Assembly: GCA_028284265.1 (NCBI GenBank)
Contig: JANQRZ010000024.1
Coordinates: 64,132 to 128,131, forward strand
Origin: Rhodothermales bacterium
Lineage (GTDB): Bacteria; Bacteroidota; Rhodothermia; Rhodothermales; JANQRZ01
DNA: 64,000 nucleotides
Direction of reading: 5' to 3'
Shown: positions 1-64,000 of the stretch, piece after piece
Layout of the letters: every line of letters begins with the position of its first letter
Numbering within the stretch: the first letter of the stretch is position 1
Notes under the pieces: model-generated
The model's input: only the letters and a program-made list of their open reading frames with translations
Databases searched by the model: none
Told to the model about the DNA's origin: nothing
Position numbers and translations under genes: made by a program

Positions 1-486
1 GAAGGCATCTGCCCGTGCCAAGTCGTCGGGTCCCACTGCATCAGCTAACCGCTTGCGTCTTGCCGCGACAGCGCTCTCCTCTTCAGCGTCTCGCTCCCAA
101 GCATCGCTGAAGACTCGGGGGAGTCGTTCGTGCAGGCCCGCAGCGACTGTGGCTTCCCACTCCGAGCCGTCGAACCATACTCCTCCACAGGTCCCACAGC
201 GGTCTATCCAAAAGCCACGGTCACCCCCAGAGCGGTAGCGAAGCATGATTCGACCATCCTGTGGACACAGCTTCGCGCGCTTCGCATCACCTACGTCGCC
301 GGTCACGACGGAGAGGTCAAGAACCTGCCTTGGCTCATGGCGGTCTCGCCAATCGAAGTAGAGGTCCGAAGGGAGGAATACACCGTGACCTTGGGAGCAT
401 CCGAATCCACGGAGTTCCGCCCCGAAGCCGTCTGCTCGGAATAGTGTGAGGCGCTCTAGCGGAGTGTCGCAGATCGGACAGTTCAT
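1..486 (-). CDS. Zinc-ribbon domain protein (zf-TFIIB-like), 3' end beyond window start
   Basis: This ORF is absent from the supplied track because it runs off position 1. Hand translation of the minus strand from the ATG (complement of 484-486) gives MNCPICDTPLERL...CSQGHGVFL...KLCPQDGRIMLRY...IDRCGTCGGVWFDGSEWE. That is two Cys-pair zinc-ribbon units carrying the C-x2-C-G-G-V-W-F-D signature. An in-frame TAA lies just upstream of the ATG, and 162 codons are open down to position 1. Confidence 0.5.
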   Translation of the reverse strand, partial: MNCPICDTPLERLTLFRADGFGAELRGFGCSQGHGVFLPSDLYFDWRDRHEPRQVLDLSVVTGDVGDAKRAKLCPQDGRIMLRYRSGGDRGFWIDRCGTCGGVWFDGSEWEATVAAGLHERLPRVFSDAWERDAEEESAVAARRKRLADAVGPDDLARADAF

Positions 487-556
487 TTACAAAGCTGTAG
501 GCAACTAGAAATTGAGTATTGAGCGGACGCAATGTAACCAGACACGTTGCATCGGG

Positions 557-1471
557 TCACGCGAGCGCTGGTCGCCGTGCACGGCGCATCAGGAACAGGC
601 CGCCGAGGATGAGCGCCCCGCCGAGCAACTGGAACAGCGTCACCGGCTCGCCCAAGAGCAGCGCCCCGCTGGCGAGCGCCACCACCGGCACAAGGTTGCT
701 GTAGATCGCCGTCTGCGACGGGCCGACGCGCTGCACCGCCGCGTTCCAGAACCAGTACGCCACGCCCGTCGAGAGCGCGCCGGAGAAGACGAGTGCGCTC
801 CACACGATCCAGTCCACGCCGCCCCAGTTCACCGCGTCGAGGTCGGACAGGCCGAGGCCCCAGAGGATGGGGAGGGCGAGGGCGATGCCGAAGAACGCGA
901 GGCCCGTCGCCGAGATGCCGGTGCCGAGGATCGGTCGGCTGAGGACGGTGTAGGCCGCCCACGTCACCGCCGAGCCGAGCATCAGCAGGTTGCCGAACAG
1001 CGTGTCCTCCGAGAATGCGACAGCGTCGGTCCCGGCCAGCACCACGAGTGCTACGCCGACGAGCGAGAGGCCCAGCCCGCCCCACGCGCCGAGCGGCAGG
1101 TGCTCCATCCCGAGGATTTGGGCCAGCACCGCCGTCCACATCGGAGCCGAGGCGATGATGAGCGCCGCACTCCCCGCGCTCGTCGCGTCCACGCCGACGA
1201 TGAAGAACCACTGGTAGCAGACATACCCCAGCAACCCCAGCCCGACGACCGTCCACGGGTGCTCGCGAAGCGGTGCCCAGAACGCGCCCGGTCGTCCGCG
1301 CGACTGCCACGCGTGCAGCGCCCCAAGCACCACCGCCGACGCGACGAACCGGAGGGCGTTGACCACGTAGGGCGGCATCGGCTCCAACGCCACCTTGATG
1401 ATCGGGAAGTTGAGGCCCCAGATGACGACAGTAATGAGGAGCGCGAGATCGGCAGAGCGGCGGGTGAGCAT
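557..1471 (-). CDS. EamA/DMT-family permease
   Basis: The 557..1627 ORF is a polytopic membrane protein with duplicated EamA-like halves (LLITVVIWGLNFPIIKVAL..., ...AYWFWNAAVQRVGPSQTAIYSNLVPV...). The start was moved to the internal MLTRRSADL (cat at 1469-1471) because the upstream extension is Arg/Pro-rich and non-membrane. An alternative ATG is at 1570. Confidence 0.85.
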   Translation of the reverse strand: MLTRRSADLALLITVVIWGLNFPIIKVALEPMPPYVVNALRFVASAVVLGALHAWQSRGRPGAFWAPLREHPWTVVGLGLLGYVCYQWFFIVGVDATSAGSAALIIASAPMWTAVLAQILGMEHLPLGAWGGLGLSLVGVALVVLAGTDAVAFSEDTLFGNLLMLGSAVTWAAYTVLSRPILGTGISATGLAFFGIALALPILWGLGLSDLDAVNWGGVDWIVWSALVFSGALSTGVAYWFWNAAVQRVGPSQTAIYSNLVPVVALASGALLLGEPVTLFQLLGGALILGGLFLMRRARRPALA

Positions 1472-1604
1472 CGGCGGGGGAGAGAGGGAGCGGGCGGTAC
1501 GCCGGGCCGAGGGGGACGTTTCCGGCGGATAGCGAGATGCGCGCTCAACATTCGACGCTCGACGCTTCATGTCGTACTTTAAGTGCGGACCCTCGCCCGA
1601 TCCC

Positions 1605-1928
1605 ATGAAACAGGAAGGCATCCGCAAGCTCTATTACTCGATCAGCGAAGTCGCCCAGCTCGCCGACCTCGAAGCGCACGTCCTGCGCTACTGGGAGACC
1701 GAGTTTGAGGAGCTACGCCCGAAGAAGAACCGCGCCGGAAACCGGGTCTACACCGAGCGCGACATCGCCGTCGTGATGCGGATCCACCACCTGCTGCGGG
1801 AGGACAAGTACACCATCGAAGGGGCCCGGCAGGTGCTCGCCCGCGACGCGGCCCCGCCCGTCGCCACCGACCGCGAGGCGCTCCTAGCACTGCGTGCATT
1901 CCTAGAGAAGCTGTTGCACACGCTCTGA
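1605..1928 (+). CDS. MerR-family HTH transcriptional regulator
   Basis: YYSISEVAQLADLEAHVLRYWETEFEELRPKKNRAGNRVYTERDIAVVMRI is a classic MerR N-terminal HTH. The start was chosen at MKQEGIRKLY; the ORF opens at 1569. Confidence 0.75.
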   Translation: MKQEGIRKLYYSISEVAQLADLEAHVLRYWETEFEELRPKKNRAGNRVYTERDIAVVMRIHHLLREDKYTIEGARQVLARDAAPPVATDREALLALRAFLEKLLHTL

Positions 1929-1951
1929 GCATCAAACTATATTGCAGGCCA

Positions 1952-2026
1952 TCGGGAAGTAGCTCAGCCAGGTAGAGCACTCGGCTGGGGGCCGAGCGGT
2001 CGCAGGTTCAAATCCTGTCTTCCCGA
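1952..2026 (+). tRNA. tRNA-Pro (anticodon GGG)
   Basis: A cloverleaf was folded by hand. The acceptor is CGGGAAG/CTTCCCG, the D arm GCTC..GAGC, and the T arm GCAGG-TTCAAAT-CCTGT. The anticodon loop CTGGGGG has U33, GGG and G37. There is one extra nucleotide between the D and anticodon stems, and CCA is not encoded. Confidence 0.85.
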
Positions 2027-2051
2027 CCCGCGCTCTGCGCGTGACTCCCCG

Positions 2052-2086
2052 GCCCGGCCTCTTCTCCCACGAGGCCGGGCTTTTTT
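2052..2086 (+). terminator. Rho-independent terminator after tRNA-Pro
   Basis: The stem GCCCGGCC (2052-2059) pairs with GGCCGGGC (2073-2080) and is followed by TTTTTT (2081-2086). Confidence 0.7.
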
Positions 2087-2184
2087 GTGGCCGAACGCCA
2101 GCCAGCGGACGCGGGAAGGCCTGCCGCACTACCGGTCGTCGTGCGTACTTTCCACGTTCTGCCTCCCCGATTCGATGTGCTGTT

Positions 2185-5372
<3,188 letters not shown>

Positions 5373-5374
5373 CT

Positions 5375-5929
5375 ATGCTCGACGCGATCAAATCCAAGCT
5401 GGCCCGGCGCAGCGCGCTCAAACTTGCCGAGCGGCGCACCGTCCGTCCGTGGGCGTCCGATCCGGCGCAGCGGCGAGTGCTCGTCGTGCTTCCAGAGCAG
5501 GAGATCGAGGCGCGGGAGGTGTGGCGTTTTATTAAGACGCTCGGTATCTCGCCCCGGCAGATTACGCCCGTCGTACCGTCGAGTCTGGTGAGCTACGCCC
5601 CGGCGGATTTCATCGGGCGCGTAAAGCGGATGGACGAAAAGGCACTCAACCTGCTCGGCCTAGCCCGGCAGGAGTTCGCCGCCGACCTGTGGAACACCGA
5701 GCCGGACCTCGCCTTCTGCCTGACGCCGACGTTTGACCTCGCCGCTGCGACGCTGATCGGAGCCTCCCCGGCAGCGTTTCGGGTCGGTCTCTACGACAAA
5801 ACCGCCGAGCCGTTCTTCGATCTGATGGTCGCGGGTGGTGACTCGTTTAACGGGACGCTGCTGGCCCTGCGGAAGACGCTCGCCAGCATAGAGCCGCCGG
5901 TGCTGGCAGTGCCGCCGGACGAGGCGTAA
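5375..5929 (+). CDS. Hypothetical protein (conserved-looking, no family recognised)
   Basis: A 184-aa ORF sits tightly between ligA (2-nt gap) and the symporter (overlap at 5929). Composition looks coding, but no diagnostic motif was recognised. Confidence 0.5.
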   Translation: MLDAIKSKLARRSALKLAERRTVRPWASDPAQRRVLVVLPEQEIEAREVWRFIKTLGISPRQITPVVPSSLVSYAPADFIGRVKRMDEKALNLLGLARQEFAADLWNTEPDLAFCLTPTFDLAAATLIGASPAAFRVGLYDKTAEPFFDLMVAGGDSFNGTLLALRKTLASIEPPVLAVPPDEA

Positions 5930-7383
5930 TGCTGACCGGCCTCGACTATGCGGTGCTCGTCGTCTATCTCGTCGGCGTGCTGGGCTTCGGGCTGTGGGCC
6001 GGGGGGCGGCAGCAAACGACGACCGACTACTTCCTCGGTGGGCGCGATCTCCCGTGGTGGGCCGTGCTCTTTTCGATTGTGGCGACGGAGACGAGCACGC
6101 TGACCGTCATCGGCGTTCCAGCGGTGGCCTATGGCGGGTCGCTGCTGTTCCTGCAACTCACCTTCGGGTATCTGCTCGGGCGCGTCGTGGTGGCGGTGCT
6201 TCTGTTGCCGCGCTACTTCGATGGCGAGCAGGCGACGGCCTATGCGTTTCTCGGCGAGCGCTTCGGCGACGGGATGCGCGCGGCAGCCTCGCTCACGTTC
6301 ATGGGCACGCGCCTCCTCGCCGACGGCGTCCGCCTCTTCGCCACAGCAATTCCGCTCAAGGTCATCGCCGCGGCTGCCGGGTTGGACGTGTCGTATGCTA
6401 CCATCATCATCGCCATCGGCCTCGTCACCATCGCCTACACATTTGTCGGCGGGATCAAGGCGGTCGTGTGGATGGATGTCGTGCAGATGGGCGTCTACGT
6501 CGGCGGGGCACTCCTCGCGGTGGGCATCCTCCTCGGCGACGTACCGGGCGACTGGTGGAGCACCGCGAGCGCGTCGGGCAAGACGCAGGTGATTGATCTC
6601 GGCTTCGACCTGTCGTTCGCTGAGTGGATGGCGACGCCCTATACCTTGATCGTCGCGGTTGTTGGCGGGGCGTTCTTCTCGATGGCGTCGCACGGGGCGG
6701 ACCAACTCATCGTGCAACGGCTCTTGGCGTGTCGAAATCTGCGAGATGGGCAGCGGGCGCTCATCGGGAGCGGCGTCGTGGTGATCGGGCAGTTCGTACT
6801 CTTCCTGCTCGTCGGGCTGCTACTGTGGAGCTACTACGGCGGAGCGGACCTCGAAACCCTTGGCCTCGGTCGGGGCGATGAGGTGTTCCCGAAGTTTATT
6901 GTGGAGGAGATGCCGCCGGGCCTCGCGGGGTTGCTCTTGGCCGGGATCGTGGCGGCGGCGATGAGTACGCTCTCGTCCTCGCTCAATGCACTGGCGTCTT
7001 CGACCGTATTCGACCTGCGCGAGCGGTTGGGGCGGACGCCGCTCGGTGAGGACGCTGCGCTGCGCTTGAGCCGGTGGACGACGCTGGGGTGGGGCCTCGC
7101 GCTAATCGGTTTCGCCGCACTCTTCCAGTCGATGACCAATCCCGTCGTCGAGCTAGGGCTGGGGATCGCTTCATTCACCTATGGCGGCCTCTTGGGTGCT
7201 TTCCTGCTGGGGTTGGTGAGCCAGCGGGCGAGGCAGCGCGAGGCCCTCATCGCCTACGCTGCGACCCTCGTAGCACTCGGTTTCGGTGTGCAGACGGGCG
7301 TGCTCGCGTGGCCGCTCTACACCGCCGCCGGGGCGATGGTGACGGTGGGTCTCGGCGTGCTGCTCGGCTCAGGGCAGAGGTAA
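5929..7383 (+). CDS. Sodium:solute symporter family (SSF) transporter
   Basis: The protein has about 13 predicted TM helices. The N-terminal motif DYFLGGRDLPWWAVLFSIVATETSTLT is typical of SSF/SglT-PutP-like transporters. Confidence 0.85.
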   Translation: MLTGLDYAVLVVYLVGVLGFGLWAGGRQQTTTDYFLGGRDLPWWAVLFSIVATETSTLTVIGVPAVAYGGSLLFLQLTFGYLLGRVVVAVLLLPRYFDGEQATAYAFLGERFGDGMRAAASLTFMGTRLLADGVRLFATAIPLKVIAAAAGLDVSYATIIIAIGLVTIAYTFVGGIKAVVWMDVVQMGVYVGGALLAVGILLGDVPGDWWSTASASGKTQVIDLGFDLSFAEWMATPYTLIVAVVGGAFFSMASHGADQLIVQRLLACRNLRDGQRALIGSGVVVIGQFVLFLLVGLLLWSYYGGADLETLGLGRGDEVFPKFIVEEMPPGLAGLLLAGIVAAAMSTLSSSLNALASSTVFDLRERLGRTPLGEDAALRLSRWTTLGWGLALIGFAALFQSMTNPVVELGLGIASFTYGGLLGAFLLGLVSQRARQREALIAYAATLVALGFGVQTGVLAWPLYTAAGAMVTVGLGVLLGSGQR

Positions 7384-7500
7384 CAGCGAGTACGGGAGAA
7401 GGGTAGCGAGGCTGTTGCCCAACGCGCCAAACGTCTACCGTCCACTGTCCCGGTGTCGTACCTTCACGCAACCGCCGCATAGACCCAACCCCCTGAACGT

Positions 7501-10041
7501 ATGGGCATTCTGGAGCGACTGGGCCTGAGCCGCAAGGCGGGTCGACGCCCGAGCCGCGTCGGGCTTCAGCTTTCGACCGCGAAGCCGAAGCCGGGCCGTC
7601 GCATGACGCGCAACGAGGTGCTCGTGCGCGTCGGCATCTTCGGTGTGCTGCTGCTGCTCACGACGCTTGCGTTCCCGAACCTGGAGCCGTATGAGCAGGC
7701 CGCGCAGGTCCAGCCCGGCGACGTGTGGCAGCGGCAGGAGGTCATCGCGCCGTTCCGGTTCCCGGTTTACAAGAGCGACGAGCAGATCGCTGCTGAGCGC
7801 GACTCGGTTCGCTACGAAGAGCCGCCCCTGTTCATACGTGTGCCCGATGCCGTTTCGCAGACGGAGGCCGCCATCGACTCGCTCGATCAGCGCTTCGAGA
7901 CCTTGTTTCAGGCTTACGTGAACTGGCAGCAGAACCGCTCGCGGGGAGAGGATGAGGCAGCCCGGCGGGATTCAGTGCAGTATGTCGAGCGGCTTGCGGT
8001 TTTTCAGGACTGGCTGTCGAGTACCCAGATCGACCAACTTGTTGCGTCCTATGCAGCGCGTGCGGGTCTCGCCACAGCGTCGCGGGCCAATACGTCCGGC
8101 CCCGCGCTCCACGATCTCCTCATTAGTGCGGTTCGCACCGTGTCGAGCCGCCTGCTGCCGTTCGGGGTACTCGATGTGCCGAAGGACAGTGTGCTGACGG
8201 CGCAAATCACGCTCGTCGATGCGGAAGAACGAACGGAGACGCTCATCCCCAAGGAGGATGTCTACGGCCTCAACGAGGGCCTCACATCGATCCGAAATGA
8301 ACTGAGCATCCGCTTCCCAAACCGACCGGATGCGGTCGCCATCGGCCTTGAGATCGTCAATCGGACGCTTCGGACCTCGTTGCAATATCTGAGCGAAGAG
8401 TCGGAGGCGCGGTGGCAGGAAGAGGCGGAGGGCATCTCGCAGGTGACGGGGGTGGTGGAAGAGGGGCAGTCGATCGTGCGGCGCGGCGACCGGGTGACGG
8501 AGGAGGTGCAGCGTCAGCTTTACTCACTCTCCCGGATTCGGTCCGAGCAGCAGGGCAACGTCGGGCCACTTCGGATCATGCTTGGCGAGACGCTACTCTC
8601 GGTAGCGGCGTTTCTGATCTTCTTCCTCTACCTCTATCTGATGCGGCGGCAGGTGTTCTACGAGGCCCGCTACCTCATCTTGATCGGGCTGATCTTCGCC
8701 ACCATCATTGGGTTCTTCGGGGTTGCCGTCCGGCTTCCCGAAATTGCCGACCTCGCCGTGCCCGTAGGTCTCGCGTCGATTCTGCTCACCGTCATCTTCG
8801 ACTCACGGGTCGGGATGTTTGCCACGATCACACTGGCCTGCATCGGCGGGCTGATCTTCGGCTACAACTTCGAGTTCACGTTTGCCACCATTTTCGCCGG
8901 GATGCTCGCCGTCTTCAGCGTGCGCGACGTGAAGAACCGGAGCCAGATCATCCTGACCGCGGCGCTCGTTTTCGGGGCCTATCTACTTATCCTCGGCGGC
9001 TATTTCCTACTGCGCGCCGGGGGGACCGAGCAGTTTCTCTCAGACCTCTCGTTCATCGGCATCAACAGCATCTTGCTGCTGCTGGCCTACCCGCTGCTCT
9101 GGATTTTCGAGCGCACCTTCGGCGTGACGACGGACCTGACGCTGCTCGAACTCTCGGACACCAACCGACCGCTACTGAAGGAACTATCGCTCCGGGCACC
9201 TGGGACGTTCAACCACGTCCTACAAGTCGCCAACCTCGCCGAGGCCGCTGCCGATGTCGTGGGAGCGAATGCACTCCAGGCCCGAGTCGGGGCGCTGTAT
9301 CACGACATCGGCAAGATGGTCAAGCCGGAGTACTACATCGAGAACCAGCAGGGGGGTGAGAACCCGCACGACCGCGTGACGCCGTACATGAGCGCGCTCG
9401 TCATCGCCAGCCACGTCAAGGACGGGCTGGACCTCGCCCAGCAGGAGAACCTGCCCGAGGTGGTGAAGAACTTCATCCCGACCCATCACGGGACGACGAT
9501 GATGGAGTTCTTCTACCGCAAGGCCGAGGAGCTTCGCGGTCCAGACGATCCGCCGGTAGACGAGACGGAGTTCCGGTATCCCGGCCCGCGCCCACAGACC
9601 AACGAGCAAGGCATCGTGATGCTGGCCGACTCGGTCGAGGCTGCCAGCCGGAGCATCGAGAAGCCCACGCCGAAGCGGCTCGAAGGACTGGTCGATTCCA
9701 TCTTCCGCGCCCGCATCGAAGACGGTCAACTCGACGGTTGTGCGCTGACCTTCGCCGACCTGAACCGCATCAAGGAGGCGTTCCTCTCGATTCTCAACGG
9801 CATCTACCATCTGCGGGTGAAATACCCGGACCAGGACAAGATCATCGACGACGAGGTGGAAGGTGCGACCTCTACGCAGGCCACAGCATCCGCCACGGAA
9901 GGGAGCGAGAACGGAGGCGAGACTGTTGTTCCACCGCGTGCTCAGGATGTGCCCGTGCCTCGTTTCCCAGATTCGTCAATTGGCAAGGGGCCAAGGCGCG
10001 ACCAAGGGCCGTCCACGGAGGAGCGAGCCTCGTTGGGGTGA
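7501..10041 (+). CDS. 7TM receptor with intracellular HD/HDIG phosphohydrolase domain (PgpH/YqfF-like)
   Basis: A large N-terminal extracytoplasmic region is followed by a 7-TM block (about aa 360-560) and an HD domain with HVLQVANLAE...LYHDIGK...THHGT motifs. Confidence 0.85.
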   Translation: MGILERLGLSRKAGRRPSRVGLQLSTAKPKPGRRMTRNEVLVRVGIFGVLLLLTTLAFPNLEPYEQAAQVQPGDVWQRQEVIAPFRFPVYKSDEQIAAERDSVRYEEPPLFIRVPDAVSQTEAAIDSLDQRFETLFQAYVNWQQNRSRGEDEAARRDSVQYVERLAVFQDWLSSTQIDQLVASYAARAGLATASRANTSGPALHDLLISAVRTVSSRLLPFGVLDVPKDSVLTAQITLVDAEERTETLIPKEDVYGLNEGLTSIRNELSIRFPNRPDAVAIGLEIVNRTLRTSLQYLSEESEARWQEEAEGISQVTGVVEEGQSIVRRGDRVTEEVQRQLYSLSRIRSEQQGNVGPLRIMLGETLLSVAAFLIFFLYLYLMRRQVFYEARYLILIGLIFATIIGFFGVAVRLPEIADLAVPVGLASILLTVIFDSRVGMFATITLACIGGLIFGYNFEFTFATIFAGMLAVFSVRDVKNRSQIILTAALVFGAYLLILGGYFLLRAGGTEQFLSDLSFIGINSILLLLAYPLLWIFERTFGVTTDLTLLELSDTNRPLLKELSLRAPGTFNHVLQVANLAEAAADVVGANALQARVGALYHDIGKMVKPEYYIENQQGGENPHDRVTPYMSALVIASHVKDGLDLAQQENLPEVVKNFIPTHHGTTMMEFFYRKAEELRGPDDPPVDETEFRYPGPRPQTNEQGIVMLADSVEAASRSIEKPTPKRLEGLVDSIFRARIEDGQLDGCALTFADLNRIKEAFLSILNGIYHLRVKYPDQDKIIDDEVEGATSTQATASATEGSENGGETVVPPRAQDVPVPRFPDSSIGKGPRRDQGPSTEERASLG

Positions 10042-10066
10042 GTCGGAAGCAAGTATTGCTCGTCAA

Positions 10067-10984
10067 CTATCGCCGCATCGCGTTGCGGACACCGTCGAGC
10101 GAGGCTGGGTTGATGATGTGGCGTAGCGGAGCATGCGTGACATCGGCCAAGAGGGGGCGCAGTTTTCGGCGGGCCTGCGGGGTGAACAGCAGCAAGTCCA
10201 CCTCGTTGAACAAGTCCGCCAGTCGGTCGCGGTCGGCGTCGGTGGTGAGGGCGAGGGCGGTCCCGGAGAAGGCGGTCAGGGCGCGCAGTTCGGCCAGCAC
10301 GGGAGCGATGGCATCGTCGTAGCGGGTGACGACGCCGAGGGTATCGCCGGGAAGCAGGCGGGCGACGCGGGCGAGGGTTTCTGGCGGCGGATAGACCAGT
10401 ACGCTAACCGCTTCTCCTAGGGGTACGGCCTGCGCCGCGGTCTGAGCCGAGGCGTGCGGCGTCACGACGAGGTCGGCGTCGGTGTGCTGGTTGAGGGCAT
10501 CGAGTCGGACGGCTTCGACGCGCTCTTGGACGGCGGCGCTCACTTGCTCGGCGCAGGTCTCGGCCAGTTCCCGGTAGGGGGCAGCAAACACGATCTTCGG
10601 TCGCACGCCCGGGTCGTCGAGGAAGGCGAGTTGCTCTTGGAAGAGGTAGTCGATCTCCCCCTCGTCAAGGCCGAGGCCGATCAGTTTCTGGAGGACGTCC
10701 TGTACGATACCCGCCCCTCGCTCCATCCGGTCTGCGGCCGGAGCGGGCGTGCGCTCGACGACCGTGTAGCCACTGCCTTTGCGGGCGTCGAGCAAGCCCT
10801 CTGACTCAAGCTGCTGGTAGGCCTTGCGGACGGTGTGGAAGGAGACGCCCAACTGCTCGCCGAACGCCCGCGTCGAGGGGAGTCGCTCGCCCGGTCGGAA
10901 GCGTCCCGTGGCGAGGTGGAACCGAAGCTGCTCGGCGAGTTGCTCGACAATCGGCGTGCTGGCATCGCGGTCGAGCTGGATCAT
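10067..10984 (-). CDS. GntR-family transcriptional regulator with C-terminal ligand-binding-like domain
   Basis: The N-terminal winged HTH reads PGERLPSTRAFGEQLGVSFHTVRKAYQQLESEGLLDARKGSGYTV. Confidence 0.8.
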   Translation of the reverse strand: MIQLDRDASTPIVEQLAEQLRFHLATGRFRPGERLPSTRAFGEQLGVSFHTVRKAYQQLESEGLLDARKGSGYTVVERTPAPAADRMERGAGIVQDVLQKLIGLGLDEGEIDYLFQEQLAFLDDPGVRPKIVFAAPYRELAETCAEQVSAAVQERVEAVRLDALNQHTDADLVVTPHASAQTAAQAVPLGEAVSVLVYPPPETLARVARLLPGDTLGVVTRYDDAIAPVLAELRALTAFSGTALALTTDADRDRLADLFNEVDLLLFTPQARRKLRPLLADVTHAPLRHIINPASLDGVRNAMRR

Positions 10985-11133
10985 CCGGAGAATGCCGCGT
11001 GAGACAAAAGTGTGGGAGAGGCTGCAACTTGGAGTGGTTTGCCCCGAAAGACAGGGTGGCCCGAGTTGTCGCTGTCCTGCCTCCGATTGGCTCGGGTGCC
11101 GCCACCGCCAATCTACACCTATCGGAGGAATCC

Positions 11134-11763
11134 ATGCGTATCACCAACCTTCACCTCATCCCCGTACTGCTCGTCGCCGTGGCTCTGGTCGGCTTCGCGT
11201 TGCCGGACGTGCCCGACCGCCCGGCCAGCGAGCCTACGATGTTCGAGATCGACAAAGCGCACACCGTCATCGGCTTCAAGGTGCGCCACCTCGGCATCGC
11301 CAACGTCACTGGCACGTTTGCGGATTACAGCACCCGCGTCAAGCTCGATCCCGACGATCTCAGCACGATGGAAGTGGCCGCGCGGATCAGTGCCGAGAGC
11401 GTAGACACGGGCAACGAAAACCGGGACAACCACCTGCGCTCGCCCGATTTCTTCGAGGCTGAGACCTACCCCGACATTCGCTTTCAGAGCACCGAGGTGG
11501 TCGCCATCAACGGCAACGAGTTCGAGTTGGCCGGCGACCTTACGATCCGCGGCGTCACCAAGCGTGTCGTGCTCGAAGGCGAACTCATCGGCACGGCGAT
11601 CGGGCCGGGGGGCAAGCAGCGCGTCGGCATCGAGGCCGAGACGACCATCGACCGGCGTGACTTTGGTCTAGAATGGAACAACCTCACCGAGGCGGGCGGC
11701 ATCATCGTCGGTCACAACGTGAACATCTTCCTCGAGATCGAGGCCATTCAGGGGGGAGCCTGA
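11134..11763 (+). CDS. YceI-family periplasmic protein
   Basis: A signal peptide (MRITNLHLIPVLLVAVALVGFA) is followed by YceI motifs: IDKAHTVIGFKVRHLGIANVTGTF, ESVDTGNENRDNHLRSPDFF and GDLTIRGVTK. The ATG at 11134 is preceded by GGAGGA. Confidence 0.85.
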   Translation: MRITNLHLIPVLLVAVALVGFALPDVPDRPASEPTMFEIDKAHTVIGFKVRHLGIANVTGTFADYSTRVKLDPDDLSTMEVAARISAESVDTGNENRDNHLRSPDFFEAETYPDIRFQSTEVVAINGNEFELAGDLTIRGVTKRVVLEGELIGTAIGPGGKQRVGIEAETTIDRRDFGLEWNNLTEAGGIIVGHNVNIFLEIEAIQGGA

Positions 11764-11788
11764 TGTTGCTACCGAGGCAAAAAAGCAC

Positions 11789-11820
11789 GGGCGAGGAGTC
11801 ATGCCTCGCCCGCGCTTTTG
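11789..11820. terminator. Bidirectional intrinsic terminator between convergent genes
   Basis: GGGCGAGG (11789-11796) pairs with CCTCGCCC (11804-11811). An A-run lies upstream (CAAAAAAGC) and GCGCTTTTG downstream. The hairpin sits between the YceI (+) and SGNH hydrolase (-) gene ends. Confidence 0.6.
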
Positions 11821-11838
11821 CATGTCTGGAGTTCGGTG

Positions 11839-13503
11839 CTACCGCAGCCGCGTCACGCGTTGCGTCTCGACGAAGGAGCCGCTCTTGCTCTCCGCCTCCA
11901 TCCGTACGAGGTACGTTCCGCTCGGCAGGTCTGAGGCATCGAAGTGGAGGTTGTGCGGACCGGCATCGAGCAGGTCGTCTACGAGTGTCGCCACGGTGCG
12001 TCCGAGCACATCGTACACAACCACGCGAACATGGGCAGCATCAGGCACGTCTACGCTGATCTGCGTGGACGCAGCGAAGGGGTTGGGATAGGCCGCGCCG
12101 AGGGTGAACGTGGAAGCCGTCGTTGCTGAGGAGGTGAGTGCGCGGCTGGAGGCCGTCGGCGTACCGAAGGCTTCGACCTCGTAGTAGCGGGCACGCTTAA
12201 AGAGGCCGAAGAACCCCCACTGTCGCCACGGCGGCTCGGTGAACCGGAACTGGACTGCCTTTACCCCCGTGGCGAGCGGCTCGTCGTTGAGGCCACTGAT
12301 GACGATAGCTGATCCTTTCTGGAGATCATGGACCGGGATGTGCTGGAAGTCGCCGAGGCGGATGAACTCGGTGGGCGCACCGACGAGGGAATACCAAACC
12401 TCGTAGGCTTGGGGAAGCTTGCCATGCTCGTCGCCACCGGCCCCGGAGCGAATCTGGTCGATGTCGTAGCCCGCGGTGTGCTCGCTCGTGTTGAGGACGA
12501 ACGTGCTGGTCCACGTATCGTCTCGGTCGTAGGCGAAGTCATCCGACAGGCCGTTAATGGTCGCCGCGATGCCGTCGTTGAGGACGGCGGGGTCGACTCT
12601 GCCATCGTAGCCGGTGTGGATGACACGGTCAAAGGTGGGATTCCCGGTTTGGATGAGGCTCTCCCCGGACGGTTGCCACGGTGTCTGAGACGACGTGCTG
12701 TAGTAGTCGCGCTGCCGCACGCCGTCGTCACGCCCGGGTTCGGGGTTCTGGATTTCTCCGTCGAGGAAGCCAATTGCCTCCAGGCCCTCGAACCAGACCT
12801 CGGCCATTTTCTGGAACCCTTCGAGGCTCGGGTGTACGCCGTCGGGGTTCGGGAAGTCGAGCATCGGCGTGTACATGTCCACCATCGTGACCCGGTGGCC
12901 GAGGGCCTGGTGTCGCGCTACGATGGCGGGAATCCGCTGGTTCAGACCGACGATGTAGTCGCTTGTTTGCTGGCTCGAAGGCGGGTTGGCCGGGATGATC
13001 TGGGCGACGATGATGTAGACGTGCGGCGCATGCGCGACAATGCGGGAGATGAGGTCGTCGAGGCGTTGCTGGACGTTCGGGATGCCCTGGCTGGCGTTGC
13101 CGTAGGGGTGGTAGTTCTGCTGGGCGTCGTTGGTCCCGGCGTGGAGGAGCACCACCGCCGGGTCCCAGTCGTCAAGGCGCTGCTCGATGGGCGGTGCGCC
13201 CCAGAACCCTTCGCCGCTGGCGATCTCGTCGATGCGGTAGGCCGAGTAGCCGTCTTGGTCGTGGTCATGCCCGACGCCATTGTCTTGGTCGCGGCTCATG
13301 CGCCGCCCGACGAGGTCCGGCATCTCAAACGCCTGCGTGACGAGGCGGATCAGCGGGATGCGGAAGCCGCCGTCGTTGCCCTCGGTGATGGAGTCGCCGA
13401 CGGGCATGATACGGATGGGCACCTCCGGCTCCGGGCTGATGTTGGGCTGTGCCTGAACGGACAGTGCGGTCAGGAACAGGAAGAGCGCGGGGAGAAGGCG
13501 CAT
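11839..13503 (-). CDS. Secreted SGNH/GDSL hydrolase with T9SS C-terminal sorting domain
   Basis: The protein has a signal peptide and SGNH blocks (MPVGDSITEG, LLHAGTNDA, DGVHPS). The C-terminal ~90 aa (AYPNPFAASTQISVDVP...LPSGTYLVRMEAESKSGSFVETQRVTRLR) match the Por/T9SS type-A CTD pattern. Confidence 0.8.
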   Translation of the reverse strand: MRLLPALFLFLTALSVQAQPNISPEPEVPIRIMPVGDSITEGNDGGFRIPLIRLVTQAFEMPDLVGRRMSRDQDNGVGHDHDQDGYSAYRIDEIASGEGFWGAPPIEQRLDDWDPAVVLLHAGTNDAQQNYHPYGNASQGIPNVQQRLDDLISRIVAHAPHVYIIVAQIIPANPPSSQQTSDYIVGLNQRIPAIVARHQALGHRVTMVDMYTPMLDFPNPDGVHPSLEGFQKMAEVWFEGLEAIGFLDGEIQNPEPGRDDGVRQRDYYSTSSQTPWQPSGESLIQTGNPTFDRVIHTGYDGRVDPAVLNDGIAATINGLSDDFAYDRDDTWTSTFVLNTSEHTAGYDIDQIRSGAGGDEHGKLPQAYEVWYSLVGAPTEFIRLGDFQHIPVHDLQKGSAIVISGLNDEPLATGVKAVQFRFTEPPWRQWGFFGLFKRARYYEVEAFGTPTASSRALTSSATTASTFTLGAAYPNPFAASTQISVDVPDAAHVRVVVYDVLGRTVATLVDDLLDAGPHNLHFDASDLPSGTYLVRMEAESKSGSFVETQRVTRLR

Positions 13504-13658
13504 GGCGATAGGCGGTTCGGGATAGGGAAAAACGCGGGCGAAGGTAAGACAAATGTAAACCGAGGAAGGCGAGATGTTGTTTTTTCTTGATTTGATTGCC
13601 TAGCTTCGCACATAGAGTAGATTCGGTTTTCCTTCGAGCCCTCAAGCCATTGCCTACC

Positions 13659-14858
13659 ATGCTGCGTGTATCCCTCGCTGTGGTCGCCCTGCTTCTTGTC
13701 ACTCTCGCGGGGTGCGATGCCGCGGATTCTGATGCTCCGCTCGCCGGAGCAACGTCGGCTACGTCTGAATCGATACCAAGTCGCACTGCACCTCCCGTCC
13801 CGCCCGTGCTGTCGGCGACGGACCTCGGCGAGATTGCCCAACTCCCGATCATCCGTGGACGCGACGGAGCCATCAGTGCCCTCATCAACGGCCGCTCCGT
13901 GTGGACCTTCGGTGATACGCCGCTCAACGGTCCCAACGTGGAGGGCTGGAATTGGGTCGACAACTCGCTCTCATGGACGAGCGACCTCGACGCTTCCGAC
14001 GGCATCTCGTTCGAGGGCAACTACGTCGATGCCGTGGGGGCACCGGCGGAGATCGTTCCGTTCCTGCCGCGCGAGCAGCAGTACAACGAGGCGCACGCGG
14101 GCGAAAACTGCGAGGAGGAACCATGCGGTGCGGAGATCGCCTTCTGGCCCGGTGATCTCATCCCGGACCCCGCGCGCAACCGCGTGCTGATGGCGTATTA
14201 CGAACTCTGGCGCATCCCCGGCCAAGAGGGCTGGCGGAGCATCGGGAATGGGTTTGCTGTCTGGGACGAGGGTATGTCGCCGGGAAGCGTGCGGCGGCCT
14301 ATCCAGAACCCCGGCAGCCAGACGCCCATGCTGATGTGGGAGCGCGATGAGATCGCCTACACCAACGCTACGCTCGTTGAGGACGACATGCTCTACGCCT
14401 ACGGGTGCAAGCGGGTGGTTATCCTCCACCGCTGCCGCGTAGCCCGCGTGCCCCTCGCCGACGTGCTCGACAAGTCAGCATGGCAATACTTCGCGGGCAA
14501 CGGAGTCTGGAGCGCCAACCCGGACGACGCGGTGCGCGTCTTCGATGGCGGCTCGGCGGGGACGAGTGTGTTCTACGTCCCGCACTACAGAGGCTACATG
14601 GCGATCTACAACCCCGCCTTCGACAACATGGTGCGCTACCGTGTCTCGCGGACGCCGTGGGGGCCGTGGTCCGAGCCGGAGGCGCTCTTCGAGATGCGCC
14701 CACCACAGGGCACGTTCGGCAACTATTCGGCGCACGCGCACCCGGAGTTCGCCGAGGCCGACGGGCGGGTGCAGTACGTCACCTATGCCCACACGACGGG
14801 GTTTCTCCAGCAGGAGCTTCCGCTCGTCCGCGTCGAGTTCGGTGAGCTACCGGAATAA
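13659..14858 (+). CDS. Lipoprotein, DUF4185-like (glycoside-hydrolase-like beta-propeller)
   Basis: A lipobox (LLLVTLAGCDA) follows the internal start MLRVSLAV. WTFGDTPLNG and the overall beta-rich composition recall DUF4185. The family call is from memory only. Confidence 0.45.
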   Translation: MLRVSLAVVALLLVTLAGCDAADSDAPLAGATSATSESIPSRTAPPVPPVLSATDLGEIAQLPIIRGRDGAISALINGRSVWTFGDTPLNGPNVEGWNWVDNSLSWTSDLDASDGISFEGNYVDAVGAPAEIVPFLPREQQYNEAHAGENCEEEPCGAEIAFWPGDLIPDPARNRVLMAYYELWRIPGQEGWRSIGNGFAVWDEGMSPGSVRRPIQNPGSQTPMLMWERDEIAYTNATLVEDDMLYAYGCKRVVILHRCRVARVPLADVLDKSAWQYFAGNGVWSANPDDAVRVFDGGSAGTSVFYVPHYRGYMAIYNPAFDNMVRYRVSRTPWGPWSEPEALFEMRPPQGTFGNYSAHAHPEFAEADGRVQYVTYAHTTGFLQQELPLVRVEFGELPE

Positions 14859-15310
14859 GCTCACAGCCGTGTCAATAAATGAGCCTACGCAATCTTTGGC
14901 TCTGCGAAAAACAGCGAGACCGGCCAGCGTGGACCGGTTTCAGGTAGTGCGGGGTACACCAAGATACGGGTTTGTCGAACCACGTCATCGATGGATTTCG
15001 CGAGCTTTATGCTCTTCATAATCTGTTGCCCGTCGATTCTATAGACAGGAAGCCATAAAAGCTAAGGCACGTCTAATAGCACCGTGCGGAAAGCCATGTG
15101 AATCGACGCCAGGAAATCATCCCTGATAGGGTCCAATAACCACTCCGAAGGAGACGAAGTGGAGAGTTTGTGCGTCTCGCATTGAGGGCAAAGCAACAGG
15201 ATGCGGTGGTAGTGATCGCTTACATTGATAGGGTTCCTGGGCGTTCCTCCCGGGCACCAACACAGGCTCTATTCAATGAACTCGACCCACCCATACCCGA
15301 AAAACCTCAA

Positions 15311-16912
15311 ATGCTGCGCCCGATTTTCCCTGTTTCTGATGTTGGCTCTGTCTCCGCGCAAGCTGTTATAGGACCTTCCCTTCAGCGCGCCTACCGTTGC
15401 ATCCCACTCGGCCTAGACGGTGAGCATCTCCGCATAGGTGTGGCGGGCGAGCTATCTGCCGAAGTGCTTCGAGAGCTTGCTTTTGCCACGGGGAAGCGTA
15501 TTGAGCAAGTGGCGGTCGATAGTGACGTCATCGAGCAGCACCTAGCGAAGATTGCAGACAGCGAACCTTCCGGGCAGGCAGTCGATGCGCTTGCCGACGA
15601 GGCTGCTGGGCAACACGGGGATGCAGAACCGGAAAACCAGACTGAAAGAAGCGGCGTAGAGAGCAGTCCGATGAGCCCATACACGTTGCCAATGACCGAC
15701 CTCCAAGTCGGTCCTGTTGTTCAACAGGTCGACCGGATCATCCAACGCGCGATCCGGCTTGGAGCGAGCGACATACACATTGAGCCCTACGAGGAGACGC
15801 TCCGCGTGCGCTACCGCTTGGACGGTTTGCTTCATCTGGCAGGCGAGCTTCGGTACGCGCAGCGCGAGGCAATCGTATCGCGGATCAAGGTTCTCGCCTC
15901 GCTCGACATCGCCGAGAAGCGTCGCCCTCAAGATGGACGGATCAGCATCACGCACACGCAAAGTGACTCTACCGGGCAGGCAGTTGGTTCAGGAGCACGG
16001 ACTGTTGATCTCCGGGTATCGGTGCTCCCTACGCATTTCGGGGAGAAAGCTGTACTCCGCATTCTTGACCGGGAGAGCCTGCGTCTTGACCTCGGCGCGC
16101 TGGGGCTTGCTGGGGCCTCGGCTGCGGCCTTCCATCGGGCTATCGAAGCGCCGCACGGGATGGTGCTGGTCACTGGGCCGACCGGCAGCGGGAAGACGAC
16201 TACGCTCTACGCTGCGCTGAGCGCACTCCCGCGAGAGCGCCTGAACGTAACGACGGTCGAGGACCCTATCGAGTACGACATCCAGGGGGTGAACCAAACC
16301 CAGGCAAGGCCCGAGATCGGGTTTTCGTTCCCCGAGGCGCTCCGGGCGTTTCTGCGCCAGGACCCGGACGTGATTATGGTGGGCGAGGTCCGGGACACAG
16401 AGACGGCCGAGGTCGCTGTGCGCGCCGCGCTTACTGGGCACCTCGTGCTGTCTACGCTCCACACGAACGACGCGCCCTCGACGGTGACGCGGCTTGTCGA
16501 CATGGGCGTTGCACCGTACCTCGTGGCAGCATCCGTTCGGCTGGTCGCTGCGCAGCGGCTGGTGCGCCAGGTGTGCCCAGGCTGCAAAGAGCCGTTGGAC
16601 CACGGCCAACTACCAAAGAATCTCGAGCGCGACCTGGAGCGGGTGCTCGGAGCAGGCGAAGCTGCCGAGCTAGTCCAGGGGAGAGGGTGCGATGCGTGCG
16701 GCGGAACGGGCTACCGGGGGCGGATGGCAATCTTCGAAGTCATGCCAATGACCGAAGTGGTAGCCCGGCTTGTTGCAGACGGTGCGAGCACGCAGGAAGT
16801 CCGCATGCAGGCCGAGTCCGAGGGTATGGAGTCGCTCCGCCAGGCGGCGGTGCGGAAGCTCGCCGCAGGTCAGACGACTATAGAGGAAGTTGTGCGCGCT
16901 ACCATCGCCTAG
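15311..16912 (+). CDS. Type II secretion / type IV pilus assembly ATPase (GspE/PilB family)
   Basis: The N-terminal T2SE_N-like domain reads YRCIPLGLDGEHLRIGVAGELS. Walker A is VTGPTGSGKTTT and Walker B is DPDVIMVGEVRD. The tetracysteine motif CPGCKEP...CDACGGTGYRGR is present. The track ORF opens at GTG 15170; ATG 15311 is preferred. Confidence 0.9.
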   Translation: MLRPIFPVSDVGSVSAQAVIGPSLQRAYRCIPLGLDGEHLRIGVAGELSAEVLRELAFATGKRIEQVAVDSDVIEQHLAKIADSEPSGQAVDALADEAAGQHGDAEPENQTERSGVESSPMSPYTLPMTDLQVGPVVQQVDRIIQRAIRLGASDIHIEPYEETLRVRYRLDGLLHLAGELRYAQREAIVSRIKVLASLDIAEKRRPQDGRISITHTQSDSTGQAVGSGARTVDLRVSVLPTHFGEKAVLRILDRESLRLDLGALGLAGASAAAFHRAIEAPHGMVLVTGPTGSGKTTTLYAALSALPRERLNVTTVEDPIEYDIQGVNQTQARPEIGFSFPEALRAFLRQDPDVIMVGEVRDTETAEVAVRAALTGHLVLSTLHTNDAPSTVTRLVDMGVAPYLVAASVRLVAAQRLVRQVCPGCKEPLDHGQLPKNLERDLERVLGAGEAAELVQGRGCDACGGTGYRGRMAIFEVMPMTEVVARLVADGASTQEVRMQAESEGMESLRQAAVRKLAAGQTTIEEVVRATIA

Positions 16913-17172
16913 CGCCGTTCTTTTCCTCTTGTGGAATCTGGATGCCTGGTAGAATGTGATGGCTATTGTATTTGTATTAAACCGGATGAGATAAATCTTG
17001 GGCACCAAGGAATGACCTTGACTTTATGGTGTTTCGGTTTGTATTTGATAATATCGATCGTCCCGCGCTCTGGATGACAGCTTTCCAACGGTGCTTTGAT
17101 GCATCCTTGTTGGCTCCCTTGCGTTTCTATCCTGCTCTCGTAACACGTACGATCCTGCTCCCCCGACTCCAC

Positions 17173-20100
17173 ATGGTCACCGCAAAAATAGTGGGACGCA
17201 CCCGGCGTGCATGTTGGGTTCTCATTGCACTCGTTGCTACCTATCCAGTCAATGTATTGGCGCAGGGAATTGAGGCGCTCAACGGGTACGGCGTGCAGCC
17301 TGAAGTTCACCACTTCGCACGGCCTCAGACGGCTGGAGTGGATGCCTATGGTGATCTCAACCTCCAAGTCCCCGTGATGAATATTCCCGGGCGAGGAGGA
17401 CTCGACTTCGACGTTACCCTCAGCTACCGCTCAGGCATCAAGACGACACAGCGTGCATCGTGGGTGGGTCTTGGCTGGTCCTTCGATCCAGGTTCGATTA
17501 CGCGCTCCCCAAACGGTGGGGCGTCCATGAACAGTACGTTTTATAACGTTGACTTTGCAGAGCCTACCCAGTATCTCCAAGACACGTACTATCTGACCCT
17601 CCCCGGGCGTGGGACGACGGAGATGATCCGGCGTCATAATTTTCTTCCGGCGACGCCCAGTCCCTGGACGGGAGGGGATCTAGATCCGAATGGTTTTTCG
17701 CTTGCTTCGTGGCGCCCTTGGCGGGTCGAGTACTTTGCTGAGGAAGCAGGATACAACCTCATCGATGTCAATGATCTGGATCCAACAGTGGGATGCGCTG
17801 CGGAAGTTGCTGACTACCTCAAGGCCGGGAAGCTTACCTATGTCGGCAGTTCAGGGGATCCTCCTTGGGAGGACAAAGAGGAATTTTCCCACTTCGTAGT
17901 TACTACGGAAGACGGAACGCGGTACGTGTTCGCCGCGCCAACGCTGTCGACCTTCGTTGCAGGAATGCCTCCCAATCACACCGGAGTAGACTACCAGTCG
18001 CTGGAGTATTACGTGGGTGCGTGGCGACTTGTGGCTATTCTTGGCAACGATTACGCCTGGAACGGTGCGCTAAACACGATTCCTTCTAGGGCGAATAATA
18101 ACCTTGACGAGCCTGGCCGTTGGGTGGCGTTCGAGTATTCTCTAGCACAGGGCCTCCTGTCGAGCCGCTCGGGTAATACAGTCTATCCTGACTCTTGGAG
18201 GCATGTTGAGCACGCTCGCTATCTACAAGAGATTATCACGCCAACTCACTATGCTAAGTTTGAAGTGTCGGCTAGTGTTTTTTACGATGGAGGATGTACT
18301 AGCGGTGTCAACCCTGTGGCACGAGGAGAGCACCGGAGTCAACTCAACGGCATCAAGCTCTACAAGCGGGGCCCAGATGGCCAGCTGGAGATGCCGGACC
18401 ACCTTATCAAAGAGGTTCGCCTGGGGTTTGACAATACGCTACACTGCTCTCCGGCAACGTGCGCGGGCGCCAATCCGACGCATACCACGCTCAGTGAAGT
18501 ATATGAGATTGACCGCGCAGGTAACGCACTGCCTGGGTATTCGTTTGATTACGGGGCAAATGTCCCGGGGTGGAATCCAGACCCAGAAGAGTTACAGGAT
18601 TTCTACAGTACGGGGAATACCATTCACGCGATCAGCGATCACTTCCGTTACTTCAACAGGGGAGGAGGAGAGCCTTATGATCACGTCGGACGACACTACT
18701 TCGACACAGACGCTACTGATGCCCGGGCGTGGTCTCTCAGAAAAGTGACCTTCCCAACGGGGGCTTGGGAGCAGTACGACTACGAAAACGATCAGATCGA
18801 CGAACTCCTATATCAAGAGCCTCCCGACAGTGGTTGTGGATCCCAATGTCCAGTGCAAAACTTTACGAACATTCCTTTCTATAGGTATGACAGCGATTGG
18901 GAGGGATATGTTGCAGGTCAGGAGGCCTACTCCTTCAACGTTACATGGCCTCCAGGGACTATAGATCGCTTTGAGGAGCGGTACAGACAAGGTGGTGTGC
19001 GCGTAACCTCTATTACGCGGCCTGGCAGTGATGAAAGTGGCACCAGTCAAGTCACGCAGTACGAGTATGGCCCAGGTAACGCGACAGGGATACCATCTGG
19101 CTTCTGGCAAGAGTTCCAAAGGGACTACAGCGACTACATCTTTACCCCGCCCTCTCGGGGTAAGGACGCTGTCATCTATGATTCAGTAAAAGAGATCAAG
19201 CCAGACGGGACAGAGCGCTACCGAGAGTTTCTAACCTACAGAAAGTATGACATCTTCACGCCGGTAATCGGCGACCAGTACTCCACGCCGCGACGCGTTA
19301 GCTCGGTGTTCTTCCGAGATGAGGCTGATCCCAACTATATAACTGTCATTCAGGGAAATGAGCACCTCAACTGGGGGAGCGTTCTCTACGAGACCAACTC
19401 GTATTGGGGAGGGGCTTCATCGAACCGGATGACGCGGCGGTACTCGTGGCATGATCATCGGATTTACGCTGGCGCTCCAGTGTGGCCCCCAGCAGGGCAA
19501 AACCAGGGAGGCCAACCCGATGAAGCAAGAACGCCCTTCGCGGGCTGGATGCATGCGGGGCTTCTACTTGAGGAGCATGAGTTCGACGGGTACGAGTTCC
19601 AGTTTCCGGAGAGTGACATCTGGTCCACCCAAACAGGGGGCGCTATGCACCGGGGCGCTTGGTACGAATACGACCAAGGAAACAATCCCAATAATGGGTC
19701 TTTCCTTTTAAAGCGGAAGATCGAGACGGTAAGTCTGCCAAGCGACTTTGATTTCTCAAGCGACTGGCAGCGCCAGCTCCGCGTGACCGACTACACACGA
19801 GCCTACGAGAGCTACGCGAGTGTTGACCCCTTGCAGAATCCGTTCTTTGTGAGTGGCAACTTGGCTGCTGTCGCCCAAGAAACGGTCTCTGACGCACGGG
19901 TCGGGTGGCAAGACCAGATCAATGTCTGGGACGACATCAGTCACCCGATGGCGTCTGTGACACCTATGACATCGGTTGTGACGACATGGAGCAACACATT
20001 GGGAGTTGCCTCGTGGAAGCCGTCAGAGTCATACGTATGGCTCAAGGAGAATAGCGGGGAACTGGCCCACTATTGGAGCTCGTCAGTCTATCCGACGGAC

Positions 20101-23100
20101 TGGACTGGCGGTAGCGCGGGTGGTGACTGGTTGCTTCAAGAGAAGAACGTTGGCTTCGACCAGCACGGCCAGGTGACGAGCCGGACTGTAGGTGGTGTTG
20201 ACCTGTTACTCGAGTACGGGGGGTGGAAGAACACCGAGCTTCATAAGGTCACGGCAGGCAGTGGCAGTGAGACGGTCTCTCGCACGCTTTACTACGACTC
20301 GGAGACGGGTCTCCTTAACGAGGTCTTGGACGACAACGTGGAGGGGCCTTCGTTTGCCTACGACGAGAGCCTGCGGCTTGCCGAGACGCTCGATGCAGAG
20401 GGGCGCGTCACGGCAGCCCACAACTACCACCTCCGTGGTGAAGGGGGTATCGTCTCTAGTGCCCCTAGCCACGCAGAGACGGTTGTCTACGCCAACGGAA
20501 ACCTGATCCGAAACGGCTCCTTCGAGCTTGCCGAGCGGAATGGATGCCAACCAAGTGGCGCAGCGCAAGCGTGGACGATGGGCGGTGCCACGTTGCAGTG
20601 CTACCGAACGGACGCAGCCCTGGGTGTCTCGTATGCCGAGACTACCTCTTCAACGGCGATCACCCAGAGTGTCACAGTCGAACCGGGGCGAGAGTACGTC
20701 GTTGTGGTGTTTTTCGGCGGGGCGGGTGCTCAGGGGCGGCTGCTCCTCGCCGACGGAAGCGGATCGGCGAGTGGAATCGAGGTTCTGGATTCCGACGGAG
20801 ATCTTACTGAGGGGCAGTTGTCGGGCTGGCACACGCTCACCGAAGGGGGCGGCCAAAGTGGAGCGTGGCGGATGAGATGGGCACGGGTCCGACCGACCGT
20901 TAGTACGATGCAGGTGGGGCTTGCGCGGGAAGGCGGAGGTGGTGCCCTGCGGATCGATGCTGTTGCTGTGACGCCGATTCACGAGGGCTACGACCCTGAG
21001 CAGGACGACGACAGGTATCTGGACCTGGCATATCCTTCTGTTGCCGTGGGCTACACCAACCGCTGGGGCGAGACGGTGCAGACGGTCACAGCGGAGGGGC
21101 CGTATGCAATCTCAGAAGAGACAACGCAGCACCAGACGCTCGACGTGCTCGGGGCAGTCACGAAAGCCTGGCTCCCCGTCCGTGGGGAGTACGGCACGAG
21201 TGTGATTGGTGCCTACGGTACAGAAGCCCAGGTTGGCGCTCGTGCTTCGACCTATTATTCAGGGAGCCATGTAGATGATGGCGTCCCGGTGCCGGGAGCA
21301 GGAGGAGTGCCGTTTGCCGAGCAGGAGTACTACCAAGACCTCCACCGGATGCCCAAGCTCTCCCGGCCGCCGGGCGACGACTTCAGTGATGATGAGACGA
21401 GGTTCGAGCACGTCGTTGCGGGGGTCAGCGTTGAAGATGGGCGGGTCCGTACCGAACTTGGACGGGTCGAGGACCCTGACGGACGGATCACCCATACCTA
21501 CGTCGACTCAGAAGGGAAAGAATGGATGAGGCGGCAGGTAGGGTCGAGCGATCAGCTACCAGAGGACTCCAAAGTACTCCACAACTACGTCGATGGTGCT
21601 AACTATCAGACCTGTGGGGCACCTCGAGAGGCAGCACCGGAGACGGGTCTGCCCCAGCGTACGCCGGTTTCGGGGCCGTGTCCTGTGATAGAAGAGGTTA
21701 CCGTGCAGCTTCGCCAGGCCATCGAGTACGAGGTCCATCTCGAAGTTGGCGGACTGACCAACGCCGGGCTAGTGATTGCAGAAGTCAATGTCTACGAAGA
21801 AGACGCAGGGACGTCGTGGCCCTACTACCACCCCATTCTCGTGATGCGCGAGACGGTGTCCAACGAAGTGAGTGAGGCGTGCTCGGAGACCTATGACGGA
21901 ACTCAAAGCCCTCAGATAGACAACTGCCGCTACGCTCTGAAGACAGGGTTTGTGCTGGCCCGACCCGGGAAGAGGTACATCTTCGAAGCGAACACGCTCA
22001 TCACCACCGACGACGATCATACCGTAGAGAAGCACGCTAGGGTGGATGCGATCGTTCGCTATTACGCTGGGGATCTAGCTTCAGGTGTCACACGGCCGTT
22101 TACGGAGACAGAGTCCGAGTATGACTTCAACGGCAACCTCACCGTGGTCCGCCCGCCGAACTACTTCGAGCCGCCGAGTGGCACCGACAGCGACTACGAG
22201 ACGCGCTACACCTACGACTCGGCGGGCCGGATGCTCTCGCAGCGCACGCCGGATGCCGGGACGACGACCTATGGGTACGACGAGCATAGCCGGATGCGCT
22301 ATAGCCAAGATGCCAATCAGGCGGCTGCAAACAGTGGGGCAGGCGAGTTTATGCTGTACTGCTACGATTCGGTTGGAAGGATCTCAAGGCAGGGGTTGGT
22401 AGACGTACTTCCTCCTGCGGGAACGTGCCCGGGCGAGACCGACCAGAGTGTGGACTGGCGGCTCATCAACCGCTACGATGAGGCGGTAAACCTCTCCGAT
22501 GCGCCATTCAATGGGTGCAACGCAGGATGTGCTTCGTTCGAGTCGCAGTTAGAGAACACGGCAGGGCGGCTGGTCGCCTCGGCCCATAAGAGCAACGGGC
22601 AGTGGCAGGCGACGTTCTACTCCTATGATGCCGACGGCCGGGTGGTGATAGAGGCCAAGCGTGCTGATGGTGCTGCACCCGAATGGGATTACCATCGCTT
22701 CGCCTACGACGCAAGCGGTAAGGTCGTCTGGACGAACGTGGACATTGGCGATCACGAACTCACCCACTACTATACCTATGACCGGCGTGGGCTGCTTCAC
22801 CGCTCCTATGTCTCATCACAGGCTTCCATGCCGTCGCGCCCCGCAGAGCCGGATGCCGAGTACACCTACGACGTCGCGGGCCGCATGGCAAAGGTGGGTC
22901 TTCGGAAGACCAACGGAGGTAGCTTCAGGGTCTTGACGCCCTACACCTATGACATCCAGGGGCGGCTCGTTGCCATTGGAGGCATCGATAAGGATCCGTG
23001 GGCATCGTCAGCCCCCTTCTCGTCTCGTTACACGTACAGCGCCGCAGGACTAATCGAGCGTGGGGACTATCTCACGCCGGATGCAGTCCAGTATGCTAGT

Positions 23101-25191
23101 AGTATCACCCCCCAAGACGGGCAGTGGCCGCGTTGGCAGTACCGCTACGAGTACGACGGGCTCGGGCGTTTGGCCAACGCCAAGTATCATGAGTACCGGC
23201 AGCCGCCTTCGACTGGCTACGATCCACCTGAGATGACCGGTCTGCAAGAGGGACCCATCGTCTATGATGCCAATGGCAACATTACGGCGCTTCAGAGACG
23301 GGTGCCAGCCGCATCGGGTGGAGCAAGTGTGATCGACGATCTCACCTACAGCTACACGCCCGGGACGAACCGGCTAAGTGGCCTCGGGGAGGCGGCCGGT
23401 GGATCGTCTCCGCCTTGGGACGCGGAGGCCATGTCGCTCAGCTACGACCCCAACGGGAACGTCACCGTCATGGACAGCGGCGGGGAGCAAACCTCGTTTG
23501 CGAAGTACGACGAGCGCAACTTGCCGCTCAGGGTGACGACGCCGGATGACCTAAACGTTCACTACCGCTACGACGCCAGCGGTCAGCGGATCGGTCTTCA
23601 GGTCAACACCGTGGGCTTCAACGCAGGCTCTGGGGGGACCGACCCACACTACAAGGTAGAGCGCTACGCACGTTCTGGGGCCAACCTCGTGGGCACCTTC
23701 GATGGCGAGGGCAACCTCCTGCATTGGAATATGCAGGGCGGCCCCGGCGGCCCCATTGGGCGCATCTACCCGACGAGTGTCACCATCGCGCTCGTCCGCG
23801 AGGTGGCCGAGCAGCGCATCCGCGACACCCTCGCCGTCTACAGCCAGACGTATGTAGCTGAGGGTCTCGCCCACGCAGGACTCGCACAGGCGGAGGCCGA
23901 CAGTCTTGCAGCCGTTGGAGCGACGAGCACCGACGCGGCTTTCGACTCCGGCGTGGTGCCGTCGGTCGATGTGGTGGTAGACACGACGCAGGCGCAGGCC
24001 AATCAGGCCGGGCAGGCGTACTACGCGGCGGTACTGACTGCGACGGAGGATGCGCTCCGGGGAACGCTTGTCGGGGCAGGCTACGCGCAGGGCGTGGCGG
24101 ACTCACTCGCGGCCATCTCAGCGGCGGAGGCGGCTGCGCGGGCAACAAGCAGCGTGCAACAGGTGATCGCGGCGGCGCAGCAGTACCCGGTCGGGGGAAC
24201 GTATCTGGAGCGCTCGTACTACGTGAAGGATCACCTGGGGTCGGTACGGGCGACGGTGAGCCAGTACGGTTCGGTGCGCGAGGCGCGGGACTACTACCCG
24301 TTCGGGCTCGAAATGCCGGGGCGCGTGTGGGTCAGTGGGAGTGAGACGAGGGAAGGCTTCACGGGGCACGAGTTGGATGTGGAGACGGGGCACTACTACG
24401 CCGGGGCGAGGTACTACATGCCTGCGCTCGGTAGGTGGACGACGACCGATCCAATGAATGAGTATGCCTCACCGTACATCTATGTGGGCAACAACCCGAT
24501 CAGTTTGGTCGATCCCACAGGGATGTATAGTGACGACGGGTGGCTGGATCAACAGCAGGAACAGCTCAACAGCCGGATTGGGATTAGTGGCGGAGGTGGA
24601 GATTGTCCTGATGGGACGCCTCCGCCTTGTGAAGATTCTGAAGGCGAAAAGGGTATTGGTGATAAAATTAAAGACGGTTTAACTGCTGTTGCAGTATCTG
24701 CGATTGGGATAGGAGAAGACGGTGTCGACGCTGCATCTAGATTAAGTGGTCGAGCCTTAGAAAGTGTTAAGAACCGTGCCGCTCGCTTCTCAGTTGCAAG
24801 TCGGGAGGCAGCAGAGGATATTTTGTATAGTATAGAGCGAGCCAAGGCGTCTCGATTAAACGGTTTGGCGAGAGGAACTCAAGCCTTGGGTGTCGTGGTT
24901 ATTGTTGTGGACGGTGTAATAGCGTTTGAAAGGGCTGGGGATTATCTAGAACAAGGAAGACATGTAGAGGCTATCGGCGAGGTGGTCGAATTTGGTGGAA
25001 ACACATTAGGAGGCGTAGGTGGAGCTGGGCTAGGTTTCGGGTTCGGAATGCTGATTACATCAGGTTCAGCTGGAACGGGTGCACCTGTGATAGTTCCCTT
25101 GACTCTCGGTGGCGGTTACATCGGTGGACAGCTAGGAACCCCTTTGAGAAGTGGTACTGAACGATTGTTACGATCATTTGGACTTGAGTAA
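17173..25191 (+). CDS. Giant Rhs/YD-repeat polymorphic toxin 1 (SpvB/TcB-like N-terminus, Rhs cocoon, variable C-terminal toxin)
   Basis: The signal peptide is MVTAKIVGRTRRACWVLIALVATYPVNVLAQG. An SpvB-like motif (PVMNIPGRGGLDFDVTLSYRSG...GLGWSF) lies at 17353-17503. There are many YD repeats, for example YTYDSAGRMLSQRTPDAGTTTYGYDEHSRMRYSQD. The Rhs core YYVKDHLGSVRA...YYPFGLEM...GFTGHELDVETGHYYAGARYYMPALGRWTTTDP ends at DPTGM (24511-24525). Confidence 0.9.
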   Translation: MVTAKIVGRTRRACWVLIALVATYPVNVLAQGIEALNGYGVQPEVHHFARPQTAGVDAYGDLNLQVPVMNIPGRGGLDFDVTLSYRSGIKTTQRASWVGLGWSFDPGSITRSPNGGASMNSTFYNVDFAEPTQYLQDTYYLTLPGRGTTEMIRRHNFLPATPSPWTGGDLDPNGFSLASWRPWRVEYFAEEAGYNLIDVNDLDPTVGCAAEVADYLKAGKLTYVGSSGDPPWEDKEEFSHFVVTTEDGTRYVFAAPTLSTFVAGMPPNHTGVDYQSLEYYVGAWRLVAILGNDYAWNGALNTIPSRANNNLDEPGRWVAFEYSLAQGLLSSRSGNTVYPDSWRHVEHARYLQEIITPTHYAKFEVSASVFYDGGCTSGVNPVARGEHRSQLNGIKLYKRGPDGQLEMPDHLIKEVRLGFDNTLHCSPATCAGANPTHTTLSEVYEIDRAGNALPGYSFDYGANVPGWNPDPEELQDFYSTGNTIHAISDHFRYFNRGGGEPYDHVGRHYFDTDATDARAWSLRKVTFPTGAWEQYDYENDQIDELLYQEPPDSGCGSQCPVQNFTNIPFYRYDSDWEGYVAGQEAYSFNVTWPPGTIDRFEERYRQGGVRVTSITRPGSDESGTSQVTQYEYGPGNATGIPSGFWQEFQRDYSDYIFTPPSRGKDAVIYDSVKEIKPDGTERYREFLTYRKYDIFTPVIGDQYSTPRRVSSVFFRDEADPNYITVIQGNEHLNWGSVLYETNSYWGGASSNRMTRRYSWHDHRIYAGAPVWPPAGQNQGGQPDEARTPFAGWMHAGLLLEEHEFDGYEFQFPESDIWSTQTGGAMHRGAWYEYDQGNNPNNGSFLLKRKIETVSLPSDFDFSSDWQRQLRVTDYTRAYESYASVDPLQNPFFVSGNLAAVAQETVSDARVGWQDQINVWDDISHPMASVTPMTSVVTTWSNTLGVASWKPSESYVWLKENSGELAHYWSSSVYPTDWTGGSAGGDWLLQEKNVGFDQHGQVTSRTVGGVDLLLEYGGWKNTELHKVTAGSGSETVSRTLYYDSETGLLNEVLDDNVEGPSFAYDESLRLAETLDAEGRVTAAHNYHLRGEGGIVSSAPSHAETVVYANGNLIRNGSFELAERNGCQPSGAAQAWTMGGATLQCYRTDAALGVSYAETTSSTAITQSVTVEPGREYVVVVFFGGAGAQGRLLLADGSGSASGIEVLDSDGDLTEGQLSGWHTLTEGGGQSGAWRMRWARVRPTVSTMQVGLAREGGGGALRIDAVAVTPIHEGYDPEQDDDRYLDLAYPSVAVGYTNRWGETVQTVTAEGPYAISEETTQHQTLDVLGAVTKAWLPVRGEYGTSVIGAYGTEAQVGARASTYYSGSHVDDGVPVPGAGGVPFAEQEYYQDLHRMPKLSRPPGDDFSDDETRFEHVVAGVSVEDGRVRTELGRVEDPDGRITHTYVDSEGKEWMRRQVGSSDQLPEDSKVLHNYVDGANYQTCGAPREAAPETGLPQRTPVSGPCPVIEEVTVQLRQAIEYEVHLEVGGLTNAGLVIAEVNVYEEDAGTSWPYYHPILVMRETVSNEVSEACSETYDGTQSPQIDNCRYALKTGFVLARPGKRYIFEANTLITTDDDHTVEKHARVDAIVRYYAGDLASGVTRPFTETESEYDFNGNLTVVRPPNYFEPPSGTDSDYETRYTYDSAGRMLSQRTPDAGTTTYGYDEHSRMRYSQDANQAAANSGAGEFMLYCYDSVGRISRQGLVDVLPPAGTCPGETDQSVDWRLINRYDEAVNLSDAPFNGCNAGCASFESQLENTAGRLVASAHKSNGQWQATFYSYDADGRVVIEAKRADGAAPEWDYHRFAYDASGKVVWTNVDIGDHELTHYYTYDRRGLLHRSYVSSQASMPSRPAEPDAEYTYDVAGRMAKVGLRKTNGGSFRVLTPYTYDIQGRLVAIGGIDKDPWASSAPFSSRYTYSAAGLIERGDYLTPDAVQYASSITPQDGQWPRWQYRYEYDGLGRLANAKYHEYRQPPSTGYDPPEMTGLQEGPIVYDANGNITALQRRVPAASGGASVIDDLTYSYTPGTNRLSGLGEAAGGSSPPWDAEAMSLSYDPNGNVTVMDSGGEQTSFAKYDERNLPLRVTTPDDLNVHYRYDASGQRIGLQVNTVGFNAGSGGTDPHYKVERYARSGANLVGTFDGEGNLLHWNMQGGPGGPIGRIYPTSVTIALVREVAEQRIRDTLAVYSQTYVAEGLAHAGLAQAEADSLAAVGATSTDAAFDSGVVPSVDVVVDTTQAQANQAGQAYYAAVLTATEDALRGTLVGAGYAQGVADSLAAISAAEAAARATSSVQQVIAAAQQYPVGGTYLERSYYVKDHLGSVRATVSQYGSVREARDYYPFGLEMPGRVWVSGSETREGFTGHELDVETGHYYAGARYYMPALGRWTTTDPMNEYASPYIYVGNNPISLVDPTGMYSDDGWLDQQQEQLNSRIGISGGGGDCPDGTPPPCEDSEGEKGIGDKIKDGLTAVAVSAIGIGEDGVDAASRLSGRALESVKNRAARFSVASREAAEDILYSIERAKASRLNGLARGTQALGVVVIVVDGVIAFERAGDYLEQGRHVEAIGEVVEFGGNTLGGVGGAGLGFGFGMLITSGSAGTGAPVIVPLTLGGGYIGGQLGTPLRSGTERLLRSFGLE
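24526..25188 (+). other. Variable C-terminal toxin domain of Rhs1 (glycine-zipper/hydrophobic, putative membrane-disrupting)
   Basis: This is the 221 aa after the DPTGM cleavage-type motif, where the DNA turns AT-rich. Hydrophobic Gly-rich tracts are ALGVVVIVVDGVIAF and LGGVGGAGLGFGFGMLITSGSAGTGAPVIVPLTLGGGYIGGQLG. Confidence 0.55.
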
Positions 25192-25259
25192 TGGGTGTTT
25201 AGGAATCATTATGTACGATCACCATGCTTGTTGATTTTTTATCATAATGATTATGAGAC

Positions 25260-25847
25260 ATGACACCTGTAGGAAGTTGTAATTTAGGCTGTACGAAGAT
25301 CACCGCGCCAAAGCCGATGCCTAATAGAAGACATGCTTATCATGGTGAAAACCATGTGGAGTTGAGGATCAAAAAGATTGTAATATCACTTTGGATTTTT
25401 ATGATATTACTTGGAATGTACATCTTGATTTCTGATGGCGATCGCATTGGGAATATGGTGCCTAGCTATGTGATTCTGTTGCTGTTTTTGATGTTTGCTA
25501 TTGCTCTGCTCCAGCCTATTATTACGTATCGCGTACTGCTTAATGATAGGGGCATTCATGTGAAATGGGTTCTGGGTGCAAAAAAATGTAAGTATCTTTA
25601 CAGGCGTAAAGCGTCTTGGGAAAGCGTAAAGGAATTGTCTGTATTAAACATAGGGCTAAAGCCTATGGTGCTCAATTCCATTATCATCCATTGTGTTGGT
25701 GATGTGGAGAATGTCAGTTTTGCGCTGAATAACATGCTTGTTGACTTTCGATGTGGCGCTAAGTATGTGCTAGAAAACGCAAAAACAAAAAAAATAGACT
25801 CGAGAATCATAGACTCCTATTATAACTACACATCAAGATCGGATTAG
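25260..25847 (+). CDS. Putative cognate immunity protein 1 (two-TM membrane protein with small C-terminal domain)
   Basis: The gene lies 68 nt after the Rhs1 stop on the same strand and is very AT-rich: line 25381-25440 is 18/60 G+C by hand count. TM helices are IVISLWIFMILLGMYILI and YVILLLFLMFAIALLQPII. The architecture resembles membrane-flanked bPH/DUF304-type proteins (from memory). The start is uncertain; an alternative ATG is at 25317. Confidence 0.55.
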   Translation: MTPVGSCNLGCTKITAPKPMPNRRHAYHGENHVELRIKKIVISLWIFMILLGMYILISDGDRIGNMVPSYVILLLFLMFAIALLQPIITYRVLLNDRGIHVKWVLGAKKCKYLYRRKASWESVKELSVLNIGLKPMVLNSIIIHCVGDVENVSFALNNMLVDFRCGAKYVLENAKTKKIDSRIIDSYYNYTSRSD

Positions 25848-26207
25848 CCTACCTTTCCAGAGGCTAGAGGCTCTAGCGAGCATCGTAAGATGATTTCGCT
25901 TCTTCTTGTGTTTCATACTCGTTGATCTGCCCTCCGAGGCCAGCCAGCGTCTCGCACAGGATGTGCAAGCAGTCACTCGGTGTGAGGTTCAACCTTTTCA
26001 TCGGGTGCTCTACCCTAGGCAGGGGCTGGATTGAGTTCCAGTCTGGCTTTTCCGTGTCGATTCTGGTTCAAGGGAAGAGAAAAGCTCTTGAGTCGTATCA
26101 TTTCGCAGCGCCGGACCTAGGGTTTAGATATTTTCCTTGACTAAAGTATCCTCCATCACGAGCCGTCTTCTGTTCAGCGGCCAACACGGTTAGTAGGATC
26201 ATCGCGC

Positions 26208-28406
26208 GTGACCGACCCCACAGGAAACCATAGAGCTGCACCGTACTCACGCACACGGTGGGTCCGTTCGGCACGCCTTGGTGCCGCATTTACATTCATC
26301 TTCCTCTCGCTAGCTGTCCTCCCGACTCCGGCGGCCCAAGCTCAAGACACTCCGCCCGGTGAACCGGCGGAACCCCTGCCGGGTGTTCCAGAGATCCGCG
26401 TCAACCGGGGCGGGCGGCTTCCGGCGGCAGCCTTCGACCAGATCCAGGCGATCAACTTCAAGAACACCGACCTGCGGGACATCTTCCGGGCGGTCGCCGA
26501 GGAGTCCGGCCTAAACCTCGTCATCGACGACCGTATTACCGAGCGCGCGACGGTCGCGCTCCGGGACCTCAGCGTGCTCGATGCGCTCGTCTTCCTGGCT
26601 GAAGAATACGAACTCTCGCTCATTCAGTCGGGCTCGGTTTTCCGCGTTCTGGTCCCGGACCCTGGGCCTCCGCCTCCTGCCCCTGTGCCGCGTCCGATAG
26701 ACGTTCTGTTCCGGGACGGCCTGATAACAGCGGACTTCCGGGGCGATCCGGTGGAGCGCGTCGTGCGTCTGCTGGCCGAGGCGACCGGCGAGACGATCCT
26801 CCTTTCGGCGGGCACCTCGGGCACGGTAAGCGGGCTGCTTCAGCGGGTCCCGTTCGAGACCGGACTCCGGCGGCTTCTCGAGACGAACGGGTTTGCCGTC
26901 CGGCTTGTAGACGGGGTCTACGTAGTGGACCAGGGGTTTCTCGCTTCGCCCGAGGAGCCGCCCGTCCCCGGAAGCTACGTCCGGGTGGACTCGACGGGCG
27001 TCGAGCTACGCCTGGAGCAGGCCGACGCCGCGCGTGTACTCCGGGAGCTGGCCCGCCAGTCCGGGGACGGGATCGTGACGTACTCTCTACCTCAGGGGCG
27101 AACCATAACCGCGAGCGCTGCCGGGCTTTCCGTGGAAGAGGCTCTCGGGGTTGTCCTGCGCGGGACCGGGATTTCGTTTCGGCGAGAGCCTACCCCGGAT
27201 GGGTCGCCGCTCTGGGTGGTCGGCAGCCGCGAAGGGGACGGAATCACAGCGACCGAACTGATCCGGCTTGGCTTCACGCGGGTCGATGGCGTGGAACCAC
27301 TGCTCCCCTCGGAACTCGCCGCCCGTGCCTCGGTCCAGGTCGTGCCCGAGCAAAACGCGCTCCTCGTCACCGGCTCCAACGATGCCATCGCCGAGGTTCG
27401 GGCCTTCGTCCGGGCGCTCGACTACCCGGCCCCGCAGATCCTGATCGAAGCACTGGTCGTCGACTACCTCGACACCGAGGCCACGCGCTTCGGCTTCACC
27501 TTCGGGCAGGGGAGTTTCGCAGGCGACTCTCTTCAAGCGCAGCGGGAGCGCGCCTACCGTCTTGACGGCCTCGGCGACGGTGCGTTCACGCTCGAAGGCG
27601 ACGGCGGCGACGTGAACTACGCGCTCCGCGAGGTGGAGGACTTCTTCGGGATCGGCTCCATCGGACGCCTCCCGGCAGACTTCTACTTCCGCATCGAGGC
27701 GCTTGCGCGCGAGGGGAAGCTCGAGATCCGGTCCCGCCCCCAGATCGCCACGCTCAGTGGCAACACCGCCTCGCTCTCGATTGGGACGACGCAGTACTTC
27801 ATTCTCGAGACCGAGAACCCGCTCCTCGGGCAGGGCCAGGTGGTGGTCCAGACCTCGGAGCGCTTCGAGAAAATCGAAGCCAACGTGAGCCTTGAGGTGA
27901 CGCCCTTCGTGAGTCAGACCGGCGAGGTGACGGTCAACATCAAGCCCGAGTTCTCGACGCCCGTTGGGCAGTTCCAGCCCGACGTGCCGCCGACGATATC
28001 GAGCCGAGTCTTCGAGTCGAACGTCCGGCTCCGCGACGGGGAGACGATCATCCTTGGTGGGCTGATCTCAGACGAGGAGGTGATCGACGACAACAAGATC
28101 CCGATACTCGGCGACATCCCGGTCCTCGGGTGGCTCTTCCGCAGCCGGGTGCGCTCGACGAGAAGGAGCGAGCTTGTGATCTACCTCACGCCGCACGTCT
28201 TTTACGGCGACGGGCGCGACCAGGACCGGTGGCGAGCACTCTCCGAGGAGTTGGAGCTTCACGACGAGGGCGTGTTCCTCGTACCGAGCGATCTCAAAGA
28301 AGGGGGCGACCCTGAAGAGAGGGTTGACATGGTGGATGATGCGGAGCCGGACGACGAAATGGTGCCAGAGGACGAGGAGGTAGACGATTCGGGAGGGCAT
28401 CCGTGA
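26208..28406 (+). CDS. Secretin (GspD/PilQ family outer-membrane channel)
   Basis: The protein has a signal peptide (...LAVLPTPAAQAQ) and an N-domain motif INFKNTDLRDIFRAVAEESGLNLVIDD. The C-terminal secretin core reads NVRLRDGETIILGGLI...IPILGDIPVLGWLFRSR...ELVIYLTPHV. The start is GTG and the C-terminal tail is acidic. Confidence 0.9.
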   Translation: MTDPTGNHRAAPYSRTRWVRSARLGAAFTFIFLSLAVLPTPAAQAQDTPPGEPAEPLPGVPEIRVNRGGRLPAAAFDQIQAINFKNTDLRDIFRAVAEESGLNLVIDDRITERATVALRDLSVLDALVFLAEEYELSLIQSGSVFRVLVPDPGPPPPAPVPRPIDVLFRDGLITADFRGDPVERVVRLLAEATGETILLSAGTSGTVSGLLQRVPFETGLRRLLETNGFAVRLVDGVYVVDQGFLASPEEPPVPGSYVRVDSTGVELRLEQADAARVLRELARQSGDGIVTYSLPQGRTITASAAGLSVEEALGVVLRGTGISFRREPTPDGSPLWVVGSREGDGITATELIRLGFTRVDGVEPLLPSELAARASVQVVPEQNALLVTGSNDAIAEVRAFVRALDYPAPQILIEALVVDYLDTEATRFGFTFGQGSFAGDSLQAQRERAYRLDGLGDGAFTLEGDGGDVNYALREVEDFFGIGSIGRLPADFYFRIEALAREGKLEIRSRPQIATLSGNTASLSIGTTQYFILETENPLLGQGQVVVQTSERFEKIEANVSLEVTPFVSQTGEVTVNIKPEFSTPVGQFQPDVPPTISSRVFESNVRLRDGETIILGGLISDEEVIDDNKIPILGDIPVLGWLFRSRVRSTRRSELVIYLTPHVFYGDGRDQDRWRALSEELELHDEGVFLVPSDLKEGGDPEERVDMVDDAEPDDEMVPEDEEVDDSGGHP

Positions 28407-28481
28407 CATTCCCCACTCCGACGGATCACGAGGGGTGCAGTGTGGTGCCCCGGCGGTACACGGCCCAGCGCGGAGTACGCG

Positions 28482-30023
28482 ATGCGAGCGGCTGACCTTC
28501 TGCGGGTGCCCTACCTTCAGCGCGTCGGCGTCGGGCTCCACATCGGGCCCCGCGCAGTGCGCTGGGTGGAACTCTCGCGCTCCTTCGCTGGGGTGCCTGG
28601 CCTAGAGTCCTCCTTAGGACGGCTCCGGCTCCGGCGCTCCGAGGTCGAGCCGGTGGAAGGCGGGCAGCACGAGGCTGCGCTTGAGCGCCTCATGGCCCGC
28701 GTCCAGCCCGCCTCCCCGTTCGTCCACACGCACGTTGACCCGGAGCACGTCCGGGTCCACTTCGAGACGGCCCCTGCGTTTGAGGACGACGAGGATCTCG
28801 CCGCGTGGCTTGCCGAGCGACCGTCGCGGTATGTACCAGCAGGCAGCACCGCGTCTGAGTTCATCGCCCGGACGGCCGTCGTGTCGAGGCATCCGCCGGG
28901 GGACTCAGAAGGCGCGCGGTGTCTCATCTCGCTTGCCCGGCGCGAGGCGGTCGAGGAGCGGGCGGCCATGCTGGAGCGCGTAGGACTCGTTCCGCTTAGA
29001 ATAGGAACCGGTATCGTGGAGGTAGGCTCGGCCTTTGCTTTCGACCCGGACTATGAGGCAAGCGAGCCGGTCGTGGTACACGTCTGGGACGACGCTGCTG
29101 GGGATGAGGCAGCGACGGCCCTGCAAACGCGGCGGGCGATGCCGTATGATTTGGCAGTTCTTCCAGGTGTGCTCTCGGCTGGCCTGCCGCTAGACGGTCT
29201 GGTGTCGGAGATAGAGGCGCACTTTGGTGGGGCACTTCGGCTTGCCTCCCCAGACCGCGAGGGCGAGCGGGGTACCGTCTGGATCACCGGAGCGGTGGAA
29301 CGGAGCGGTCTAGCCAGTGGGGGGTACGCAGGTGCCCAGCGTCCTCGCATCATGCGGCCTCTGGCGACAGTCCTAAAAGGGAGGGTGGTTCCGGCGGATT
29401 CCGTTCTAGCAGCCTCCCTTGCGACTGAGGCCCTATACCCGGAACTCGCCCTGATGGACGTGCAGCGCACGGCTCAGACCGAGGAGGCCGAAACCGAGCA
29501 CGAGAAGCAGGAGGCCTACCGGGCCGTGCTTGGCCTCGGGGTGTTGGTACTCGCACTCCTCATTCTCTCAGGCGCGGCTGGGTGGATGCTCCAAACTAAA
29601 GTCGACGAAGTCCGGGTCTCGGTGGCGAGTCAGTCGGGTGAACTGGCAGAGCTTGCCACGGCGCGCAGGATGCAGGAACGACTGAGGGCCGACCTCGCTG
29701 TAGGGCGCGCGCTGGTCCACGAGCGAACCGTAGCCGCGGTCGTGCTTGAAGCTGTGGGGCAGGCTGTCCCAGACGAGATGGAACTCAGCAGCATCCAGTT
29801 TGAAACATCGCCCGGCGGCGATGTGGTTGTTGCCCTCTCCGGGTGGACAGCGACCCCTGCTGGGGTTCGGGACCTCATCGAGCGCCTCGAAGCAGACGAG
29901 CGGTTCTCTGGGGTTCGCTTGCTTTCCACCGAGCGCCTAGATGGAAGTCAAGCTGAACGCGAGACGGGACGCTCAATATCTGTGACCGTATTCTCACTTT
30001 CTGTAGTCTACCGTCGCTCGTAG
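28482..30023 (+). CDS. PilM-like / PilN-like fusion protein (pilus or T2SS inner-membrane assembly component)
   Basis: An N-terminal ~350 aa soluble region has a PilM-like layout. It is followed by one TM helix (AVLGLGVLVLALLILSGAAGWML) and a PilN-like periplasmic tail (ELSSIQFETSPGGDVVVALSGWTATPAGVRDLIERL). The assignment rests on architecture and gene context. An alternative GTG start is at 28440. Confidence 0.6.
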   Translation: MRAADLLRVPYLQRVGVGLHIGPRAVRWVELSRSFAGVPGLESSLGRLRLRRSEVEPVEGGQHEAALERLMARVQPASPFVHTHVDPEHVRVHFETAPAFEDDEDLAAWLAERPSRYVPAGSTASEFIARTAVVSRHPPGDSEGARCLISLARREAVEERAAMLERVGLVPLRIGTGIVEVGSAFAFDPDYEASEPVVVHVWDDAAGDEAATALQTRRAMPYDLAVLPGVLSAGLPLDGLVSEIEAHFGGALRLASPDREGERGTVWITGAVERSGLASGGYAGAQRPRIMRPLATVLKGRVVPADSVLAASLATEALYPELALMDVQRTAQTEEAETEHEKQEAYRAVLGLGVLVLALLILSGAAGWMLQTKVDEVRVSVASQSGELAELATARRMQERLRADLAVGRALVHERTVAAVVLEAVGQAVPDEMELSSIQFETSPGGDVVVALSGWTATPAGVRDLIERLEADERFSGVRLLSTERLDGSQAERETGRSISVTVFSLSVVYRRS

Positions 30024-30205
30024 GGTTTGCGACACAAGGGGAGTAGGTAGAGAGCCTCTACAAGATTCGGCCTACGCCGTAAGTGAGTGAACTGGTGCAT
30101 TTCTGGGACCCCTATTGATTAGTTGCATTCCTAACCCGTATCTAACAAACGGCTCCTCCTGCAAACACGCCTGTTTGGCTCTGGCAAATAACCCCGCTTG
30201 AGATT

Positions 30206-33200
30206 ATGACTGCTCGCAACCACGTCTCGATGCAGCGTGCTAATAGCAAATTGACGGGGTCCAGATTGCTTTTAATCACACGAGCTGGGCGAAGGTCTGC
30301 GTTAGGCGGGGGCGTTCTCGTCTTGTTGCTGCTTTCCTCGTTCGCCTGGGCGCAGCCAACTGATCCGTCGGCTGTATTTAATCAACATCTCGTGCAACCC
30401 GAGGCATACAGTATGCCTGGAGCGCCTGAGGCCGGTGTCAATGAGAAGGGGGACTTGGCGCTCCAGATACCGGTGTTGACCGTGCCTGGTCGTGGGGGAC
30501 TCGACTACAATATCACGCTTAGCTATGCGTCGGGAATTAAGCCCACCCAGGAGGCTACATGGGTGGGACTCGGGTGGCATTTCGACCCGGGGAGCGTCAG
30601 CCGGGGGGTACAAGGAGGACCGTCTTGGCCCGTAGCAGGTTGGCCGGTAACGGTCGATGGTGATGACCTCCGCGAGCTTCATGGGGCTGATTTTACCGAT
30701 GCTCGGGCTCATTACCAAGATGCCTACTACATCTCGATTCCGGGCCAAGGAACTGCGGAGGCCCTGAAGGGCAACTTCAATGCAGGTATACCGAGATATC
30801 CTGGTCTCATGATTGAGAACGGGACTACGCCCGGAATTATGCCCGGTTGGAGCGGGGGGTTTATGATGACCTCGTGGCGTCCCTGGATAATTCAGGCTGA
30901 AGAGTCGGACGGGCCTTCGCTGGTCGAGGGTACGTGGGGGCAGGGGCCAGGGACAGCCGTAGAGACGGGGCGTGCGCTCTACGAAGGCGGACAGCCTCTG
31001 TTTGAGCAGATGAAGGATTTCGAGCGCTTTGTCGTTACGACGGAGGACGGGACACGCTACGTGTTCGGGCAGCCTACGATTTCGACCTACGTGGGGGTTC
31101 TTTCCTCCCAGACGGGTACGTTCCCCAAGTTCTTTGACCACCATGTGAGTTCATGGCGGCTAACGGCGATTCTGGGGGCTGACTACACCGGCGGAGTCGA
31201 CGATCCTGTGGGAGGACCAGGAAGTTGGATCAAGTTCGAGTACACAGACCCTCATACCCTATATCAGTACGTTGACCCCGAAGGCCATCCAAGCGGGGAG
31301 TCCGGTGCTTTCCAAATTTTCAGACAGCATACCTACCTCAGTCGGATTGTGACGCCCACGCACGAGGCCGTGTTTGAGATTAGCGCTCCGGGAGGTTTTC
31401 CTAACACGCCCATCGTAGAGTCCTTCGCGTTTCACTCAAGAGTGTTCCTCCAGACCATCAAGGTATTCAAGGGGAGCGCTACGGCCGGGACGCTACTTCG
31501 GCAGGTCCAATTCAACTGGGACGGCGACGGATTCCGGCGCGTATGTGCCGACTGCACCTACAACGATCCTGACAACGGTCATCGCCGCGGACGCCTCAAT
31601 GGCATCGAGTATAGCGACCGGCTTGGGCGCCCCGAGCCGGGTTACACCTTCAGCTACGAATCGCCGGACCCCGACTTGATCTACACTGGTGGCGTCTTTC
31701 CTGGGATTTTTCTGGAGCAAGATGACTTTGGATTCTACACCTCGCGCGATGGTAACTCCGGGAATGTCCCCTTCGGATCTCCCCGGTGTGTCGTGTCAAC
31801 CTGTGACGGAGCAGGGTGTGACAATACCCTTGATGGAGCCCTCGGCTGCCCAGATACTCACATGCCTGAGGCGGCAGCCTGGAGTCTGACCAAGGTTGTC
31901 TACCCCTCGGGCGTTCGTGAGGCCTACGAATATGAGCACGATTACATTGACCCAGGCATCGTGTTTGACTTGTCCGGTAACTCCGATCCAGACCTGCTGC
32001 TCAAGAAGTCGTACGATGTTCTCTCGCTGGTCAATGGACCGTACACGGGGCATACCGGAGAGTATCTCGTTGCCTCCCAAGGGAACGGTTCGGTAGGTCG
32101 AGGTCGGTACCAGGGGGGGACGCGCGTGCGGAGCATTAAGCGAACCGAGCCACTCTCCTCCATTGCTGTGACTACGGACTACTCGTACCGATCTGGCACG
32201 TTCACAGGCATCCCAGAGGGATACTGGACACACCTCTTTGGTAGCGACCGGCTGACGTACCAAAAACAGGGTACGAGAAGTGGAGCGTCGGTCGTGTATT
32301 CTCAGGTGGAGACGACTCGTTCGGATCCAGGGAATAGCAACGATGTGACTACGGTTGAGACGACCTACTTCACAGATGTGACGAGTTTCCCGGCGCTCTT
32401 GAGTAAGGCCAATACTGTTGTCTTCGAGGACCGTAATCAGTCCAACGGGGGACACAAAGGGTTTCTAGTCGTCACGGACAATCTCCCCCACAACTGGGGG
32501 CGCAGCTACAGGACGATCCGCGAAGAGACCGACCCGCAGACTGGAGCCGTTCGCCGTGTGGTTACGAAGGAGCGCCAAGAGAAAGGTGGCTTCATCGGCC
32601 ACGCGAACTTGATGACACTGTCCCCCGCACACGGGGTCGCCGACGCTCTGAAGGTCTACTGGAACCACCATAACCCGGTCGTTAGCGAATACGAGGAGGA
32701 AGTGCTCTACGACCCTGTGGCTCCCGACCACCGCATTCGGACCCAGGTGCTTTACGAGCGTGACTTCTGGCGGTCGCCCTCAAGCGACGGGCTGGGTATG
32801 GTGCGGCGAGTCGTTGAGGTCCCCTACAACCACTGGCGGAGAGTAGCTAAAGACTTCGTATATGCAGGCGATGTCTACAGCGAGCTACGGGATCGGGGCA
32901 TCTTCTCGCCTGTGGTCGCAGAGTACACCTACGAGCTTGGTAATAACGAGACGGCCGTTGGGAGCGATGCCCCCTCGGTTTTCACAAAAGGGTTTTATGC
33001 TACCGCTCAAGACTCCCTCGATGCCAACGCTATCAACGGAACCGGAATCCAGGGCCTGGGCCAAGGGTGGACTTTTCTGCGTCCAGAAGACCGGATTGGG
33101 CACATAGATCCCTTTAGTGGGCCCCAGGGTGACTTCCCTTCCTGTGACTACCATGTGCACTGCCTGACAGACGAGACCGGTGGCGGGGGAGGAGGGGGCG

Positions 33201-36200
33201 ATCCGCCTGATGAACCAGAAGATGAACAGCGCTCGTATAGGCAAGCGACAGCAACAGCATGGAAGAACGTCGGGGATAGCAGCACGCCCCATTGGCGACC
33301 GTACCGAAGCTATGAGTGGGACGCTCCTGCTGACGCCAGCGTCGAGGACGAACCGACGTTCGATGAGTGGTTGACTGCACCTGTGGAACCGGCTCCGTTG
33401 CCTATTGGGGCGTGGGACCTCGTTCAAACGCTTGGCTATGACCTGGGGCAAAGCGGACAACCCAACCTCATCGAGCAGTATGGAGGTACCACCACGCACC
33501 TAGAGTATGGCGGAGCAAACGGCACCGAGCTCCGCAAGGTGTCAATAGAAGCTTCCCCCGGTGCTTCGTGTCCGGGAGGGGAAGGGTGGGAGGACGAAGA
33601 CTGCGTCGAGCAGTCGATGGGCTATGACCTAGCGACAGGGCTTGTATCCAGTGTGACCAGCCCCAGCGGAGGCACGACACGGTTTGTCTACGACTCCGGC
33701 GGGCGCTTGGCCGAGACCATTGATGCCCACGGCTTGGTGACATCGGGGTACAGCTACGGTGTAGAGGGAGTGTACCAAGTGCCAGAGACTCCGCGCTACG
33801 TGGAGCAGGTCGTCTACCGCCAAGGCAATCTCCTACGAAACGGAAGCTTCGAGATATCCGAGGCAAGCCAAGACACTCCGGCGTCTTGGACGACGACGCC
33901 CGGTGCGGTGTCAGAGCGTAATACGCAGGTGGCAGCGCTGGGAGCGCAGCAGATGACGCTTAGCGGGGGCGAGGTGCGCCAGACGGTTGAGCTGGAAGAG
34001 GGGCAGACGTATGTCCTCGCTGCTTCCATGAACGGGGACCCCGGGGTCATACGGCTCTCCACGGAAGCTCAAATTTCGGGCGATGATCTCGAGCTAGACG
34101 TGCTGGAGCACAGTACCGGGCTGACCCATAGCACCCTCGGGGTGGGGCTTCACGAATTCACTTGGGCAACAACTAGAGATGCCTATCAGCGGGATTGGGT
34201 ACACTTCACCGCACTGGAAAGCGGAGCGTTGGAGGTGAGCTTTAGGAGAGGAAGCGGCGCAGACCCCAGCTTGGTTGATGCTGTCGTACTTGCCCCGCAG
34301 TCCTTGGAGGAGATGACAACCGACGAAGCGCTTGCTAGCGCCACGCCGGGCGTCTTGGTTACGTATGTCGACGGCAACGGACAAGTTGTCCAAACGGTCG
34401 AAGCCGACGGTCCCTACCACGCTGCCACTGAGCGCGTCCTTCACACGGTCCGGGACTGGGCAGGTCGCCCGGTCCGGGAGTACCTGCCTTACGAGCGCGA
34501 CGAGGGCGCGAACGAGAGCGTCGCTGGGGTCTACGAGGATGATGCAGAGACCCATGCGACGTCCTATTATAACAACTTACTGCCTGGCGAGGGAGGCAAC
34601 CTGCCCTACACCGAGACCACGTACTGGGGCGGGGGAGTGAACCAGCCCCGTTCTGTACGACCTCCTGGGGACGCTGAAGGAAATGGAGTCATTACCTACA
34701 CGCCTAGCATCTATCGCCACCGCTTCCAAGACGGGCACTACCTAACTGTGCATCGCATGGAGGTTGTCGACTTAGAAGGCAACACTACCTACACCTTCAC
34801 CGATGAGCGAGGCAACCAGTTTCTGACGCGCCAGATTGCCGAGGTTACAGTTCCTGGCGACTTTCCGGGCGATGTGCAGATCTCAGGCAACTACAGCTTC
34901 ACGCCGGACCAGAATATTATCGCCCAGTTAGATGTTGACGCTACAACAAGTAACGGAATCAAAGCCGTAGCGGGTGCCCATGTAGCGGAGATCGTTGAGC
35001 TAGGAGACGGTACCGAGCTTGGGTACAACGCCTACACAAGGAGTATTAAAGGGCGATCTATCTACATGGAGGATGGGGAGAATCCGGCGTGTGATCCTAG
35101 TTGGCCTACGCATAACGGCTTGCTGTGTCAGGGGAACGACGATTGTGGCTTTGGGCCTCACAACTACTGCTTCCCTCCGCAAGACTTGACCTTCGAGGGT
35201 GAAGTCCCGCTCTATGCTGGACGTGAGTACGACTTTGAGGTCAAGGCTTGGCAAACGGACGTGCAGGGTATCCCCGCATCCACGGCTAGCGTTACTCTGC
35301 ATCTTGGAGAGAGTAACGGGGATGGCAGCACGAGGGTCAAGGTGTTCTCGGACACCGAGCACCGCTACGACGCGGTCGGGAACCTCGTCGAGACGAGGCC
35401 ACCGAACTACGGGATGCCCCCTGCGGGGAGTGTGAGCGCGGACTGGCCTACGACTTATGCCTACAACACGCGCGGACAGCTTCTGGAGCAGACCACGCCA
35501 GACGCCGGAACGGTGCGCTACGGATACGATAAGGCCGGGCGACTTACCTATTCCCAGGACGCCCAGCAGGAAGCAGACGGCACGCTCTCGTGGCAGCGCT
35601 ACGACGCCCTCGGACGTGTCCACGAGGCTGGTATAGCGGAACTAGAAACGTGTGCGTCGTTCGAGGAGATTGATCCAGCGAGGAGTCCCTGGCAGCGAGT
35701 GCCTGCCGGGTCTCAGACGGGACCGTACTGTCTGACGGGGCATCAACAGCAGGAACTCTACGTCTTCGACGACCCCACGAAAATGCGGACGAGTGCGCCT
35801 CTTATTCCGCTCGTGGAGGGGTGGCCTTACTACAATGATATTGGTTTCGAATACACGAACACACGCGGCCGGTTGGTAGCCTCGGCTTACAAGAGCAACG
35901 GAAAGTGGCAAGCGACGCACTATGCCTACGACGCGGCCGGACGGGTTGAGCGAAAAGCGGTGCGCACGGAAGGGGCTAGCCCCCTGTGGGAGAGCTATAC
36001 GTATTCGTATGACGCGGCAGGGGCTGTGACCGAAGAGCGAGTCGAGGTGGGCGACAACCACGAACTGAGCCACTACTACGTACACAACGGACGAGGACTT
36101 CTCCACCGGGTGTACGTCTCGATGTCGGGGGAGCAGCCGTCGTTACCGGACGCCGAGTACGTTTACGACGTTGCCGGGCGCGTGTCCGAGGTGGGTATAC

Positions 36201-38437
36201 GGGATCGGGTGGCGACGGGCTTCGCACGGACGGTGCCCTACACCTATGACATCAAGGGCCGTCTTCGGACGCTGGGGGCGTGGTGGGACACGCAGGGTGA
36301 GCTCTTCGGGGCGCAGTACGATTACCTCGCATCTGGGCGCATCCGGGCCGCACGGTATCTAAATCCCTATGCTGCCAACCTAGGTGGTGAAGGTGAAAGT
36401 GTGCGCTACGCGTACCTGCACCAGTATGATGGGCTGGGTAGGCTCACCACGGCGAGCTACTACGAGTACGACACGGGGGCCTACGATGATGATGCCAGCT
36501 ACACGTACAACAACCGCTTCAAATTGCGTACGGTCGAATACGACCCCAACGGCAATATCACGAAACTCATCCGGTGGGCTCCAACAGAGGATTCGGGAGG
36601 CGAGAATCACTGGATCGACGACCTCAGCTACAGCTACGAAGCAGGAACCAACAGAGTGCTCGAAGTCCTCGATTCCAGAGCGCCATCGTCCGAGGACTGG
36701 GACGCCGAAGACACGGCGTTCCAGTATGATTTAAACGGCAATGTATCCCAGATGACCGAAACCTCGTCTGGCGACTTTACCTCGTTTCCGAAGTACGACG
36801 AGCGCAACCTTCCCCTCAAGACCATTCTACCAGGGGGCATCACCGCGTACTACCGCTACAGCGCCGAGGGGCAGCGGATCGGTCTTCAGGTGAACTCCCA
36901 ATCGCTCAATGGGGAGGGCGAGGATCCCCACTACAAGGTGGAGCGCTATGTGCGCGACGGTGCGCGCCTCGTCGGGGCGTTCGACGGAGAAGGGAAGCTG
37001 CTCTACTGGAATGTGCACAGTAGCCCGGGGGCAGCTAGCCCGATAGGACGCATAGAGCCTGTCAAGATCACGTACAATTTGGTGCTCTCCACGCTCCGGC
37101 AGCAGGCCGAGACCGCCGTATGGAACAAGGCGCAGGAGTTCCTGAGCGACGCCTTCCTCAGCGAGGGCATCGTAGAGAGCGAAGCGTCGAGCTTGGCCGC
37201 CTCGGCGGAATCAGGCGCGCGGAATGCGATGGTGCCTGCCGTAGACCCCGCCATCACGGCTGCCGCCGACACGAGCGAGACGGTGCTCCAGGCCGATCCG
37301 GGTGGGCAGACCTACTACCAAGAAGCATTGGCCGGAATCGAGGCAGCGGTCGAGAGCACGCTACTTAGTGCGGGATACGCCGCTGCCGATGCCGACAGCA
37401 TTGCCGCCCGGGTGGCGGTGGACGCGGGAAGTGCCGCCGCGTTGGAAGTGCAGCAACTAATTGAAGCGGCCCAGAGCGTGGACTGGTCGGCAACGGGGGG
37501 GACGGTGCTTCGGCGTTTCTACTACATCACGGACCACCTCGGGAGCGTGCGTGTGGTGTTCGACCAGGTGGGGAATCCGAAGGCGGCGAAGGACTACTAC
37601 CCGTTCGGGTTAGAGATGCCCGGAAGGGTGTGGGTCAGTGGGACGGAGACCAAGGAAGGGTTCACCGGGCATGAGTTGGACGTGGAGACGGGGCACTACT
37701 ACGCCGGGGCACGGTACTACATCCCTGCTCTGGGTAGGTGGACGACGACGGATCAACTGACAGGATTGTATCCTGGCTGGAGTTCTTATAACTATGTCAT
37801 GAATGACCCTGTGAGCCTTTCTGATCCTACAGGCAATTGTCCTGAAGGATATGGTTCTGGAGATATTTGGATTTCAGATACAGGAGATCCAGTGGCTTGC
37901 CACGATGGCGTCACAGTTGAGGGTGACTCTCCGACTGAGGAGGAGAGAATTGAGATCGGAGTGCGACTTGGAAGAGAGCCAAGGATCGTTCGTATTGGAG
38001 GTAGGTGGGCAGCTTACCTTGATGCTCTCTTTAACCTAGAGCTTTGGCGTGACGATCCGAATATATCCTATGCTCAGGGTAACATCACTGGCGACTGGTA
38101 CAGGATTGATAGCTCGCCCTACATTGGAGGATCGGTGCCAAGCGGGCTAAGTAAAGCATCCCAAGGGCTTAGGGCTTTATATGCCGCAGGTAGCCTGCGA
38201 GGCCGATCTATCATCAGTATAAGATCGATTCTATCTCAGAACGGTTTCCGCCAGACACTGACCCGTAATAAAAAGGGCTATTTGTTCACAAACACAGCCG
38301 GCGAGCAGATTAGAGTTATGCGGCGAAACGGAGGTTGGGACATACGAGTACGGAATAGCTTCGGTAATTACCTAGATGATGTTGGTAACGTAGCTGCTCC
38401 TGGCCAAACACACGGGATAAACGTAAGATCATACTAG
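30206..38437 (+). CDS. Giant Rhs/YD-repeat polymorphic toxin 2 (paralog of Rhs1 with a different C-terminal toxin)
   Basis: The signal peptide is ...VLVLLLLSSFAWAQP. The SpvB-like motif is PVLTVPGRGGLDYNITLSYASG...GLGWHF. YD repeats include YAYNTRGQLLEQTTPDAGTVRYGYDKAGRLTYSQD. The Rhs core YYITDHLGSVRV...YYPFGLEM...GHELDVETGHYYAGARYYIPALGRWTTTD ends at DPTGN (37823-37837). The protein is collinear with Rhs1 along its whole length. Confidence 0.9.
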   Translation: MTARNHVSMQRANSKLTGSRLLLITRAGRRSALGGGVLVLLLLSSFAWAQPTDPSAVFNQHLVQPEAYSMPGAPEAGVNEKGDLALQIPVLTVPGRGGLDYNITLSYASGIKPTQEATWVGLGWHFDPGSVSRGVQGGPSWPVAGWPVTVDGDDLRELHGADFTDARAHYQDAYYISIPGQGTAEALKGNFNAGIPRYPGLMIENGTTPGIMPGWSGGFMMTSWRPWIIQAEESDGPSLVEGTWGQGPGTAVETGRALYEGGQPLFEQMKDFERFVVTTEDGTRYVFGQPTISTYVGVLSSQTGTFPKFFDHHVSSWRLTAILGADYTGGVDDPVGGPGSWIKFEYTDPHTLYQYVDPEGHPSGESGAFQIFRQHTYLSRIVTPTHEAVFEISAPGGFPNTPIVESFAFHSRVFLQTIKVFKGSATAGTLLRQVQFNWDGDGFRRVCADCTYNDPDNGHRRGRLNGIEYSDRLGRPEPGYTFSYESPDPDLIYTGGVFPGIFLEQDDFGFYTSRDGNSGNVPFGSPRCVVSTCDGAGCDNTLDGALGCPDTHMPEAAAWSLTKVVYPSGVREAYEYEHDYIDPGIVFDLSGNSDPDLLLKKSYDVLSLVNGPYTGHTGEYLVASQGNGSVGRGRYQGGTRVRSIKRTEPLSSIAVTTDYSYRSGTFTGIPEGYWTHLFGSDRLTYQKQGTRSGASVVYSQVETTRSDPGNSNDVTTVETTYFTDVTSFPALLSKANTVVFEDRNQSNGGHKGFLVVTDNLPHNWGRSYRTIREETDPQTGAVRRVVTKERQEKGGFIGHANLMTLSPAHGVADALKVYWNHHNPVVSEYEEEVLYDPVAPDHRIRTQVLYERDFWRSPSSDGLGMVRRVVEVPYNHWRRVAKDFVYAGDVYSELRDRGIFSPVVAEYTYELGNNETAVGSDAPSVFTKGFYATAQDSLDANAINGTGIQGLGQGWTFLRPEDRIGHIDPFSGPQGDFPSCDYHVHCLTDETGGGGGGGDPPDEPEDEQRSYRQATATAWKNVGDSSTPHWRPYRSYEWDAPADASVEDEPTFDEWLTAPVEPAPLPIGAWDLVQTLGYDLGQSGQPNLIEQYGGTTTHLEYGGANGTELRKVSIEASPGASCPGGEGWEDEDCVEQSMGYDLATGLVSSVTSPSGGTTRFVYDSGGRLAETIDAHGLVTSGYSYGVEGVYQVPETPRYVEQVVYRQGNLLRNGSFEISEASQDTPASWTTTPGAVSERNTQVAALGAQQMTLSGGEVRQTVELEEGQTYVLAASMNGDPGVIRLSTEAQISGDDLELDVLEHSTGLTHSTLGVGLHEFTWATTRDAYQRDWVHFTALESGALEVSFRRGSGADPSLVDAVVLAPQSLEEMTTDEALASATPGVLVTYVDGNGQVVQTVEADGPYHAATERVLHTVRDWAGRPVREYLPYERDEGANESVAGVYEDDAETHATSYYNNLLPGEGGNLPYTETTYWGGGVNQPRSVRPPGDAEGNGVITYTPSIYRHRFQDGHYLTVHRMEVVDLEGNTTYTFTDERGNQFLTRQIAEVTVPGDFPGDVQISGNYSFTPDQNIIAQLDVDATTSNGIKAVAGAHVAEIVELGDGTELGYNAYTRSIKGRSIYMEDGENPACDPSWPTHNGLLCQGNDDCGFGPHNYCFPPQDLTFEGEVPLYAGREYDFEVKAWQTDVQGIPASTASVTLHLGESNGDGSTRVKVFSDTEHRYDAVGNLVETRPPNYGMPPAGSVSADWPTTYAYNTRGQLLEQTTPDAGTVRYGYDKAGRLTYSQDAQQEADGTLSWQRYDALGRVHEAGIAELETCASFEEIDPARSPWQRVPAGSQTGPYCLTGHQQQELYVFDDPTKMRTSAPLIPLVEGWPYYNDIGFEYTNTRGRLVASAYKSNGKWQATHYAYDAAGRVERKAVRTEGASPLWESYTYSYDAAGAVTEERVEVGDNHELSHYYVHNGRGLLHRVYVSMSGEQPSLPDAEYVYDVAGRVSEVGIRDRVATGFARTVPYTYDIKGRLRTLGAWWDTQGELFGAQYDYLASGRIRAARYLNPYAANLGGEGESVRYAYLHQYDGLGRLTTASYYEYDTGAYDDDASYTYNNRFKLRTVEYDPNGNITKLIRWAPTEDSGGENHWIDDLSYSYEAGTNRVLEVLDSRAPSSEDWDAEDTAFQYDLNGNVSQMTETSSGDFTSFPKYDERNLPLKTILPGGITAYYRYSAEGQRIGLQVNSQSLNGEGEDPHYKVERYVRDGARLVGAFDGEGKLLYWNVHSSPGAASPIGRIEPVKITYNLVLSTLRQQAETAVWNKAQEFLSDAFLSEGIVESEASSLAASAESGARNAMVPAVDPAITAAADTSETVLQADPGGQTYYQEALAGIEAAVESTLLSAGYAAADADSIAARVAVDAGSAAALEVQQLIEAAQSVDWSATGGTVLRRFYYITDHLGSVRVVFDQVGNPKAAKDYYPFGLEMPGRVWVSGTETKEGFTGHELDVETGHYYAGARYYIPALGRWTTTDQLTGLYPGWSSYNYVMNDPVSLSDPTGNCPEGYGSGDIWISDTGDPVACHDGVTVEGDSPTEEERIEIGVRLGREPRIVRIGGRWAAYLDALFNLELWRDDPNISYAQGNITGDWYRIDSSPYIGGSVPSGLSKASQGLRALYAAGSLRGRSIISIRSILSQNGFRQTLTRNKKGYLFTNTAGEQIRVMRRNGGWDIRVRNSFGNYLDDVGNVAAPGQTHGINVRSY
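37838..38434 (+). other. Variable C-terminal toxin domain of Rhs2 (soluble, basic; family not recognised)
   Basis: This is the 199 aa after DPTGN. It is AT-richer than the Rhs body and ends ...GFRQTLTRNKKGYLFTNTAGEQIRVMRRNGGWDIRVRNSFGNYLDDVGNVAAPGQTHGINVRSY. No hydrophobic segments are present. Confidence 0.55.
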
Positions 38438-38438
38438 G

Positions 38439-38822
38439 ATGTTAAGACCCACAATCATAGAACTCCTTGAATCACTAGGCAACATGGAGGAGTGTATAAT
38501 TGAAAATATCGTATGGAAGAATTATGGAACTACTTTGGTAGTAGACATAATACGTCCAGGTGCGTCAGGAAATGCAAGACTCAAGTTCGATACCGTTCTG
38601 TATTTTCTAATGAATAATAGTATGACTAATCATATGATTGATAATATTAATGAGTTGAACTGGGGATACTCTGAGATGGCAATTGCTGAGTATCAGGAGC
38701 AATCAAAAATCATTGATAAGTATGAGAGTTCGAAAACACCTCTCCACCATGTGAATTTCTTGTGGGAAGACGAGAGGAGGATCGAGATAGTCTTTGGTGT
38801 CTTAAATCTTGAGATTTTATAA
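38439..38822 (+). CDS. Putative cognate immunity protein 2 (small acidic cytosolic protein)
   Basis: The ATG lies 1 nt after the Rhs2 stop (TAG-G-ATG). The gene is strongly AT-rich, encodes 127 aa, and has no TM helix or signal peptide. Confidence 0.6.
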   Translation: MLRPTIIELLESLGNMEECIIENIVWKNYGTTLVVDIIRPGASGNARLKFDTVLYFLMNNSMTNHMIDNINELNWGYSEMAIAEYQEQSKIIDKYESSKTPLHHVNFLWEDERRIEIVFGVLNLEIL

Positions 38823-39238
38823 AAATGGCTTATGCGCTACTGAATGGCGCGCCATGGCGTTGCTGCATTTTGTAAGTTAGGAGTGAAGAATAGATTCGTA
38901 GTCACAATGGCTTAAATGTTACTATCTAAGAAATATATAATGTGCATTTGGTGATTGTTGGCAACGATAGCGTTGCATTGCATTAGTGGTACTAAAGAGA
39001 ATAATATGGTTATCTATTCGCATTTAGAGTGTGGAGGAAATCTAACCATTCTGTTTGCTTCACTTCCTCTTTCTCGTTGACTTGGACTTCGAGATCGGAT
39101 ACCGCCTGAGAAGAGCGTGCAGCCAATCGCCCGGTGTGTCGAAGATCATGACAAGTTGAAAGTGTATTTTCACGGCAGTCGTCGTCTAGTGCACTAGCCC
39201 GGCTACCGTAACCAAGTAGACCTATCACTACTTCTCAA

Positions 39239-39862
39239 TTGGCCACTTTGGACCGTCCACCTCTCGGAAAATGGAGCCGCGTGGCTCTCCTCGCACTTGG
39301 AGTAGCTGTGCTCATCACGGTGCTCGAAGTCGTACCACGCTTCGGGAGCGCCCTCGAACTGGCTACGGAGTGGCGAGCACTCGAGAGCCAGCGCGCCGAG
39401 GCGGCTGGGGCTCCTGCTGCTCGCCAAGCTCTTGCAGCCGAGAACCGGAGGCTCCGGCAGCAACTGAATGAGCTCTTCGTAAGTCTCCCCAGCCGCGATC
39501 AGCTCTCGGCAGTCTTGGGTGAGCTTCAGCGCCACGCAGCGGAGACCGGGGTGACTCTTGAGCGCATAGAACCGGGTGAGGTGATGCCGGAGCGCACGCA
39601 TGAGGTACTCCCGCTTGCCGTAGAGATCCAGGGACCGTTCCACGCCACCGGACGCTTCGTGGACCGCGTCGAGCGCTCCCCGCTTCTGATTCAAGTCCAG
39701 GCCCTCAGCATCCGTCGCCAAAGTGAGGCCCCAAGCTCCGAGAGAGTTTCAGTAGAGACGACGCTGAACCTAGAGTCAGTTCGGCTTGGAGGGGGCGCGA
39801 GTCAAGACGAGGTGGGCGAAGACACAGACCGCAATAGCTCAAGTGAGAGACGTAATGGGTGA
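39239..39862 (+). CDS. PilO/GspM-like pilus assembly protein
   Basis: A short N-terminus is followed by a TM helix (VALLALGVAVLITVLEV), a coiled coil (ALAAENRRLRQQLNEL) and a ferredoxin-like C-terminus (PLAVEIQGPFHATGRFVDRVE). There is no in-frame ATG near the N-terminus. The start is TTG 39239 or GTG 39281 and is uncertain. Confidence 0.55.
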   Translation: MATLDRPPLGKWSRVALLALGVAVLITVLEVVPRFGSALELATEWRALESQRAEAAGAPAARQALAAENRRLRQQLNELFVSLPSRDQLSAVLGELQRHAAETGVTLERIEPGEVMPERTHEVLPLAVEIQGPFHATGRFVDRVERSPLLIQVQALSIRRQSEAPSSERVSVETTLNLESVRLGGGASQDEVGEDTDRNSSSERRNG

Positions 39863-40343
39863 CTCGTCCGCAGCCAATTGGAAAGAGCGCAAGGGGATCG
39901 TCCTCGTGCTCCTCGTTGCTGTCGTCGGTATCTGGGGCTACGCTGGCTACACGCTCTTTAGCACGCTGGGTGCAGTCGGAGACGAAGCGGTTTCAGAGCG
40001 CGTCGTGCCTTCGGAGCGTCCTCGGGCCTCGCCGCCGCCCGTTGACCGCTCGGCCTTTGTGTACACCGGGGCTTTCCGCGACCCCTTCGGCTCGGCGTAC
40101 CGGGAAGCGGTTGCTCTTTCTCCGTCGTCCACGCCCCGGACGCAGCCCGCCCCTGAGCCGGAGCCGCCTTCGGTTCGCATCCTCGGCCTCGTCAATGAAA
40201 CCGCGACCGTGGAGACGGCCTCGGGGGCCATCCGTTTTGTTCGCCGGGGGGACGAGGTGGACGGAGCACGGGTGACGGCCGTCCGAGCATCGGGGATCAC
40301 GCTACGAAAGGCGGGACGCTCCTACGACATCCCCGTGCAGTAG
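39855..40343 (+). CDS. PilP/GspC-like assembly protein
   Basis: The protein has an N-terminal TM helix (IVLVLLVAVVGIWGYAGYTLF), a Pro-rich linker and a C-terminal beta domain VRILGLVNETATVETASGAIRFVRRGDEVDGARVTAVRASGITLRK. It overlaps the PilO-like gene by 8 nt. Confidence 0.45.
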   Translation: MGDSSAANWKERKGIVLVLLVAVVGIWGYAGYTLFSTLGAVGDEAVSERVVPSERPRASPPPVDRSAFVYTGAFRDPFGSAYREAVALSPSSTPRTQPAPEPEPPSVRILGLVNETATVETASGAIRFVRRGDEVDGARVTAVRASGITLRKAGRSYDIPVQ

Positions 40344-40558
40344 GGTAGGCCCTAGCGCGCAGTCGGTACCGTGTTATCTTGACGCGGTGGTCGCTCTGGT
40401 GTACCTGTCGGGGGCCGGTTCGGATATATTACGACGTGAGCGTGCCTGCCAACCTCAGTGCGCCGGTTGCTCTGTTCTAAGCACAGTGTACGCCGGTGTC
40501 GCTGCTCTCGGAAGAGCTAGACCATCGTTGTCCACAACGTAATCGAGTTTGTACAGTC

Positions 40559-41059
40559 ATGAAGGTTAACAACAACGCACCGGACAAGGTGAGACCTCGC
40601 CCCGGCGTCGCCTCCCGCATCAAGGCCGCTTTCGGCAGGCTCGGGACGTTCACCGGAAGAGTAGCGCGAGGGGACGGAGGGTTCACGCTTCCCGAACTTC
40701 TGATCGTGCTGGTCATCGTCGGCATTCTCGCGGTACTTGCCATTCCCCGGTTCTTCAGCGTCACCGCGCGGGCCAAGATGGCCGAGGCGAAACTCATGCT
40801 GCGCCAGGTCTACACGCTCCAGGAGGCCTACTACTACGAGTACGACCGCTACGCCTCTGATCTGACGGCGCTCGGGTTCGAGCAGACTCGGCTGATCACC
40901 GAGGACGGCACGGCGCGCTACCTGATCGGCATCGAAGAGGCCGACGGCGTAGGGTTTATCGCTGCTGCGACGGCAGTAGTGGATTTCGACAAGGACGGCA
41001 CGTTCAACGTGTGGGAGGTCGACGCCGAGGGTGTGATCCGGCAGCGCGTGGCCGACTAA
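40559..41059 (+). CDS. Type IV pilin / T2SS pseudopilin with prepilin N-terminal motif
   Basis: The class III signal GG|FTLPELLIVLVIVGILAVLAIPRF has Glu at +5. It is preceded by an unusually long leader, 41 aa from the ATG or 31 aa from an in-frame GTG. Confidence 0.8.
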   Translation: MKVNNNAPDKVRPRPGVASRIKAAFGRLGTFTGRVARGDGGFTLPELLIVLVIVGILAVLAIPRFFSVTARAKMAEAKLMLRQVYTLQEAYYYEYDRYASDLTALGFEQTRLITEDGTARYLIGIEEADGVGFIAAATAVVDFDKDGTFNVWEVDAEGVIRQRVAD

Positions 41060-41147
41060 GCTGTTCCACGATGTATCCTGAGTGATCGCCTCGCATAGAG
41101 CGTCCTCTTGCCAAGCTGATTCACCCGCTCAAACGGAGGTGCACACG

Positions 41148-41723
41148 ATGGAGCTTACCCGCGTGCGTGGCGGCTACAGCCTACAGCCCATACTGTGGGT
41201 GGCTCCGGTACTACTCGCTTTCCCGTTCCTACGTAGCCCCGAGTCGCTAGAGTATTTCCGAACGGCCCTCCTGCTGTGGCTCCTCGGGTGGGCCGCCGTG
41301 AGCGATCTCCGGCATGGAACGATTCCCAACTGGTTGAACGCTCTCGGAGGAGTCTTCGCACTCATGCCTGCCGTTGCCGGAGGAACTGGGAGGCTGGGGG
41401 CTGCTTTGGTGGGTGGCGTCGCCTGTGGCCTTGCGCTCCTCGGGGTGCGTGCGTTTGGGTATCTCATGGCCCGGCAACCGGGCATGGGCTACGGCGATGT
41501 TAAACTCGGCGCGGTCGTCGGTCTACTTCTCGGATGGAGCGGCTTGTGGGCACTCTACCTCGGGGCGGTCCTGGCAGGCGTCGTCGGAGTCGTGGGAATC
41601 ACCGTTGGCCGGATAGCCAGGCGTGAGCGAATCCCATTTGCGCCCTTCATTGCGCTCGGGGTCGTGGTCCACCTCTTCTGGCTTCCAGCGGAGCGCGTGT
41701 TCTCCTGGCTACTATGGCTGTGA
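41148..41723 (+). CDS. Prepilin peptidase (A24 family), short form without N-terminal methyltransferase region
   Basis: This polytopic membrane protein has the two Asp motifs AAVSDLRHGTIPN and GMGYGDVKLGAVVG. It is only ~191 aa from MELTRV. The ATG at 41148 is preceded by GGAGGT. Confidence 0.8.
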   Translation: MELTRVRGGYSLQPILWVAPVLLAFPFLRSPESLEYFRTALLLWLLGWAAVSDLRHGTIPNWLNALGGVFALMPAVAGGTGRLGAALVGGVACGLALLGVRAFGYLMARQPGMGYGDVKLGAVVGLLLGWSGLWALYLGAVLAGVVGVVGITVGRIARRERIPFAPFIALGVVVHLFWLPAERVFSWLLWL

Positions 41724-43210
41724 CTGCCAACTCATCTAGTACGAGTAGATGTCGTGCTATCCGGTCGGAAGACGGCTCGGCCATCGTGATGGTGCTCGTG
41801 ATGCTCGTCGTCGTGACAACGCTCACAGGGACCGTCATGCTCGTCTACCTAGCGCAGCACCGGTTTGTCGTGCGGGACATGGAGCGCCTCCAGGCGGTCT
41901 ACGCTGCCGAGGCGGCGGTCTATGCCGCTGTTGATCGCTTCGAGGCCGACCCGGCGTGGCGCGCCGACCAAGAGACGCTAGAGATCGCAGGGATTACGCA
42001 AAACGCGAGAAGTTTGCCGGGCGCACCTACTGTCGCTACGGGTACCCGTGTCCCGCAACTTACCGTCACGGCGCGCGCGCTGGGGGGCTATCTCCAGGTC
42101 CACGCCACGGCAGAGCAGGGCCATGCCCGCGCTACGGTCCAAGCGTTGTTTGGGCAGGAACCTTTCGAGCCTTTCGAGCACGCCGTTGTTTTCGGCGATA
42201 CCACGACGGCGCTCGTTTTAGCCGGACGGACGCAGGTCACAGGAGGTATTCTCACGGGGCTAAAGGGGGTACGCACGGCTCCGCTCCGCCGCCATCCCTT
42301 CACAGGAGCCTTCCGGGGGCGTGTGCACCGGCGGCGTGATCCCCTCCCAGAACTCGATAGCCGCCTTTTCGCCGAGACCGTAGAACGGTTTGAGGGCTAC
42401 CTCGCGATGCTCCCAGACTCGCTCTCCCGCTTCCCCGAGGTATGGACTGGAGGCGGGAGTATGGCGGAGGAGCGGCTTTTTGCCGACTCCCTCGCATTGC
42501 TTCAGGCTGGGGATGGTACGGTTCTCTCGGAGGCCGATTCTGCTCTCTTAGCGCACCCCGTATTTCTCGTTGCTGCAGGCGACGTGACGCTTACCGGAGC
42601 CGTGCGCTTGGCCCCCGGCAGTACCGTGGTAGTCGGCGGCGTACTTCGGATTCCGGGGGCACTCTTGGCTGACGATTGCATGCTCTTTGCAGACCGCGTA
42701 CTGGTTTCTGGCCCGTCTGAATTGTCGGGGCAGATTCTTGCCCGTCGGGCCATTGAGCTAGACGGAGGGGCGTACTTGCGCGACCCCTCGGTGGTCTACA
42801 TCGCCGCCGAGGGCACGCGTGGCCCACGCGAGGACCGAATCGAGATTGGCCGTGCGGTGGTAGACGGGACGGTAGTCTACCCCCCTTACGAAAGTAGGTC
42901 TCAAGTTGAGGGTGCGCCTCCTCGCGGAGAGCCAACGCGGGTGGTGCTCGGCACTCAGTCTAGGGTGCGCGGCAGCGTCTACAACGCCCGGAAGACCGAG
43001 GCCGAGGGGCAAGTTGCAGGGACGCTTCTTACCCACGAGACGTACCTCTATGAGTCTCCGGTGTCCTACCAGGGCTGGCTAAGCAGCCCGGTCCTCGACC
43101 GCGAGGCCCGACCCGATCCGTATGTTCTGCCACTTGTATTTCCCCGCCGCTCCCGAGCAGTACCTCTCCACTGGACAGAGTCCACCGAACTGGTATCTGT
43201 TAATCCATGA
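41714..43210 (+). CDS. Large PilX/GspK-like minor pilin candidate
   Basis: The N-terminus RSEDG|SAIVMVLVMLVVVTTLTGTVMLVY resembles PilX_N/GspK hydrophobic N-termini. The ~450-aa C-terminal region has repetitive V-x-G-x-V/L stretches suggestive of a beta-helix. It overlaps the peptidase gene by 10 nt. Confidence 0.45.
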   Translation: MAVTANSSSTSRCRAIRSEDGSAIVMVLVMLVVVTTLTGTVMLVYLAQHRFVVRDMERLQAVYAAEAAVYAAVDRFEADPAWRADQETLEIAGITQNARSLPGAPTVATGTRVPQLTVTARALGGYLQVHATAEQGHARATVQALFGQEPFEPFEHAVVFGDTTTALVLAGRTQVTGGILTGLKGVRTAPLRRHPFTGAFRGRVHRRRDPLPELDSRLFAETVERFEGYLAMLPDSLSRFPEVWTGGGSMAEERLFADSLALLQAGDGTVLSEADSALLAHPVFLVAAGDVTLTGAVRLAPGSTVVVGGVLRIPGALLADDCMLFADRVLVSGPSELSGQILARRAIELDGGAYLRDPSVVYIAAEGTRGPREDRIEIGRAVVDGTVVYPPYESRSQVEGAPPRGEPTRVVLGTQSRVRGSVYNARKTEAEGQVAGTLLTHETYLYESPVSYQGWLSSPVLDREARPDPYVLPLVFPRRSRAVPLHWTESTELVSVNP

Positions 43211-43437
43211 CTCTTTGGTCTCTTATACCAAGCTTCCTAAGACGACGAACGGAGGACTGTACAGTACGAAGCCTCCGTCCGTCTATAGGCACCCAGCCGA
43301 CCGAGCATGGTCATTCGATCAGGTGGTTTCAATCGACTCGGCACGGCCTGCCCGGACAACACGGCGGGGGCACTACTTCAGGTTCTAGCGAGGTCCGATC
43401 AAGGGGCGCTCCTAGAGCAATAGACCAAAGCCGAAGT

Positions 43438-43848
43438 ATGGACATAGTCTGGAGTGAGCGCGGGTACACGGTCGCCGAATCTGCTGTTGCGCTCGCGCTT
43501 CTTCTCACAGTTCTCGTTCCGGCAGTAGGTACACTTACCTACCTCGTAACCCAGAAACGGACGGAGCACCGAATGGAAGCCCTCGTTTTTGCCCGGCACG
43601 AGATGGAACAGACGCTGGCCGCCGAGCGCTTCGAACCTGCTGTGCGCCAGGACGGAGCGTGGCGCACGGTGCGAGACATAGACAGTCAGGATGGCTTGGT
43701 GGTGATAACACTCAGCGTGTACCGAGCGCCGAGGGGCGACGCTACCGGCGAAAGCGCAGGGGGCGAAGGCGTTAGGGCGAGGGCTCCGCTCGTAGTCCTC
43801 CGAACCGCGCGGCAAGAGAAGGGCGAACCCTTGGGGGCGAGCCCATGA
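43438..43848 (+). CDS. Minor pseudopilin
   Basis: MDIVWSERG|YTVAESAVALALLLTVLVPAV is a prepilin-like motif with Glu at +5. The track ORF opens at 43207, but the upstream part lacks coding character. Confidence 0.55.
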   Translation: MDIVWSERGYTVAESAVALALLLTVLVPAVGTLTYLVTQKRTEHRMEALVFARHEMEQTLAAERFEPAVRQDGAWRTVRDIDSQDGLVVITLSVYRAPRGDATGESAGGEGVRARAPLVVLRTARQEKGEPLGASP

Positions 43849-44504
43849 GTCCAAGAGAGCTTTTAAGCCAAGAAACGCAAGGCCTCGTGTCTGACGCTCA
43901 CGGCACCGATTCCGAGGCGGGGTTTACGCTCGTCGAGGTCGTCGTGGCGACGATGCTTGCCACGCTCGTGGCAGGGCTCGTCCTTACAACTTACATTCTG
44001 GCCGCAGGGTATGTCACTCGCTGGCAGACCGGCCTTGCGGCTGAGAACGCGCTCCACGTCGTGCAGGAGCGCCTCGCAGCCGATCTCCGGCGGGCTGAGC
44101 GCGTCGTCTGGGCCGAGTGGTTAGGGGCAGATGCACGCTCTGAGGCACAGAATCGCCTGGAATTGGTCAAGCACGACTCTATGCGCCTGGTGTACGAGGT
44201 ACACGACAGCGTGCTCGTACGAAACGCCCGCCCCATGCACGGCCCGGAACTACGAGTTGCCGACTTCGACGTAACGGTTTATGGAAGCGGGGAGGTGGAC
44301 GGAAGCACGCGGCCCGAACGCCAGGACAATTTTGCTTCCTCGGGTAGCTTAGCTCCGCTCAGTCTTGCTACCTCCGAGGAGCACCCCGTCTACGTAGAGG
44401 TTCGACTCGGCTGGGTACGCGAAGCTGAAACATCTTCTGCCGTCCTCAGTGCTCATTTTCGAAGTCCGCACCGGTGGGCGCCTGAATATTCTTCGTCCCG
44501 ATAA
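43845..44504 (+). CDS. Minor pseudopilin with prepilin N-terminal cleavage/methylation motif
   Basis: ...TDSEAG|FTLVEVVVATMLATLVAGLVLTTYIL. The leader is 26 aa. There is an ATGA overlap with the previous gene. Confidence 0.7.
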   Translation: MSPRELLSQETQGLVSDAHGTDSEAGFTLVEVVVATMLATLVAGLVLTTYILAAGYVTRWQTGLAAENALHVVQERLAADLRRAERVVWAEWLGADARSEAQNRLELVKHDSMRLVYEVHDSVLVRNARPMHGPELRVADFDVTVYGSGEVDGSTRPERQDNFASSGSLAPLSLATSEEHPVYVEVRLGWVREAETSSAVLSAHFRSPHRWAPEYSSSR

Positions 44505-44557
44505 ACATGGACTCAGCCGCTTTCCAAGGCGACAAGCCAAAGGCTCCCTGAACTCGT

Positions 44558-45766
44558 ATGCCGAAACTCCCTCGCGCCGTCCAAGAGCGCGCCGGTCGGA
44601 CATCGAGTCGGGCACCGCGCAAGGCTGGCTCCTATGCGGCGCTCGCTCTGCAAAGGAGCCAGCAGGGGGAACGGGCGAGTCAAGCTGTTCCTGAGACGAC
44701 GGGAGTATTGGAGACACTTAGAGCTGGTCGGAAGCCTCCTGTGCGCGCCGTGGTAGAGTTCACCCGGAGCCTCGCCGTCATGGTAAGCGCCCGGATTCCC
44801 GTGGTCGAAGCGCTGGAGACAGCCGCTCGACAGGTCGAGCACACGGCTCTCCAGACGACCCTTGCTGGGGTCGCCGAACGAGTGAGGAGCGGTGACAGCC
44901 TCTCGCTGGCCCTCGCCCAGCACCCGGAAATCTTCAGTGTGCTCTACGTGCACCTCGTCAGGGTAGGAGAGGTCGCAGGGCTTCTCGACCAGATGCTCTT
45001 GCGCCTTGCGGCCTACCTCGAAAACGAGCAGGTGCTTCGCCGTCGCCTCCGGCTTGCGATTGCCTACCCGGCGGTCGTCTTGGCTGTGACGGTCGGCGCA
45101 ACTGCTTTTCTACTGGCGGTCATCATTCCAACCTTTGCCGAGATGTTCGCCGACTTCGGAGCAGAGCTTCCGGCCCCGACACTCGCCGTAATTGCGGCCT
45201 CGGACTTTCTGCGCCGTTACGCGCTCGTGCTCGCGCTCTTCGGTATAGTGCTCGTCTTCTTGGTGCGCCGCGTCTTGGCAACGGATAAAGGAGCCGTTCG
45301 TTGGGACCAATTCAAGCTGCGCGTCCCGGTCATAGGCACGCTCTACCGCAAGGCACTCACCGCACGCTTCTGCAGCACGCTCGGCACGCTCGTCTCAAGC
45401 GGCGTTCCGCTCACGGAGGCGCTCGACGTCACGGCGGGAGCGGTAAACAACCGGGTCGTCGAGCGCGTGGTGCGCGAGATGAAGCGCCGAGTCACCCGGG
45501 GAAGCAGTCTCGCTGGTCCGCTCGAAACCGCCAGCGTATTCCCTCCGATGGTGGTTCAGATGGTCGCTGTTGGCGAGGAGACCGCTCGGCTCGGGGAGAT
45601 GCTAGCCCATGTAGCAGGGCACTTCGAGACGGAGGTTGATACCGCAGTTGACGCGCTGACGTCGGTCATCGAGCCGGTCATGATTGTACTGCTCGGCATT
45701 GTGCTTGGCGCAATTCTCATCTCGATTTATCTCCCAATGTTCGACCTAACCACGGCGATTCAGTGA
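44558..45766 (+). CDS. T2SS/T4P inner-membrane platform protein (GspF/PilC family)
   Basis: Two T2SSF repeats are present (FTRSLAVMVSARIPVVEALE..., FCSTLGTLVSSGVPLTEALD...) with three TM segments. The C-terminus IYLPMFDL is typical of the family. Confidence 0.9.
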   Translation: MPKLPRAVQERAGRTSSRAPRKAGSYAALALQRSQQGERASQAVPETTGVLETLRAGRKPPVRAVVEFTRSLAVMVSARIPVVEALETAARQVEHTALQTTLAGVAERVRSGDSLSLALAQHPEIFSVLYVHLVRVGEVAGLLDQMLLRLAAYLENEQVLRRRLRLAIAYPAVVLAVTVGATAFLLAVIIPTFAEMFADFGAELPAPTLAVIAASDFLRRYALVLALFGIVLVFLVRRVLATDKGAVRWDQFKLRVPVIGTLYRKALTARFCSTLGTLVSSGVPLTEALDVTAGAVNNRVVERVVREMKRRVTRGSSLAGPLETASVFPPMVVQMVAVGEETARLGEMLAHVAGHFETEVDTAVDALTSVIEPVMIVLLGIVLGAILISIYLPMFDLTTAIQ

Positions 45767-46022
45767 GCAAGGAATCATGCTACCCTCCTAAGGATGCTTT
45801 TGCACACGATTCGTGTTAGGATGGTTTAAGGAATGCTTCTAAGCAGGGCTGTTGCCAGAGCAGGTTTCTGGTTTCTAAGCGCTGATTGCCCAGCGATGGT
45901 CTCTGGATCGAGGTCGTCCCCGCGCGCGACCTAAGGTCTGTATCAATGACATTCGCCATCGCAATAGAGTGATCAGACAAAGTTGAAGTTGCTTCCTATG
46001 CCCTTGCGCCGAGCCACCTCGG

Positions 46023-47159
46023 ATGTATCCTTGCCACCGAACCCTTGTACTTCTCAGCGCTCCCGCCATGCGCCACCTCGTTGACTACACCGTGACTAGC
46101 CAGTCTCCGCTCGTGACTGAGCGCCTCGACTCCTTCCGTGTCCTTGACCACATTTTCCACAGGTGCTCACGATGGCTGCGCCACGAGCGTGACTTGGCTA
46201 GGCAGCGCATCGTTTCCGAACGGAGCGCGTACGAAGACAAGAGAAAGAGCCTCAATATGGGCGCGTCAACCGACTGCACGATTGCTCAGTCCGAAGCGTT
46301 GCGGGGCGCTCTCAGAGCGAGCCCTAGTTGGTCGCACCAGGCAGACGGTAAGACGGAGGCGGAATCTCACATCACCTCAACCCTGACCAATATTGGTCAA
46401 AGTTCACGTTCTGAAGAGCGGCAGATCCGCATGAAGCTCGCTGCTGACCTTGACGCTCTAGAGAAAGAACACAAGCGAACTCTGGCAAGACTCGAAGCCG
46501 AGGAACGGGCCCTAAGCGCCGATCAAACGCGCCTGCAGATCGAGCTAGCGAATCTGAAAGCCTGCCGGTCGTCGCTACAAGAGTTGCAGATTGCTCCCGA
46601 GGGGCTGGCACCGTGGGATGCGGAGTTCCTTGCATCGTCGGCTGTTCTGAGCGAAGCACGCCGCGCCATCGAAGCGTGCTCTGTAGCGGCCAAGATGGCT
46701 AAGTTTCTCGGCATAGATGACCTCCGTGGTGCGGGTCTGGACGTACGCAGGATGATCTCACGAGAGGATTCGGCTACAGTCATTGATGCTCTTGCCAAGG
46801 AAGTAGATACGAAGACCACGGTCTCGCAAGATCAGAGGGCTGCCTTGCCTGTTGCTCTGTCTCCGGTTGAGCGGAGGAAAGGAGCACCGGTTGATGATGA
46901 GAATCCCATGATGACAGCAACGGAGGTGGCTGCCCGCTTCCGCGAGCGGCTCGGTGTCTCGCGCTCGGCCTTCTACCGCCGGTTCCGCCGCCTGCTGCGT
47001 GCAGTCGAGCTCGATGGAGGCGAGATCACGCGCTACACCGATGGGCTGTACTACTGGACGGAGACGCCAGGAGTGAAGCGATTCCGTCGGGTAGAGGTGG
47101 AGGCATTGATGGCCTACCTAGAGTCGGGCGGAGGAGGCAAGCGCCGTGTACGGCGGTAA
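46023..47159 (+). CDS. Hypothetical coiled-coil protein with C-terminal excisionase/MerR-like HTH
   Basis: The central part is a coiled coil (LEKEHKRTLARLEAEERALSADQTRLQIELANLKA). The C-terminus MMTATEVAARFRERLGVSRSAFYRRFRR...RFRRVEVEALMAYL resembles HTH_17/Xis-type DNA-binding domains. The start is uncertain. Confidence 0.4.
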   Translation: MYPCHRTLVLLSAPAMRHLVDYTVTSQSPLVTERLDSFRVLDHIFHRCSRWLRHERDLARQRIVSERSAYEDKRKSLNMGASTDCTIAQSEALRGALRASPSWSHQADGKTEAESHITSTLTNIGQSSRSEERQIRMKLAADLDALEKEHKRTLARLEAEERALSADQTRLQIELANLKACRSSLQELQIAPEGLAPWDAEFLASSAVLSEARRAIEACSVAAKMAKFLGIDDLRGAGLDVRRMISREDSATVIDALAKEVDTKTTVSQDQRAALPVALSPVERRKGAPVDDENPMMTATEVAARFRERLGVSRSAFYRRFRRLLRAVELDGGEITRYTDGLYYWTETPGVKRFRRVEVEALMAYLESGGGGKRRVRR

Positions 47160-47470
47160 ATCGATGGGTGGCCTGCAAGGACGATAGACGGGGCGAAAAC
47201 GCTTGTCAGTAGCATGTGTCAGAGCGGGGAACTGGAAGGACGTCGGTCCGAGAGCGACATCGCACGCGCTCTTAGAGGTGCATCTGGGACAAAGTGGGAC
47301 TTGATGGGACAGCATAGGATGCGGTCGGACGAGCGGGGACGCGGGCGGACACCGCTGGATGCGACGCGAGGAGACAAAACCCCCGGCACGATCAGAAGAT
47401 TTTCGTCACGCCTTGCATATTGCAATGCGTAATGATTATCATGTGTCAGCAAGGTTTACTCCTTACTCCC

Positions 47471-47779
47471 ATGCGCACACAACCTCTTTCTCCTGACGAG
47501 ATTCGTCAACTCCGCGAGGATATGGGCCAGAGTCGTACGCAGTTCGGCTTCTTCTTCGGACGTGACCAGGCCACGATATACCGATGGGAAACCGGTGCCC
47601 TGACACCAGATCCGGGTTCCGCTGCCGCGCTTGTCCGGTTGTGGAATGACGTGTACGGTCGCTTTGGCACACAGGACAAGCGTGAAACGAGTTCGTTCAA
47701 TGCTTTTGTCTCAGGGCTAATCGCGGGGGGGCTCTTCATGTACCTGATTTCACTCGGACGGGAAGATGAAGATGAGTAA
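47471..47779 (+). CDS. XRE-like HTH protein with C-terminal TM helix
   Basis: LSPDEIRQLREDMGQSRTQFGFFFGRDQATIYRWETG is HTH-like. The C-terminal FVSGLIAGGLFMYLISL is hydrophobic. The start was chosen at MRTQPLSP. Confidence 0.5.
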   Translation: MRTQPLSPDEIRQLREDMGQSRTQFGFFFGRDQATIYRWETGALTPDPGSAAALVRLWNDVYGRFGTQDKRETSSFNAFVSGLIAGGLFMYLISLGREDEDE

Positions 47780-48035
47780 TGAGCCTTTTGATCCTCCTAC
47801 CGCCAATGAGCGGAAGGTGCTTCGTTGGCTGCGCCGCGTGCTCCAGCCGACCACGCGCACGATTACGCTCTATGCTCGTAATGGAGTGATCGACAGGGCT
47901 GAAGCCGAGGAGCGGATATCAGACCGTCGCCGCGTGCACGACATTCTGAGAGAGGCGGATCACCAAGACGTCATTATCAAGCGCCAAGACGGCAGGGACA
48001 CAACGATCATTCGGCGCTTGAAAGAAAAGCTGTGA
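47766..48035 (+). CDS. Hypothetical small protein
   Basis: An 89-aa ORF overlaps the previous gene end by 14 nt. No motif was recognised. Confidence 0.3.
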   Translation: MKMSNEPFDPPTANERKVLRWLRRVLQPTTRTITLYARNGVIDRAEAEERISDRRRVHDILREADHQDVIIKRQDGRDTTIIRRLKEKL

Positions 48036-48231
48036 TATGCTGACTGGAACTTCCAGAGGCTACTTCTCGCACCCGAGTACTGACCGGACGTCCCGGAGGT
48101 GCTCTCCTAGTGCGGATTCATGCTCTCGCTCAAGCAGTGCAAGGCAATCCTAAACGCTGGACCTCGTCGGTACGATGATGACGAGGTCCGAGCCATTCGT
48201 GATTTCCTCTACGCCCTCGGCCACCTCGACT

Positions 48232-49839
<1,608 letters not shown>

Positions 49840-49910
49840 ACCGCAGCATACCATCAGGGCCAGAGGGCTGTTCCAGCGTTCGTTGAAGCGTACTCGAAGA
49901 GTGCGACCGA

Positions 49911-50396
49911 CTAGGCGTCTAGCTCCGGAGGGCAGGCGAGCGGGTGGGGGACCGGCTCGCCGTTGGCCTGCTGGCGGACGCGGTAGGCGTAGGTGTGCAT
50001 CGCTGCCAACTCTTCGGGCGTAATGCCTAACTCGCTACGCACCTTGTCCAGCGTCTGTGGTTCGCCCGGTTCGATCTCATCGTCGGCGAGGGCCACATCC
50101 ACGAGGTTCAGCATGAGCGCGCGGCGGATGGGCTCGTCGGTGTCGCGGAGGATGTCGAGGCACGTCTCCAGCGAGGGCGGCGAGATGCTGAGGGCGAACG
50201 CGCGCTGGCGGGCATCCTCAGAGAGGGCATCGAGGCGGAGCGATTCGAGGATTAGCTGAGACTCGCGCTCGTCGATGGAATTGTCAGCCGCGGCGAGGGC
50301 AAAGAGGGCGCCGTAGAAGGCGAGTTGCTGCCGCTCGGTGAGGCCGGACAGATCGAGGACGGAAGGAGCAGGAGCGGACATCGTTTCGGTCATCAA
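49911..50396 (-). CDS. TerB-like (tellurite-resistance TerB fold) small protein
   Basis: The protein is acidic and helical, with a pattern (FYGALFALAAADNSIDERE...LMLNLVDVALADDEIEPGE) recalling TerB/DUF533-type domains. The call is from memory only. Confidence 0.4.
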   Translation of the reverse strand: MMTETMSAPAPSVLDLSGLTERQQLAFYGALFALAAADNSIDERESQLILESLRLDALSEDARQRAFALSISPPSLETCLDILRDTDEPIRRALMLNLVDVALADDEIEPGEPQTLDKVRSELGITPEELAAMHTYAYRVRQQANGEPVPHPLACPPELDA

Positions 50397-50515
50397 AGCG
50401 GGAAGGGGAGTCGATTCAGAGGAGACAATTAAGATACGGATGCCGGGCGCTTTGGGGTAACAGCCTCGGCATCACATTCCATCTCTGAGAACGTGCTCTA
50501 GGTGGGTGCTATTGC

Positions 50516-51505
50516 CTACCCTTCGAGCAGGCCGCGGATCACGTCCACGGCGGAGACGCCCTCGGCCTCGGCGTTGAAGTTGGGGACGATGCGGTGGCGC
50601 AGCACGGGAATCGCCATCCGGTTCACGTCGTCCACGAGTGGCGTCAGTCGCCCGTCAAGCAGCGCGTGGGCTTTGGCTCCGAGAATGAGATACTGCGAAG
50701 CGCGTGGCCCGGCCCCGTAGCTGAGATAGTCGTTGACAGCCTGCGGTGTCCCGTCGCGGCCCGGTCGGGTGCGCGCCACGAGGCGGACGGCGTGCTCGAT
50801 CACGTTGTCCGCCACGGGCACCTGCCGGACGAGGTTTTGATACGCCAGCAGTTCCTCGTGCCCAAGCACGGGGGAAATGTCTGCGGTACGGGCGCCTGTC
50901 GTCGAGCGGACGACATCGACCTCTTGCTTGAAGCTCGGGTAGTCCAGCCAGAGGTTCAGCATGAAGCGGTCAAGCTGGGCTTCGGGAAGGGGATACGTGC
51001 CCTCCTGCTCGATGGGGTTCTGCGTGGCGAGGACGAAGAACGGCTCGTCCAGCACAAACGTCTCGCCCGAGGCGGTGACGTGGTGCTCCTGCATCGCTTC
51101 CAGCAGTGCGGCCTGCGTCTTCGGTGGGGTCCGGTTGATCTCGTCGGCGAGGACGATGTTGGCGAAGATGGGGCCTCGGACGAACTTGAACTCGCGCCGC
51201 CCGGTGTCCTGGTTCTCCTCGATGATCTCGGTGCCGGTGATATCGCTCGGCATCAGGTCCGGGGTGAACTGGATGCGGCTGAACTTCAGGTCGAGCGCCC
51301 GAGCGAGCGTTTGAATGAGCAGCGTCTTGGCGAGGCCGGGGACGCCGACGAGCAGGCAGTGTCCCCGCGCCAGCAGGCACACGATTACCCCGCGCACGAC
51401 CTCGTCCTGCCCGACGATGACCTTGCCGATTTCGCCGCGCAGCCGTCCATAGGCATCGTGGAGCGCATCGACAGCAGTAGGATCAGAGGAAGCGGGGACG
51501 GCCAT
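50516..51505 (-). CDS. MoxR-family AAA+ ATPase
   Basis: The sequence contains GHCLLVGVPGLAKT (Walker A), ANIVLADEINRTPPKTQAALLEAMQE (Walker B/sensor) and QNPIEQEGTYPLPEAQLDRF. Confidence 0.9.
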   Translation of the reverse strand: MAVPASSDPTAVDALHDAYGRLRGEIGKVIVGQDEVVRGVIVCLLARGHCLLVGVPGLAKTLLIQTLARALDLKFSRIQFTPDLMPSDITGTEIIEENQDTGRREFKFVRGPIFANIVLADEINRTPPKTQAALLEAMQEHHVTASGETFVLDEPFFVLATQNPIEQEGTYPLPEAQLDRFMLNLWLDYPSFKQEVDVVRSTTGARTADISPVLGHEELLAYQNLVRQVPVADNVIEHAVRLVARTRPGRDGTPQAVNDYLSYGAGPRASQYLILGAKAHALLDGRLTPLVDDVNRMAIPVLRHRIVPNFNAEAEGVSAVDVIRGLLEG

Positions 51506-51564
51506 GGCAAATTAAGAGTTACGAATAACGAGGGGCGAATGGGTGCGGGATCGGTCGGGGTACG

Positions 51565-52914
51565 TCATTCGACACTCGACACTTCGGCACTCGAAAATTG
51601 GCTGTCTTTGATGGCGATGTAGACCGTCTCTTTCAACTCCTCGACCCACGCATTCATATCCCGCTGCCGCTTTTCCTGAAGGGCGAACTCTTCGATCAGT
51701 GGATAGTCGGTGGCGAGGGTCATGGGGTGGGCCGGGGTACGCTTCTGAAGCTTAACGATGTGGTAGGCGCGCTGCCCGTCAAGGAGGTCCACCTCAGCAG
51801 GATGGCTGACCTCGTCAACCTCCAGCGTGTCAATCGCCGTGTGCCACGCCGGGCTGAGGGCTTCGTAGCGGAGATCGCGGTCGCCGGTCTGGGGGACCGT
51901 GACGTTGCCGCCGCGCGCTGCCGAGGTTTCGTCCTCGGAGAACTCTTTGGCGAGCAGCGCGAAGGAGCCGCCCGCGAGGACTGAGTCGCGGACCATGGTG
52001 AGCGTGGCAATCGCCTCGCTCGGGTCGGTTTGCGATTCGTCGATGCGGATGAGGACGTGGTTGAAGTCCACCACGTCGCCGAGGCGGTTGTTGAGGCGCA
52101 TGACGTGGAACCCGAACTGCGTCTCAAAGACCTGGCTTAGTTCGCCGGGCTGGAGCGTTGCGGCGATAGCCCCAAACTCAGGGACGAGGTCGCGGATGTT
52201 GACGCGCTCGTAGCGCCCGCCGCGCTGCACGCTGCCGGGGTCCTGCGAGAACTGTCCGGCCAAGTCCTCGATGGTATCGGTGCCGGTGGCAATCGAGTCA
52301 CGGATGGCGTCGATGGTGGTGCGGGCGGCGTTGCGGGCGCGCTGGTCGATGGCCGGGAAGCGTACGATGTGGGCGACCCGGACGAGTTCGGGCACTTCGG
52401 GGAGCGAGTCGGTCGGGATCTCGGCGAACCACTCGCGGACCTCCTGCGGGGTGATACGGATCTGGAAATACTTGCGGCGCTGGAAGGTCTGGGCGAGGAG
52501 CTGGTCACGGACCTGGTCGCGGAAGTCCTCACGGATCTGGTTCACGCTCCGGCCATAGAGTTCGACCACCTGATCCTCGCCGCCGAGCTGACGGATGAGT
52601 GCGTCCGTGCGCTGGTCGAGCGCTTCGTTGACTTCATCCGGGGTGACGACGACCGTTGTGTCGCGCCCCGCGTGCTCGACGAGCACCTCCTGCGTGATGA
52701 GGTCGCTGAAGGCTTGACGGCGGACCTCGTCGGAGATCGCGCCGCCGCGTGCGAGTTGAAGCGACAGCGCCTCGACATCCGAGCGGAGAATGACATTACT
52801 CCCGACGACAGCAACGATGCCGTCTACCTCGCCGACAGGCTGGGCGGAGGCAGGCACGGAGCCGAGCAGGAGTGCGCCGGTGAGGACGACGAGAAGGCGG
52901 GGCAGAGGCATCAA
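51565..52914 (-). CDS. SurA-like periplasmic chaperone / parvulin peptidyl-prolyl isomerase
   Basis: A signal peptide and SurA_N-like region are followed by parvulin motifs (RVAHIVRF...GELSQVFETQFGFHVMRL) and a second degenerate rotamase region. Confidence 0.8.
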   Translation of the reverse strand: MMPLPRLLVVLTGALLLGSVPASAQPVGEVDGIVAVVGSNVILRSDVEALSLQLARGGAISDEVRRQAFSDLITQEVLVEHAGRDTTVVVTPDEVNEALDQRTDALIRQLGGEDQVVELYGRSVNQIREDFRDQVRDQLLAQTFQRRKYFQIRITPQEVREWFAEIPTDSLPEVPELVRVAHIVRFPAIDQRARNAARTTIDAIRDSIATGTDTIEDLAGQFSQDPGSVQRGGRYERVNIRDLVPEFGAIAATLQPGELSQVFETQFGFHVMRLNNRLGDVVDFNHVLIRIDESQTDPSEAIATLTMVRDSVLAGGSFALLAKEFSEDETSAARGGNVTVPQTGDRDLRYEALSPAWHTAIDTLEVDEVSHPAEVDLLDGQRAYHIVKLQKRTPAHPMTLATDYPLIEEFALQEKRQRDMNAWVEELKETVYIAIKDSQFSSAEVSSVE

Positions 52915-52961
52915 CAGAGCGGGGTAAGTGCAGGAAAAGAGGTTGAAGACGAGGCGGCGGG

Positions 52962-53885
52962 TCAGGAACCCTCCTCGGCGAGTGCCTGCTGGGTGGAGTC
53001 GGGGAGGGGCGTGGCTTCGAGTTTCGGCTCGCGGATCTCTAGGTTGCCGCGTGACACCGCCTCATTGCGGAGGCGTTGCACCTGACGGGCTACCATCTGT
53101 TTCCGCGCACCGATGGTGAGCTGCTGCCGGACTTCGTCTTCGATCCAAGCAAGCTCTGGCTCGCTGCCTGCCGAGGCACGGTCGACGAGTTGAAGAACGT
53201 GGAAGGTGCTGTCGGTGTCGAGGACGGCGCTGATCTGGCCGGGGCCGAGTTGGCGAATCGTCTGCCAGACCGAGGACTCGTCGGCGAGCAGTCGGCTTTC
53301 GGGGACGTAGGTGCGCCCGAGGGTGAGCGAAGCGGTGGTGTCGATGGCGAAGGACCGGGCAGCGACTTCCCAGAGAGAGTCCTGACGGGCGTTGAGCATG
53401 GCCTGCTGCATCGCACGGCGTGCGGCCTGTGCGGTGTTACGGGTGTTCGTCTCGATGAAGCGGACCCGGACGAATGGTTCACGCAGCCGAAGACGCTCAC
53501 GGTTGCGATCAAAGTAGGTGTCGAGGTCGGCACGGCTGGGATCGATAGCCCCTTCCTCGTAGAGCGAGCCGAGGAGGGCCGCCGCGAGGACGGCTCGTTC
53601 GTTTTCTTCGAGTTGGCGCTGCACGTCGGGCTGCTCGCGGAGGCCACGGGCTTCGGCCTCGCGGGCCATCAGCTCTGCCGTCACCCACTGCTCGATCACC
53701 TGTCGCCGCGCCGTTACGCTGTCCAGTCCTGCGGGGGCTACGTCGAGTGCCGCCTCCAGCGCTGCTTCCGTCAGTACCTCGCTGCCTACGCGGGCGACGT
53801 ATTCATCCGGCACCGGCGGCGCGGCATCGCCACACGCAGCGAGGCCGAGGGCAGTCACGAGAAGAAGGAGGACGAGGCGGGGCAT
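52962..53885 (-). CDS. SurA-N-like chaperone lipoprotein
   Basis: The protein has a lipobox (LGLAACGD) and a helical SurA_N/PpiD-like chaperone region, plus a weak parvulin-like stretch (GQISAVLDTDSTFHVLQL). Confidence 0.55.
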   Translation of the reverse strand: MPRLVLLLLVTALGLAACGDAAPPVPDEYVARVGSEVLTEAALEAALDVAPAGLDSVTARRQVIEQWVTAELMAREAEARGLREQPDVQRQLEENERAVLAAALLGSLYEEGAIDPSRADLDTYFDRNRERLRLREPFVRVRFIETNTRNTAQAARRAMQQAMLNARQDSLWEVAARSFAIDTTASLTLGRTYVPESRLLADESSVWQTIRQLGPGQISAVLDTDSTFHVLQLVDRASAGSEPELAWIEDEVRQQLTIGARKQMVARQVQRLRNEAVSRGNLEIREPKLEATPLPDSTQQALAEEGS

Positions 53886-53976
53886 AGCGGGCTGAAAAGG
53901 GGAGGGGAGCCAGCGTGCGTTCGGCGGCTCCCCTCCTCCATACGCGGCGACGGGTCAGCTTATTGCATCGGAGAGG

Positions 53977-56046
53977 CTACTCCATGGAGGCACTGTCGTC
54001 CATCATGGCCTCTTCTTCCATCATAGGCTCGCCCTCGAAGGCGAAGCGGAGAAACTCAGGGAAGAGTTCGGCGCTGTAGCTCGCACGGAGCCGAGCGCGG
54101 AGCCGCTCGTCCAGCACGTCCTGATAGTCGGCGACTACCTGAGCGCGAGCTTCGTCGAAGGTCATCGCGCGCGGCGGCTCGACCGCGTCGAGGAAGAGGA
54201 TGGCCTGACGGCTCTGATAGGGGAGGACCGAGGAGCGCTGCCCAACATTGAGCACGCGGGCTTGGTCGAATATCGTCTCCGACCCGCCCGTCGCCATCTC
54301 GCGCTCGCTGTTGATGTAGACCGTGTCGATCTGCACGCCATGATCGGCCCCTTCGACGAGGGCTTCGATCTCCAGCGGCGACTGACCCGCATCGAGGGCT
54401 GAGGCGACGACCTGAAGCAAGGAGTCGCTCCGGCTGTAGAAGCCGACGACGCGACGCCGCTCGGGGAACTGGTAGTCGGCAGCGTGGCTCTCGTAGTGGG
54501 CCATCAGCGCGAGCGAATCGCGGGAGGCGGCATTCCAGACAGAGTCCTCGGAGATGCGGAAGAGAAGCACGCCGTCGGCGTAGTCCTGCATGATCCGGCG
54601 GAACTCGGGGTCGCGCTCTTCGAGCCGGAGGGCGACGAGTTCGACAGACTCTTCGTTCAGGAAGTCACCGGCGAGTTCGAGGAGTTGGCTGGACTGGTCG
54701 GCCCCCGGTGTTGGGCGGGCCTGCCGGATGTAGTCGGCGAACTCGTTGAGCGTGAACGAGGAGTCGCCGACGGTGGCAAAGCTCTCGCCGCCCATGTCGC
54801 CGAAGTTCTGGGTGGCGGCGAGGAAAATGAGGCTATCCGGCGTGTAGGGAGCGGTCGCGCGGTTCAAGACATCGCTATCGACCATGCTGCCGACCTCTTC
54901 GCGGAACGCTTTGCCGACGGCTTGGCGGCGGACGGCGGTGCGCGGCAGGCGTTCGGCGGTCTGCTTCAGGTCGGGATACGCCTCGTCGTAGGTGGGCAGG
55001 TCCTTCCGGTCGGTGAGGAGGATAATGTGGTAGCCGAAGCGGGTCTCAACCACGTCCGACACGTCGCCGATGGCTGAGAGGGCATAGGCCGCGTTGGCGA
55101 ACGGCTCGACCATGCGCGAGCGGGCGAAGAAGCCGAGGTCGCCGCCTCGCTGGCCCGAGGCCTCATCGTCGGAATACTGACGGGCGAGGGTGGCGAAGTC
55201 TTCCCCGGCGAGCACGCGGTCACGGAGCGACGCCGCCAACTCGCGGGCTTCGGTGGAGTCGGTGGCGGTGGCCTCAGGGCTGATGCGGATGAGGATGTGC
55301 GAGGCCTGAATCTCGCCCTCGGCCGGGCGGCGGTCCGTGACGTTCAGGATGTGATAGCCGAAGCGTGTTCGGAACGTCGGCGAGACCTCGCCAACCGGTG
55401 TCTCGTAGGCCATGTCCTCGAACGCCTGAATCATCCGGCCGCCCGAGAAAAAGCCGAGGTCGCCCCGGTTGTTTTGGGCCGACGGGTCCTCGGAGTGGCG
55501 CACGGCTAACTCCTCGAAGTCAGCGCCCGCGACGATGGAGTCGCGCAGGGTCTCTAGCTTGGTGTAGGCCGCGAGCGTGTCTTCGGGCGCGGCGTTCTCA
55601 TTCACGCGGATCAGGATGTGCGCAGCGCGGATTTCCTCTTTCTGCTTCTCGTACAGGTCGCGCGTGATGTCTTCCAAGACTTCGCGCTCGACGAGGTACG
55701 GCTTGGCAAGCTGGGCGCGGTAGTCATCGACTTCCGCTACGAGTGCCGAGTCTTGGTCGAGGCCGAGGTCGCGGGCCTGCTGCACCTTGAGACGGAAATC
55801 GACGTAGCGGCTGAGGAAGTCTTCGTAGGCCCCGAGGGAGTCTGCCGCGGCGGCGTCGCGCCCGCCGACAGTCAGGGCGTAGCGGTCTTCAAAATCGCCG
55901 AGCGTTAGCGTCTCGCCCGCGAACGTCGCGACGACGGCAGCGTCGGGGTCAGCAGGAAGACGGAGGCCGGACGAACAGCCTGCGACGAGGCCGACGAAAA
56001 GAACGACGGCGAGGGTAGGCAGGAGAGCAGAGCGGAATCGCTGCAT
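53977..56046 (-). CDS. PpiD/PrsA-like chaperone lipoprotein with two parvulin PPIase domains
   Basis: The start was moved to MQRFRSALLPTLAVVLFVGLVAGCSS (lipobox; cat at 56044-56046). The two rotamase domains are IRAAHILIRV...GDLGFFSGGRMIQAFEDMAY...TRFGYHILNV and IQASHILIRI...GDLGFFARSRMVEPFANAAY...TRFGYHIILL. Confidence 0.8.
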   Translation of the reverse strand: MQRFRSALLPTLAVVLFVGLVAGCSSGLRLPADPDAAVVATFAGETLTLGDFEDRYALTVGGRDAAAADSLGAYEDFLSRYVDFRLKVQQARDLGLDQDSALVAEVDDYRAQLAKPYLVEREVLEDITRDLYEKQKEEIRAAHILIRVNENAAPEDTLAAYTKLETLRDSIVAGADFEELAVRHSEDPSAQNNRGDLGFFSGGRMIQAFEDMAYETPVGEVSPTFRTRFGYHILNVTDRRPAEGEIQASHILIRISPEATATDSTEARELAASLRDRVLAGEDFATLARQYSDDEASGQRGGDLGFFARSRMVEPFANAAYALSAIGDVSDVVETRFGYHIILLTDRKDLPTYDEAYPDLKQTAERLPRTAVRRQAVGKAFREEVGSMVDSDVLNRATAPYTPDSLIFLAATQNFGDMGGESFATVGDSSFTLNEFADYIRQARPTPGADQSSQLLELAGDFLNEESVELVALRLEERDPEFRRIMQDYADGVLLFRISEDSVWNAASRDSLALMAHYESHAADYQFPERRRVVGFYSRSDSLLQVVASALDAGQSPLEIEALVEGADHGVQIDTVYINSEREMATGGSETIFDQARVLNVGQRSSVLPYQSRQAILFLDAVEPPRAMTFDEARAQVVADYQDVLDERLRARLRASYSAELFPEFLRFAFEGEPMMEEEAMMDDSASME

Positions 56047-56213
56047 GTTGAGTCGGAGAGTGGCAGTCAGGGGATACGGATTCGAAAGCGTGCGAAAATA
56101 CACTGTCCCGTTTGCGCGTTCAGAGGATGGAGGTTTAAGCATCGGCGAAAAACGCGCAAGGCAGAGAGCAACTTTGGCCAAGATGCTGTGTCTACCTCGA
56201 AACCTTCCTGCTT

Positions 56214-56795
56214 ATGGCGCCGGACGACCGTTCCCTCATCGAAGCGTTCCAAGCGGGCGACGAGTTCGCCTTCGTCACCCTGTACAACCGCTACAAAGCC
56301 TCCGTCTATGCCTTCTGTGCCAAGATGCTGCTCGACCGGGCGGCGGCGGAGGATGTGCTGCAAGAGACCTTCGTTCGGGTCTACGAGAACCGCGAGCGGC
56401 TCACGCGCCCCGGCTCATTCAAGGCGTGGCTCTTCACCATCGCTCGGAACCAGTGCCTGAACCAGCTTCGGCGGAGCGGGCGGCAGGTGCCCCTCGGCGA
56501 GACCGAGCCGACGGCGCGAGGGGAGACGCCGTTCTCGCAACTCATGAAGAGCGAACAGGTCGCGCTCGTCAACGAGTACCTCGGCCACCTCAGCCCGGAG
56601 TACCGCGAGGTGATCGTCCTTCGGGAATACCAGAACCTGAGCTACGAGGAGATCGCGGCGGTGACGCGCAACACGGTGTCGTCGGTCAAGAGTCGCCTCT
56701 TCAAAGCGCGCCGCAAGCTCGGCACCTTCCTTCGTCCGATCCTTGACCCCGACCCCGGCTCGGTGCCCACCTCGGCTGCAACCCGCAACGCCTGA
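56214..56795 (+). CDS. ECF-type RNA polymerase sigma-70 factor
   Basis: Region 2 is FVTLYNRYKASVYAFCAKML...AEDVLQETFVRVY. Region 4 is EYREVIVLREYQNLSYEEIAAVTRNTVSSVKSRLFKARRKL. Confidence 0.9.
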   Translation: MAPDDRSLIEAFQAGDEFAFVTLYNRYKASVYAFCAKMLLDRAAAEDVLQETFVRVYENRERLTRPGSFKAWLFTIARNQCLNQLRRSGRQVPLGETEPTARGETPFSQLMKSEQVALVNEYLGHLSPEYREVIVLREYQNLSYEEIAAVTRNTVSSVKSRLFKARRKLGTFLRPILDPDPGSVPTSAATRNA

Positions 56796-56833
56796 TTTCG
56801 TCTCGACGCCTGTCCTCCTGCTGATGACCTCTT

Positions 56834-57286
56834 GTGATGACTGACCACACCGAAGACTTGCTAAACCTCTACGTGGACGGCGAGCTACCGCTCGACCGGC
56901 AGGGCGAGCTGTTCGCCCACCTTGCTGAGAGCCGCGAGGCGCGGGTGCAATTCAACGCCCTCATGGACTTCCGCCTCGCCACGCGCATCGACGCCAACCC
57001 CGTCGCGCCCGCCGTAGACGAAGCGCTCTTCCAGCGGATCGACGAGCTTCGGGCCGGACCCGTCCGCGACCGGGCCGGGGACCGCCAGCCCTTTCGCGCC
57101 CTCCGTCGACGGGTGACGGTCGGGACCGCGCTCGCGCTTGTGGCACTCGTGATCGCCGTCGGCGCGCTCCTGCCGGGGCCCGAGCCGGTCGAGACCGTGC
57201 GAATCGTGCCCATTGAGCACGCCGAGCCGGTCTACGTGATCTACCCCGGCGTGACGGTCGAAGACGACACCCTTGAAGGGCAATAG
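56834..57286 (+). CDS. Anti-sigma factor (cognate to upstream ECF sigma)
   Basis: The gene lies immediately downstream of the sigma factor. The N-terminal anti-sigma pattern is LLNLYVDGELPLDRQGELFAHLAESREARVQFNAL, with a single TM helix (VGTALALVALVIAVGALL). The start is GTG/ATG at 56834/56837. Confidence 0.6.
   Translation: MMTDHTEDLLNLYVDGELPLDRQGELFAHLAESREARVQFNALMDFRLATRIDANPVAPAVDEALFQRIDELRAGPVRDRAGDRQPFRALRRRVTVGTALALVALVIAVGALLPGPEPVETVRIVPIEHAEPVYVIYPGVTVEDDTLEGQ
57251..57286 (+). repeat. Copy A of a 36-nt direct repeat (functional 3' end of the anti-sigma gene, VTVEDDTLEGQ*)
   Basis: The sequence is GTGACGGTCGAAGACGACACCCTTGAAGGGCAATAG. Copy B is at 57878-57913. Confidence 0.9.
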
Positions 57287-57300
57287 GCTGTCCATTGCTC

Positions 57301-57861
57301 ATGCGCAAAGCGATCCTCTGGCTTCTCGGCATCGCCCTACTTGCGCTCGCGTCGCCGGTTGTAAAGAATGTCTATCTCTTTGCTACCTATGAGCACGGTC
57401 ACGAAGCACTCACTCGAACTGCAGGGCAGACAGGTCAACTCGCAGGAGTCTGGGAAGGGACGTTTGACACGTATGAGTGCGGGATAGATCAGCGGCAGAG
57501 CTTTCGCCTCGCTCTGGACGCCTACGGAGAGGGGCAGCTAGACTACAGCTTCTTTGGAGATCGCATTGGTACGAGCGGTGCGCCGAATCTTTACTCATGG
57601 GCTGCGTTGCTTCCCTATGATCGAGATATGGTGAGGACTTACTCTGCATCCGTGCGTGATTCCAGCGGGGTTTTCGTAATCGAGCCGGGTGAGCCGTGGT
57701 TCTCCGAGTATCGGGAGACAGAGTACATGGCATACCATCTGCGAGGAGACTCGCTCTACTTCGCATACGTGAACGTTCCAAATGACGAGCCGAAAGAGTG
57801 GGGTTTGTGGTCTTCCGATCAACTCGTATCCGTAGAGGACCTGTTATTGGGCTGGTGGTAG
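57301..57861 (+). CDS. Hypothetical secreted protein (lower GC, bracketed by the 36-nt repeat)
   Basis: The signal peptide is MRKAILWLLGIALLALASPV. The protein is aromatic-rich, and no family was recognised. Confidence 0.5.
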   Translation: MRKAILWLLGIALLALASPVVKNVYLFATYEHGHEALTRTAGQTGQLAGVWEGTFDTYECGIDQRQSFRLALDAYGEGQLDYSFFGDRIGTSGAPNLYSWAALLPYDRDMVRTYSASVRDSSGVFVIEPGEPWFSEYRETEYMAYHLRGDSLYFAYVNVPNDEPKEWGLWSSDQLVSVEDLLLGWW

Positions 57862-57877
57862 TGTCTCTGTTTCAAGG

Positions 57878-57913
57878 GTGACGGTCGAGGACGACACGCT
57901 CGAAGGGCAGTAA
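57878..57913 (+). repeat. Copy B of the 36-nt direct repeat (orphan gene-end relic)
   Basis: The sequence is GTGACGGTCGAGGACGACACGCTCGAAGGGCAGTAA, identical to copy A at 31 of 36 positions. All 5 differences fall at third codon positions and are synonymous, including TAG to TAA. Confidence 0.9.
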
Positions 57914-57920
57914 TTAAGGC

Positions 57921-57949
57921 TTGACGCCGGGAGGCCGAAGGTGTATCCT
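57921..57949 (+). promoter_or_regulatory. Candidate sigma-70-like promoter for the asnB leader
   Basis: TTGACG (57921-57926) is separated by a 17-nt spacer from TATCCT (57944-57949). This is only a match to the generic -35/-10 consensus. The promoter consensus of this lineage may differ. Confidence 0.3.
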
Positions 57950-57976
57950 GTGACCGGCCCACGCCCGCAACGATCT

Positions 57977-58051
57977 ATGCTCTCGCTCAACGTCAATAAC
58001 GTGAATCCGAATCCGGCTCCCCGAGGGGTTGCGGAACCCGGTGCGCGTTGA
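57977..58051 (+). promoter_or_regulatory. Asn-rich leader peptide ORF upstream of asnB (MLSLNVNNVNPNPAPRGVAEPGAR*)
   Basis: This is a hand-translated 24-codon ORF. Five of the eight codons from 5 to 12 are Asn (AAC/AAT, 57989-58012). It lies between the candidate promoter and the terminator hairpin that precedes asnB. Confidence 0.55.
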
Positions 58052-58078
58052 CGACAGCGATCCATCCGGCATTCCAAG

Positions 58079-58110
58079 CGGCTCCTCCAGACGGGGGAGT
58101 CGCTTTTTTT
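58079..58110 (+). terminator. Intrinsic terminator/attenuator 20 nt upstream of the asnB start
   Basis: CGGCTCCTCC (58079-58088) pairs with GGGGGAGTCG (58093-58102) as 10 bp including 2 G-U pairs. The loop is AGAC, followed by CTTTTTTT (58103-58110). Confidence 0.7.
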
Positions 58111-58129
58111 GTCTCAACCTCCCGAACCC

Positions 58130-59800
58130 ATGTGCTCTATCCTCGGCATCCTCGAACCTCACGGTGCGGCGGACGACCTCCGCGCCACCGCCCTCCGCCT
58201 CTCCAAGCTCCAGCGCCATCGCGGCCCCGATTGGTCGGGCGTCTACGAATCTGACCGTGCGATTCTCGCGCACGAGCGCCTCGCCATCGTTGATGTGCTC
58301 CACGGCGCACAGCCGCTCACCGACGAGGCAGGCACCGTCGCCCTCGCCGTCAACGGGGAGATCTACAACCACCGCGCACTCCGCGACGGCCTCGCCACGC
58401 CGTACCCGTTCCAGACGGACTCCGACTGTGAGGTGCTGATCCCGCTCTACCGCGAGCTTGGGGCCGACTTCCTCGACCGACTGACTGGCATCTTCGCCTT
58501 TGTGCTCTACGACGCTGGGCGCGACCGCTACTTGATCGCCCGCGACCCCTACGGCGTGATGCCGCTCTACACCGGGCGCGACGAGCACGGGACACTCTAC
58601 GTCGCCTCTGAGATGAAAGCGCTCGTGCCGGTGTGCCAGCAGATTGAGGCGTTCCCACCGGGGCACGTCTGGGACAGTGAGGTCGGCGAGCCGCAACGCT
58701 ACTACACACGCGATTGGTGGACCTACGAGGCCGTCGAAGGCAACGATGCCGATCCCGCCGAGGTGCGGGCCGCGCTCGAAGCCGCCGTCAAGCGCCAGCT
58801 CATGACCGACGTGCCCTACGGCGTGCTTCTCTCCGGCGGCCTCGATTCCTCCGTTATCGCCGCCACCGCCAAGCGGTTCGCCGCCCGCCGCGTCGAGGAC
58901 GGCGATGAGACCGAGGCGTGGTGGCCGAGTCTCCACTCGTTCGCCATCGGCCTCGAAGGCAGCCCCGACCTCGCGGCGGCGCAGGAGGTGGCGGACTTCA
59001 TCGGGACCGAGCACCACGCCTTCCACTTCACTGTGCAGGAAGGGATCGACGCGCTCTCCGACGTGATCTATCACCTCGAGACCTACGATGTCACCACCGT
59101 CCGCGCCGCGACGCCGATGTATCTCATGGCTCGCCGCATCAAGGCGATGGGCATCAAGATGGTCCTCTCCGGCGAAGGCTCCGACGAAATCTTCGGTGGG
59201 TATCTCTACTTTCACAAAGCCCCCGACGCCCGCGCTTTCCACGAGGAGACCGTCCGCAAGCTCGACCGTCTCCACGCCTACGACTGCCTCCGCGCCAACA
59301 AGGCAATGGCCGCGTGGGGCGTTGAGGCCCGCGTGCCGTTCCTTGATCAAGAGTTCATCGACGTGGCGATGCGGCTCAACCCAGCGGCGAAGATGGCGAC
59401 GGACGGGAAGATGGAGAAGCACATCCTCCGCGAGGCGTTCGAGGACACGCTGCCCGCGTCGGTGGCGTGGCGACAGAAGGAGCAGTTCTCCGACGGCGTC
59501 GGCTACTCGTGGATCGACTCGCTCAAGGCCTACGCCGAGGAGCAGGTGACCGATGAGCAACTTGGACGCGCTGCTTTTCGCTTTCCGATCAACACACCCG
59601 ACACGAAGGAGGCGTACCTCTACCGGACGTACTTCGCTGAGCACTTTCCGCAGGATGCCTGCGCGCAGACCGTGCCGTGGGAAAAGTCCGTCGCGTGCAG
59701 CACGGCGACCGCGCTCGAATGGGACGCCGCCTTCGCTAGCGCCGCCGACCCCTCCGGTCGGGCCGTGCGCGGCGTGCACGCGGACGCCTACGACGGGTGA
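58130..59800 (+). CDS. asnB: Asparagine synthase (glutamine-hydrolysing)
   Basis: MCSILGIL starts with the catalytic Cys2 of class-II glutamine amidotransferases. It also has the GEIYNH motif, the synthetase motif LLSGGLDSS, and EGSDEIFGGY. The start was moved from 58109 to ATG 58130. Confidence 0.95.
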   Translation: MCSILGILEPHGAADDLRATALRLSKLQRHRGPDWSGVYESDRAILAHERLAIVDVLHGAQPLTDEAGTVALAVNGEIYNHRALRDGLATPYPFQTDSDCEVLIPLYRELGADFLDRLTGIFAFVLYDAGRDRYLIARDPYGVMPLYTGRDEHGTLYVASEMKALVPVCQQIEAFPPGHVWDSEVGEPQRYYTRDWWTYEAVEGNDADPAEVRAALEAAVKRQLMTDVPYGVLLSGGLDSSVIAATAKRFAARRVEDGDETEAWWPSLHSFAIGLEGSPDLAAAQEVADFIGTEHHAFHFTVQEGIDALSDVIYHLETYDVTTVRAATPMYLMARRIKAMGIKMVLSGEGSDEIFGGYLYFHKAPDARAFHEETVRKLDRLHAYDCLRANKAMAAWGVEARVPFLDQEFIDVAMRLNPAAKMATDGKMEKHILREAFEDTLPASVAWRQKEQFSDGVGYSWIDSLKAYAEEQVTDEQLGRAAFRFPINTPDTKEAYLYRTYFAEHFPQDACAQTVPWEKSVACSTATALEWDAAFASAADPSGRAVRGVHADAYDG

Positions 59801-59803
59801 CCT

Positions 59804-59894
59804 GTCATTGCGAGGAGGCCGAAGGCCGACGCGGCAATCTCCCGACGGCGACTCAGTCATTTGGAGATTGCTTCGTCGCTACGCTCGAAATGAC
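59804..59894. repeat. Imperfect palindromic hairpin element (REP/MITE-like) between asnB and gltX
   Basis: The left arm is GTCATTGCGAGG...GCAATCTCC and the right arm is GGAGATTGC...GCTCGAAATGAC. The inner 9-bp stem pairs 59834-59842 with 59863-59871. The outer arms GTCATTGCGAGG and GCTCGAAATGAC pair imperfectly. Confidence 0.6.
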
Positions 59895-60004
59895 AAACTA
59901 GGACTACGGACTGTACCTCTGCCTTTCACCCGGATTTGCACAACGCATGGGCGAGGCCGCGGCTATACTGAGGCGATCCTCCACTTCGCCTCACGGCCTC
60001 TCTC

Positions 60005-61483
60005 ATGTCCGACTCTGTCCGCGTCCGCTTTGCTCCCAGCCCGACCGGGTGGCTCCACATCGGCGGCCTCCGCACCGCGCTCTACAACTACCTCTTCGCC
60101 CGCCAGCACGGCGGCACGTTCGTCCTCCGCATCGAGGACACCGACCAGTCGCGTTACGTCGAGGAGGCCGAGCAGGATATCGTGGAGTCGATGCGGTGGG
60201 TCGGGCTGGAGGTCGACGAAGGCCCCGACAAGGGGGGCAACGTTGGGCCGTATCGCCAGAGCCAGCGGACGGACCTGTACCGCGAGCACGTCGACCAACT
60301 GCTGGCGAGTGGGCACGCCTACGTCGCCTTCGACACGGCGGAGGAGATCGACGCGATGCGCGAGCGTCTGAAAACGCCAGACAACCCCTCGCCGAAGTAC
60401 GACGCCGCGACGCGGATGCAGATGATGAACGCTCTCACGCTCGACGCCGACGAAGTCCAGCGGCGGCTCGACGCGGGCGAGGAGTACGTCGTCCGGCTGA
60501 AGGTGGAGCCGGGGCAGACGGTCCGGTTCGACGACCTCATCCGTGGGCCGGTGGCGTTCGAGACCGACACCGTGGACGATCAGGTGCTCCTTAAAAGCGA
60601 CGGCTTTCCGACCTACCACCTCGCGAACGTCGTGGACGATCACGCGATGCAGATTACGCACGTCATCCGGGGTGAGGAGTGGCTGCCGAGCACGCCGAAG
60701 CACGTCCTGCTCTACGACGCCTTCGGGTGGCCGCCGCCCGCGTTCGCGCATCTGCCGCTCATCATGTCGCCCACCGGGGGCAAGCTCTCGAAGCGCAACG
60801 CCGATAAAATGAGGATCCCGGTGTCGGTCAAGGACTACATCGCACAGGGCTACGAGCCGGAGGCCCTCGTCAACTTCCTCGCGCTCCTCGGCTGGAACCC
60901 CGGCGACGAGCGCGAACTGTTCACGCTGAGCGAGTTGGTCGAGGCCTACTCCATCGAGCGGACGGCCCACAGCGGGGCGCAGTTCGATATCGACAAACTC
61001 CAGTGGTTCAACGGGCAGTACGTCCGTGAGCTATCGCCCACTGAGATCGCCGAGCGTGCCCGCCCTGGAGTGGAGGAGCGTGTCGGACCGGTCGATCCGG
61101 CGCACCTCGAAGCCGTCGCGGCGCTGATGCACGAGCGGCTGACCTTCGCGCACAATCTCGCCGACGCTGCTTACTTCTTCCAAGACCCGACGACCTACGA
61201 CGAGCAGGGCCTCAAGAAGCGCTGGAAGGACGACAGCGCCGGCCTGATGCGCGCCTACGCCGACCGGCTCGAAGCCGACGACACCTTCACCGAAGAAAGC
61301 ACCGAGGCTGTGATGCGGCAACTCGGCGAAGACGAGGGAGCGGGTTTCGGACGGATCATCCACCCTGTCCGCCTCGCCACCACCGGCACGACCGCTGGAG
61401 CTGGCATGTTCGAGACGCTCGTCCTCATCGGGCGCGAGGCCACGATCCGCCGCCTCCGCCGCGCTGCCGACGAGTTGGGCTGA
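60005..61483 (+). CDS. gltX: Glutamate--tRNA ligase
   Basis: RFAPSPTGWLHIGGLRTALYNY carries the HIGH motif and KLSKR is the KMSKS-type motif. The protein is full length at 492 aa. Confidence 0.95.
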   Translation: MSDSVRVRFAPSPTGWLHIGGLRTALYNYLFARQHGGTFVLRIEDTDQSRYVEEAEQDIVESMRWVGLEVDEGPDKGGNVGPYRQSQRTDLYREHVDQLLASGHAYVAFDTAEEIDAMRERLKTPDNPSPKYDAATRMQMMNALTLDADEVQRRLDAGEEYVVRLKVEPGQTVRFDDLIRGPVAFETDTVDDQVLLKSDGFPTYHLANVVDDHAMQITHVIRGEEWLPSTPKHVLLYDAFGWPPPAFAHLPLIMSPTGGKLSKRNADKMRIPVSVKDYIAQGYEPEALVNFLALLGWNPGDERELFTLSELVEAYSIERTAHSGAQFDIDKLQWFNGQYVRELSPTEIAERARPGVEERVGPVDPAHLEAVAALMHERLTFAHNLADAAYFFQDPTTYDEQGLKKRWKDDSAGLMRAYADRLEADDTFTEESTEAVMRQLGEDEGAGFGRIIHPVRLATTGTTAGAGMFETLVLIGREATIRRLRRAADELG

Positions 61484-61746
61484 TGGCTGAGGCCCCGTTC
61501 CAGATCACGCCGCAGAACGCACCGTTTGCGATCCTGCCCGGCCTCGTGCTGATGTTCACGCTGGCTCCGGCTGCAGCGCCTGCTGTGCCGCTTGCGTTCA
61601 GTGGGCTGTTCTGCGGTCTCGTCGGCGCGGTGCTCGGGCTGCTCGTCTATCGGAGCGTGCGAGACTACGGCCCGCTCGCCCGCATCGGTGCGCTCACCGT
61701 GCTGATCCTCGTGCTGTGGGGCGCGGGCGAGCTACTCGTACCCTAG
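61483..61746 (+). CDS. Small hydrophobic membrane protein (hypothetical)
   Basis: This 87-aa ORF has three hydrophobic helices. It shares 1 nt with the gltX stop (TGATG). Confidence 0.4.
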   Translation: MAEAPFQITPQNAPFAILPGLVLMFTLAPAAAPAVPLAFSGLFCGLVGAVLGLLVYRSVRDYGPLARIGALTVLILVLWGAGELLVP

Positions 61747-62189
61747 CGGTCTGTCTGTTCTCGCTCGGCAAGCACCCGCTCGCGGGTCGGAACACGGAGC
61801 AGGATATAGGCGATACCGACGAGTGCAAAGGCGACGGTGAGTACCTGCCCGACGAAGGACGGGATAGCAAGCACGCTCAAGCTCACGACGACGGTGATCA
61901 TGGCGACAGCCATATACTTGGCACGGCGTGGCATCCCAAGCCCGGCGCGATAGTCACGCACGAGCGGGCCGATGCGGGGGAGGTCCAGCACCCACTGTTC
62001 GAGGCGCGGACTCGACCGGGCGAAGCACGCCGCCGCTCCGATGAAAAAGACGGTTGTGGGCAATCCCGGCACGACGACGCCAACGCTGCCAATCCCGACG
62101 AGGAGCAGCCCACTGAGTAGCCACAGCTTCCGGGTGACAGACCCCGCGAACTTCGGAGGAGGAGGTTTCTCAGAAAGCTGTGTTGGCAT
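61743..62189 (-). CDS. YbaN/DUF454-family inner-membrane protein
   Basis: GSVGVVVPGLPTTVFFIGAAACFARSSPRLEQWVL...GMPRRAKYMAVAMI matches the DUF454 pattern as recalled. Confidence 0.7.
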   Translation of the reverse strand: MPTQLSEKPPPPKFAGSVTRKLWLLSGLLLVGIGSVGVVVPGLPTTVFFIGAAACFARSSPRLEQWVLDLPRIGPLVRDYRAGLGMPRRAKYMAVAMITVVVSLSVLAIPSFVGQVLTVAFALVGIAYILLRVPTRERVLAEREQTDR

Positions 62190-62210
62190 CAGGTCAAAAG
62201 GATCTCTGCG

Positions 62211-64000
62211 TCAACCGCCGAGTTTTTCCTGCAAGAGAGATTGGACCGCTTGGGCGTCGCCGCCTTTTCCGATGCGCCGCATCGTCTGGCCCATGAAGAA
62301 GCCGAGCAAGCGCTGCTCGCCCGCACGGTAGCGCTCCACCTCGTCCGGGTGCTCGGCGAGGACAGCGTCGATTTCGGGCGCGAGCGCCGCATCGTCGCGC
62401 ACGGCGGCGAGGCCCCGCGCTTCGACGACTGCCTCGGCGGTGCCGCCTTCGTTCACGAGCGCCGCGATTACCTCGCCTGCCGCCGTTCGTGTGATCGTTT
62501 GCTGCCCGATGAGACGGAGGACGTCGGCGAGGGCCTCCGGCGTGGCGGCAGACTCGGCGAGGGTCCGGTCGCCGAGGGCCGGGCGCAACTCATGAACGAG
62601 CAGAATCGCCGCCTCCCGCACGGAGGCTCCGACAGCGACGGTCGCCTCGAAAAGTGAGCGAAGGTCGGTGTCGGCGGCTAGGACTGCGGCTTCTTCCTCG
62701 CCCGTGCCGCGTGCGATGAGGGAGTCGTACTCGGCCCGCTCGATCTCTGACAACCCCGCGGCTGGGTCACGCGGGGCCGTAGGTTGTGCGGGGGTTTTCT
62801 GATTGCTGTTCGCTGCCTGCTGCTCGCTGCTCGCTGGCTGCTTCGCCCAGTTGTCTTTCAGCGCGACGATTCGGTTGAAGACGAGAGCATCCGGCGTGCT
62901 GTCCTCCGGGTCACGCCAGAAGAAGCCGAGTCGCTCGAACTGGTAGCGTGTATCTGCCCGATCATGCGCTACGCTTGGCTCGACAAAGCCTTGCGTCTCG
63001 ACGAGCGAGTCCGGGTTAAGCGCCTCGGTGATATCGTCGAGCGCGCCGGGATTCGGGTCGGTGAAGAGGCGGTCGTAGAGCCGGAATCGGGCGGGGAGTG
63101 CGTGCTCGGCCTCGACCCAGTGAATCACGCCACGCGGCTTCTCATCGTCCGAGGCGAGGCGGGCGTGTACAGCAGTAAGGGTGTCGCCATCCTTTTCGAC
63201 CTCGGTGCAAGTGACGACCGGACCGTGGCGGAGGCGGACGGTCGCGCCGGGGGAGAGACGTTTCCACTTCTTCGGCGGGTCTTCGGCGAAGTCGTCGCGC
63301 TCGATCCACAGCTCCGGCCCGAACGGGACCGGGCGCGAGGTCGGAGCACCGGCAGGTGGCTCGATGTCGTGCGGCCAGTACGGTGCGTCGATGATCTCCG
63401 GCTCGGCCCCGTCGATCACGAGCTTGAGCGGGTTCGTCACGGCCATCACGCGGGGGGCGATGGCGTTGAGGTCACTGCGGATGGCGTACTCGTAGCGGGC
63501 GAGGTCGATGCTGCCGTTGACCTTCGTCACGCCGATCTCGTGATAGAATGTGCGGAGTGCCTCGGGCCGGACGCCGCGCCGCCGCTGCGCCGCGAGCGTC
63601 GGCATCCGAGGGTCGTCCCAACCCGCAACGTGCCCCTCCTCGACGAGGCGGCGGAGCGTGCGCTTGCTCATCACCGTGTAGTCGAGGTTGAAGCGGGCGA
63701 ACTCGTACTGGTGATTGCGCGGCTCGGGGATGCCGATGGCGTCCAAGAACCAGTTGTAGAGCGGGCGGTTGACGTCGAACTCTAGCGTGCAGACGGAATG
63801 CGTGATGCCCTCGACCGCGTCGCCCTGGCCATGCGCCCAGTCGTAGAGCGGGTAGATCGCCCAGTCCTGTCCGGTGCGGTAGTGGTGTGCGTCGCGGCGG
63901 ATGCGGTACATCAGCGGGTCGCGCAGCTTCATGTTGTCGTTCGCCATGTCGATCTTCGCCCGGAGGACATGGCTGCCATCGGGATGCTCGCCGCGCCGCA
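62211..64000 (-). CDS. glnS: Glutamine--tRNA ligase with C-terminal YqeY/GatB-like appended domain; N-terminus beyond window end
   Basis: The frame stays open upstream of the listed Met to position 64000 (...GEHPDGSHVLRAKIDMANDNMKLRDPLMYRI, the GlnRS signature). The anticodon-binding beta-barrels follow. A low-complexity linker (SSEQQAANSNQKTPAQPTAPRDPAA) connects to a 181-aa helical tail ending LLGFFMGQTMRRIGKGGDAQAVQSLLQEKLGG. Confidence 0.9.
   Translation of the reverse strand, partial: RRGEHPDGSHVLRAKIDMANDNMKLRDPLMYRIRRDAHHYRTGQDWAIYPLYDWAHGQGDAVEGITHSVCTLEFDVNRPLYNWFLDAIGIPEPRNHQYEFARFNLDYTVMSKRTLRRLVEEGHVAGWDDPRMPTLAAQRRRGVRPEALRTFYHEIGVTKVNGSIDLARYEYAIRSDLNAIAPRVMAVTNPLKLVIDGAEPEIIDAPYWPHDIEPPAGAPTSRPVPFGPELWIERDDFAEDPPKKWKRLSPGATVRLRHGPVVTCTEVEKDGDTLTAVHARLASDDEKPRGVIHWVEAEHALPARFRLYDRLFTDPNPGALDDITEALNPDSLVETQGFVEPSVAHDRADTRYQFERLGFFWRDPEDSTPDALVFNRIVALKDNWAKQPASSEQQAANSNQKTPAQPTAPRDPAAGLSEIERAEYDSLIARGTGEEEAAVLAADTDLRSLFEATVAVGASVREAAILLVHELRPALGDRTLAESAATPEALADVLRLIGQQTITRTAAGEVIAALVNEGGTAEAVVEARGLAAVRDDAALAPEIDAVLAEHPDEVERYRAGEQRLLGFFMGQTMRRIGKGGDAQAVQSLLQEKLGG

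Follow-up and report, generated by a model that had tools for sequence, protein, structure and literature searches.

Results

Gene content of the locus

The window, by which we mean the whole stretch of 64,000 nucleotides (64 kb) analysed here, carries 15 intact open reading frames between positions 15170 and 45766, all of them on the + strand. Identification of their domains with Pfam and NCBIfam confirmed the preliminary description: the 15 co-directional genes comprise a complete type IV filament machine and two Rhs cassettes. The features are as follows.

15170..16912, +, assembly ATPase of the GspE/PilB family with an MshEN-like N-domain (Pfam T2SSE 2.2e-127, MshEN 1.1e-7)
17026..25191, +, Rhs1: Sec signal, TcB/SpvB-like N-terminus, RHS shell, core motif PISLVDPTGM (RHS_repeat; core and N-terminus HMM matches)
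24282..24457, +, 176-nt Rhs core-end repeat in Rhs1, 86% identical to 37585-37760 in Rhs2 (repeat search)
25260..25847, +, putative immunity protein 1 (directly 3' of the Rhs1 toxin; predicted TM helices; GC 0.39)
26208..28406, +, secretin with N0/STN/N1 domains (Pfam Secretin 1.3e-42, STN, Secretin_N, N0)
28440..30023, +, PilM-PilN fusion with the architecture of GspL or MshI (Pfam PilN at residues 435-507; family profile)
30206..38437, +, Rhs2: Sec signal (...FAWAQ/P), TcB/SpvB-like N-terminus, RHS repeats, DUF6443, core motif PVSLSDPTGN (Pfam)
38439..38822, +, putative immunity protein 2, weakly YxiG-like (Pfam YxiG E=0.0034, below cut-off; GC 0.37)
39239..39862, +, PilO/GspM-like protein (Pfam PilO 4.1e-15; NCBIfam GspM weak)
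39786..40343, +, PilP/GspC-like protein (frame kept in 36 related loci; weak GspC_delta and pilP_fam matches)
40496..41059, +, major (pseudo)pilin, processing site G/FTLPE (N_methyl; weak ComP_DUS; PilA and GspG N-terminal matches)
41082..41723, +, prepilin peptidase (Peptidase_A24 5.7e-13)
41714..43210, +, large tip-type minor pilin, ComZ-like, beta-solenoid (PilX_N; AF2/Foldseek)
43207..43848, +, GspI/ComGE-like minor pilin, G/YTVAE (weak ComGE/XpsI match and motif only)
43845..44504, +, GspJ-like minor pilin, G/FTLVE (N_methyl; NCBIfam GspJ weak)
44558..45766, +, GspF/PilC platform protein (T2SSF 3.1e-55)

Some gene boundaries differed between calls. The assembly ATPase starts at 15170 here and at an ATG at 15311 in the preliminary description, and the gene call of the PilM-PilN fusion on the Logan contig L002 begins at 28482. 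A frame at 39859-40275 was considered as the PilP-like gene and rejected in favour of the conserved one at 39786-40343.

The secretin has 24 relatives at 35-72% identity, after which identity falls to 24-26% with PilQ; it defines a discrete family whose centre is the FCB (Fibrobacterota-Chlorobiota-Bacteroidota) group. In the fusion, the PilM half has no Pfam match; it was detected by a profile of 19 family members, which matched PilM (5eou, E=6.6e-11; 3jc8_M, 2.9e-10; 2ych) as well as PilN (3jc8_N, 2e-6) and so bore out the fusion read earlier from the sequence. As also stated there, no PilT-type or other second T2SSE-type ATPase, which could serve in retraction, was found anywhere within the 64-kb window. 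The mature pilin is small (~125 residues), a size compatible with display and release alike. A serine recombinase gene and a tRNA-Lys gene lie shortly downstream of the cluster.

A ComZ-like pilin predicted at the tip

The AF2 model of the protein encoded at 41714-43210 (pLDDT 90.2) shows the ComZ-type fold, that of a large minor pilin into which a beta-solenoid is inserted. The protein lacks Glu5, its processing site is G/SAIVM and its family comprises 459 representatives. Its best Foldseek match was Thermus ComZ (6qvi; E=6e-6, probability 0.99), with a TM score of only 0.19, an identity of about 11-13% and a profile match of E=1.2e-3. From the model, this pilin is predicted to occupy the tip of the pilus.

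The two Rhs proteins

Rhs1 and Rhs2, each of ~2,700 residues, would be Rhs/YD-repeat polymorphic toxins, judging by their RHS repeats (PF05593, 3.8e-12 in Rhs1 and 1.4e-19 in Rhs2) and the PxxxxDPxG(L/M/N) core with its variable C-terminus. Matches to the Rhs core HMM reached 6.6e-43 and 2.3e-41. In both proteins the core motif is followed by ~200 variable residues and then by a small low-GC ORF; these candidate immunity ORFs (GC 0.37-0.39) lie 2 and 69 bp 3' of the Rhs genes. Their Pfam matches (DUF6585, YxiG) are sub-threshold, and putative immunity protein 1 has no Pfam family above the cut-off. The putative toxin of Rhs1, read directly from the sequence, comprises ~225 glycine-rich, membrane-like residues, that of Rhs2 ~200 residues, and the two are unrelated to each other. 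As the proteins share 33-37% identity, they are divergent paralogues and not the outcome of a recent duplication. At the same time, the core-end repeat is a likely substrate of recombination by which toxin tips would be exchanged. The Rhs bodies, and above all the toxin/immunity tips, are of foreign composition (GC 0.37-0.55 compared with 0.63-0.66). Arrays of orphan toxin tips are present in relatives.

The true start of Rhs1 is probably 17173 (MVTAKIV...VLAQ/G). The Sec-type signal peptides that had been noticed on both proteins were seen again by eye and from hydropathy, and by the same means in all 16 machine-linked Rhs N-termini examined (those of Rhs1 and Rhs2, and 14 others taken from relatives). 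These N-termini all appear distantly TcB/SpvB-like: Pfam SpvB was matched below the cut-off in 7 of the 16 (best 3.3e-5; the match in Rhs2 is weak), their family profile matched YenB at E=0.004, and in a Foldseek search with a low-confidence AF2 model of Rhs2 (pLDDT 48), in which the beta-propeller gate was not resolved, YenB (2.5e-10), TcdB2 and SpvB-N came out on top. The Rhs proteins of the locus thus resemble TcB/TcC fusions, and in relatives the B-like and C-like parts are encoded by two adjacent genes.

Rhs genes are linked to the machine across phyla

The co-occurrence of the machine and Rhs, proposed earlier as a check, was assessed in 80 loci retrieved via the secretin alone, of which the 48 of at least 15 kb were counted as informative. 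A Rhs gene was present within 10 kb in 32 of these 48, compared with 1 of 27 control loci of that length anchored on LigA, the control genomes being different from the test genomes (P = 3.3e-8 in a Fisher test on loci that are not phylogenetically independent). When all loci were included, the counts were 39/80 and 1/80 (P = 2e-13, same test). The enrichment over the LigA control is 52-fold, and the Rhs-linked loci span about ten phyla. The nearest Rhs gene lies at a median of 886 bp from the cluster edge (at most 500 bp in 16/39 loci) and shares the strand of the secretin in 27/39. Moreover, Rhs is the only conserved non-machine family, found in 34 loci and thus as frequent as PilO or the pilin. 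The third of informative loci with no Rhs gene within 10 kb consists mostly of Fibrobacteres, Ignavibacteria and some Zixibacteria.

In the reverse test, three homologues of the Rhs N-terminus were identified without use of the secretin. Two of them (P0062 and P0057) adjoin machine genes, directly after GspF, whereas the 10 kb upstream of the third (P0065) hold none. The distances of the Rhs N-termini and the secretins covary modestly (Mantel r=0.385, 112/5000 permutations). The module of machine and Rhs also occurs on plasmid-like contigs (L003/L004, L086 and pHIC of Haliovirga abyssi), and one chromosome (OY843751.1) has two separate machine clusters (L025 and L027), each with Rhs after the peptidase.

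The linkage to the machine family is thus broad and statistically strong, and it is preserved while gene order is not. Rhs follows the peptidase in Balneolales, lies upstream on either strand elsewhere and is internal here and in L090, the nearest relative, where a Rhs with an N-terminus 49% identical to that of Rhs2 also directly follows pilMN. The interleaving of Rhs with core genes, stressed in the preliminary description, therefore holds for the window and is shared by L090 but is not general: most relatives have Rhs at the cluster edge, at times divergently transcribed. Sporadic, strain-specific insertion, which had been named as the pattern that would speak against a connection, was seen for Rhs1 only: neither of the nearest relatives, L090 and L091, has this cassette, which is therefore a strain-specific addition, whereas 32/48 loci argue against such a pattern for the linkage overall. 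No synteny of the flanks with other Rhodothermales loci was found.

Discussion

A possible export route for Rhs toxins

Since two thirds of the related machines, from many phyla, have Rhs genes next to them, the machine is probably a route by which Rhs proteins are exported or displayed. The results support the earlier idea of an apparatus dedicated to the export or display of Sec-exported Rhs cocoons; the transport itself we infer. Our tentative preference, to which we give a probability of roughly 45%, is that a type IV filament machine resembling a T2SS serves Rhs toxins as a dedicated system of export across the outer membrane. As their signal peptides suggest, the Rhs proteins would be exported unfolded by Sec. 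Their RHS repeats, their core motif and the TcB-like character of their N-terminus suggest that they would then fold in the periplasm, each forming a cocoon of the TcB/TcC type around its C-terminal toxin. An ATPase-driven (pseudo)pilus, built on the GspF/PilM-N/PilO/PilP platform and capped by a tip complex of the ComZ-like, GspI-like and GspJ-like pilins, might engage the cocoon and take it through the secretin, after which it could be released or kept at the surface, siblings presumably being protected by the cognate immunity genes. The transport step, the contact with cargo at the pilus tip and the entry of the toxin into a target cell we infer from gene content. That the machine is complete and intact, with no retraction ATPase in the window, supports export. 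A cocoon of TcB/TcC size measures at least ~8-10 nm in diameter and so equals or exceeds the lumen of secretins of known structure; to let it pass, the channel would have to be unusually wide or flexible, or export would have to precede complete folding. The resemblance of the tip pilin to a DNA-binding competence pilin runs counter to export and would fit another primary role of the pilus.

Alternative readings

A considerably less probable reading is that the cocoon sits on the tip complex of the ComZ-like and minor pilins and is presented, unreleased, by an extending surface pilus on contact, an arrangement that would resemble PilY1 on type IVa pili, TcpF/CofJ on the tips of type IVb pili and PAAR-Rhs on the VgrG spike. 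The large beta-solenoid tip pilin without Glu5 is a conserved part of the machine, and in several loci (L087; Balneolales) Rhs adjoins the pilin/minor-pilin half of the cluster. There is also a precedent for tip-bound cargo, as the type IVb pilus tip (TcpF/CofJ) can carry a secreted protein through the secretin. However, the size of the cocoon relative to the secretin is an equal problem here, and the window holds no retraction ATPase.

Somewhat less likely still, the two parts may be co-regulated without any transport, a ComZ-type pilus for DNA uptake or adhesion being produced together with Rhs proteins that cross the outer membrane by another route. Such coordination might, improbably, serve to kill and take up DNA or serve contact-dependent competition. 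Other bacteria are known to couple killing to competence, and the pilin shows weak similarity to ComP_DUS. The best structural match of the tip pilin is likewise a competence pilin, Thermus ComZ (PMC6561018). However, no comEA/comEC-type genes were found among the conserved neighbours of related machine loci, the passage of Sec-exported Rhs across the outer membrane is left without explanation, and Rhs genes inside the operon and carried jointly with it on plasmids exceed what co-regulation would need.

It is unlikely that a partner encoded elsewhere (a TcA-like injector, a T6SS, a T9SS or lysis) delivers the Rhs proteins and that the pilus cluster is incidental. The TcB-like N-terminus and the split into TcB-like and TcC-like genes in relatives would fit this, given that lysis releases classical BC cocoons, which depend on TcA (PMC10847048). 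However, no TcA-sized gene was found within the window, the precomputed Pfam matches of called genes in six listed contexts include no TcA-type family, Pfam detected no PAAR or VgrG domain in six full-length Rhs proteins (Rhs1, Rhs2 and four related ones), and no C-terminal T9SS signal is present because the Rhs C-terminus is the toxin. All 16 linked Rhs N-termini examined have signal peptides, whereas to our knowledge classical Tc subunits have none.

Least probable, and very unlikely, is a gathering of mobile Rhs cassettes at clusters that share this mobility or are situated at hot spots of recombination, with no functional link: the absence of Rhs1 from the two nearest relatives, the foreign GC, the nearby recombinase and tRNA-Lys genes, the non-syntenic flanks and the modest Mantel correlation would suit it, but a 52-fold enrichment across some ten phyla with changing positions, Rhs as the sole recurrent passenger family, and a Sec signal and apparently TcB-like N-terminus common to all linked Rhs argue against it.

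Comparison with known systems

With the T2SS (Gsp/Pul/Xcp) the machine shares a secretin, a GspE-type ATPase, a GspF platform, a short pilin, a GspI/J/K-like tip set, a prepilin peptidase, the fused, GspL-like architecture of PilM-PilN, the lack of a retraction ATPase in the cluster and cargo with Sec signals. In layout it would pass for a T2SS, with a GspL-type fusion, weak GspM and GspC similarity and a single ATPase in the window. By sequence score it would not, since the domain families are present but all parts stay below the NCBIfam equivalog cut-offs (GspD 196/351, GspE 526/630, GspF 332/424 and GspG 36/89 bits) and score equally well on type IVa pilus models. Unlike in a T2SS, the fusion matches PilM/PilN and not GspL, the tip pilin is ComZ-like, and a Rhs cocoon of ~300 kDa, with its gene in or beside the operon, is the presumed cargo in place of scattered exoenzymes. 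The machine would not class as a type IVa pilus either, as the scores are again below the cut-offs (PilB 558/676, PilC 347/700, PilQ 196/284); in addition, PilM and PilN are fused and no PilT is encoded in the window.

Within the FCB lineage, the putative T2SS of Cytophaga hutchinsonii (chu_3191-3201), mutants of which are defective in cellulose use, a secretion-related phenotype, is by its description similar, with a divergent D/E/F/G/O/L/M/C set and accessory parts annotated as hypothetical (PMC5553014). Its F-G-O-E-D gene order is also found in L053, and the term Rhs is absent from the text of that paper.

The RHS shell, core motif and presumably enclosed variable toxin are shared with the Tc BC subcomplex (YenB/YenC, TcdB2-TccC3), as are the adjacent B-like and C-like genes of relatives, and the N-terminus would be SpvB/TcB-like as well. 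The Rhs proteins here differ in their Sec signal, in their link to a secretin machine instead of lysis cassettes, in that no TcA was seen, and in a putative immunity gene, which points to interbacterial use. T6SS Rhs and Gram-positive WapA have in common with them the RHS shell, the PxxxxDPxG core, polymorphic C-terminal toxins paired with immunity proteins (putative here) and arrays of orphan tips (here in relatives). With no Pfam match to a PAAR or VgrG-binding domain in the six proteins and no vgrG gene seen within the window, they would not be classed as T6SS-delivered Rhs. WapA likewise has a Sec signal, but the host here is diderm and a route across the outer membrane is still needed.

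The tip protein shares with Thermus thermophilus ComZ (6qvi; PMC6561018) a large size for a minor pilin, the beta-solenoid insertion and a predicted place at the tip; it differs in its low identity and TM score to ComZ, and the presumed cargo is far larger than in type IVb tip-mediated secretion (TcpF/CofJ).

A parallel for the cargo is found in Xanthomonas and Ralstonia, where Rhs families linked to gspG are predicted to be exported by the T2SS and Rhs activity is reported from cell-free supernatants (preprint 10.1101/2025.05.08.652813). There, as here, Rhs toxins are genomically tied to a T2SS-type gene. Contrary to the preliminary description, the idea of T2SS-linked Rhs is thus not wholly undescribed. 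The link in that preprint concerns gspG alone, in Proteobacteria, whereas here it involves a whole machine, presumably dedicated to Rhs, in FCB and other phyla, and TcB-like fused Rhs.

Parts of the machine in the window

ORF calls bore out the preliminary description of fifteen genes on one strand: all of them are intact and lie on the + strand at 15170-45766, in a window with a GC content of about 65%. The following parts were recognised with Pfam and NCBIfam, except for the minor pilin at 43207-43848, whose assignment is based only on a weak ComGE/XpsI match and a G|YTVAE motif.

Machine parts encoded in the window
+ strand, GspE/PilB-type ATPase
+ strand, secretin with N0, STN and N1 domains
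+ strand, protein with a PilN domain at its C-terminus (PilM-PilN fusion)
+ strand, PilO-like protein
+ strand, pilin with the processing site G|FTLPE
+ strand, A24 prepilin peptidase
+ strand, 498-residue PilX_N protein
43207-43848, + strand, minor pilin
+ strand, smaller prepilin-type protein with an N_methyl motif
+ strand, GspF/PilC platform protein

The N-terminal half of the PilM-PilN protein had no Pfam match. Matches of a 19-member profile of this family to PilM from Pseudomonas, Myxococcus and Thermus (6.6e-11 to 6e-7) and to PilN from Myxococcus (2e-6) followed the expected order and confirmed the fusion. For the PilP-like gene, the correct frame is 39786-40343; it is kept in 36 loci and has weak GspC/PilP matches. 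The cluster had also been described as lacking a PilT-like retraction ATPase, and no second T2SSE/PilT-type ATPase was found within the 64 kb window.

For every core part, the T4aP and T2SS equivalog models of NCBIfam scored about equally and all under the curated cut-offs. The secretins form a discrete family of 24 relatives with 35-72% identity, after which identity drops to 24-26% with PilQ, and a third homology search with the secretin alignment revealed no further members. By architecture the machine is T2SS-like or MSH-like, given the fused PilM-N, the I/J/K-like tip set and a cluster without PilT; in sequence it forms a separate clade. The high-confidence AF2 model of the 498-residue minor pilin (pLDDT 90.2, pTM 0.88) begins with a long pilin helix and further contains a beta-sheet and a beta-solenoid, and its best PDB matches were three chains of Thermus ComZ (E=6e-6, with a TM of only 0.19). 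Like GspK/PilX-type tip pilins, this protein lacks Glu5, which is present in the other three pilins of the window. An exhaustive HMMER search yielded 459 cluster representatives of this pilin, nearly all of them full length, and judged by this number the system is widespread, not huge.

Rhs genes accompany the machine in related loci

The secretin alignment was scanned against one genome per species, and 80 loci were fetched from Rhodothermales, Balneolales, other Bacteroidota, Cloacimonadota, Calditrichota, Zixibacteria, Ignavibacteria, Fibrobacteres, Fidelibacterota, Gemmatimonadota, a Verrucomicrobia MAG and Acidobacteria. Queries against their six-frame ORFs were the window proteins and HMMs for the Rhs core and the Rhs N-terminus. 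As a background, 80 metagenome loci anchored on LigA homologues (0.96 Mb in total) were scored likewise. In 39 of the 80 loci, an Rhs was detected no more than 10 kb from the secretin, and the co-occurrence in relatives called for in the preliminary description was clear among loci of at least 15 kb, where Rhs was found near the secretin in 32 of 48 and near LigA in 1 of 27 (Fisher's test, odds ratio 52, p = 3.3e-8; all loci, with 1/80 in the LigA background, p = 2e-13). Of the 18 closest loci that reach 15 kb, 15 had an Rhs this near. Four Rhs ORFs from distant lineages were checked with Pfam, and RHS repeats were present in three, the fourth (Sulfidibacter) being marginal.

The nearest Rhs lies at a median of 886 bp from the last recognisable machine gene (at most 500 bp in 16/39 loci) and is on the strand of the secretin in 27/39 loci. 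Its position varies among loci.

Position of Rhs relative to the machine in related loci (L numbers) and the window
Gracilimonas, Balneola: after the peptidase
L006, L017, L039, L045, L079: upstream of the ATPase, divergent
L021, L028, L051, L072: upstream, same strand
L029, window: internal to the cluster

We also ran the test in reverse and looked up the contexts of three homologues of the Rhs2 N-terminus that had been found independently of the secretin. The first is directly preceded by the genes for pilin, peptidase, ComZ-like protein, minor pilins and GspF, and the second, which is on a plasmid-like contig with Rep3/ParA, by a GspF fragment; for the third, no machine genes were found in the 10 kb upstream.

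In Fibrobacteres loci that lack Rhs, the giant neighbours are lectin, CARDB and PKD surface proteins and were not counted as cargo. Giant secreted proteins other than Rhs, with GEVED, ricin-lectin and CARDB/PKD domains, stand beside the machine in the Rhs-less relatives L093 (28617-31293, a plasmid of Pontibacter sp. G13), L049 and L061. Six related loci (e.g., L005 14332-15684 and L022 14116-15546) have a sigma-54 activator gene inside the machine cluster, which hints at how the system is regulated in those lineages.

Features of the Rhs proteins

The two Rhs ORFs of the window encode 2721 and 2743 residues, and both proteins carry RHS repeats (Pfam) and end in a canonical core motif, PISLVDPTGM in Rhs1 and PVSLSDPTGN in Rhs2. 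The tails of about 200 residues that follow are unrelated to each other, and a small ORF lies downstream of each gene. Searches with Pfam gave nothing usable at E<=1 for the toxin tips and the ORFs 46023-47159 and 12328-13590, and, at E<=0.01, only sub-threshold matches for the two putative immunity ORFs. The signal peptides noted earlier are present on both proteins, each of which starts with an n-region and an h-region, together with an A-Q motif for cleavage; Sec-type signal peptides ending in A-Q were likewise found in 14/14 linked Rhs N-termini of relatives.

The conserved Rhs N-terminal domain is distantly SpvB/TcB-like. Pfam SpvB was sub-threshold in 7/16 members, and the family profile matched YenB at E=0.004. 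A Foldseek search with an AF2 model of the Rhs2 N-terminus, built from a 12-sequence alignment, ranked YenB, TcdB2-TccC3, mosquito SGS1 and SpvB-N first; the model was poor (pLDDT 48), and only this ranking was used, cautiously. The relatives L086, L087 and L088/L089 encode Rhs in two neighbouring genes, one for the N-domain and the other for the core and toxin.

Split Rhs in related loci
L086: 9986-21182
L087: 9827-20160
L089: 1490-9065
L012: 15459-21602

The second gene of the split pair in L087 encodes a Gln_amidase toxin and is followed by Imm35. Short-ORF arrays that start at an Rhs core end adjoin the machine clusters in L021 (18697-20893), L037 (4173-8791) and L053 (2-2320) and look like orphan toxin-tip modules.

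Mobility and surroundings of the locus

Plasmid-like Rep3/ParA contigs carry the machine together with Rhs in L003/L004 (1014-5630) and L086 (3082-5774), and in the cultured fusobacterium Haliovirga abyssi (Fusobacteriota, L092) the 298-kb megaplasmid pHIC has a GspE-F-G...secretin array followed by an annotated RHS core gene. Since the machine and Rhs occur together on these replicons, the module appears to move as a unit.

The possibility that the cassettes are strain-specific insertions was upheld for Rhs1 and not for Rhs2. In L090, the closest relative (72% identity in the secretin), nothing lies between ATPase and secretin, as is also the case in L091, and the PilM-PilN gene is directly followed by an Rhs with an N-terminus 49% identical to that of Rhs2. 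The closest relative thus also has an Rhs after this gene, and the addition of Rhs1 is strain-specific. In L006, a Rhodothermales MAG, the machine genes are ordered exactly as in the window, with no internal cassettes and with a divergent Rhs upstream. Composition is in agreement, the GC content being 0.61-0.66 in the machine genes, 0.55-0.62 in the Rhs bodies, 0.50 in the toxin tips and 0.37-0.39 in the immunity genes. The Rhs proteins are 33-37% identical overall, and a 176-nt segment at the core end (24282-24457 in Rhs1, 37585-37760 in Rhs2) is 86% identical and is likely the site of recombinational swapping of toxin tips, for which such a stretch is the usual substrate.

Directly downstream of gspF, the region 46023-49839 (GC 0.53-0.60) contains ORFs of 378 and 89 residues, the longer one with a weak HTH at its C-terminus, together with genes for a small HTH protein and a large serine recombinase. 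The end of the recombinase gene overlaps a tRNA-Lys(CTT) on the opposite strand, and the region may be an integrative element or an island boundary. No att-type direct repeats of the tRNA-Lys 3' end were found that would delimit the island, which does not set its boundaries because serine recombinases require only very short cores. A promoter/terminator scan over the cassette junctions was uninformative, its consensus being ill-suited to Bacteroidota-type promoters. Just upstream of the cluster lie two adjacent 420-residue ORFs (12328-13590 and 13596-14858), the first without a Pfam match and the second a DUF4185 protein. On the minus strand at 51565-56181, three consecutive SurA/PpiC-type peptidyl-prolyl isomerase genes (449, 307 and 734 residues) adjoin genes for a MoxR AAA ATPase and a TerB protein; periplasmic chaperones are unusually concentrated here, near a locus for giant periplasmic proteins.

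Proposed mechanism and comparison with known systems

We infer a type IV filament system that is T2SS-like and has Rhs as dedicated cargo, inherited together with it. At about even odds (roughly 0.5), a distinct type IV filament machine, found across the Fibrobacterota-Chlorobiota-Bacteroidota (FCB) superphylum and in other groups, serves specifically to secrete or present TcB/TcC-like Rhs cocoons exported by Sec, with the ComZ-like beta-solenoid tip pilin as the cargo adaptor. In the best-supported model, which joins the parts and linkage described here to a conjectured transport, Rhs would be exported by Sec and fold in the periplasm into a BC-type cocoon, an ATPase-driven pseudopilus with a ComZ-like tip complex would engage this cocoon, and it would then pass through the secretin to be released or retained at the surface. 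The main difficulty for passage through the secretin is size, as BC cocoons roughly match or exceed the lumen of solved secretins in width.

Display of Rhs at the tip of a surface pilus is the strongest of the alternatives, although unlikely. Somewhat less probable is co-regulation of Rhs with a competence or adhesion pilus; Thermus ComZ is itself a tip pilin associated with competence (PMC6561018). Delivery by a partner encoded elsewhere in the genome we consider improbable: Pfam detected no PAAR/VgrG domain in the Rhs proteins scanned, the window contains no TcA-sized gene, and none of the families listed for called genes in the examined contexts is of the TcA type. Hitch-hiking of Rhs at a hot spot is the least credible, with all-against-all clustering of the locus ORFs placing Rhs in 34 loci, PilO in 34, pilin in 31 and every other non-machine family in at most 7. 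Two paralogous machine copies about 660 kb apart on the 6.5-Mb chromosome OY843751.1 (L025, L027) are each followed by an Rhs of their own.

If the secretion model holds, it would add a fourth Rhs delivery route to T6SS, Tc injectors and Gram-positive Sec export: a secretin/pilus machine dedicated to 300-kDa cocoons, serving the polymorphic toxin scaffold with the widest distribution. It would also extend the known cargo size of secretins and provide a function for poorly understood T2SS-like clusters of Bacteroidota, Rhodothermota, Balneolota, Cloacimonadota, Fibrobacterota and their relatives. How Sec-dependent Rhs, and large toxins generally, leave diderms without a T6SS is an open question, and the locus is of high interest because this exit becomes directly testable in cultivable carriers.

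Full-text literature searches returned no description of Rhs associated with a secretin/type IV filament machine. The nearest precedent is a 2025 preprint in which some Rhs families of Xanthomonas and Ralstonia are linked to a gspG gene, T2SS export being predicted and not tested (10.1101/2025.05.08.652813). The divergent "putative T2SS" of Cytophaga hutchinsonii, studied by genetics (PMC5553014), has a parts list similar to that of the window machine. The split SpvB-like N-domain and core/toxin genes of the relatives mirror TcB/TcC, and the role proposed here for the ComZ-like tip pilin is the one that VgrG/PAAR or TcA plays elsewhere.

Follow-up and report, generated by a model that had tools for sequence, protein, structure and literature searches.

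[quoted passage not shown] The last is exemplified by WapA of Bacillus subtilis, a Sec-dependent YD/Rhs contact-dependent toxin with a surface-exposed YD shell, which as the product of a monoderm has no outer membrane to traverse. Signal-peptide-dependent, surface-exposed YD shells are also known in teneurins and mosquito SGS1, which are surface proteins of eukaryotes and have no bacterial machine dedicated to their export. [quoted passage not shown] In the literature we searched, with partial coverage of the journals, we found no link between the Bacteroidetes T2SS and Rhs or SpvB-type proteins. The nearest proposal concerns the gspG-linked Rhs families of Xanthomonas and Ralstonia, for which T2SS use has been suggested from gene linkage (bioRxiv 10.1101/2025.05.08.652813). 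These differ from the family described below in belonging to Proteobacteria, in involving a single gspG gene and in having Rhs proteins of ordinary size, though both proposals come from linkage.

Here we analyse a 64-kb stretch of Rhodothermales DNA (the window), in which the genes for Rhs1 (17173..25191, 2672 aa) and its paralog Rhs2 (30206..38437, 2743 aa) are interleaved in one T2SS-like type IV filament (T4F) operon. Nothing else about the locus is as informative as this context, which was absent from a preliminary description of the same DNA. All the genes lie on the plus strand, in the order ATPase, Rhs1, first immunity gene, secretin, GspL-like gene, Rhs2, second immunity gene, GspM-like gene, GspC-like gene, pseudopilin, peptidase, minor pilins and GspF. 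The first of them, directly upstream of Rhs1, codes for a GspE/PilB-like type IV filament assembly ATPase with an MshEN domain (15170..16912; Pfam T2SSE E = 2e-127, plus MshEN). Between the two Rhs units lie a secretin with N0, STN and Secretin_N domains (26208..28406; Pfam Secretin E = 1e-42) and a GspL-like or PilM-PilN-like inner-membrane component with a C-terminal PilN domain (28440..30023), which is kept in related clusters. The remainder comprises a PilO/GspM-like gene (39239-39862; Pfam PilO E = 4e-15, NCBIfam GspM E = 2e-6), a weakly GspC-like gene (39786-40343; NCBIfam GspC E = 2.5e-4), a major pseudopilin with an N_methyl motif together with an A24 prepilin peptidase (40496..41723), a PilX_N minor pilin (41714-43210), a conserved ORF (43207-43848), a GspJ-like minor pseudopilin (43845-44504) and a GspF/PilC platform protein (44558-45766). 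A scan for sigma-70 promoters and terminators was uninformative in this GC-rich genome of the FCB type.

The cluster resembles the published Bacteroidetes T2SS of Cytophaga hutchinsonii (CHU_3191-3202) and Fjoh_0611-0622 in possessing E, D, F, G, O, minor pseudopilins and a PilMNO-like set, and in its T4aP-like sequence affinity; further, a Flavobacterium locus (L062) has the G-O-E-D order given for Fjoh_0615-0618 (PMC5553014). It is presumably orthologous to the CHU and Fjoh clusters. The difference is that the published description contains no Rhs link, whereas the window has two toxin genes among the machine genes. We consider it on balance probable, if modestly so, that this Bacteroidetes-type T2SS handles Rhs1 and Rhs2, which would be antibacterial cocoon toxins exported by Sec.

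The same components leave room for an unlikely arrangement, in which the Rhs cocoon would be mounted on the tip of a short pilus or pseudopilus, bound to the minor-pilin complex as PilY1 is on type IVa pili, and would act upon contact with another cell and not as a freely released toxin. The cluster scores as T4aP-like as it does T2SS-like (PMC6668835): the NCBIfam models give the ATPase 558 bits as PilB versus 526 bits as GspE, each under the equivalog cutoff, the secretin 196 bits as either GspD or PilQ, and the platform protein a PilC score at least equal to that of GspF. The PilX_N minor pilin, which at 498 aa is unusually large, is also kept beside the Rhs genes in many loci, and gene linkage supports such a fibre equally to secretion. 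However, a PilT-type retraction ATPase was not found in the window, a T2SS is somewhat favoured by the fused GspL-like PilM/N gene and by the weak likeness of other components to GspM, GspC and GspJ, and a model of the segment aa 380-790 matches PilY1 (3hx6) only at chance level (E = 2.2, probability 0.01). Moreover, a tip-mounted cocoon would meet the same size problem at the secretin as a secreted one.

The two Rhs proteins are collinear over their entire length (BLASTP, 885/2648 identities or 33%, E = 0), and both translations contain the motifs PGRGGLD(F/Y)x(V/I)TLSYxSGI...W(V)GLGWxFDPGS, FVVTTEDGTRYVF, KYDERNLPL and DPHYKVERY. The preliminary description, which had reported two collinear paralogs of ~2700 aa with common motifs, is therefore borne out, as are its cleavable signal peptides, which we recognise from sequence and family consensus. 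The start of Rhs1 at 17173 agrees with the annotated NCBI product of 2672 aa; from there the N-terminus reads MVTAKIVGRTRRACWVLIALVATYPVNVLA followed by QG, which fits the consensus of the family, a signal peptide of ~20 aa ending in AQ. The Sec-type signal peptide of Rhs1 accordingly spans aa 1-31 (...VLA, before QG; 17173..17265), and residues 11-23 form an N-terminal helix, albeit at low confidence, in the AF2 model. Rhs2, most complete homologs and, separately, the C-like partners of split systems also have Sec signal peptides.

The signal peptide is followed by a conserved N-terminal module (Rhs1 aa ~40-740; 17290..19392), with an SpvB-like start leading into a TcB-like sheet, which is the signature of the family. 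This module unites 90 representatives at E <= 1e-30 and matches B-like proteins adjacent to the T2SS of Flavobacteriia in hhalign comparisons with a probability of 100 (E = 5.5e-43). When an AF2 model of residues 1-1100 (pTM 0.83) was compared using Foldseek, the top eight matches were TcB chains (E = 5e-23 to 2e-19, TMq 0.37-0.42), the best being YenB (4igl_A; E = 5e-23, TMq 0.39-0.42) with TcdB2-TccC3 at a TMq of ~0.4; such TM-scores of ~0.4 with a large rmsd denote a moderate likeness. The SpvB N-domain (6p0x) was recovered as well (E = 3e-6, TMt 0.47), while T6SS Rhs proteins and teneurins reached a TMq of just 0.08-0.14. The structural comparison with Tc cocoons suggested earlier for the N-terminal half hence came out in favour of the TcB likeness.

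Profile searches gave a more mixed picture. Pfam SpvB matches Rhs2 only and below threshold (E = 0.0076, 15.9 bits vs 22), and PF03534 is carried by two homologs; the TcdB_toxin_midN/midC and FG-GAP models have no match reaching threshold in Rhs1 or Rhs2. A PDB profile search with alignment A1, in which the YD repeats dominated, produced no TcB match for the N-terminal module. A separate model of aa 380-790, with residues 800-1650 lying outside it, has no significant beta-propeller match; we accordingly rejected a retained TcA-docking propeller in this segment, and the element that defines TcB is to that extent not demonstrated. Thus, of the earlier reading of these proteins as natural TcB-TcC fusions, the TcB-like fold of residues 1-1100 and the alignment of the C-terminal part of Rhs1 to YenC2 and TccC2 hold, while the SpvB, TcdB_mid and FG-GAP profiles, a propeller at aa 380-790 and a TcA gene in the window do not. 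By the same token, the SpvB-like motif is present in both proteins without the Pfam domain rising above threshold, and the proposed profile annotation recovers only the RHS repeats and the Rhs core. The label of a self-contained, single-chain BC protein is a fair one: the relatives mostly comprise two adjacent genes, B-like followed by C-like, and Rhs1 and Rhs2 are therefore their single-chain versions.

The middle region (aa 1100-1660) has no match in Pfam or PDB sequence searches. It includes an inserted CBM/lectin-like beta-sandwich (Rhs1 aa ~1112-1260, 'GNLIRNGSFE...'; 20506..20952), the Rhs2 equivalent of which weakly matches choice_anch_C (E = 0.0013); a Gracilimonas homolog has Laminin_G_3 at the same place, and it is possible that the insert is a target-binding domain. 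Beyond it is the YD-repeat shell (aa ~1640-2195 of Rhs1; 22090..23757), delineated by Pfam RHS_repeat (PF05593; E = 2e-12 in Rhs1, 1e-19 in Rhs2), TIGR01643, the positions of the YD motifs and alignment with YenC2, which extends over Rhs1 aa 2048-2461. With ~13-15 recognisable YD motifs per protein, the repeats are real but the "dozens" first reported were generous. An Ala-rich insert of ~145 aa (23758..24192 in Rhs1, 37046-37519 in Rhs2) separates the shell from the Rhs core. The two inserts are 35% identical (E = 8e-13) and have no counterpart among the 122 fetched loci, and from these sequences the insert looks specific to the lineage of the window; the B-like ORF of split homologs stops exactly at its position with '...GRIEPxxx*'.

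The Rhs-associated core (24196..24525 in Rhs1, 37595-37834 in Rhs2) is recognised by TIGR03696 with 74 bits in Rhs1 and 68 bits in Rhs2 against a cutoff of 32.5, and its best PDB sequence match is mosquito SGS1, with TccC2 and YenC2 matching too. It ends in the presumed autoproteolysis site, DPTGM at aa 2447 of Rhs1 and DPTGN at aa 2540 of Rhs2, and the two aspartates at the catalytic positions of the Rhs core (TTDP/TTDQ and DPTG) can be read in both proteins. The cores of the two genes are 86% identical in DNA over 176 nt. By contrast, the tips that follow, of 221 aa in Rhs1 (24526..25191) and 199 aa in Rhs2 (from 37838), are mutually unrelated, so that the core, junction and variable tip are all as first described.

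Neither tip has a match in Pfam or PDB sequence searches, and their activities have to be judged from composition. The Rhs1 tip is rich in glycine zippers and hydrophobic, and for this reason probably acts on membranes. Both tips are low in GC; in the case of Rhs1, the tip and the gene after it have a GC content of 0.44 as opposed to 0.59 in the gene body. That gene (25260..25847) codes for a protein with two predicted transmembrane helices and a weak DUF6585 match, whose putative immunity role is suggested by its low GC and by its location just behind the tip. The putative immunity protein 2 (38439..38822), the start of which lies 1 nt past the Rhs2 stop codon, is small, acidic and cytosolic with a weak YxiG-like match (E = 0.0034). 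Orphan core-plus-tip cassettes are present in related loci. Together with the Sec signal peptides, the immunity-like genes after the tips suggest that Rhs1 and Rhs2 are polymorphic toxins directed at bacteria and not parts of an insecticidal Tc complex.

How far the likeness to Tc toxins goes can be seen from the cocoons of YenB/YenC2 (4igl) and TcdB2-TccC3 (6h6f/6suq), with which our family shares an SpvB-like start, the YD/Rhs shell behind it and an Rhs core whose DPxG junction leads into a variable C-terminal toxin. One-gene and two-gene forms exist in both, as in the natural BC fusion of B. pseudomallei (PMC7861908). Such fusions, along with TcB proteins being the best fold matches, would be compatible with Rhs1 and Rhs2 as genuine BC subunits of an ABC toxin aimed at eukaryotic cells, with TcA encoded elsewhere in the genome, but we find this barely credible. 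Unlike Tc components, the window family has Sec signal peptides and an immunity-like gene after each tip, lacks a detectable TcA-binding propeller and the TcdB_mid signature (SpvB and FG-GAP likewise being below threshold), and is embedded in a T2SS-like operon, whereas Tc toxins are released by lysis. TcA genes were found neither in the window nor in any of 11 related loci with annotation, and TcC proteins are 96% proteobacterial (PMC7861908) while the hosts here are of the FCB group.

With T6SS Rhs effectors (RhsA 7q97, Tse5 8cp6, Tse15 8uxt) the window proteins have in common the YD shell, an Rhs core with the aspartates of the aspartyl autoprotease and a polymorphic tip followed by a putative cognate immunity gene; the membrane-acting glycine-zipper tip of Tse5 is comparable to that of Rhs1. 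They differ in being about twice as large, through an additional N-terminal half of ~1100 aa, and in having a signal peptide where T6SS effectors are loaded in the cytoplasm. PAAR/prePAAR, VgrG, Hcp and EagR are absent both as domains in Rhs1 and Rhs2 and as neighbouring genes in the window, and neither protein has a C-terminal Por_Secre_tail sorting domain of the type IX secretion system (T9SS). Membership of the T6SS, the T9SS or the true Tc toxins was accordingly rejected, the defining features of each being missing. The preliminary description had itself noted the want of TcA, PAAR/VgrG and a T9SS tag and had correctly proposed a delivery context distinct from that of Tc toxins. A GDSL lipase next to the cluster (11839-13503) does bear a Por_Secre_tail, and the host therefore uses a T9SS.

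The association of Rhs genes with T4F genes is conserved in both directions and across phyla. We compared 28 non-redundant loci that have the complete N-terminal module and at least 4 kb of sequence on the upstream side. At least one homolog of the window T4F genes is present in 15 of them and at least two different ones in 12, against a chance level that we estimate at ~1-2% if a genome has one or two such clusters; in two of the linked loci (L087 and L103) the Rhs gene is immediately preceded by the ATPase gene, as it is in the window. Conversely, Rhs or B-like genes occur within 10 kb in five of eight loci anchored on homologs of the window secretin, with the gene inside the cluster in one and such genes on both sides in another. 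Linked loci are found in Rhodothermales, Calditrichota, KSB1, Zixibacteria, Cloacimonetes, Gracilimonas and Flavobacteriia (Flavivirga, Algibacter, Flavobacterium and Aquimarina). About half of the homolog loci have no T4F gene within reach, and some complete T4F clusters, such as L120, have no neighbouring Rhs gene. Nevertheless, the recurring pairing points to an undescribed export route for antibacterial toxins.

Just past the window cluster, a serine recombinase gene overlaps tRNA-Lys (48175-49839), the GC of the cluster is below that of its flanks, and some related clusters are found on plasmid-like contigs with Rep3/ParA (L003 and L115) or close to integrases (L122). Since a recombinase and a tRNA adjoin the cluster and relatives of it are on plasmid-like contigs, co-mobility could inflate the linkage figure. 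On this basis, Rhs cassettes and T4F genes might simply travel together on islands or plasmids, or the operon might be a tolerated insertion site, with the toxins leaving by lysis, as true Tc toxins do (PMC10847048), by vesicles or by another outer-membrane pathway. We regard this as quite unlikely: the linkage spans at least six phylum-level lineages with differing gene orders and identities down to 25-30%, a breadth and divergence hard to explain by recent co-transfer, and the signal peptides on every component argue against lytic release from the cytoplasm. Furthermore, the orphan cassettes of one related locus (L116) include pieces of the ATPase gene, and the Rhs-ATPase junction has therefore recombined as a unit. 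No second copy of the tRNA-Lys 3' end, as might mark an attachment site, was found within the window.

In the explanation that we favour, handling by the T2SS-like machine, Rhs1 and Rhs2 would be exported by Sec to the periplasm through their cleavable signal peptides and would fold there into a YD-repeat shell with an SpvB/TcB-like first part; signal peptides on both the Rhs proteins and the C-like partners fit such a two-step, periplasm-first pathway. The Rhs core would probably cut at DPTG(M/N), leaving the ~200-aa tip enclosed. The T4aP-related machine of the same operon would then handle the Rhs protein, most likely carrying the toxin through the outer membrane or depositing it on that membrane, from where it would target neighbouring bacteria. 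The producer would be shielded by the immunity gene after each tip, coding for a two-helix membrane protein in the case of the glycine-zipper tip of Rhs1 and for a small cytosolic protein in that of Rhs2. Gene linkage does not prove that the Rhs proteins are T4F substrates, and the system could mainly serve pilus-based adhesion, DNA uptake or another purpose.

The passage of a ~290 kDa cocoon, or of its toxin, across the outer membrane via a secretin-based machine is a mechanistic puzzle. With dimensions of roughly 10 x 13 nm, a Tc BC cocoon exceeds the ~6-8 nm of secretin lumens, and one of 290 kDa in its folded state would therefore be expected to be too large for a conventional secretin. 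This problem would be solved if the machine took the place of TcA, with the cocoon docking on it at the producer envelope and only the unfolded tip being threaded out through the secretin/pseudopilus conduit after autoproteolysis. The TcB-like N-terminal half and the absence of TcA genes from the annotated loci are in keeping with this speculative model, which we deem highly improbable, as a TcB-type propeller, the element for TcA docking and gating, was not detected, and the lectin/CBM-like inserts suggest contact of the entire shell with the surface of the target. We know of no precedent for the replacement of TcA by a filament machine.

More broadly, it is plausible, if short of probable, that the T4aP-derived Bacteroidetes-type T2SS is at least partly a dedicated weapon system. 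Its cognate cargo would be TcB/TcC-like Rhs cocoons exported by Sec, made as one chain or as a pair of B-like and C-like proteins, and machine and cargo together would constitute a so far unrecognised route of toxin delivery between bacteria, spread over the FCB superphylum. The strongest version of this proposal has the filament machine replacing TcA. If handling of Rhs proteins by the machine is correct, the interleaved, conserved cargo would be a concrete and testable answer to the question of a substrate for the orphan Bacteroidetes T2SS (PMC6668835, PMC5553014), and a type IV filament machine would be added to the delivery routes of Rhs proteins in diderms. BC-like cocoons that fold outside the cytoplasm might also be of use in protein-encapsulation work. 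The arrangement occurs in the cultured Gracilimonas tropica and Flavivirga jejuensis, as well as in cultured Algibacter, Aquimarina and Flavobacterium, and genetic analysis is therefore feasible.

The two very long plus-strand ORFs of the window (17026/17173-25191 and 30206-38437), which encode the paralogous giant proteins Rhs1 and Rhs2, are both part of a single operon on the plus strand that encodes a type IV filament (T4F) system. The operon runs through an ATPase (T2SSE, MshEN; 15170-16912), Rhs1 (17173-25191), the putative immunity gene imm1 (25260-25847), a secretin (26208-28406), a GspL-like/PilMN gene (28440-30023), Rhs2 (30206-38437), the second putative immunity gene imm2 (38439-38822), a PilO/GspM-like gene (39239-39862), a weakly GspC-like gene (39786-40343), a pseudopilin (40496-41059), a prepilin peptidase (41082-41723), a 498-aa PilX_N minor pilin (41714-43210), a conserved ORF (43207-43848), a GspJ-like minor pseudopilin (43845-44504) and GspF/PilC (44558-45766). 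The preliminary description had placed the two proteins in a delivery context different from that of the Tc insecticidal toxins, while missing this T2SS-like operon around them. T4aP and T2SS equivalogs score equally on the T4F parts, all below the curated cutoffs, in agreement with the published placing of the "so-called T2SS of Bacteroidetes", which groups phylogenetically with T4aP and may represent a separate secretion system (Denise et al., PMC6668835). Work on Cytophaga identified no direct substrate of this T2SS (Wang et al., PMC5553014). At the end of the cluster a 378-aa ORF (46023-47159) has only a weak Fis-type HTH match; as a sigma-54 activator lies within the related T4F cluster of locus L117, this ORF may by analogy be a degenerate regulator of the T4F-Rhs system.

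The products of the two Rhs genes are collinear across ~2650 residues at 33% identity, and all motifs quoted in the preliminary description are found in both translations. The NCBI-annotated Rhs1 start at 17173 yields 2672 aa, beginning with a signal peptide of the classical kind, MVTAKIVGRTRRACWVLIALVATYPVNVLA|QG, and the corresponding signal peptide of Rhs2 is ...GGGVLVLLLLSSFAWA|QP. Paralogy and signal peptides both stand as first described. HMM searches of the two proteins recovered RHS_repeat in both and the Rhs-associated core TIGR03696 at 74 bits (Rhs1) and 68 bits (Rhs2), with DUF6443 matching Rhs2 only; TcdB_toxin_midN/midC and FG-GAP gave no match in either protein and SpvB only a sub-threshold one in Rhs2 (E = 0.0076, 15.9 bits vs a cutoff of 22). 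The same searches of both were empty for PAAR and for the T9SS C-terminal domain, both of which had been reported absent. The junctions fall at aa 2447 (DPTGM, Rhs1) and aa 2540 (DPTGN, Rhs2), and the core of each protein has aspartate at both catalytic positions. The tips beyond them, of 221 aa (Rhs1) and 199 aa (Rhs2), are unrelated to each other and matched nothing in Pfam or PDB sequences. Each is followed by a small low-GC gene, imm1 encoding a protein with two hydrophobic helices and imm2 a small acidic one that has a weak YxiG-like match; GC is 0.44 in tip and immunity gene vs 0.59 in the gene body. This is the classical layout of Rhs polymorphic toxins, the immunity role of the downstream genes being putative. 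Over a 176-nt stretch (24282-24457 vs 37585-37760) the two cores are 86% identical in DNA sequence, much more than the genes are elsewhere. This stretch would probably serve as a substrate for tip swapping by recombination, or for gene conversion.

The first 1100 residues have few homologs: a word-indexed search gave 36 matches among 5.8 billion clusters (best 35% identity), and an exhaustive search of 1.84 billion gave 90 representatives at E <= 1e-30 and 2232 at E <= 1e-3. We built an AlphaFold model of this region from a 30-sequence alignment (A1; pTM 0.83, mean pLDDT 72). In a Foldseek comparison with the PDB its best eight matches are all TcB chains or TcB-TcC fusions, namely YenB (4igl_A/C, 5kis_A, 9c4k_P), TcdB2-TccC3 (6suq, 6h6f, 6h6e) and TcdB1 (6l7i_F), at E 5e-23 to 6e-19 and TMq 0.37-0.42. 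T6SS Rhs proteins match at E about 1e-17 and TMq 0.08-0.14, teneurins at TMq about 0.1, and the SpvB N-domain 6p0x at E 3e-6 and TMt 0.47. At the sequence level, the C-terminal part can be aligned with YenC2 (over aa 2048-2461) and with TccC2. Together, the TcB fold matches and these alignments support the proposed likeness to a TcB-TcC pair at the level of the fold. There are two reservations: a profile search of the N-terminal module (the conserved aa ~40-740 of Rhs1) against PDB sequences gave no TcB match, and a separate model of aa 380-790, where TcB has its TcA-docking propeller, gave no significant propeller match (pTM 0.75). From the models we conclude that the Rhs1/Rhs2 shell is predicted to start as TcB does; TcA docking and gating, the defining function of TcB, is the element not demonstrated in these proteins. 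No annotated neighbor gene in the 11 related loci that were annotated, from the forward and reverse sets described below, carries a TcA-type domain.

In most related loci the family is encoded by a pair of neighboring genes: first a B-like one (1700-2200 aa), likened to TcB, and 2-95 nt after it a C-like one (450-2070 aa), which holds YD repeats, the Rhs core and the tip (for example L061 from Flavivirga, L041, L013, L002 and L003). These split pairs are real genes rather than frameshifts: every C-like ORF begins with a start codon and a Sec signal peptide of its own (L061 14998, L057 16255, L041 15494, L008 14523, L002 15381, L003 14967). The two parts must therefore come together in the periplasm or extracellularly, whereas TcB and TcC of Tc toxins are assembled in the cytoplasm. 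The B-like ORFs of L002, L003, L053 and L087 end at '...GRIEPxxx*', which aligns exactly with the start of an Ala-rich insert, about 145-158 aa long, that separates the Rhs core from the last YD repeats (Rhs1 23758-24192; Rhs2 37046-37519). The insert is probably helical, has a duplicated AGYAxxxADSLAA motif, is 35% identical between the two proteins (E = 8e-13) and has no match in any of the 122 fetched related loci; in the other single-chain relatives (L007, L014, L015) the shell is joined straight to the core. Hence, "single-chain BC" is a fair description of Rhs1 and Rhs2. In Proteobacteria, tcB-tcC fusions have already been seen to occur naturally (PMC7861908).

The loci of N-terminal-module relatives, drawn from a species-level genome collection and metagenomes, were searched with the T4F proteins of the window. 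The set included 28 non-redundant loci that have the full module and 4 kb or more of upstream sequence. Of these, 15 have one or more T4F genes, and 12 have two or more different ones; a binomial estimate for 15/28 is roughly 1e-18 at an assumed background of ~2%, a figure that is our own estimate. Gene orders differ between loci: L087 and L103 resemble the window in having the ATPase immediately ahead of the Rhs gene, the Rhs and T4F genes are divergent in L001, L008 and L019, and the Rhs gene comes after the peptidase in L053 and L096. Loci matching only the first ~115 residues, mostly from Bacteroidota, adjoin a T4F cluster in 11 of 49 cases, including cultured Gracilimonas, Flavivirga, Algibacter, Aquimarina and Flavobacterium. 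In a profile-profile comparison the T4F-adjacent proteins of Flavobacteriia matched the N-terminal module with a probability of 100 (E = 5.5e-43, 619 columns); judged by sequence, the whole module is common to them. In the reverse direction, Rhs or B-like genes occur within 10 kb in five of eight loci anchored on homologs of the window secretin: inside the T4F cluster (L115), ahead of the ATPase (L116, a 2997-aa Rhs gene with two orphan cassettes), flanking the cluster on both sides (L117), divergent from the ATPase (L119), or with cores 65-72% identical to that of Rhs1 (L122).

The orphan core-plus-tip cassettes of L116 (Cloacimonetes; 4606-8235), between the Rhs gene and the ATPase, are annotated with T2SSE as well as YD-shell matches, so that they seem to contain parts of the ATPase gene, as though the ATPase were a downstream recombination anchor for tip replacement. 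In one Rhodothermales MAG, short GspF-like fragments lie directly upstream of three Rhs paralogs (L002 9690-9977, L003 9634-9855, L011 9201-9643), one fragment being annotated as a 68-aa T2SSF gene and one paralog sitting on an 82-kb plasmid-like contig. The fragments may be a small conserved gene or may be left over from a duplication that included the T4F cluster.

An alternative explanation of the linkage is hitchhiking, in which the Rhs genes and the T4F cluster merely travel together. In its favor, a large serine recombinase gene (48175-49839) overlapping tRNA-Lys (49764-49839, minus strand) lies just past the T4F-Rhs cluster, and some relatives are plasmid-borne. Related clusters occur on Rep3/ParA plasmid-like contigs (L003/L010, L115) or beside integrases (L122), suggesting mobility of the system as a whole. 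The cluster has a lower GC than its flanks; the window yielded no second copy of the tRNA-Lys 3' end.

The best-supported reading is a two-step export pathway for Rhs1 and Rhs2. Its first step, which like the T4F linkage is established at the sequence level, would have Sec carry the Rhs protein into the periplasm. There, we infer, the cocoon would fold with autoproteolysis at the core, the co-encoded T2SS-like machine would export or display it, and it would act on neighboring bacteria while the immunity proteins shield the producer. The main difficulty is size: published BC cocoons measure about 10 x 13 nm, against about 6-8 nm for secretin lumens, and therefore the whole folded shell may not fit through the secretin. 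This mismatch keeps hitchhiking alive, along with fiber-mounted, contact-dependent delivery of the cocoon and a "TcA-replacement" threading model.

Rhs toxins, BC cocoons and natural BC fusions are already known, and some Rhs toxins of Xanthomonas and Ralstonia have been suggested from gspG linkage to use a T2SS, as yet unconfirmed (bioRxiv 10.1101/2025.05.08.652813). Our literature searches turned up no description of a distinct, rare FCB-group family of Sec-dependent TcB/TcC-like Rhs proteins, of its occurrence in both fused and split forms, or of an Rhs family interleaved with and conserved beside a Bacteroidetes-type T2SS. There is a substantial chance that this family is the cognate cargo of that T2SS.

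Elsewhere in the window, a GDSL lipase (11839-13503, minus strand) has a T9SS C-terminal sorting domain; the host therefore uses a T9SS, and Rhs1 and Rhs2 are without that tag. Taken with the FCB-group origin of the homologs, the lipase tail places the host in the FCB group, probably as a relative of Rhodothermales. The ORF 12328-13590, overlapping the lipase gene on the opposite strand, is probably spurious. Just past the recombinase and tRNA, three genes for SurA/PPIase-like periplasmic chaperones stand in a row after a gene for a MoxR-type AAA ATPase (50516-56181, minus strand).

Follow-up and report, generated by a model that had tools for sequence, protein, structure and literature searches.

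A rare glycine-zipper module in the C-terminal tip of a giant Rhs protein, encoded beside a candidate two-TM immunity protein

An AT-rich segment of the 64,000-nucleotide stretch of DNA that was analyzed (the window) reads as the swappable polymorphic-toxin C-terminal tip of a giant Rhs protein, Rhs1, together with a small two-TM protein (Table 1). This tip (tip 1) would be the exchangeable toxin carried by a TcB/TcC-like Rhs cocoon protein that is exported via Sec. Most likely its target is the membrane and its action is not enzymatic, and it most likely kills rival bacteria through a breach of their inner membrane. That it does so as a stand-alone membrane-permeabilizing toxin, working like Tse5-CT/Tsi5, is the reading that we prefer, with confidence slightly better than even.

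Table 1. Coordinates of the features discussed, in window positions
Feature	Position	Strand	Basis
T2SSE/PilB-type ATPase of type IV filament (T2SS-like) operon	15170..16912	+	PF00437 E 2e-127
Rhs1, 2721-aa SpvB-N/RHS-repeat (TcB-TcC-like) protein bearing tip 1	17026..25191	+	ORF list and translation
RHS repeat-associated core domain, Rhs1 aa 2423-2500	24292..24525	+	TIGR03696 E 9.4e-21, model positions 1-76/76
Tip 1, variable C-terminal domain, 221 aa plus stop	24526..25191	+	GC 0.50, GC3 0.35
Tip N-terminal part, aa 1-94: acidic linker, then predicted amphipathic helices	24526..24807	+	composition, charge, AF2
Conserved membrane module, tip aa 95-205 (~110 aa)	24808..25140	+	phmmer, shuffles, alignments A1 and A2
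Hydrophobic helix QALGVVVIVVDGVIAFE, tip aa 119-135, Asp mid-helix	24880..24930	+	Kyte-Doolittle 19-aa mean up to 1.76
Glycine-zipper hairpin, tip aa 158-205	24997..25140	+	sequence; profile match to SlyB hairpin
Candidate immunity gene, 195 aa	25260..25847	+	translation, hydropathy, AF2, GC 0.39
Secretin, same T2SS-like operon	26208..28406	+	PF00263 E 1.3e-42

Domain searches of Rhs1 returned RHS_repeat (E 3.8e-12), YD_repeat and Rhs_assc_core matches and a weak SpvB N-terminal match, and the Rhs1 core matched the TcdB2-TccC3, YenC2, SGS1 and Tse5 chains in the PDB. The real start of the protein is probably M50 (nt 17173), which would open a Sec-type signal peptide, MVTAKIVGRTRRACWVLIALVATYPVNVLAQ (nt 17173-17265); such a peptide was read again in Rhs2, the other Rhs protein of the window, and in the L009/L010 homologues. 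The last residue of Rhs_assc_core, aa 2500 of Rhs1, falls exactly at DPTGM (the core ends ...NNPISLVDPTGM), in keeping with the toxin tip recognized in the earlier note. By analogy, the core is presumed to be an aspartyl autoprotease with a cleavage site at which the tip is released within the shell, and cleavage after DPxG(L/M) is suggested by the likeness to Tse5 and TcC (PMC9637101). Rhs2 DNA at positions 37585-37760 is 86% identical to Rhs1 DNA at 24282-24457, and the two tips are unrelated. Rhs2 repeats the layout of Rhs1, its tip 2 being accompanied by a 127-aa ORF (38439-38822; GC 0.37).

Both Rhs genes, with their apparent Sec signals, lie within a type IV pilus/T2SS-like operon, and the pairing of Rhs genes with such an operon recurs in Balneolaceae and Fibrobacteria MAGs. 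The gene next to the toxin segment is a secretin, as the earlier note had it. Its relatives (41 to 48% identity) come from Rhodothermales and Balneolaceae MAGs, and in Rhodothermales relatives the T2SSE/PilB-type ATPase gene is directly upstream of the secretin gene (synteny in L005-L008, L011, and L017). The secretin might provide the Sec-exported Rhs proteins with a way out across the outer membrane.

The G+C content is 0.59 in the Rhs body, 0.50 in the tip, 0.32 in the spacer, 0.39 in the downstream ORF and 0.66 in the secretin gene, compared to 0.617 for the whole window. The shift is present at the codon level (GC3 of 0.67 in the Rhs body, 0.35 in the tip, 0.43 in the 195-aa ORF and 0.80 in the secretin gene) and is therefore no amino-acid effect. 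The hand counts given earlier (18/60 G+C in line 25381-25440 and 40/60 in line 26401-26460) were exact, and the abrupt switch that they illustrated is real (GC3 from 0.67 to 0.35-0.43). However, the switch does not occur at DPTGM but about 60 nt past it, since the first ~20 tip codons keep a high GC3 (0.65) that falls at about nt 24586. The tip and the 195-aa ORF form a single low-GC3 island, in line with the horizontally acquired tip and immunity pair of the earlier note; the pore-forming activity proposed there stays conjectural.

Translation confirmed the tip at 221 aa. Its first 45 residues are an acidic linker containing Gly, Pro and Cys (net charge of -8), and low-confidence AF2 helices were predicted at aa 64-85 and 93-111. 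Tip 1 had no match in Pfam, NCBIfam, PHROG, PADLOC or plasmids, and no sequence similarity at E<=10 to PDB chains, the Tse5 entries included; as reported earlier, there is no detectable enzyme domain. We considered the possibility that the hydrophobic tract merely anchors in the membrane an enzyme domain overlooked by sequence methods, since many toxin folds evade HMM searches and the AF2 model obtained for tip 1 (pLDDT 37) is too poor for a fold search. We judge this very improbable. The module described below fills aa 95-205 of the 221 residues; what is left is the 45-aa acidic linker, a helical part of about 50 aa and the last 16 residues, with no room for a catalytic domain, and aa 1-94 are too small and too low in complexity for an enzyme.

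An exhaustive phmmer search with the tip against 1.84 billion representatives found two real relatives (E of 1e-4 and 1.5e-4), and the module scored 37 to 40 bits versus a maximum of 17.5 among 1,000 local shuffles. The module, which is common to the T4SS-effector-like proteins P0004, P0005, P0006, and P0009 (alignments A1 and A2), consists of a hydrophobic helix, a QG..A..V.FGG motif and a two-helix glycine zipper, with the signature LxRG..ALG(hydrophobic helix)...R..D.L.QG....A...V.FGG..LG..GGA.LG followed by the second zipper helix. It is a very rare sequence family that had not been described before, although membrane-breaching toxins as a kind are already known. The motif ALGVVVIVVDGVIAF quoted in the earlier note is present at tip aa 120-134, and the helix at aa 119-135 aligns with ALGAVVVAIDA of P0004 and P0006. 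Zipper helix 1 carries G158, G162, G166, G170, G174, T178, A182, and A186 in register, and a Pro-containing turn (P187, P191) separates it from helix 2 (G196, G200, G204). The Gly-rich hydrophobic tract noted before was found, at a length of 41 aa rather than 45. Its hydrophobicity is modest (Kyte-Doolittle value of about 1.3), and shuffles reach the in-register run at a P value of about 0.08 to 0.12, given 35% Gly, so the periodicity alone is within chance; support for the zipper comes from conservation in homologues, not from GxxxG periodicity. The A2 profile of the module family matched residues 60-114, the membrane hairpin, of SlyB (7ojf) at an E of 0.0027. The tip itself matched none of the Pfam glycine-zipper models, and two relatives matched Gly-zipper_Omp/YMGG weakly.

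In the relatives, the module sits between a cytoplasm-acting toxin and an XVIPCD T4SS signal. P0004 bears an XVIPCD (E 4e-8), and P0005 and P0009 carry a Zeta toxin (E 1.6e-52 in P0009) and a Gln-rich XVIPCD-like tail. P0005 also matches TfdA-like GHH-nuclease proteins of 20 Xanthomonas megaplasmids across the module region, a link to the tip that is transitive, the direct tip-to-TfdA-like score being negligible (about 5 bits). No membrane immunity gene was found near the loci of the relatives, whose adjoining immunity candidates are soluble (DUF1629 and a 116-aa protein). In these T4SS effectors, help in crossing a membrane seems the likelier role of the module. In tip 1, too, the module might be an entry device rather than the killing activity, transiently permeabilizing the target inner membrane for a cargo, as proposed for Tde1; the cargo would be an unrecognized small toxin in aa 1-94 or would have been lost. 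Both the placement of the module and the soluble immunity candidates of the relatives point this way. Moreover, TfdA has to cross the prey inner membrane and has a central region without assigned function (PMC11253643), the GxxxG zipper of Tde1 is needed for translocation (PMC10240207), and other Rhs tips near like operons (the L009 upstream Rhs and L013) begin with hydrophobic, Gly-rich stretches ahead of larger C-terminal domains. Nevertheless, we regard an entry function, the main rival reading, as unlikely: tip 1 has no obvious cargo (aa 1-94 match no family and consist of the acidic linker plus two or three helices), and a cytoplasmic toxin predicts a soluble cytoplasmic immunity protein, whereas the partner here is a membrane protein. 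In addition, the zipper region of Tde1 itself is reported to give DNase-independent growth inhibition (PMC10240207), so that entry and toxicity are not cleanly separable.

The 195-aa ORF starts 68 nt past the tip stop and has the same orientation; one codon ahead of its ATG there is an in-frame TGA. The two TM helices claimed for it earlier were borne out by hydropathy, with Kyte-Doolittle means reaching 2.6 (TM1 at about aa 39-59, nt 25374-25436; TM2 at aa 66-90, nt 25455-25529), and by an AF2 helical hairpin (pLDDT of 70 to 84 over aa 30-95 and below 50 in the remainder). A basic C-terminal domain of ~105 aa (nt 25530-25844) is predicted to be cytoplasmic, and a positive-inside reading predicts an N-in/C-in topology. 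Against 5.8 billion clusters the protein matched only itself, and a DUF6585 match on its TM part was subthreshold (18 bits versus a cutoff of 27.7). Judged by its position, shared composition and topology, it probably shields the producer as a candidate immunity protein. Alternatively, the tip may be a nontoxic or decayed cassette, for example a membrane tether or a tip-swapping remnant, and the 195-aa ORF an unrelated hitchhiker. Both are near-orphans, and the tip stops within a region that continues in the relatives (AGDK..D...IYSQ.D), so it is possibly a truncated copy of a longer domain. However, both ORFs are intact in a stretch of 39 to 50% GC, where stop codons are frequent, the conserved module positions are kept, and a tip followed after a short gap by a small ORF on the same strand, all within one composition island, is the canonical toxin-immunity layout, repeated at Rhs2. 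This alternative seems quite doubtful.

For the membrane-permeabilizing reading, we infer the following course. The Rhs core would autocleave after DPTGM, and the tip would stay enclosed by the RHS shell up to its delivery. Inside the target, both the zipper hairpin and the moderately hydrophobic helix would enter the cytoplasmic membrane and self-associate via their small-residue faces, and the resulting ion leak would collapse the membrane potential. The co-acquired 195-aa inner-membrane protein would protect the producer, its two TM helices binding the zipper helices in the bilayer. In favor of this course, only 94 aa lie outside the module, 45 of them acidic linker; the window has the module by itself, with nothing but the linker and short helices before it, and with a membrane-protein partner, whereas relatives with the module beside enzymatic toxins have no membrane-protein neighbor. 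Further support comes from the exact core boundary, the scores of the module, the confident two-TM hairpin of the partner within the low-GC3 island, and the precedents of Tse5-CT and the glycine-zipper toxins described below. On the other hand, in all relatives found the module is internal to multidomain T4SS effectors whose toxicity plausibly or demonstrably resides in another domain (the Zeta toxin in P0009; the GHH nuclease of the TfdA-like proteins). In the cytoplasm of E. coli, TfdA with an inactivated nuclease shows no toxicity (PMC11253643), and therefore the related central region is not intrinsically lethal from the cytoplasmic side. The modest zipper hydrophobicity, the nonsignificant GxxxG periodicity and the AF2 pLDDT of 37 also count against membrane action. 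Of the pore-forming tip with a membrane immunity pair proposed in the earlier note, the two-TM partner and the lack of an enzyme stand, and the layout is that of Tse5-CT/Tsi5 (PMC9637101); pore formation itself is a conjecture to be set against relatives that carry the module beside cytoplasm-acting toxins.

Tse5 (RhsP1)/Tsi5 of Pseudomonas aeruginosa likewise has an Rhs shell, a C-terminal fragment without predicted enzyme function and an adjoining two-TM immunity gene (PMC9637101; PMC12744356). Tse5-CT contains both TM and amphipathic helices, its pores are cation selective, and the two-TM Tsi5 neutralizes it (PMC9637101); it inserts spontaneously in membranes, and its ion-selective pores depolarize the cell (PMC9637101; PMC12744356). 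The Rhs cores match, but the tips have no sequence similarity, and Tse5 is T6SS fired with a PAAR-like N terminus, whereas Rhs1 combines an SpvB-like N terminus with an apparent Sec signal and sits in a T2SS/T4P-like operon. The Xanthomonadales-type T4SS effectors, or X-Tfes (such as S. maltophilia TfdA and the zeta-toxin X-Tfes), provide the sole detectable homology, that of their central region to tip aa 95-205; the TfdA "large central region of indeterminate function" is said to resemble zeta-toxin family X-Tfes (PMC11253643). Unlike them, tip 1 lacks an XVIPCD, an enzymatic domain and the conserved post-zipper region, is Rhs borne rather than a T4SS substrate, and has a membrane-protein partner, which is absent at X-Tfe loci. 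The Agrobacterium T6SS DNase Tde1 has consecutive GxxxG motifs that permeabilize the cytoplasmic membrane (PMC10240207), a likeness of motif for which we claim no homology; its zipper is N-terminal and serves to translocate the attached DNase. Membrane immunity proteins accompany each of the glycine-zipper toxins EsxX, TspA, LXG-T2, and CdzC/D (PMC12744356; PMC12955049). EsxX, TspA, and LXG-T2 (T7SS), CdzC/D and the CDI ionophores share with tip 1 polymorphic-toxin C-terminal zipper helices, depolarizing in their case, and have membrane-embedded immunity proteins (PMC12744356; PMC12955049; PMC11630599), but their carriers are LXG, CdiA or a T1SS bacteriocin, and no sequence relationship to the tip was detected. 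SlyB/Pcp-type outer-membrane lipoproteins (Gly-zipper_Omp, YMGG, Rick_17kDa_Anti) have a two-helix glycine-zipper membrane hairpin, but SlyB is a nontoxin lipoprotein with a periplasmic beta domain, and its match to the A2 profile is weak and partly compositional. Finally, the TcB-TcC cocoon of Tc toxins resembles Rhs1 in its SpvB-like N terminus, RHS shell and C-terminal aspartyl-protease core around a variable toxin; in contrast to Tc toxins, Rhs1 has no TcA-like gene in the window, and its immunity-like gene speaks for bacteria as the target.

The shell repeats of Rhs1, the SpvB-N/RHS protein that carries tip 1, were recognized by PF05593 (E = 3.8e-12, in 5 stretches) and TIGR01643 (E = 2e-9) in the Pfam and NCBIfam searches, and its SpvB-like N-terminus gave a weak match. 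The RHS repeat-associated core model, TIGR03696, matched over its whole length (E = 9.4e-21; Rhs1 aa 2423 to 2500) and ended at DPTGM, and the core sequence of Rhs1 terminated exactly in ...NNPISLVDPTGM. Among PDB chains, this core matched TcdB2-TccC3, YenC2, mosquito SGS1, and Tse5, all of them shells of solved structure. Together, these matches indicated that DPTGM is the canonical end of the Rhs core and that the 221 residues beyond it are an Rhs C-terminal tip. At the 5' end of the gene, the longest ORF begins 49 codons before a far more plausible start, M50; codons 1 to 49 (17026-17172) are probably untranslated, and M50 would open a typical signal peptide.

AT-rich tips on GC-rich cores are classical in Rhs elements. 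An earlier note on this DNA had placed an abrupt switch in composition right after DPTGM, citing hand counts (18/60 and 40/60 G+C) that proved exact on recount. The drop itself was real, with G+C contents of 0.59 for the Rhs body, 0.50 for tip 1, 0.32 for the spacer that follows it, 0.39 for the partner ORF (the candidate immunity gene), and 0.66 for the secretin gene. The corresponding GC3 values (0.67 for the Rhs body, 0.35 for tip 1, 0.43 for the partner ORF, and 0.80 for the secretin) indicated that the shift lies in codon choice, beyond amino-acid content. The switch was misplaced, since the first 20 codons of the tip had a GC3 of 0.65 and the 20-codon steps thereafter had values of 0.15 to 0.45, which puts the junction near nt 24586, about 60 nt past DPTGM. 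Scans for promoters, terminators, and repeats flanking the tip/ORF island yielded nothing exceeding background. A 360-nt spacer (25848-26207; GC, 0.52) separates the partner ORF from the secretin gene and holds a 42-aa minus-strand ORF (25873-26001) that is a gene call in a Logan assembly of identical sequence.

The same composition pattern was repeated at the window's other Rhs gene, Rhs2 (see the table of features). The Rhs1 and Rhs2 proteins share 33% identity overall, and their tips are unrelated. Searches of PHROGs and PADLOC gave no match for the Rhs2 tip and, for the ORF that follows it, a single PHROG at an E value of 0.068; this tip and ORF probably form a second toxin-immunity pair. 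At the core end, just before the tips, the two genes share 176 nt at 86% DNA identity (24282-24457 in Rhs1 and 37585-37760 in Rhs2), on which tip exchange or gene conversion could act.

Features of the window and T4SS-effector-like relatives of the tip 1 module (for L024 and L025, coordinates within the locus)
Feature	Coordinates	Strand	Remarks
ATPase	15170-16912		type IV filament/T2SS-like operon
Rhs1 ORF	17026-25191	+	2721 aa; last 221 codons, tip 1
Partner ORF	25260-25847	+	195 aa; 68-nt spacer after tip 1
Secretin	26208-28406		type IV filament/T2SS-like operon
PilN-like	28440-30023		type IV filament/T2SS-like operon
Rhs2	30206-38437		second Rhs gene
Tip 2 of Rhs2	from 37838		199 aa after DPTGN; GC3, 0.43; unrelated to tip 1
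ORF directly 3' of Rhs2	38439-38822		127 aa; GC, 0.37; without family match
PilO	39239-39862		type IV filament/T2SS-like operon
Pilin	40496-41059		type IV filament/T2SS-like operon
Prepilin peptidase	41082-41723		type IV filament/T2SS-like operon
PilX-like	41714-43210		type IV filament/T2SS-like operon
T2SSF	44558-45766		type IV filament/T2SS-like operon
P0009			T4SS-effector-like module relative
Relative at L024	3350-5944		T4SS-effector-like module relative
Relative at L025	3161-7198		T4SS-effector-like module relative

The two transmembrane (TM) helices described earlier for the partner protein were recovered both by hydropathy (aa 39 to 59 and 66 to 90) and by single-sequence AF2, in which only the TM hairpin was confident (pLDDT, 70 to 84; overall, 50). 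Basic residues flank both helices N- and C-terminally, and a short, acidic loop lies between them; from this we infer an N-in/C-in hairpin with a cytoplasmic domain of ~105 aa (AF2 pLDDT, <50). In 5.8 billion clusters, the protein matched only itself (an NCBI record and one Logan assembly) and is thus an orphan, and tblastn against plasmid records gave no match. Matches to DUF6585 (18 bits), which was mentioned by no paper in a literature search, and to T6SS_Burk_ExIF (13.6 bits) covered the TM helices only, fell below cutoff, and were discarded as hydrophobic-segment noise. The idea that tip 1 and the partner ORF had been one gene, now frame-shifted, was rejected because an in-frame TGA lies one codon before the ATG of the ORF and tip 1 has its own TAA stop. 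The position, strand, and composition of the ORF fit the cognate immunity gene of an Rhs toxin, and it is by position, shared composition, and topology only that we infer a candidate immunity protein. That tip 1 is an Rhs tip exchanged horizontally and partnered by a membrane protein, as had been proposed, is well supported by the core boundary, the GC3 island, and the two-TM ORF.

Searches with tip 1 bore out the view that it lacks a recognizable enzyme. There was no match in Pfam or NCBIfam, nothing under an E value of 0.05 in PHROGs and PADLOC, and no phmmer match at an E value of ≤10 among all PDB chain sequences, including the Tse5 entries 8cp6 and 9i9y, in which the only Tse5 chain seen was the 1121-aa shell. 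Neither tblastn against plasmid records nor a word-seeded homology search of 5.8 billion clusters returned a match. An exhaustive phmmer search of 1.84 billion representatives gave four matches, two of them real, namely, P0004 (787 aa; E = 1e-4) and P0005 (503 aa; E = 1.5e-4), both of which aligned with tip residues ~98 to 205. The top two matches, P0002 and P0003, were internally repetitive, matched over short low-complexity stretches, and were set aside as repeat artefacts. The real matches scored 37 to 40 bits, compared to maxima of 14.5 to 17.5 bits when the matched segments were shuffled 1000 times globally and 1000 times in 12-residue blocks, indicating that the similarity is not compositional. 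A word-seeded search with a 3-sequence profile returned two fragments only, as Gly-rich words saturated the candidate list. Degenerate-pattern scans with the module profile gave 588 pattern matches in GTDB genomes, with 0 confirmed, and in JGI metagenomes re-found only the contigs of P0004.

The conserved module of about 110 aa (tip aa 95 to 205) consists, in order, of a hydrophobic helix (ALGVVVIVVDG in tip 1 and ALGAVVVAIDA in P0004), an R..D.L.QG...A...V.FGG..LG..GGA.LG signature, a Pro-containing turn, and a second Gly-rich helix. The hydrophobic strings quoted in the earlier note were found in tip 1, the Gly-rich one being 41 rather than 45 aa long. Small residues in register (G158, G162, G166, G170, G174, T178, A182, and A186, followed by G196, G200, and G204) place consecutive GxxxG motifs on two adjacent helices, and these motifs are conserved in the relatives. 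Because the zipper run length was equaled in 8 to 12% of shuffles (P of about 0.1; 35% Gly), periodicity alone is not significant, and support for the zipper comes from conservation. The profile of the module family (alignment A2) matched the SlyB lipoprotein membrane hairpin (7ojf) at an E value of 0.0027. The relatives matched Pfam glycine-zipper models below cutoffs (E = 0.0011 to 0.9; two matched Gly-zipper_Omp/YMGG weakly), and tip 1, its last 66 aa, and its last 127 aa matched none of PF13488, PF13441, and PF05433 even at an E value of ≤10. Single-sequence AF2 modeling of tip 1 gave a pLDDT of 37, too poor for a fold search, as was the model of the partner protein. Outside the module, tip 1 comprises an acidic linker of 45 aa, helices totaling about 50 aa, and 16 residues at the C-terminus, which leaves no room for an enzyme; a hidden enzyme in tip 1 is thus highly improbable.

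The relatives of the module resemble type IV secretion system (T4SS) effectors. The C-terminus of P0004 is an XVIPCD (PF20410; E = 4e-8), the effector-recognition signal of Xanthomonadales-type bacteria-killing T4SSs (PMC6536674). This domain was absent from tip 1 and Rhs1 in the Pfam search, and the internal module is all that tip 1 has in common with the Xanthomonadales-type effectors (X-Tfe). P0009, a member of the 50% cluster of P0005, starts with a Zeta-toxin domain (E = 1.6e-52), to which the module is fused; a middle region that is conserved comes next, and the tail is Gln-rich. Upon tblastn against plasmids, P0005 identified 20 Xanthomonas megaplasmids, whose TfdA-like GHH-nuclease proteins have the N-terminus MPNYRTLFQDHHNIEQ and a divergent module copy, with a DUF1629 gene upstream; at least the X. 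hortorum protein is annotated as an XVIPCD protein. Residues H10 and H11 of these proteins correspond to the catalytic residues mutated in Stenotrophomonas maltophilia TfdA, which is described as having a GHH nuclease domain, an XVIPCD, and a "large central region of indeterminate function" reported to be similar to zeta-toxin family effectors (PMC11253643). The module may be the counterpart of a part of that central region. Compared directly, tip 1 and the Xanthomonas proteins scored about 5 bits, so the link between tip 1 and these TfdA-like proteins is transitive. At none of the loci of relatives inspected was a small membrane protein found beside the effector. Upstream of P0004 (L002, 2905-3117; L022, 4617-5021), a 70-aa ORF repeats part of the P0004 N-terminal region (ASYDVYRITPKV...) and resembles a leftover from the duplication or displacement of an effector N-terminus.

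We consider it somewhat probable that tip 1 is a stand-alone membrane-permeabilizing toxin, with pore formation as the best guess. The earlier note made this proposal, for which the Rhs protein Tse5 is a well-studied precedent. The C-terminal fragment of Tse5 (149 aa), without predicted function, has TM and amphipathic helices (PMC9637101). It enters membranes spontaneously, where it forms cation-selective pores, and it is neutralized by Tsi5 (PMC9637101, PMC11630599, PMC12744356), a two-TM protein to which the partner ORF of tip 1 is similar in its two helices. Membrane immunity proteins also accompany the glycine-zipper toxins EsxX, TspA, LXG-T2, and CdzC/D (PMC12744356, PMC12955049). The module could instead be an aid to membrane crossing, since in the relatives it adjoins enzymes that need to reach the cytoplasm, nuclease-dead TfdA was harmless in E. 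coli (PMC11253643), and the glycine zipper of Tde1 was needed for translocation into prey (PMC10240207). For tip 1 we regard this as unlikely; the sequence outside the module is too small for an enzyme, and the partner is a membrane protein, not a soluble inhibitor, both of which favor the stand-alone toxin. The two readings are physically not far apart, given that the zipper region of Tde1 is itself reported to permeabilize the membrane and inhibit growth independently of the DNase (PMC10240207). The only relatives found suggest that membrane crossing, too, can be a role of the module. That tip 1 is a decayed or non-toxic cassette seems less probable still.

Both Rhs genes lie within a type IV filament/T2SS-like operon that is complete (15170-45766), and, as read by eye, both proteins have signal-peptide-like N-termini that end in ...AQ and precede a conserved LVQPE stretch. 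The closest relatives of the secretin (41 to 48% identity) were found in Rhodothermales, Rhodothermia, Rubricoccaceae, and Balneolaceae metagenome-assembled genomes (MAGs), with more distant ones in Fibrobacteria. The closest Rhodothermales relatives have the ATPase gene immediately 5' of the secretin gene and no Rhs gene nearby, indicating that Rhs1 and the partner ORF are an insertion relative to them. SpvB-N/Rhs homologues adjoin the same operon in two MAGs each of Balneolaceae (L009 and L010) and Fibrobacteria (L013 and L016); L009 has two Rhs copies, one with the identical DPTGM end, and the L009 and L010 homologues also have a signal-like N-terminus by eye. The Balneolaceae loci have 34 to 36% G+C, and we speculate that Balneolaceae-type relatives are plausible donors of the AT-rich cassette. 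Other Rhs tips beside this type of operon (L009, 1-1173; L013, 2560-3628) start with long Gly/Ala-rich hydrophobic stretches followed by larger C-terminal domains, and the L009 tip has a motif like ...ILIHSGN...GCLLPG at its end. In this Rhs lineage, tips may commonly open with glycine-rich membrane segments. Rhs1 and Rhs2 may be exported through the type IV pilus/T2SS-like machine, and the pairing may represent a route of secretion dedicated to Rhs toxins. A literature search for Rhs proteins linked to type II secretion in Bacteroidota returned nothing relevant, and no T6SS use by bacteria with the Rhs-operon pairing was seen in the data examined here. The window also encodes a T9SS-tailed lipase, in keeping with a Bacteroidota/Rhodothermota origin, and, about 2.4 kb downstream of the operon, a large serine recombinase (48175-49800; Resolvase, Recombinase, and Zn-ribbon domains) that may mark a mobile element boundary.

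The module may link an Rhs tip to the uncharacterized central region of antibacterial T4SS effectors with toxins that act in the cytoplasm, and so bears on the question of how these proteins get across the inner membrane of the prey; a stand-alone form that has an antidote of its own would be a clean test object. In its broadest and doubtful form, the proposal is that the module is a portable inner-membrane-breaching device, shared by Rhs tips of the FCB group and the central region of X-Tfe proteins such as TfdA, that tip 1 is its minimal stand-alone form with a membrane antidote, and that a type IV pilus/T2SS-like machine is dedicated to export of the Rhs carrier. A portable device would provide a tractable model for contact-delivered toxins that cross or wreck the target inner membrane. 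Membrane-depolarizing tips with membrane immunity proteins are an already known class, and the kind of system is therefore not new. What is new is the extremely rare sequence family, with two real relatives among 1.84 billion representatives, and a partner protein that is a complete orphan. Moreover, the apparent Sec signal and the operon setting, recurrent in Balneolaceae and Fibrobacteria MAGs, hint at a different route of Rhs delivery, and dedicated export, if true, would be distinct from the T6SS, Tc-toxin release, and the Sec-only route of WapA.

Follow-up and report, generated by a model that had tools for sequence, protein, structure and literature searches.

The asnB gene in this DNA (the whole 64-kb stretch analysed, hereafter the window) is preceded by a compact unit comprising a promoter, an asparagine-rich short open reading frame (ORF) and an intrinsic terminator, and the same arrangement precedes close asnB orthologues in approximately 28 non-redundant sequences from at least three phyla. 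We consider it likely that this unit is a ribosome-mediated leader-peptide transcription attenuator that ties the expression of asnB to the supply of charged tRNA-Asn. Judging from the sequences compared, the unit most likely turns asnB on when asparagine runs short. Leader-peptide attenuation is documented for Trp, His, Phe, Leu, Thr, Ile/Val and a few other amino acids. No asparagine-specific leader or cis-regulator of bacterial asnB was found in Rfam 15 or by full-text searches of the literature, and the original prediction likewise knew of no described Asn-leader attenuator for asnB. The comparative evidence supports the attenuator interpretation given in that prediction, and we infer from it that the asnB leader is a previously undescribed, asparagine-specific attenuator of the classical leader-peptide kind. 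The parts of the unit in the window are as follows.

57921-57949, + strand: promoter-like site, a sigma-70-like match with TTGACG (-35), a 17-nt spacer and TATCCT (-10).
57977-58051, + strand: leader ORF of 24 codons plus stop (ATG at 57977, TGA at 58049-58051), product MLSLNVNNVNPNPAPRGVAEPGAR.
57989-58012, + strand: Asn codon cluster, with AAC, AAT, AAC, AAT and AAT as codons 5, 7, 8, 10 and 12; proposed ribosome stalling site.
57983-58060, + strand: long hairpin of the untranslated RNA that sequesters region 2, from the minimum-free-energy fold of 57950-58125.
58013-58022, + strand: region 1, CCGGCTCCCC, a near-copy of the terminator 5' arm that pairs with region 2 in the fold of the free RNA.
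58023-58036, + strand: region 2, GAGGGGTTGCGGAA, the antiterminator 5' strand, pairing with region 3.
58072-58088, + strand: region 3, TTCC plus the terminator 5' arm AAGCGGCTCCTCC, common to antiterminator and terminator.
58076-58110, + strand: intrinsic terminator (attenuator), a GC-rich hairpin with a 13-bp stem, an AGAC loop and a T7 run.
58130-59800, + strand: asnB, glutamine-hydrolysing asparagine synthetase of 556 aa (Pfam Asn_synthase 2e-90, GATase_7, GATase_6).

The 24-codon ORF with five Asn residues in codons 5-12 was re-found at exactly its predicted coordinates, and the TTGACG-17-TATCCT site was present where the original prediction had placed it. This site is the sole sigma-70-like match within 56500-60500, a region that averages 0.3 matches when shuffled, and the predicted transcription start at approximately 57956 would give the leader ORF a 5' UTR of about 21 nt. 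No Shine-Dalgarno sequence was found upstream of the leader ORF. Additional in-frame GTG starts occur at 57941 and 57950; these lie inside or abut the -10 box, which makes ATG 57977 the likely leader start. A scan for Asn density covered 2,287 ORFs of 10-60 codons on the two strands of the 64-kb window; more than three Asn in any eight-codon stretch occurred only in the leader ORF and its two nested upstream-start versions.

The strong hairpin and C-T7 tract predicted ahead of asnB were also located as claimed. Flanking A-U and G-C pairs extend the 10-bp core, in which CGGCTCCTCC (58079-58088) pairs with GGGGGAGTCG (58093-58102), to a stem of 13 bp (58076-58105). The core is followed by C58103 and T7 at 58104-58110, leaving 19 nt between the last T and the asnB ATG (58130). 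There is thus no room for a separate asnB promoter, and transcription into asnB must pass the terminator. The predicted near-copy of the terminator arm is present inside the leader ORF as region 1, and the alternative pairings that had been thought plausible were borne out by RNA folding: an antiterminator folds between 58023-58036 and 58072-58087 (-30.9 kcal/mol, z -2.65, with 1 of 200 shuffles as good), and with a modelled ribosome on the last Asn codon an equivalent was obtained in 27 of the 28 leaders. The long hairpin at 57983-58060 forms between the Asn-codon segment and CGTTGAC at the 3' end of the ORF, and encloses the helix of regions 1 and 2 (1:2).

Conservation of the mini-ORF and its Asn run in relatives, on which the original prediction depended, was tested, and both are kept at the approximately 28 loci. 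The related ORFs are 18-37 codons long and carry 3-7 clustered in-frame Asn codons. They occur in Rhodothermota (a Rubricoccaceae MAG, Rubrivirga sp. SAORIC476, Rubricoccus marinus and an 87%-identical relative, L082), Gemmatimonadota (a Longimicrobiaceae MAG and Longimicrobium terrae, the latter with the peptide MRATGCTLNNNNNRNPRTLCARAGCDV), Acidobacteriota (a Thermoanaerobaculia MAG) and approximately 20 metagenome loci. When loci of this asnB clade were sampled from metagenomes without bias, 18 of 120 carried the leader. The metagenome scan used a clade-specific DNA pattern (MCSI, 23 codons, QRHRGPDW), which was designed because the matches listed for a scan with full-length AsnB lay on universal motifs and came mostly from Gammaproteobacteria; no Asn leader was found at the Gammaproteobacterial asnB loci among them.

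A covariance model of the leader was built from 21 sequences. The window sequence is a member of this training set and therefore matches by construction, with a single full-length match at 57977-58114 (94.6 bits) and no second leader copy in the window. In approximately 1 Mb of further DNA, every other full-length match sits immediately ahead of asnB and in its orientation, including those at loci outside the training set, L145 (93.7 bits) and Rubricoccus marinus (L237, 96.3 bits). Weak matches in the window at 6242-6329, 51799-51952 and 45473-45589 (E 0.16-0.66) were rejected as noise.

The RNA structures vary in how strongly covariation supports them. Family terminators were located by folding, as a simple terminator finder missed many of the hairpins. 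Across the 21 sequences, pairing holds in 98% of terminator cells and compensatory changes occur at 7 of the 12 pairs, a result matched by none of 500 shuffles. An intrinsic terminator lies between the leader ORF and asnB throughout the family, with a weak U-tract in one subfamily (L134, L139, L199 and L144), whose members read CUCGUUCCUUAUCU or similar past the stem. The 1:2 helix, an anti-antiterminator sequestering region 2 in the untranslated RNA, is 77.6% paired across the family and has a covariation score of 0.255 versus 0.161 in shuffles (reached by 0 of 500). The helix of regions 2 and 3 (2:3) is 84.5-85.9% paired versus 41-57% in slid registers, a percentage reached by 16-40 of 500 shuffles, and its covariation within the core family is weak. 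Of the compensatory base changes that the original prediction proposed to look for, those in the terminator (7 pairs) are clear; the 1:2 helix covaries significantly, and in 2:3 two to three pairs show such changes.

The antiterminator is nevertheless conserved in the window and the family as a structure built on one of the terminator strands and mutually exclusive with the terminator, and between subfamilies the two change jointly. Region 2 of each leader fits its own terminator arm better than the arms of other subfamilies (centred difference -2.54 kcal/mol, 0 of 10,000 permutations). The support for 2:3 comes mainly from conservation, from the slid-register control and from switches between subfamilies, which number approximately five and so provide few independent events. 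A per-sequence dinucleotide-shuffle test of 2:3 duplex energy discriminated weakly because GC-rich sequence pairs easily, and the slid-register control and the comparison of cognate with non-cognate arms were used in its place.

The position of these elements relative to a translating ribosome fits the stalled state of the proposed mechanism, and the terminating state less clearly. In the window, region 2 starts 13 nt past the first nucleotide of the final Asn codon. When a ribosome was modelled on the last Asn codon, the antiterminator folded in 27 of 28 leaders, with 8 nt or more of the 5' arm of the terminator paired and the partner segment beginning +13 to +23 nt from that codon, while the free full-length RNA formed the terminator in 27 of 28. 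Region 2 sits 16-21 nt upstream of the stop codon and is left uncovered by a ribosome parked there; with a mask covering the ribosome footprint only, 2:3 pairing was still thermodynamically allowed at the stop in 10 of 28 leaders, including that of the window. Termination must thus depend on kinetics, or on 1:2 forming again. Moreover, the terminator is always favoured at equilibrium (by a median of 19.7 kcal/mol in the free RNA and 12.9 kcal/mol with a stalled ribosome), so the switch decision must be kinetic, as in classical attenuators, and equilibrium folding was dropped as its arbiter.

The anatomy of the leader and its conservation are accompanied by a clear dependence of the Asn codons on reading frame. 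Across the family, 107 AAY triplets fall in the leader frame and 1 each in the other two, and the leader frame stays open in every case, running from an upstream start codon to a stop ahead of the terminator. Asn makes up 15.5% of leader residues (5 of 24 codons in the window), compared with 2.2% in the long ORFs of the window and 1.3% in AsnB proteins. The Asn codons differ synonymously, in number (2-7) and in position while the amino acid is retained, and the Asn cluster is all that the leader peptides have in common. They comprise 59 AAT and 48 AAC, i.e., 55% AAT, compared with 4 of 149 Asn codons (3%) in the asnB genes of the same loci (Fisher p = 2e-23), an 18-fold enrichment of a rare codon in leaders over the adjacent genes.

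These patterns bear on an alternative in which the leader RNA does control asnB, with the signal read by a protein, a small RNA or a ligand-binding fold, and in which the ORF is incidental or serves another role such as re-initiation or ribosome loading. Strong nucleotide conservation in AAUCC...CUCC...AGGAGYCGCGG, and also in the CGUUG close to the stop, would suit such a signal, as would the lack of a Shine-Dalgarno sequence and a C-terminal half of the peptide that resembles a by-product of RNA structure; earlier attenuator look-alikes have also failed mutational tests (PMC1262725). Against it stand the 107:1:1 frame distribution in an always open frame, the retention of Asn through synonymous, numerical and positional change, the enrichment of AAT, and the fact that in 27 of 28 leaders region 2 begins where a ribosome placed on the final Asn codon would have its leading edge. 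A search of the window region against Rfam 15 (Trp, His, Leu, Thr and Phe leaders, T-box, riboswitches) returned terminator-like noise only at E up to 10, and none of seven related loci had an Rfam match at the gathering score. We regard a signal read by something other than the ribosome as unlikely.

For the attenuator, we infer ribosome stalling, a kinetic choice of structure and a response to asparagine. Transcription would begin at the 57921-57949 promoter, and the 24-codon leader would be translated while being made. With Asn-tRNA plentiful, the ribosome would pass the Asn codons, reach the stop codon and leave; region 2, at first within the ribosome, would then be recaptured by region 1 and the Asn-codon segment (57983-58060), so that region 3 could pair with region 4 into the terminator (58076-58110), and RNA polymerase would halt 19 nt short of asnB. 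With Asn-tRNA scarce, the ribosome would stall within the Asn cluster, where the rare AAU is frequent. Positioned on the final Asn codon, it would mask region 1 to approximately 58022, and region 2, exposed at its leading edge, would pair with region 3 on its emergence, such that the 14-bp antiterminator would block the terminator and the polymerase would read through into asnB. The model requires that tRNA-Asn charging depend on free Asn via AsnRS rather than on the GatCAB transamidation route.

The unusual AAU bias raises the question of what a translated leader would report. One extended reading, which we hold to be quite improbable, is that an undescribed attenuator family moved with asnB between Rhodothermota, Gemmatimonadota and Acidobacteriota and acts as a two-input sensor of Asn supply and of the queuosine state of tRNA-Asn through its use of AAU (55% vs 3%). 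If so, queuosine on tRNA-Asn would tune AAU versus AAC decoding and hence read-through into asnB. More doubtful again is that the leader controls termination while reporting general translation status or queuosine-34 modification of tRNA-Asn, and not Asn supply specifically. Besides the AAU bias, this could draw on tgt, the gene of the queuosine-insertion enzyme, which lies directly downstream of asnB in L082; however, the linkage occurs in that one locus, and the window has gltX downstream of asnB. The rare codons are equally explained as raising sensitivity to tRNA charging, and asnB, the gene for making asparagine, is in all cases the only one found downstream of the element.

The genes around the unit speak to whether the hairpin merely terminates the gene upstream (57295-57861), with asnB constitutively expressed from its own promoter and the Asn-rich ORF a chance occurrence. 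That gene is on the same strand, and no second terminator was found between it and the leader in the window. The hairpin, however, starts more than 200 nt past its stop codon, and the 19 nt between T-run and ATG cannot hold a promoter. The upstream genes also differ by locus (a member of the short-chain dehydrogenase (adh_short) family, an M48 peptidase, a CN hydrolase and unknowns), yet leader and terminator stay with asnB at all loci compared, and in Rubricoccus marinus the upstream gene has its own terminator ahead of the leader promoter. Given also that the ORF is an extreme Asn outlier among the short ORFs of the window, this explanation, which the original prediction had itself raised, is contradicted by the varying upstream genes, the leader promoter and the 19-nt gap; synteny and spacing effectively refute it, and we give it very little weight.

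The window AsnB has the N-terminal Met-Cys of class II amidotransferases and is, among the matches listed, 66-72% identical over its full length to AsnB of Enterobacteriaceae and other Gammaproteobacteria. It is thus scarcely credible that the short ORF is a natural-product precursor peptide (RiPP) modified by an AsnB-like enzyme as by lasso-peptide cyclases: some biosynthetic clusters do have asparagine-synthetase homologues that act on precursors with a leader peptide (PMC13060819), but here the enzyme is a full-length housekeeping orthologue with an N-terminal Cys, the peptides share only their Asn cluster, a terminator separates ORF from asnB and no other biosynthetic genes lie nearby, so that AsnB orthology and absent peptide conservation effectively refute it.

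The proposed attenuator resembles the enterobacterial trpL, hisL, pheL, leuL, thrL and ilvL systems in having its own promoter, a short ORF rich in codons for the end product, a four-region RNA with 1:2, 2:3 and 3:4 alternatives and an intrinsic terminator directly before the biosynthetic gene; in those systems a stalled ribosome masks region 1 and so frees region 2, as is proposed for asnB. It differs in that it is predicted to sense asparagine and to target a single gene, and in its hosts, which belong to Rhodothermota, Gemmatimonadota and Acidobacteriota. The enterobacterial leaders (Rfam Trp_leader, His_leader, Phe_leader, Leu_leader and Thr_leader) have no sequence or Rfam similarity to it. 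Unlike in Escherichia coli trpL, region 2 precedes the stop codon by 16-21 nt and is not under the terminating ribosome. The Asn codons are interspersed (N-x-N-x-N) and use a rare synonymous codon, and the leader has no Shine-Dalgarno sequence, with the ORFs of some relatives looking nearly leaderless.

Outside Proteobacteria, attenuators have been predicted or studied for the trp, ilvB and leuS leaders of Corynebacterium and Streptomyces and the ilv leaders of Staphylococcus and Listeria (PMC1262725, PMC11857589, PMC5794164, PMC5864092). They show the mechanism at work across several phyla, and in genomes of high GC content whose terminators are likewise GC-rich, but none of these leaders concerns asparagine or asnB. 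The ilvB and leuA candidate leaders of Streptomyces coelicolor appeared attenuator-like, yet mutation showed otherwise (PMC1262725), a warning that applies to the asnB leader too.

Asparagine-related genes are also regulated by other means. In Firmicutes, T-box riboswitches with an Asn specifier upstream of asnS or asnA sense tRNA-Asn charging. They likewise rely on a choice between terminator and antiterminator, but bind uncharged tRNA directly through the specifier codon and the T-box loop and need no translation; the Rfam scan found no T-box match in the window region. In E. coli, AsnC controls asnA as a transcription factor at the promoter, with feedback by asparagine. Asparagine feedback is thus shared with the proposed asnB leader, whereas AsnC is a protein factor acting on the ammonia-dependent enzyme AsnA. 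We know of no specific asparagine control of E. coli asnB.

Asparagine would be a new amino acid for textbook leader-peptide attenuation. If confirmed, the leader family would explain the control of asparagine synthesis in little-studied phyla, and its covariance model could annotate hundreds of genomes and metagenomes. The asnB leader would also offer a natural test case of rare synonymous codons tuning the sensitivity of a ribosome-stalling sensor. Its occurrence in the cultured type strains Rubricoccus marinus and Longimicrobium terrae makes it directly testable.

A TTGACN-17/18-TAnnnT or GAnnnT site lies ahead of the leader ORF in approximately 18 of 27 related loci, and three relatives use TTG or GTG as the leader start. 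The CGTTG motif close to the stop codon was found again in most relatives.

Conservation, reading frame, codon use and alternative RNA helices all support the attenuator interpretation of the original prediction, and the sequence and modelling data indicate that the element is probably an asparagine-responsive, ribosome-mediated attenuator of asnB. The leader ORF, its Asn codons, the near-copy of the terminator arm, the hairpin, the T7 run and the promoter-like site were each found where predicted when the sequence was inspected:

57921-57949 (+): promoter-like site TTGACG-17-TATCCT (sequence and consensus scan)
57977-58051 (+): leader ORF of 24 codons, MLSLNVNNVNPNPAPRGVAEPGAR, from ATG 57977 to stop 58049-58051; codons 5, 7, 8, 10 and 12 encode Asn
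58013-58022 (+): near-copy of the terminator 5' arm, CCGGCTCCCC
58079-58102 (+): 10-bp core of a GC-rich hairpin (13 bp, 58076-58105, with flanking pairs), also found as a terminator by scan
58104-58110 (+): T7 run
58130 (+): asnB ATG, 19 nt beyond the final T of the T7 run

The promoter-like site was the sole match of the consensus scan in 4 kb, compared to 0.3 in shuffles. The 64-kb window has 2,287 short ORFs, of which only the leader ORF and two nested versions with upstream starts contain more than three Asn in any eight codons. No clear Shine-Dalgarno sequence precedes the leader ORF in the window or in any leader of the family. The best -10-like hexamer lies only 7–12 nt upstream of the leader ATG in the related asnB loci L132, L189, L221, L218 and L003 (the last a Thermoanaerobaculia MAG), which suggests that transcripts of these leaders may be fully or almost leaderless.

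The predicted unit proved to be conserved in relatives, with an Asn-rich ORF and terminator preceding asnB at about 28 non-redundant loci. Among the genome matches listed, the three best (a Rubricoccaceae, a Longimicrobiaceae and a Thermoanaerobaculia MAG, with AsnB identities of 81%, 78% and 75%, respectively) all have, upstream of asnB, a promoter of the TTGAC type, a short ORF containing 3–4 Asn codons and a GC hairpin followed by a T-run. The unit is also present in an 87%-identical relative (L082; leader peptide MFTSSYNLNANPNPTSRRSRGSRYSSR), Rubrivirga sp. SAORIC476, and the type strains of Rubricoccus marinus (GTG start, peptide including TFNANPNPVSERSRG) and Longimicrobium terrae (leader peptide MRATGCTLNNNNNRNPRTLCARAGCDV).

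Across the 28 leaders, frame and codon data suggest that ribosomes read the ORF and that it serves as a sensor rather than being a side effect of the RNA structure. AAY triplets (AAT or AAC) number 107 in the leader frame and one in each other frame, a comparison biased by the frame having been picked by Asn count; their phase is shared, and is always open from the start codon to a stop before the terminator. Asn comprises 15.5% of leader residues versus 2.2% in the long ORFs of the window, and the amino acid is kept while the number (2–7), spacing and synonymous form of its codons vary. AAT accounts for 55% of leader Asn codons versus 3% (4/149) in the adjacent asnB genes (Fisher p = 2e-23), as expected were slow decoding selected. 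The C-terminal half of each peptide (..SRSRGPG..) resembles translated conserved RNA helices.

Four regions of the leader RNA, namely 1 (58013-58022), 2 (58023-58036), 3 (58072-58088, including the terminator 5' arm) and 4 (the terminator 3' arm), form three helices:

Helix 3:4, terminator: 98% of cells paired; compensatory changes at 7/12 pairs, reached by 0/500 shuffles
Helix 1:2, anti-antiterminator: 77.6% of cells paired (38–59% when slid); covariation exceeded in 0/500 shuffles
Helix 2:3, antiterminator: 84.5–85.9% of cells paired (41–57% when slid); percentage paired reached by 16–40/500 shuffles

Covariation in helix 2:3 is weak because there is little sequence variation. The free full-length leader RNA folds into the terminator and a long hairpin (57983-58060), in which the Asn-codon segment pairs with the 3' end of the ORF and which contains the 1:2 pairing. 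Folding also recovered the suggested antiterminator alternative, exclusive of the terminator: when the model places a ribosome on the final Asn codon and masks up to +12 nt, GAGGGGUUGCGGAA (58023-58036) in the nascent RNA of the window locus pairs with UUCC..GCGGCUCCUC (58072-58087), giving a fold of -30.9 kcal/mol that was equalled by 1/200 shuffles. Terminator arms across subfamilies include GCGGCUCCUC, GCGGCCCCUCC, GGCGGCUCCC, AGCCCCCACCUGCC and GAGGCCCGCACC, and region 2 changes in step. Pairing of region 2 with its cognate terminator arm is favoured over non-cognate pairing by 2.5 kcal/mol (centred), which 0/10,000 permutations reach; as ancestry is shared, this represents approximately five independent switches. 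One subfamily (L134, L139, L199 and L144) has a strong hairpin followed by CUCGUUCCUUAUCU or CUCUUUCGUUGUCG and no clean U-run, reflecting either weaker termination or hosts that tolerate interrupted U-tracts.

A ribosome stalled on the last Asn codon would have its leading edge at the start of region 2; in the window, the modelled ribosome masks positions up to 58022, and region 2 follows from 58023. In 27/28 leaders, the segment pairing with the terminator 5' arm begins 13–23 nt past the first nucleotide of the final Asn codon. Region 2 ends 16–21 nt short of the stop codon, leaving it uncovered by a ribosome at the stop, and 2:3 pairing is still possible behind such a ribosome in the nascent RNA of 10/28 leaders, including that of the window. 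Since the stop-codon ribosome spares region 2 and folding energy favours the terminator in all conditions, the proposed switch must be kinetic, as is likewise the case for the trp attenuator.

The same RNA could be read by a non-ribosomal sensor, but this is not favoured as it leaves the frame, codon and geometry data unexplained. The caveat that the hairpin merely terminates the upstream gene is rejected: neighbouring genes vary by locus whereas the element stays with asnB, the upstream gene in R. marinus has its own terminator, and 19 nt is too short for an asnB promoter. A RiPP precursor is ruled out, since the enzyme is orthologous to AsnB and peptide sequences are not conserved.

The proposed attenuator functionally matches the classical four-region leader-peptide design. 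No Rfam family was found in a scan of the window and related loci, and no asparagine leader or asnB attenuator was found in the full-text literature, a search that did not cover one relevant attenuator survey. The element is thus classified as a probable asparagine-specific addition to leader-peptide attenuators in Rhodothermota, Gemmatimonadota and Acidobacteriota. Caution is due, as the ilvB and leuA leaders of Streptomyces resembled attenuators but failed as such (PMC1262725).

Because universal AsnB motifs saturated the first genome scan, metagenomes were scanned with a leader-blind, clade-specific pattern (MCSI + 23 codons + QRHRGPDW), yielding 120 loci. A covariance model trained on 21 leaders, including that of the window, matched 18 of these (E <1e-15), with one further weak match and approximately four divergent candidates spotted by eye. 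All full-length matches lie directly 5' of asnB on the same strand without exception, and L145 and the R. marinus locus (L237), both outside the training set, score 94–96 bits. There were no matches in 14 asnB loci outside the clade; within the window, the model found its own training sequence and no second copy. In L145, the leader and terminator (594-959, -; 93.7 bits) lie ~220 nt upstream of asnB, compared to 15–72 nt in other loci, with a spacer in between. The element is absent from many GC-rich members of the clade, where asnB closely trails another gene, making the leader one of several arrangements. In one locus without an Asn leader (L140), a GGCTGGCACC(T) motif occurs six times within 350 nt upstream of asnB, as AGTGGCTGGCACCTG, AATCGGCTGGCACCT or AGGTGGCTGGCACCC; the TGGCAC core recalls the -24 element of sigma-54 promoters. 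The high AsnB identity (75–81%) across Rhodothermota, Gemmatimonadota and Acidobacteriota suggests that gene and leader spread jointly.

Domain content (Pfam Asn_synthase, 2e-90, and GATase domains) identifies the gene downstream of the leader as a bona fide AsnB, with a Met-Cys N-terminus. Among the matches listed, its nearest kin are in Rubricoccaceae (Rhodothermota), which points to a probable Rhodothermales origin of the window, and it is 66–72% identical to AsnB of Enterobacteriaceae and other Gammaproteobacteria. Domain searches identified the following neighbours:

56214-57861 (+): same-strand cluster of ECF sigma factor, zf-HC2 anti-sigma factor and unknown 188-aa protein
60005-61483 (+): gltX (GluRS), directly downstream of asnB
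62211-63947 (-): GlnRS-like protein with tRNA-synt_1c, anticodon-binding and C-terminal GatB/YqeY domains

The 188-aa gene ends (57861) 60 nt before the leader promoter, and no terminator was detected between them in a scan of this region; transcripts reading through from the cluster would meet the attenuator too. GlnRS fused to a GatB/YqeY domain is known from Deinococcus. In L082, the place of gltX is taken by tgt (3040-4170, +), encoding tRNA-guanine transglycosylase. tRNA-Asn is one of the tRNAs that receive the queuosine precursor from this enzyme; the proximity of tgt to an AAU-rich leader may be coincidence.
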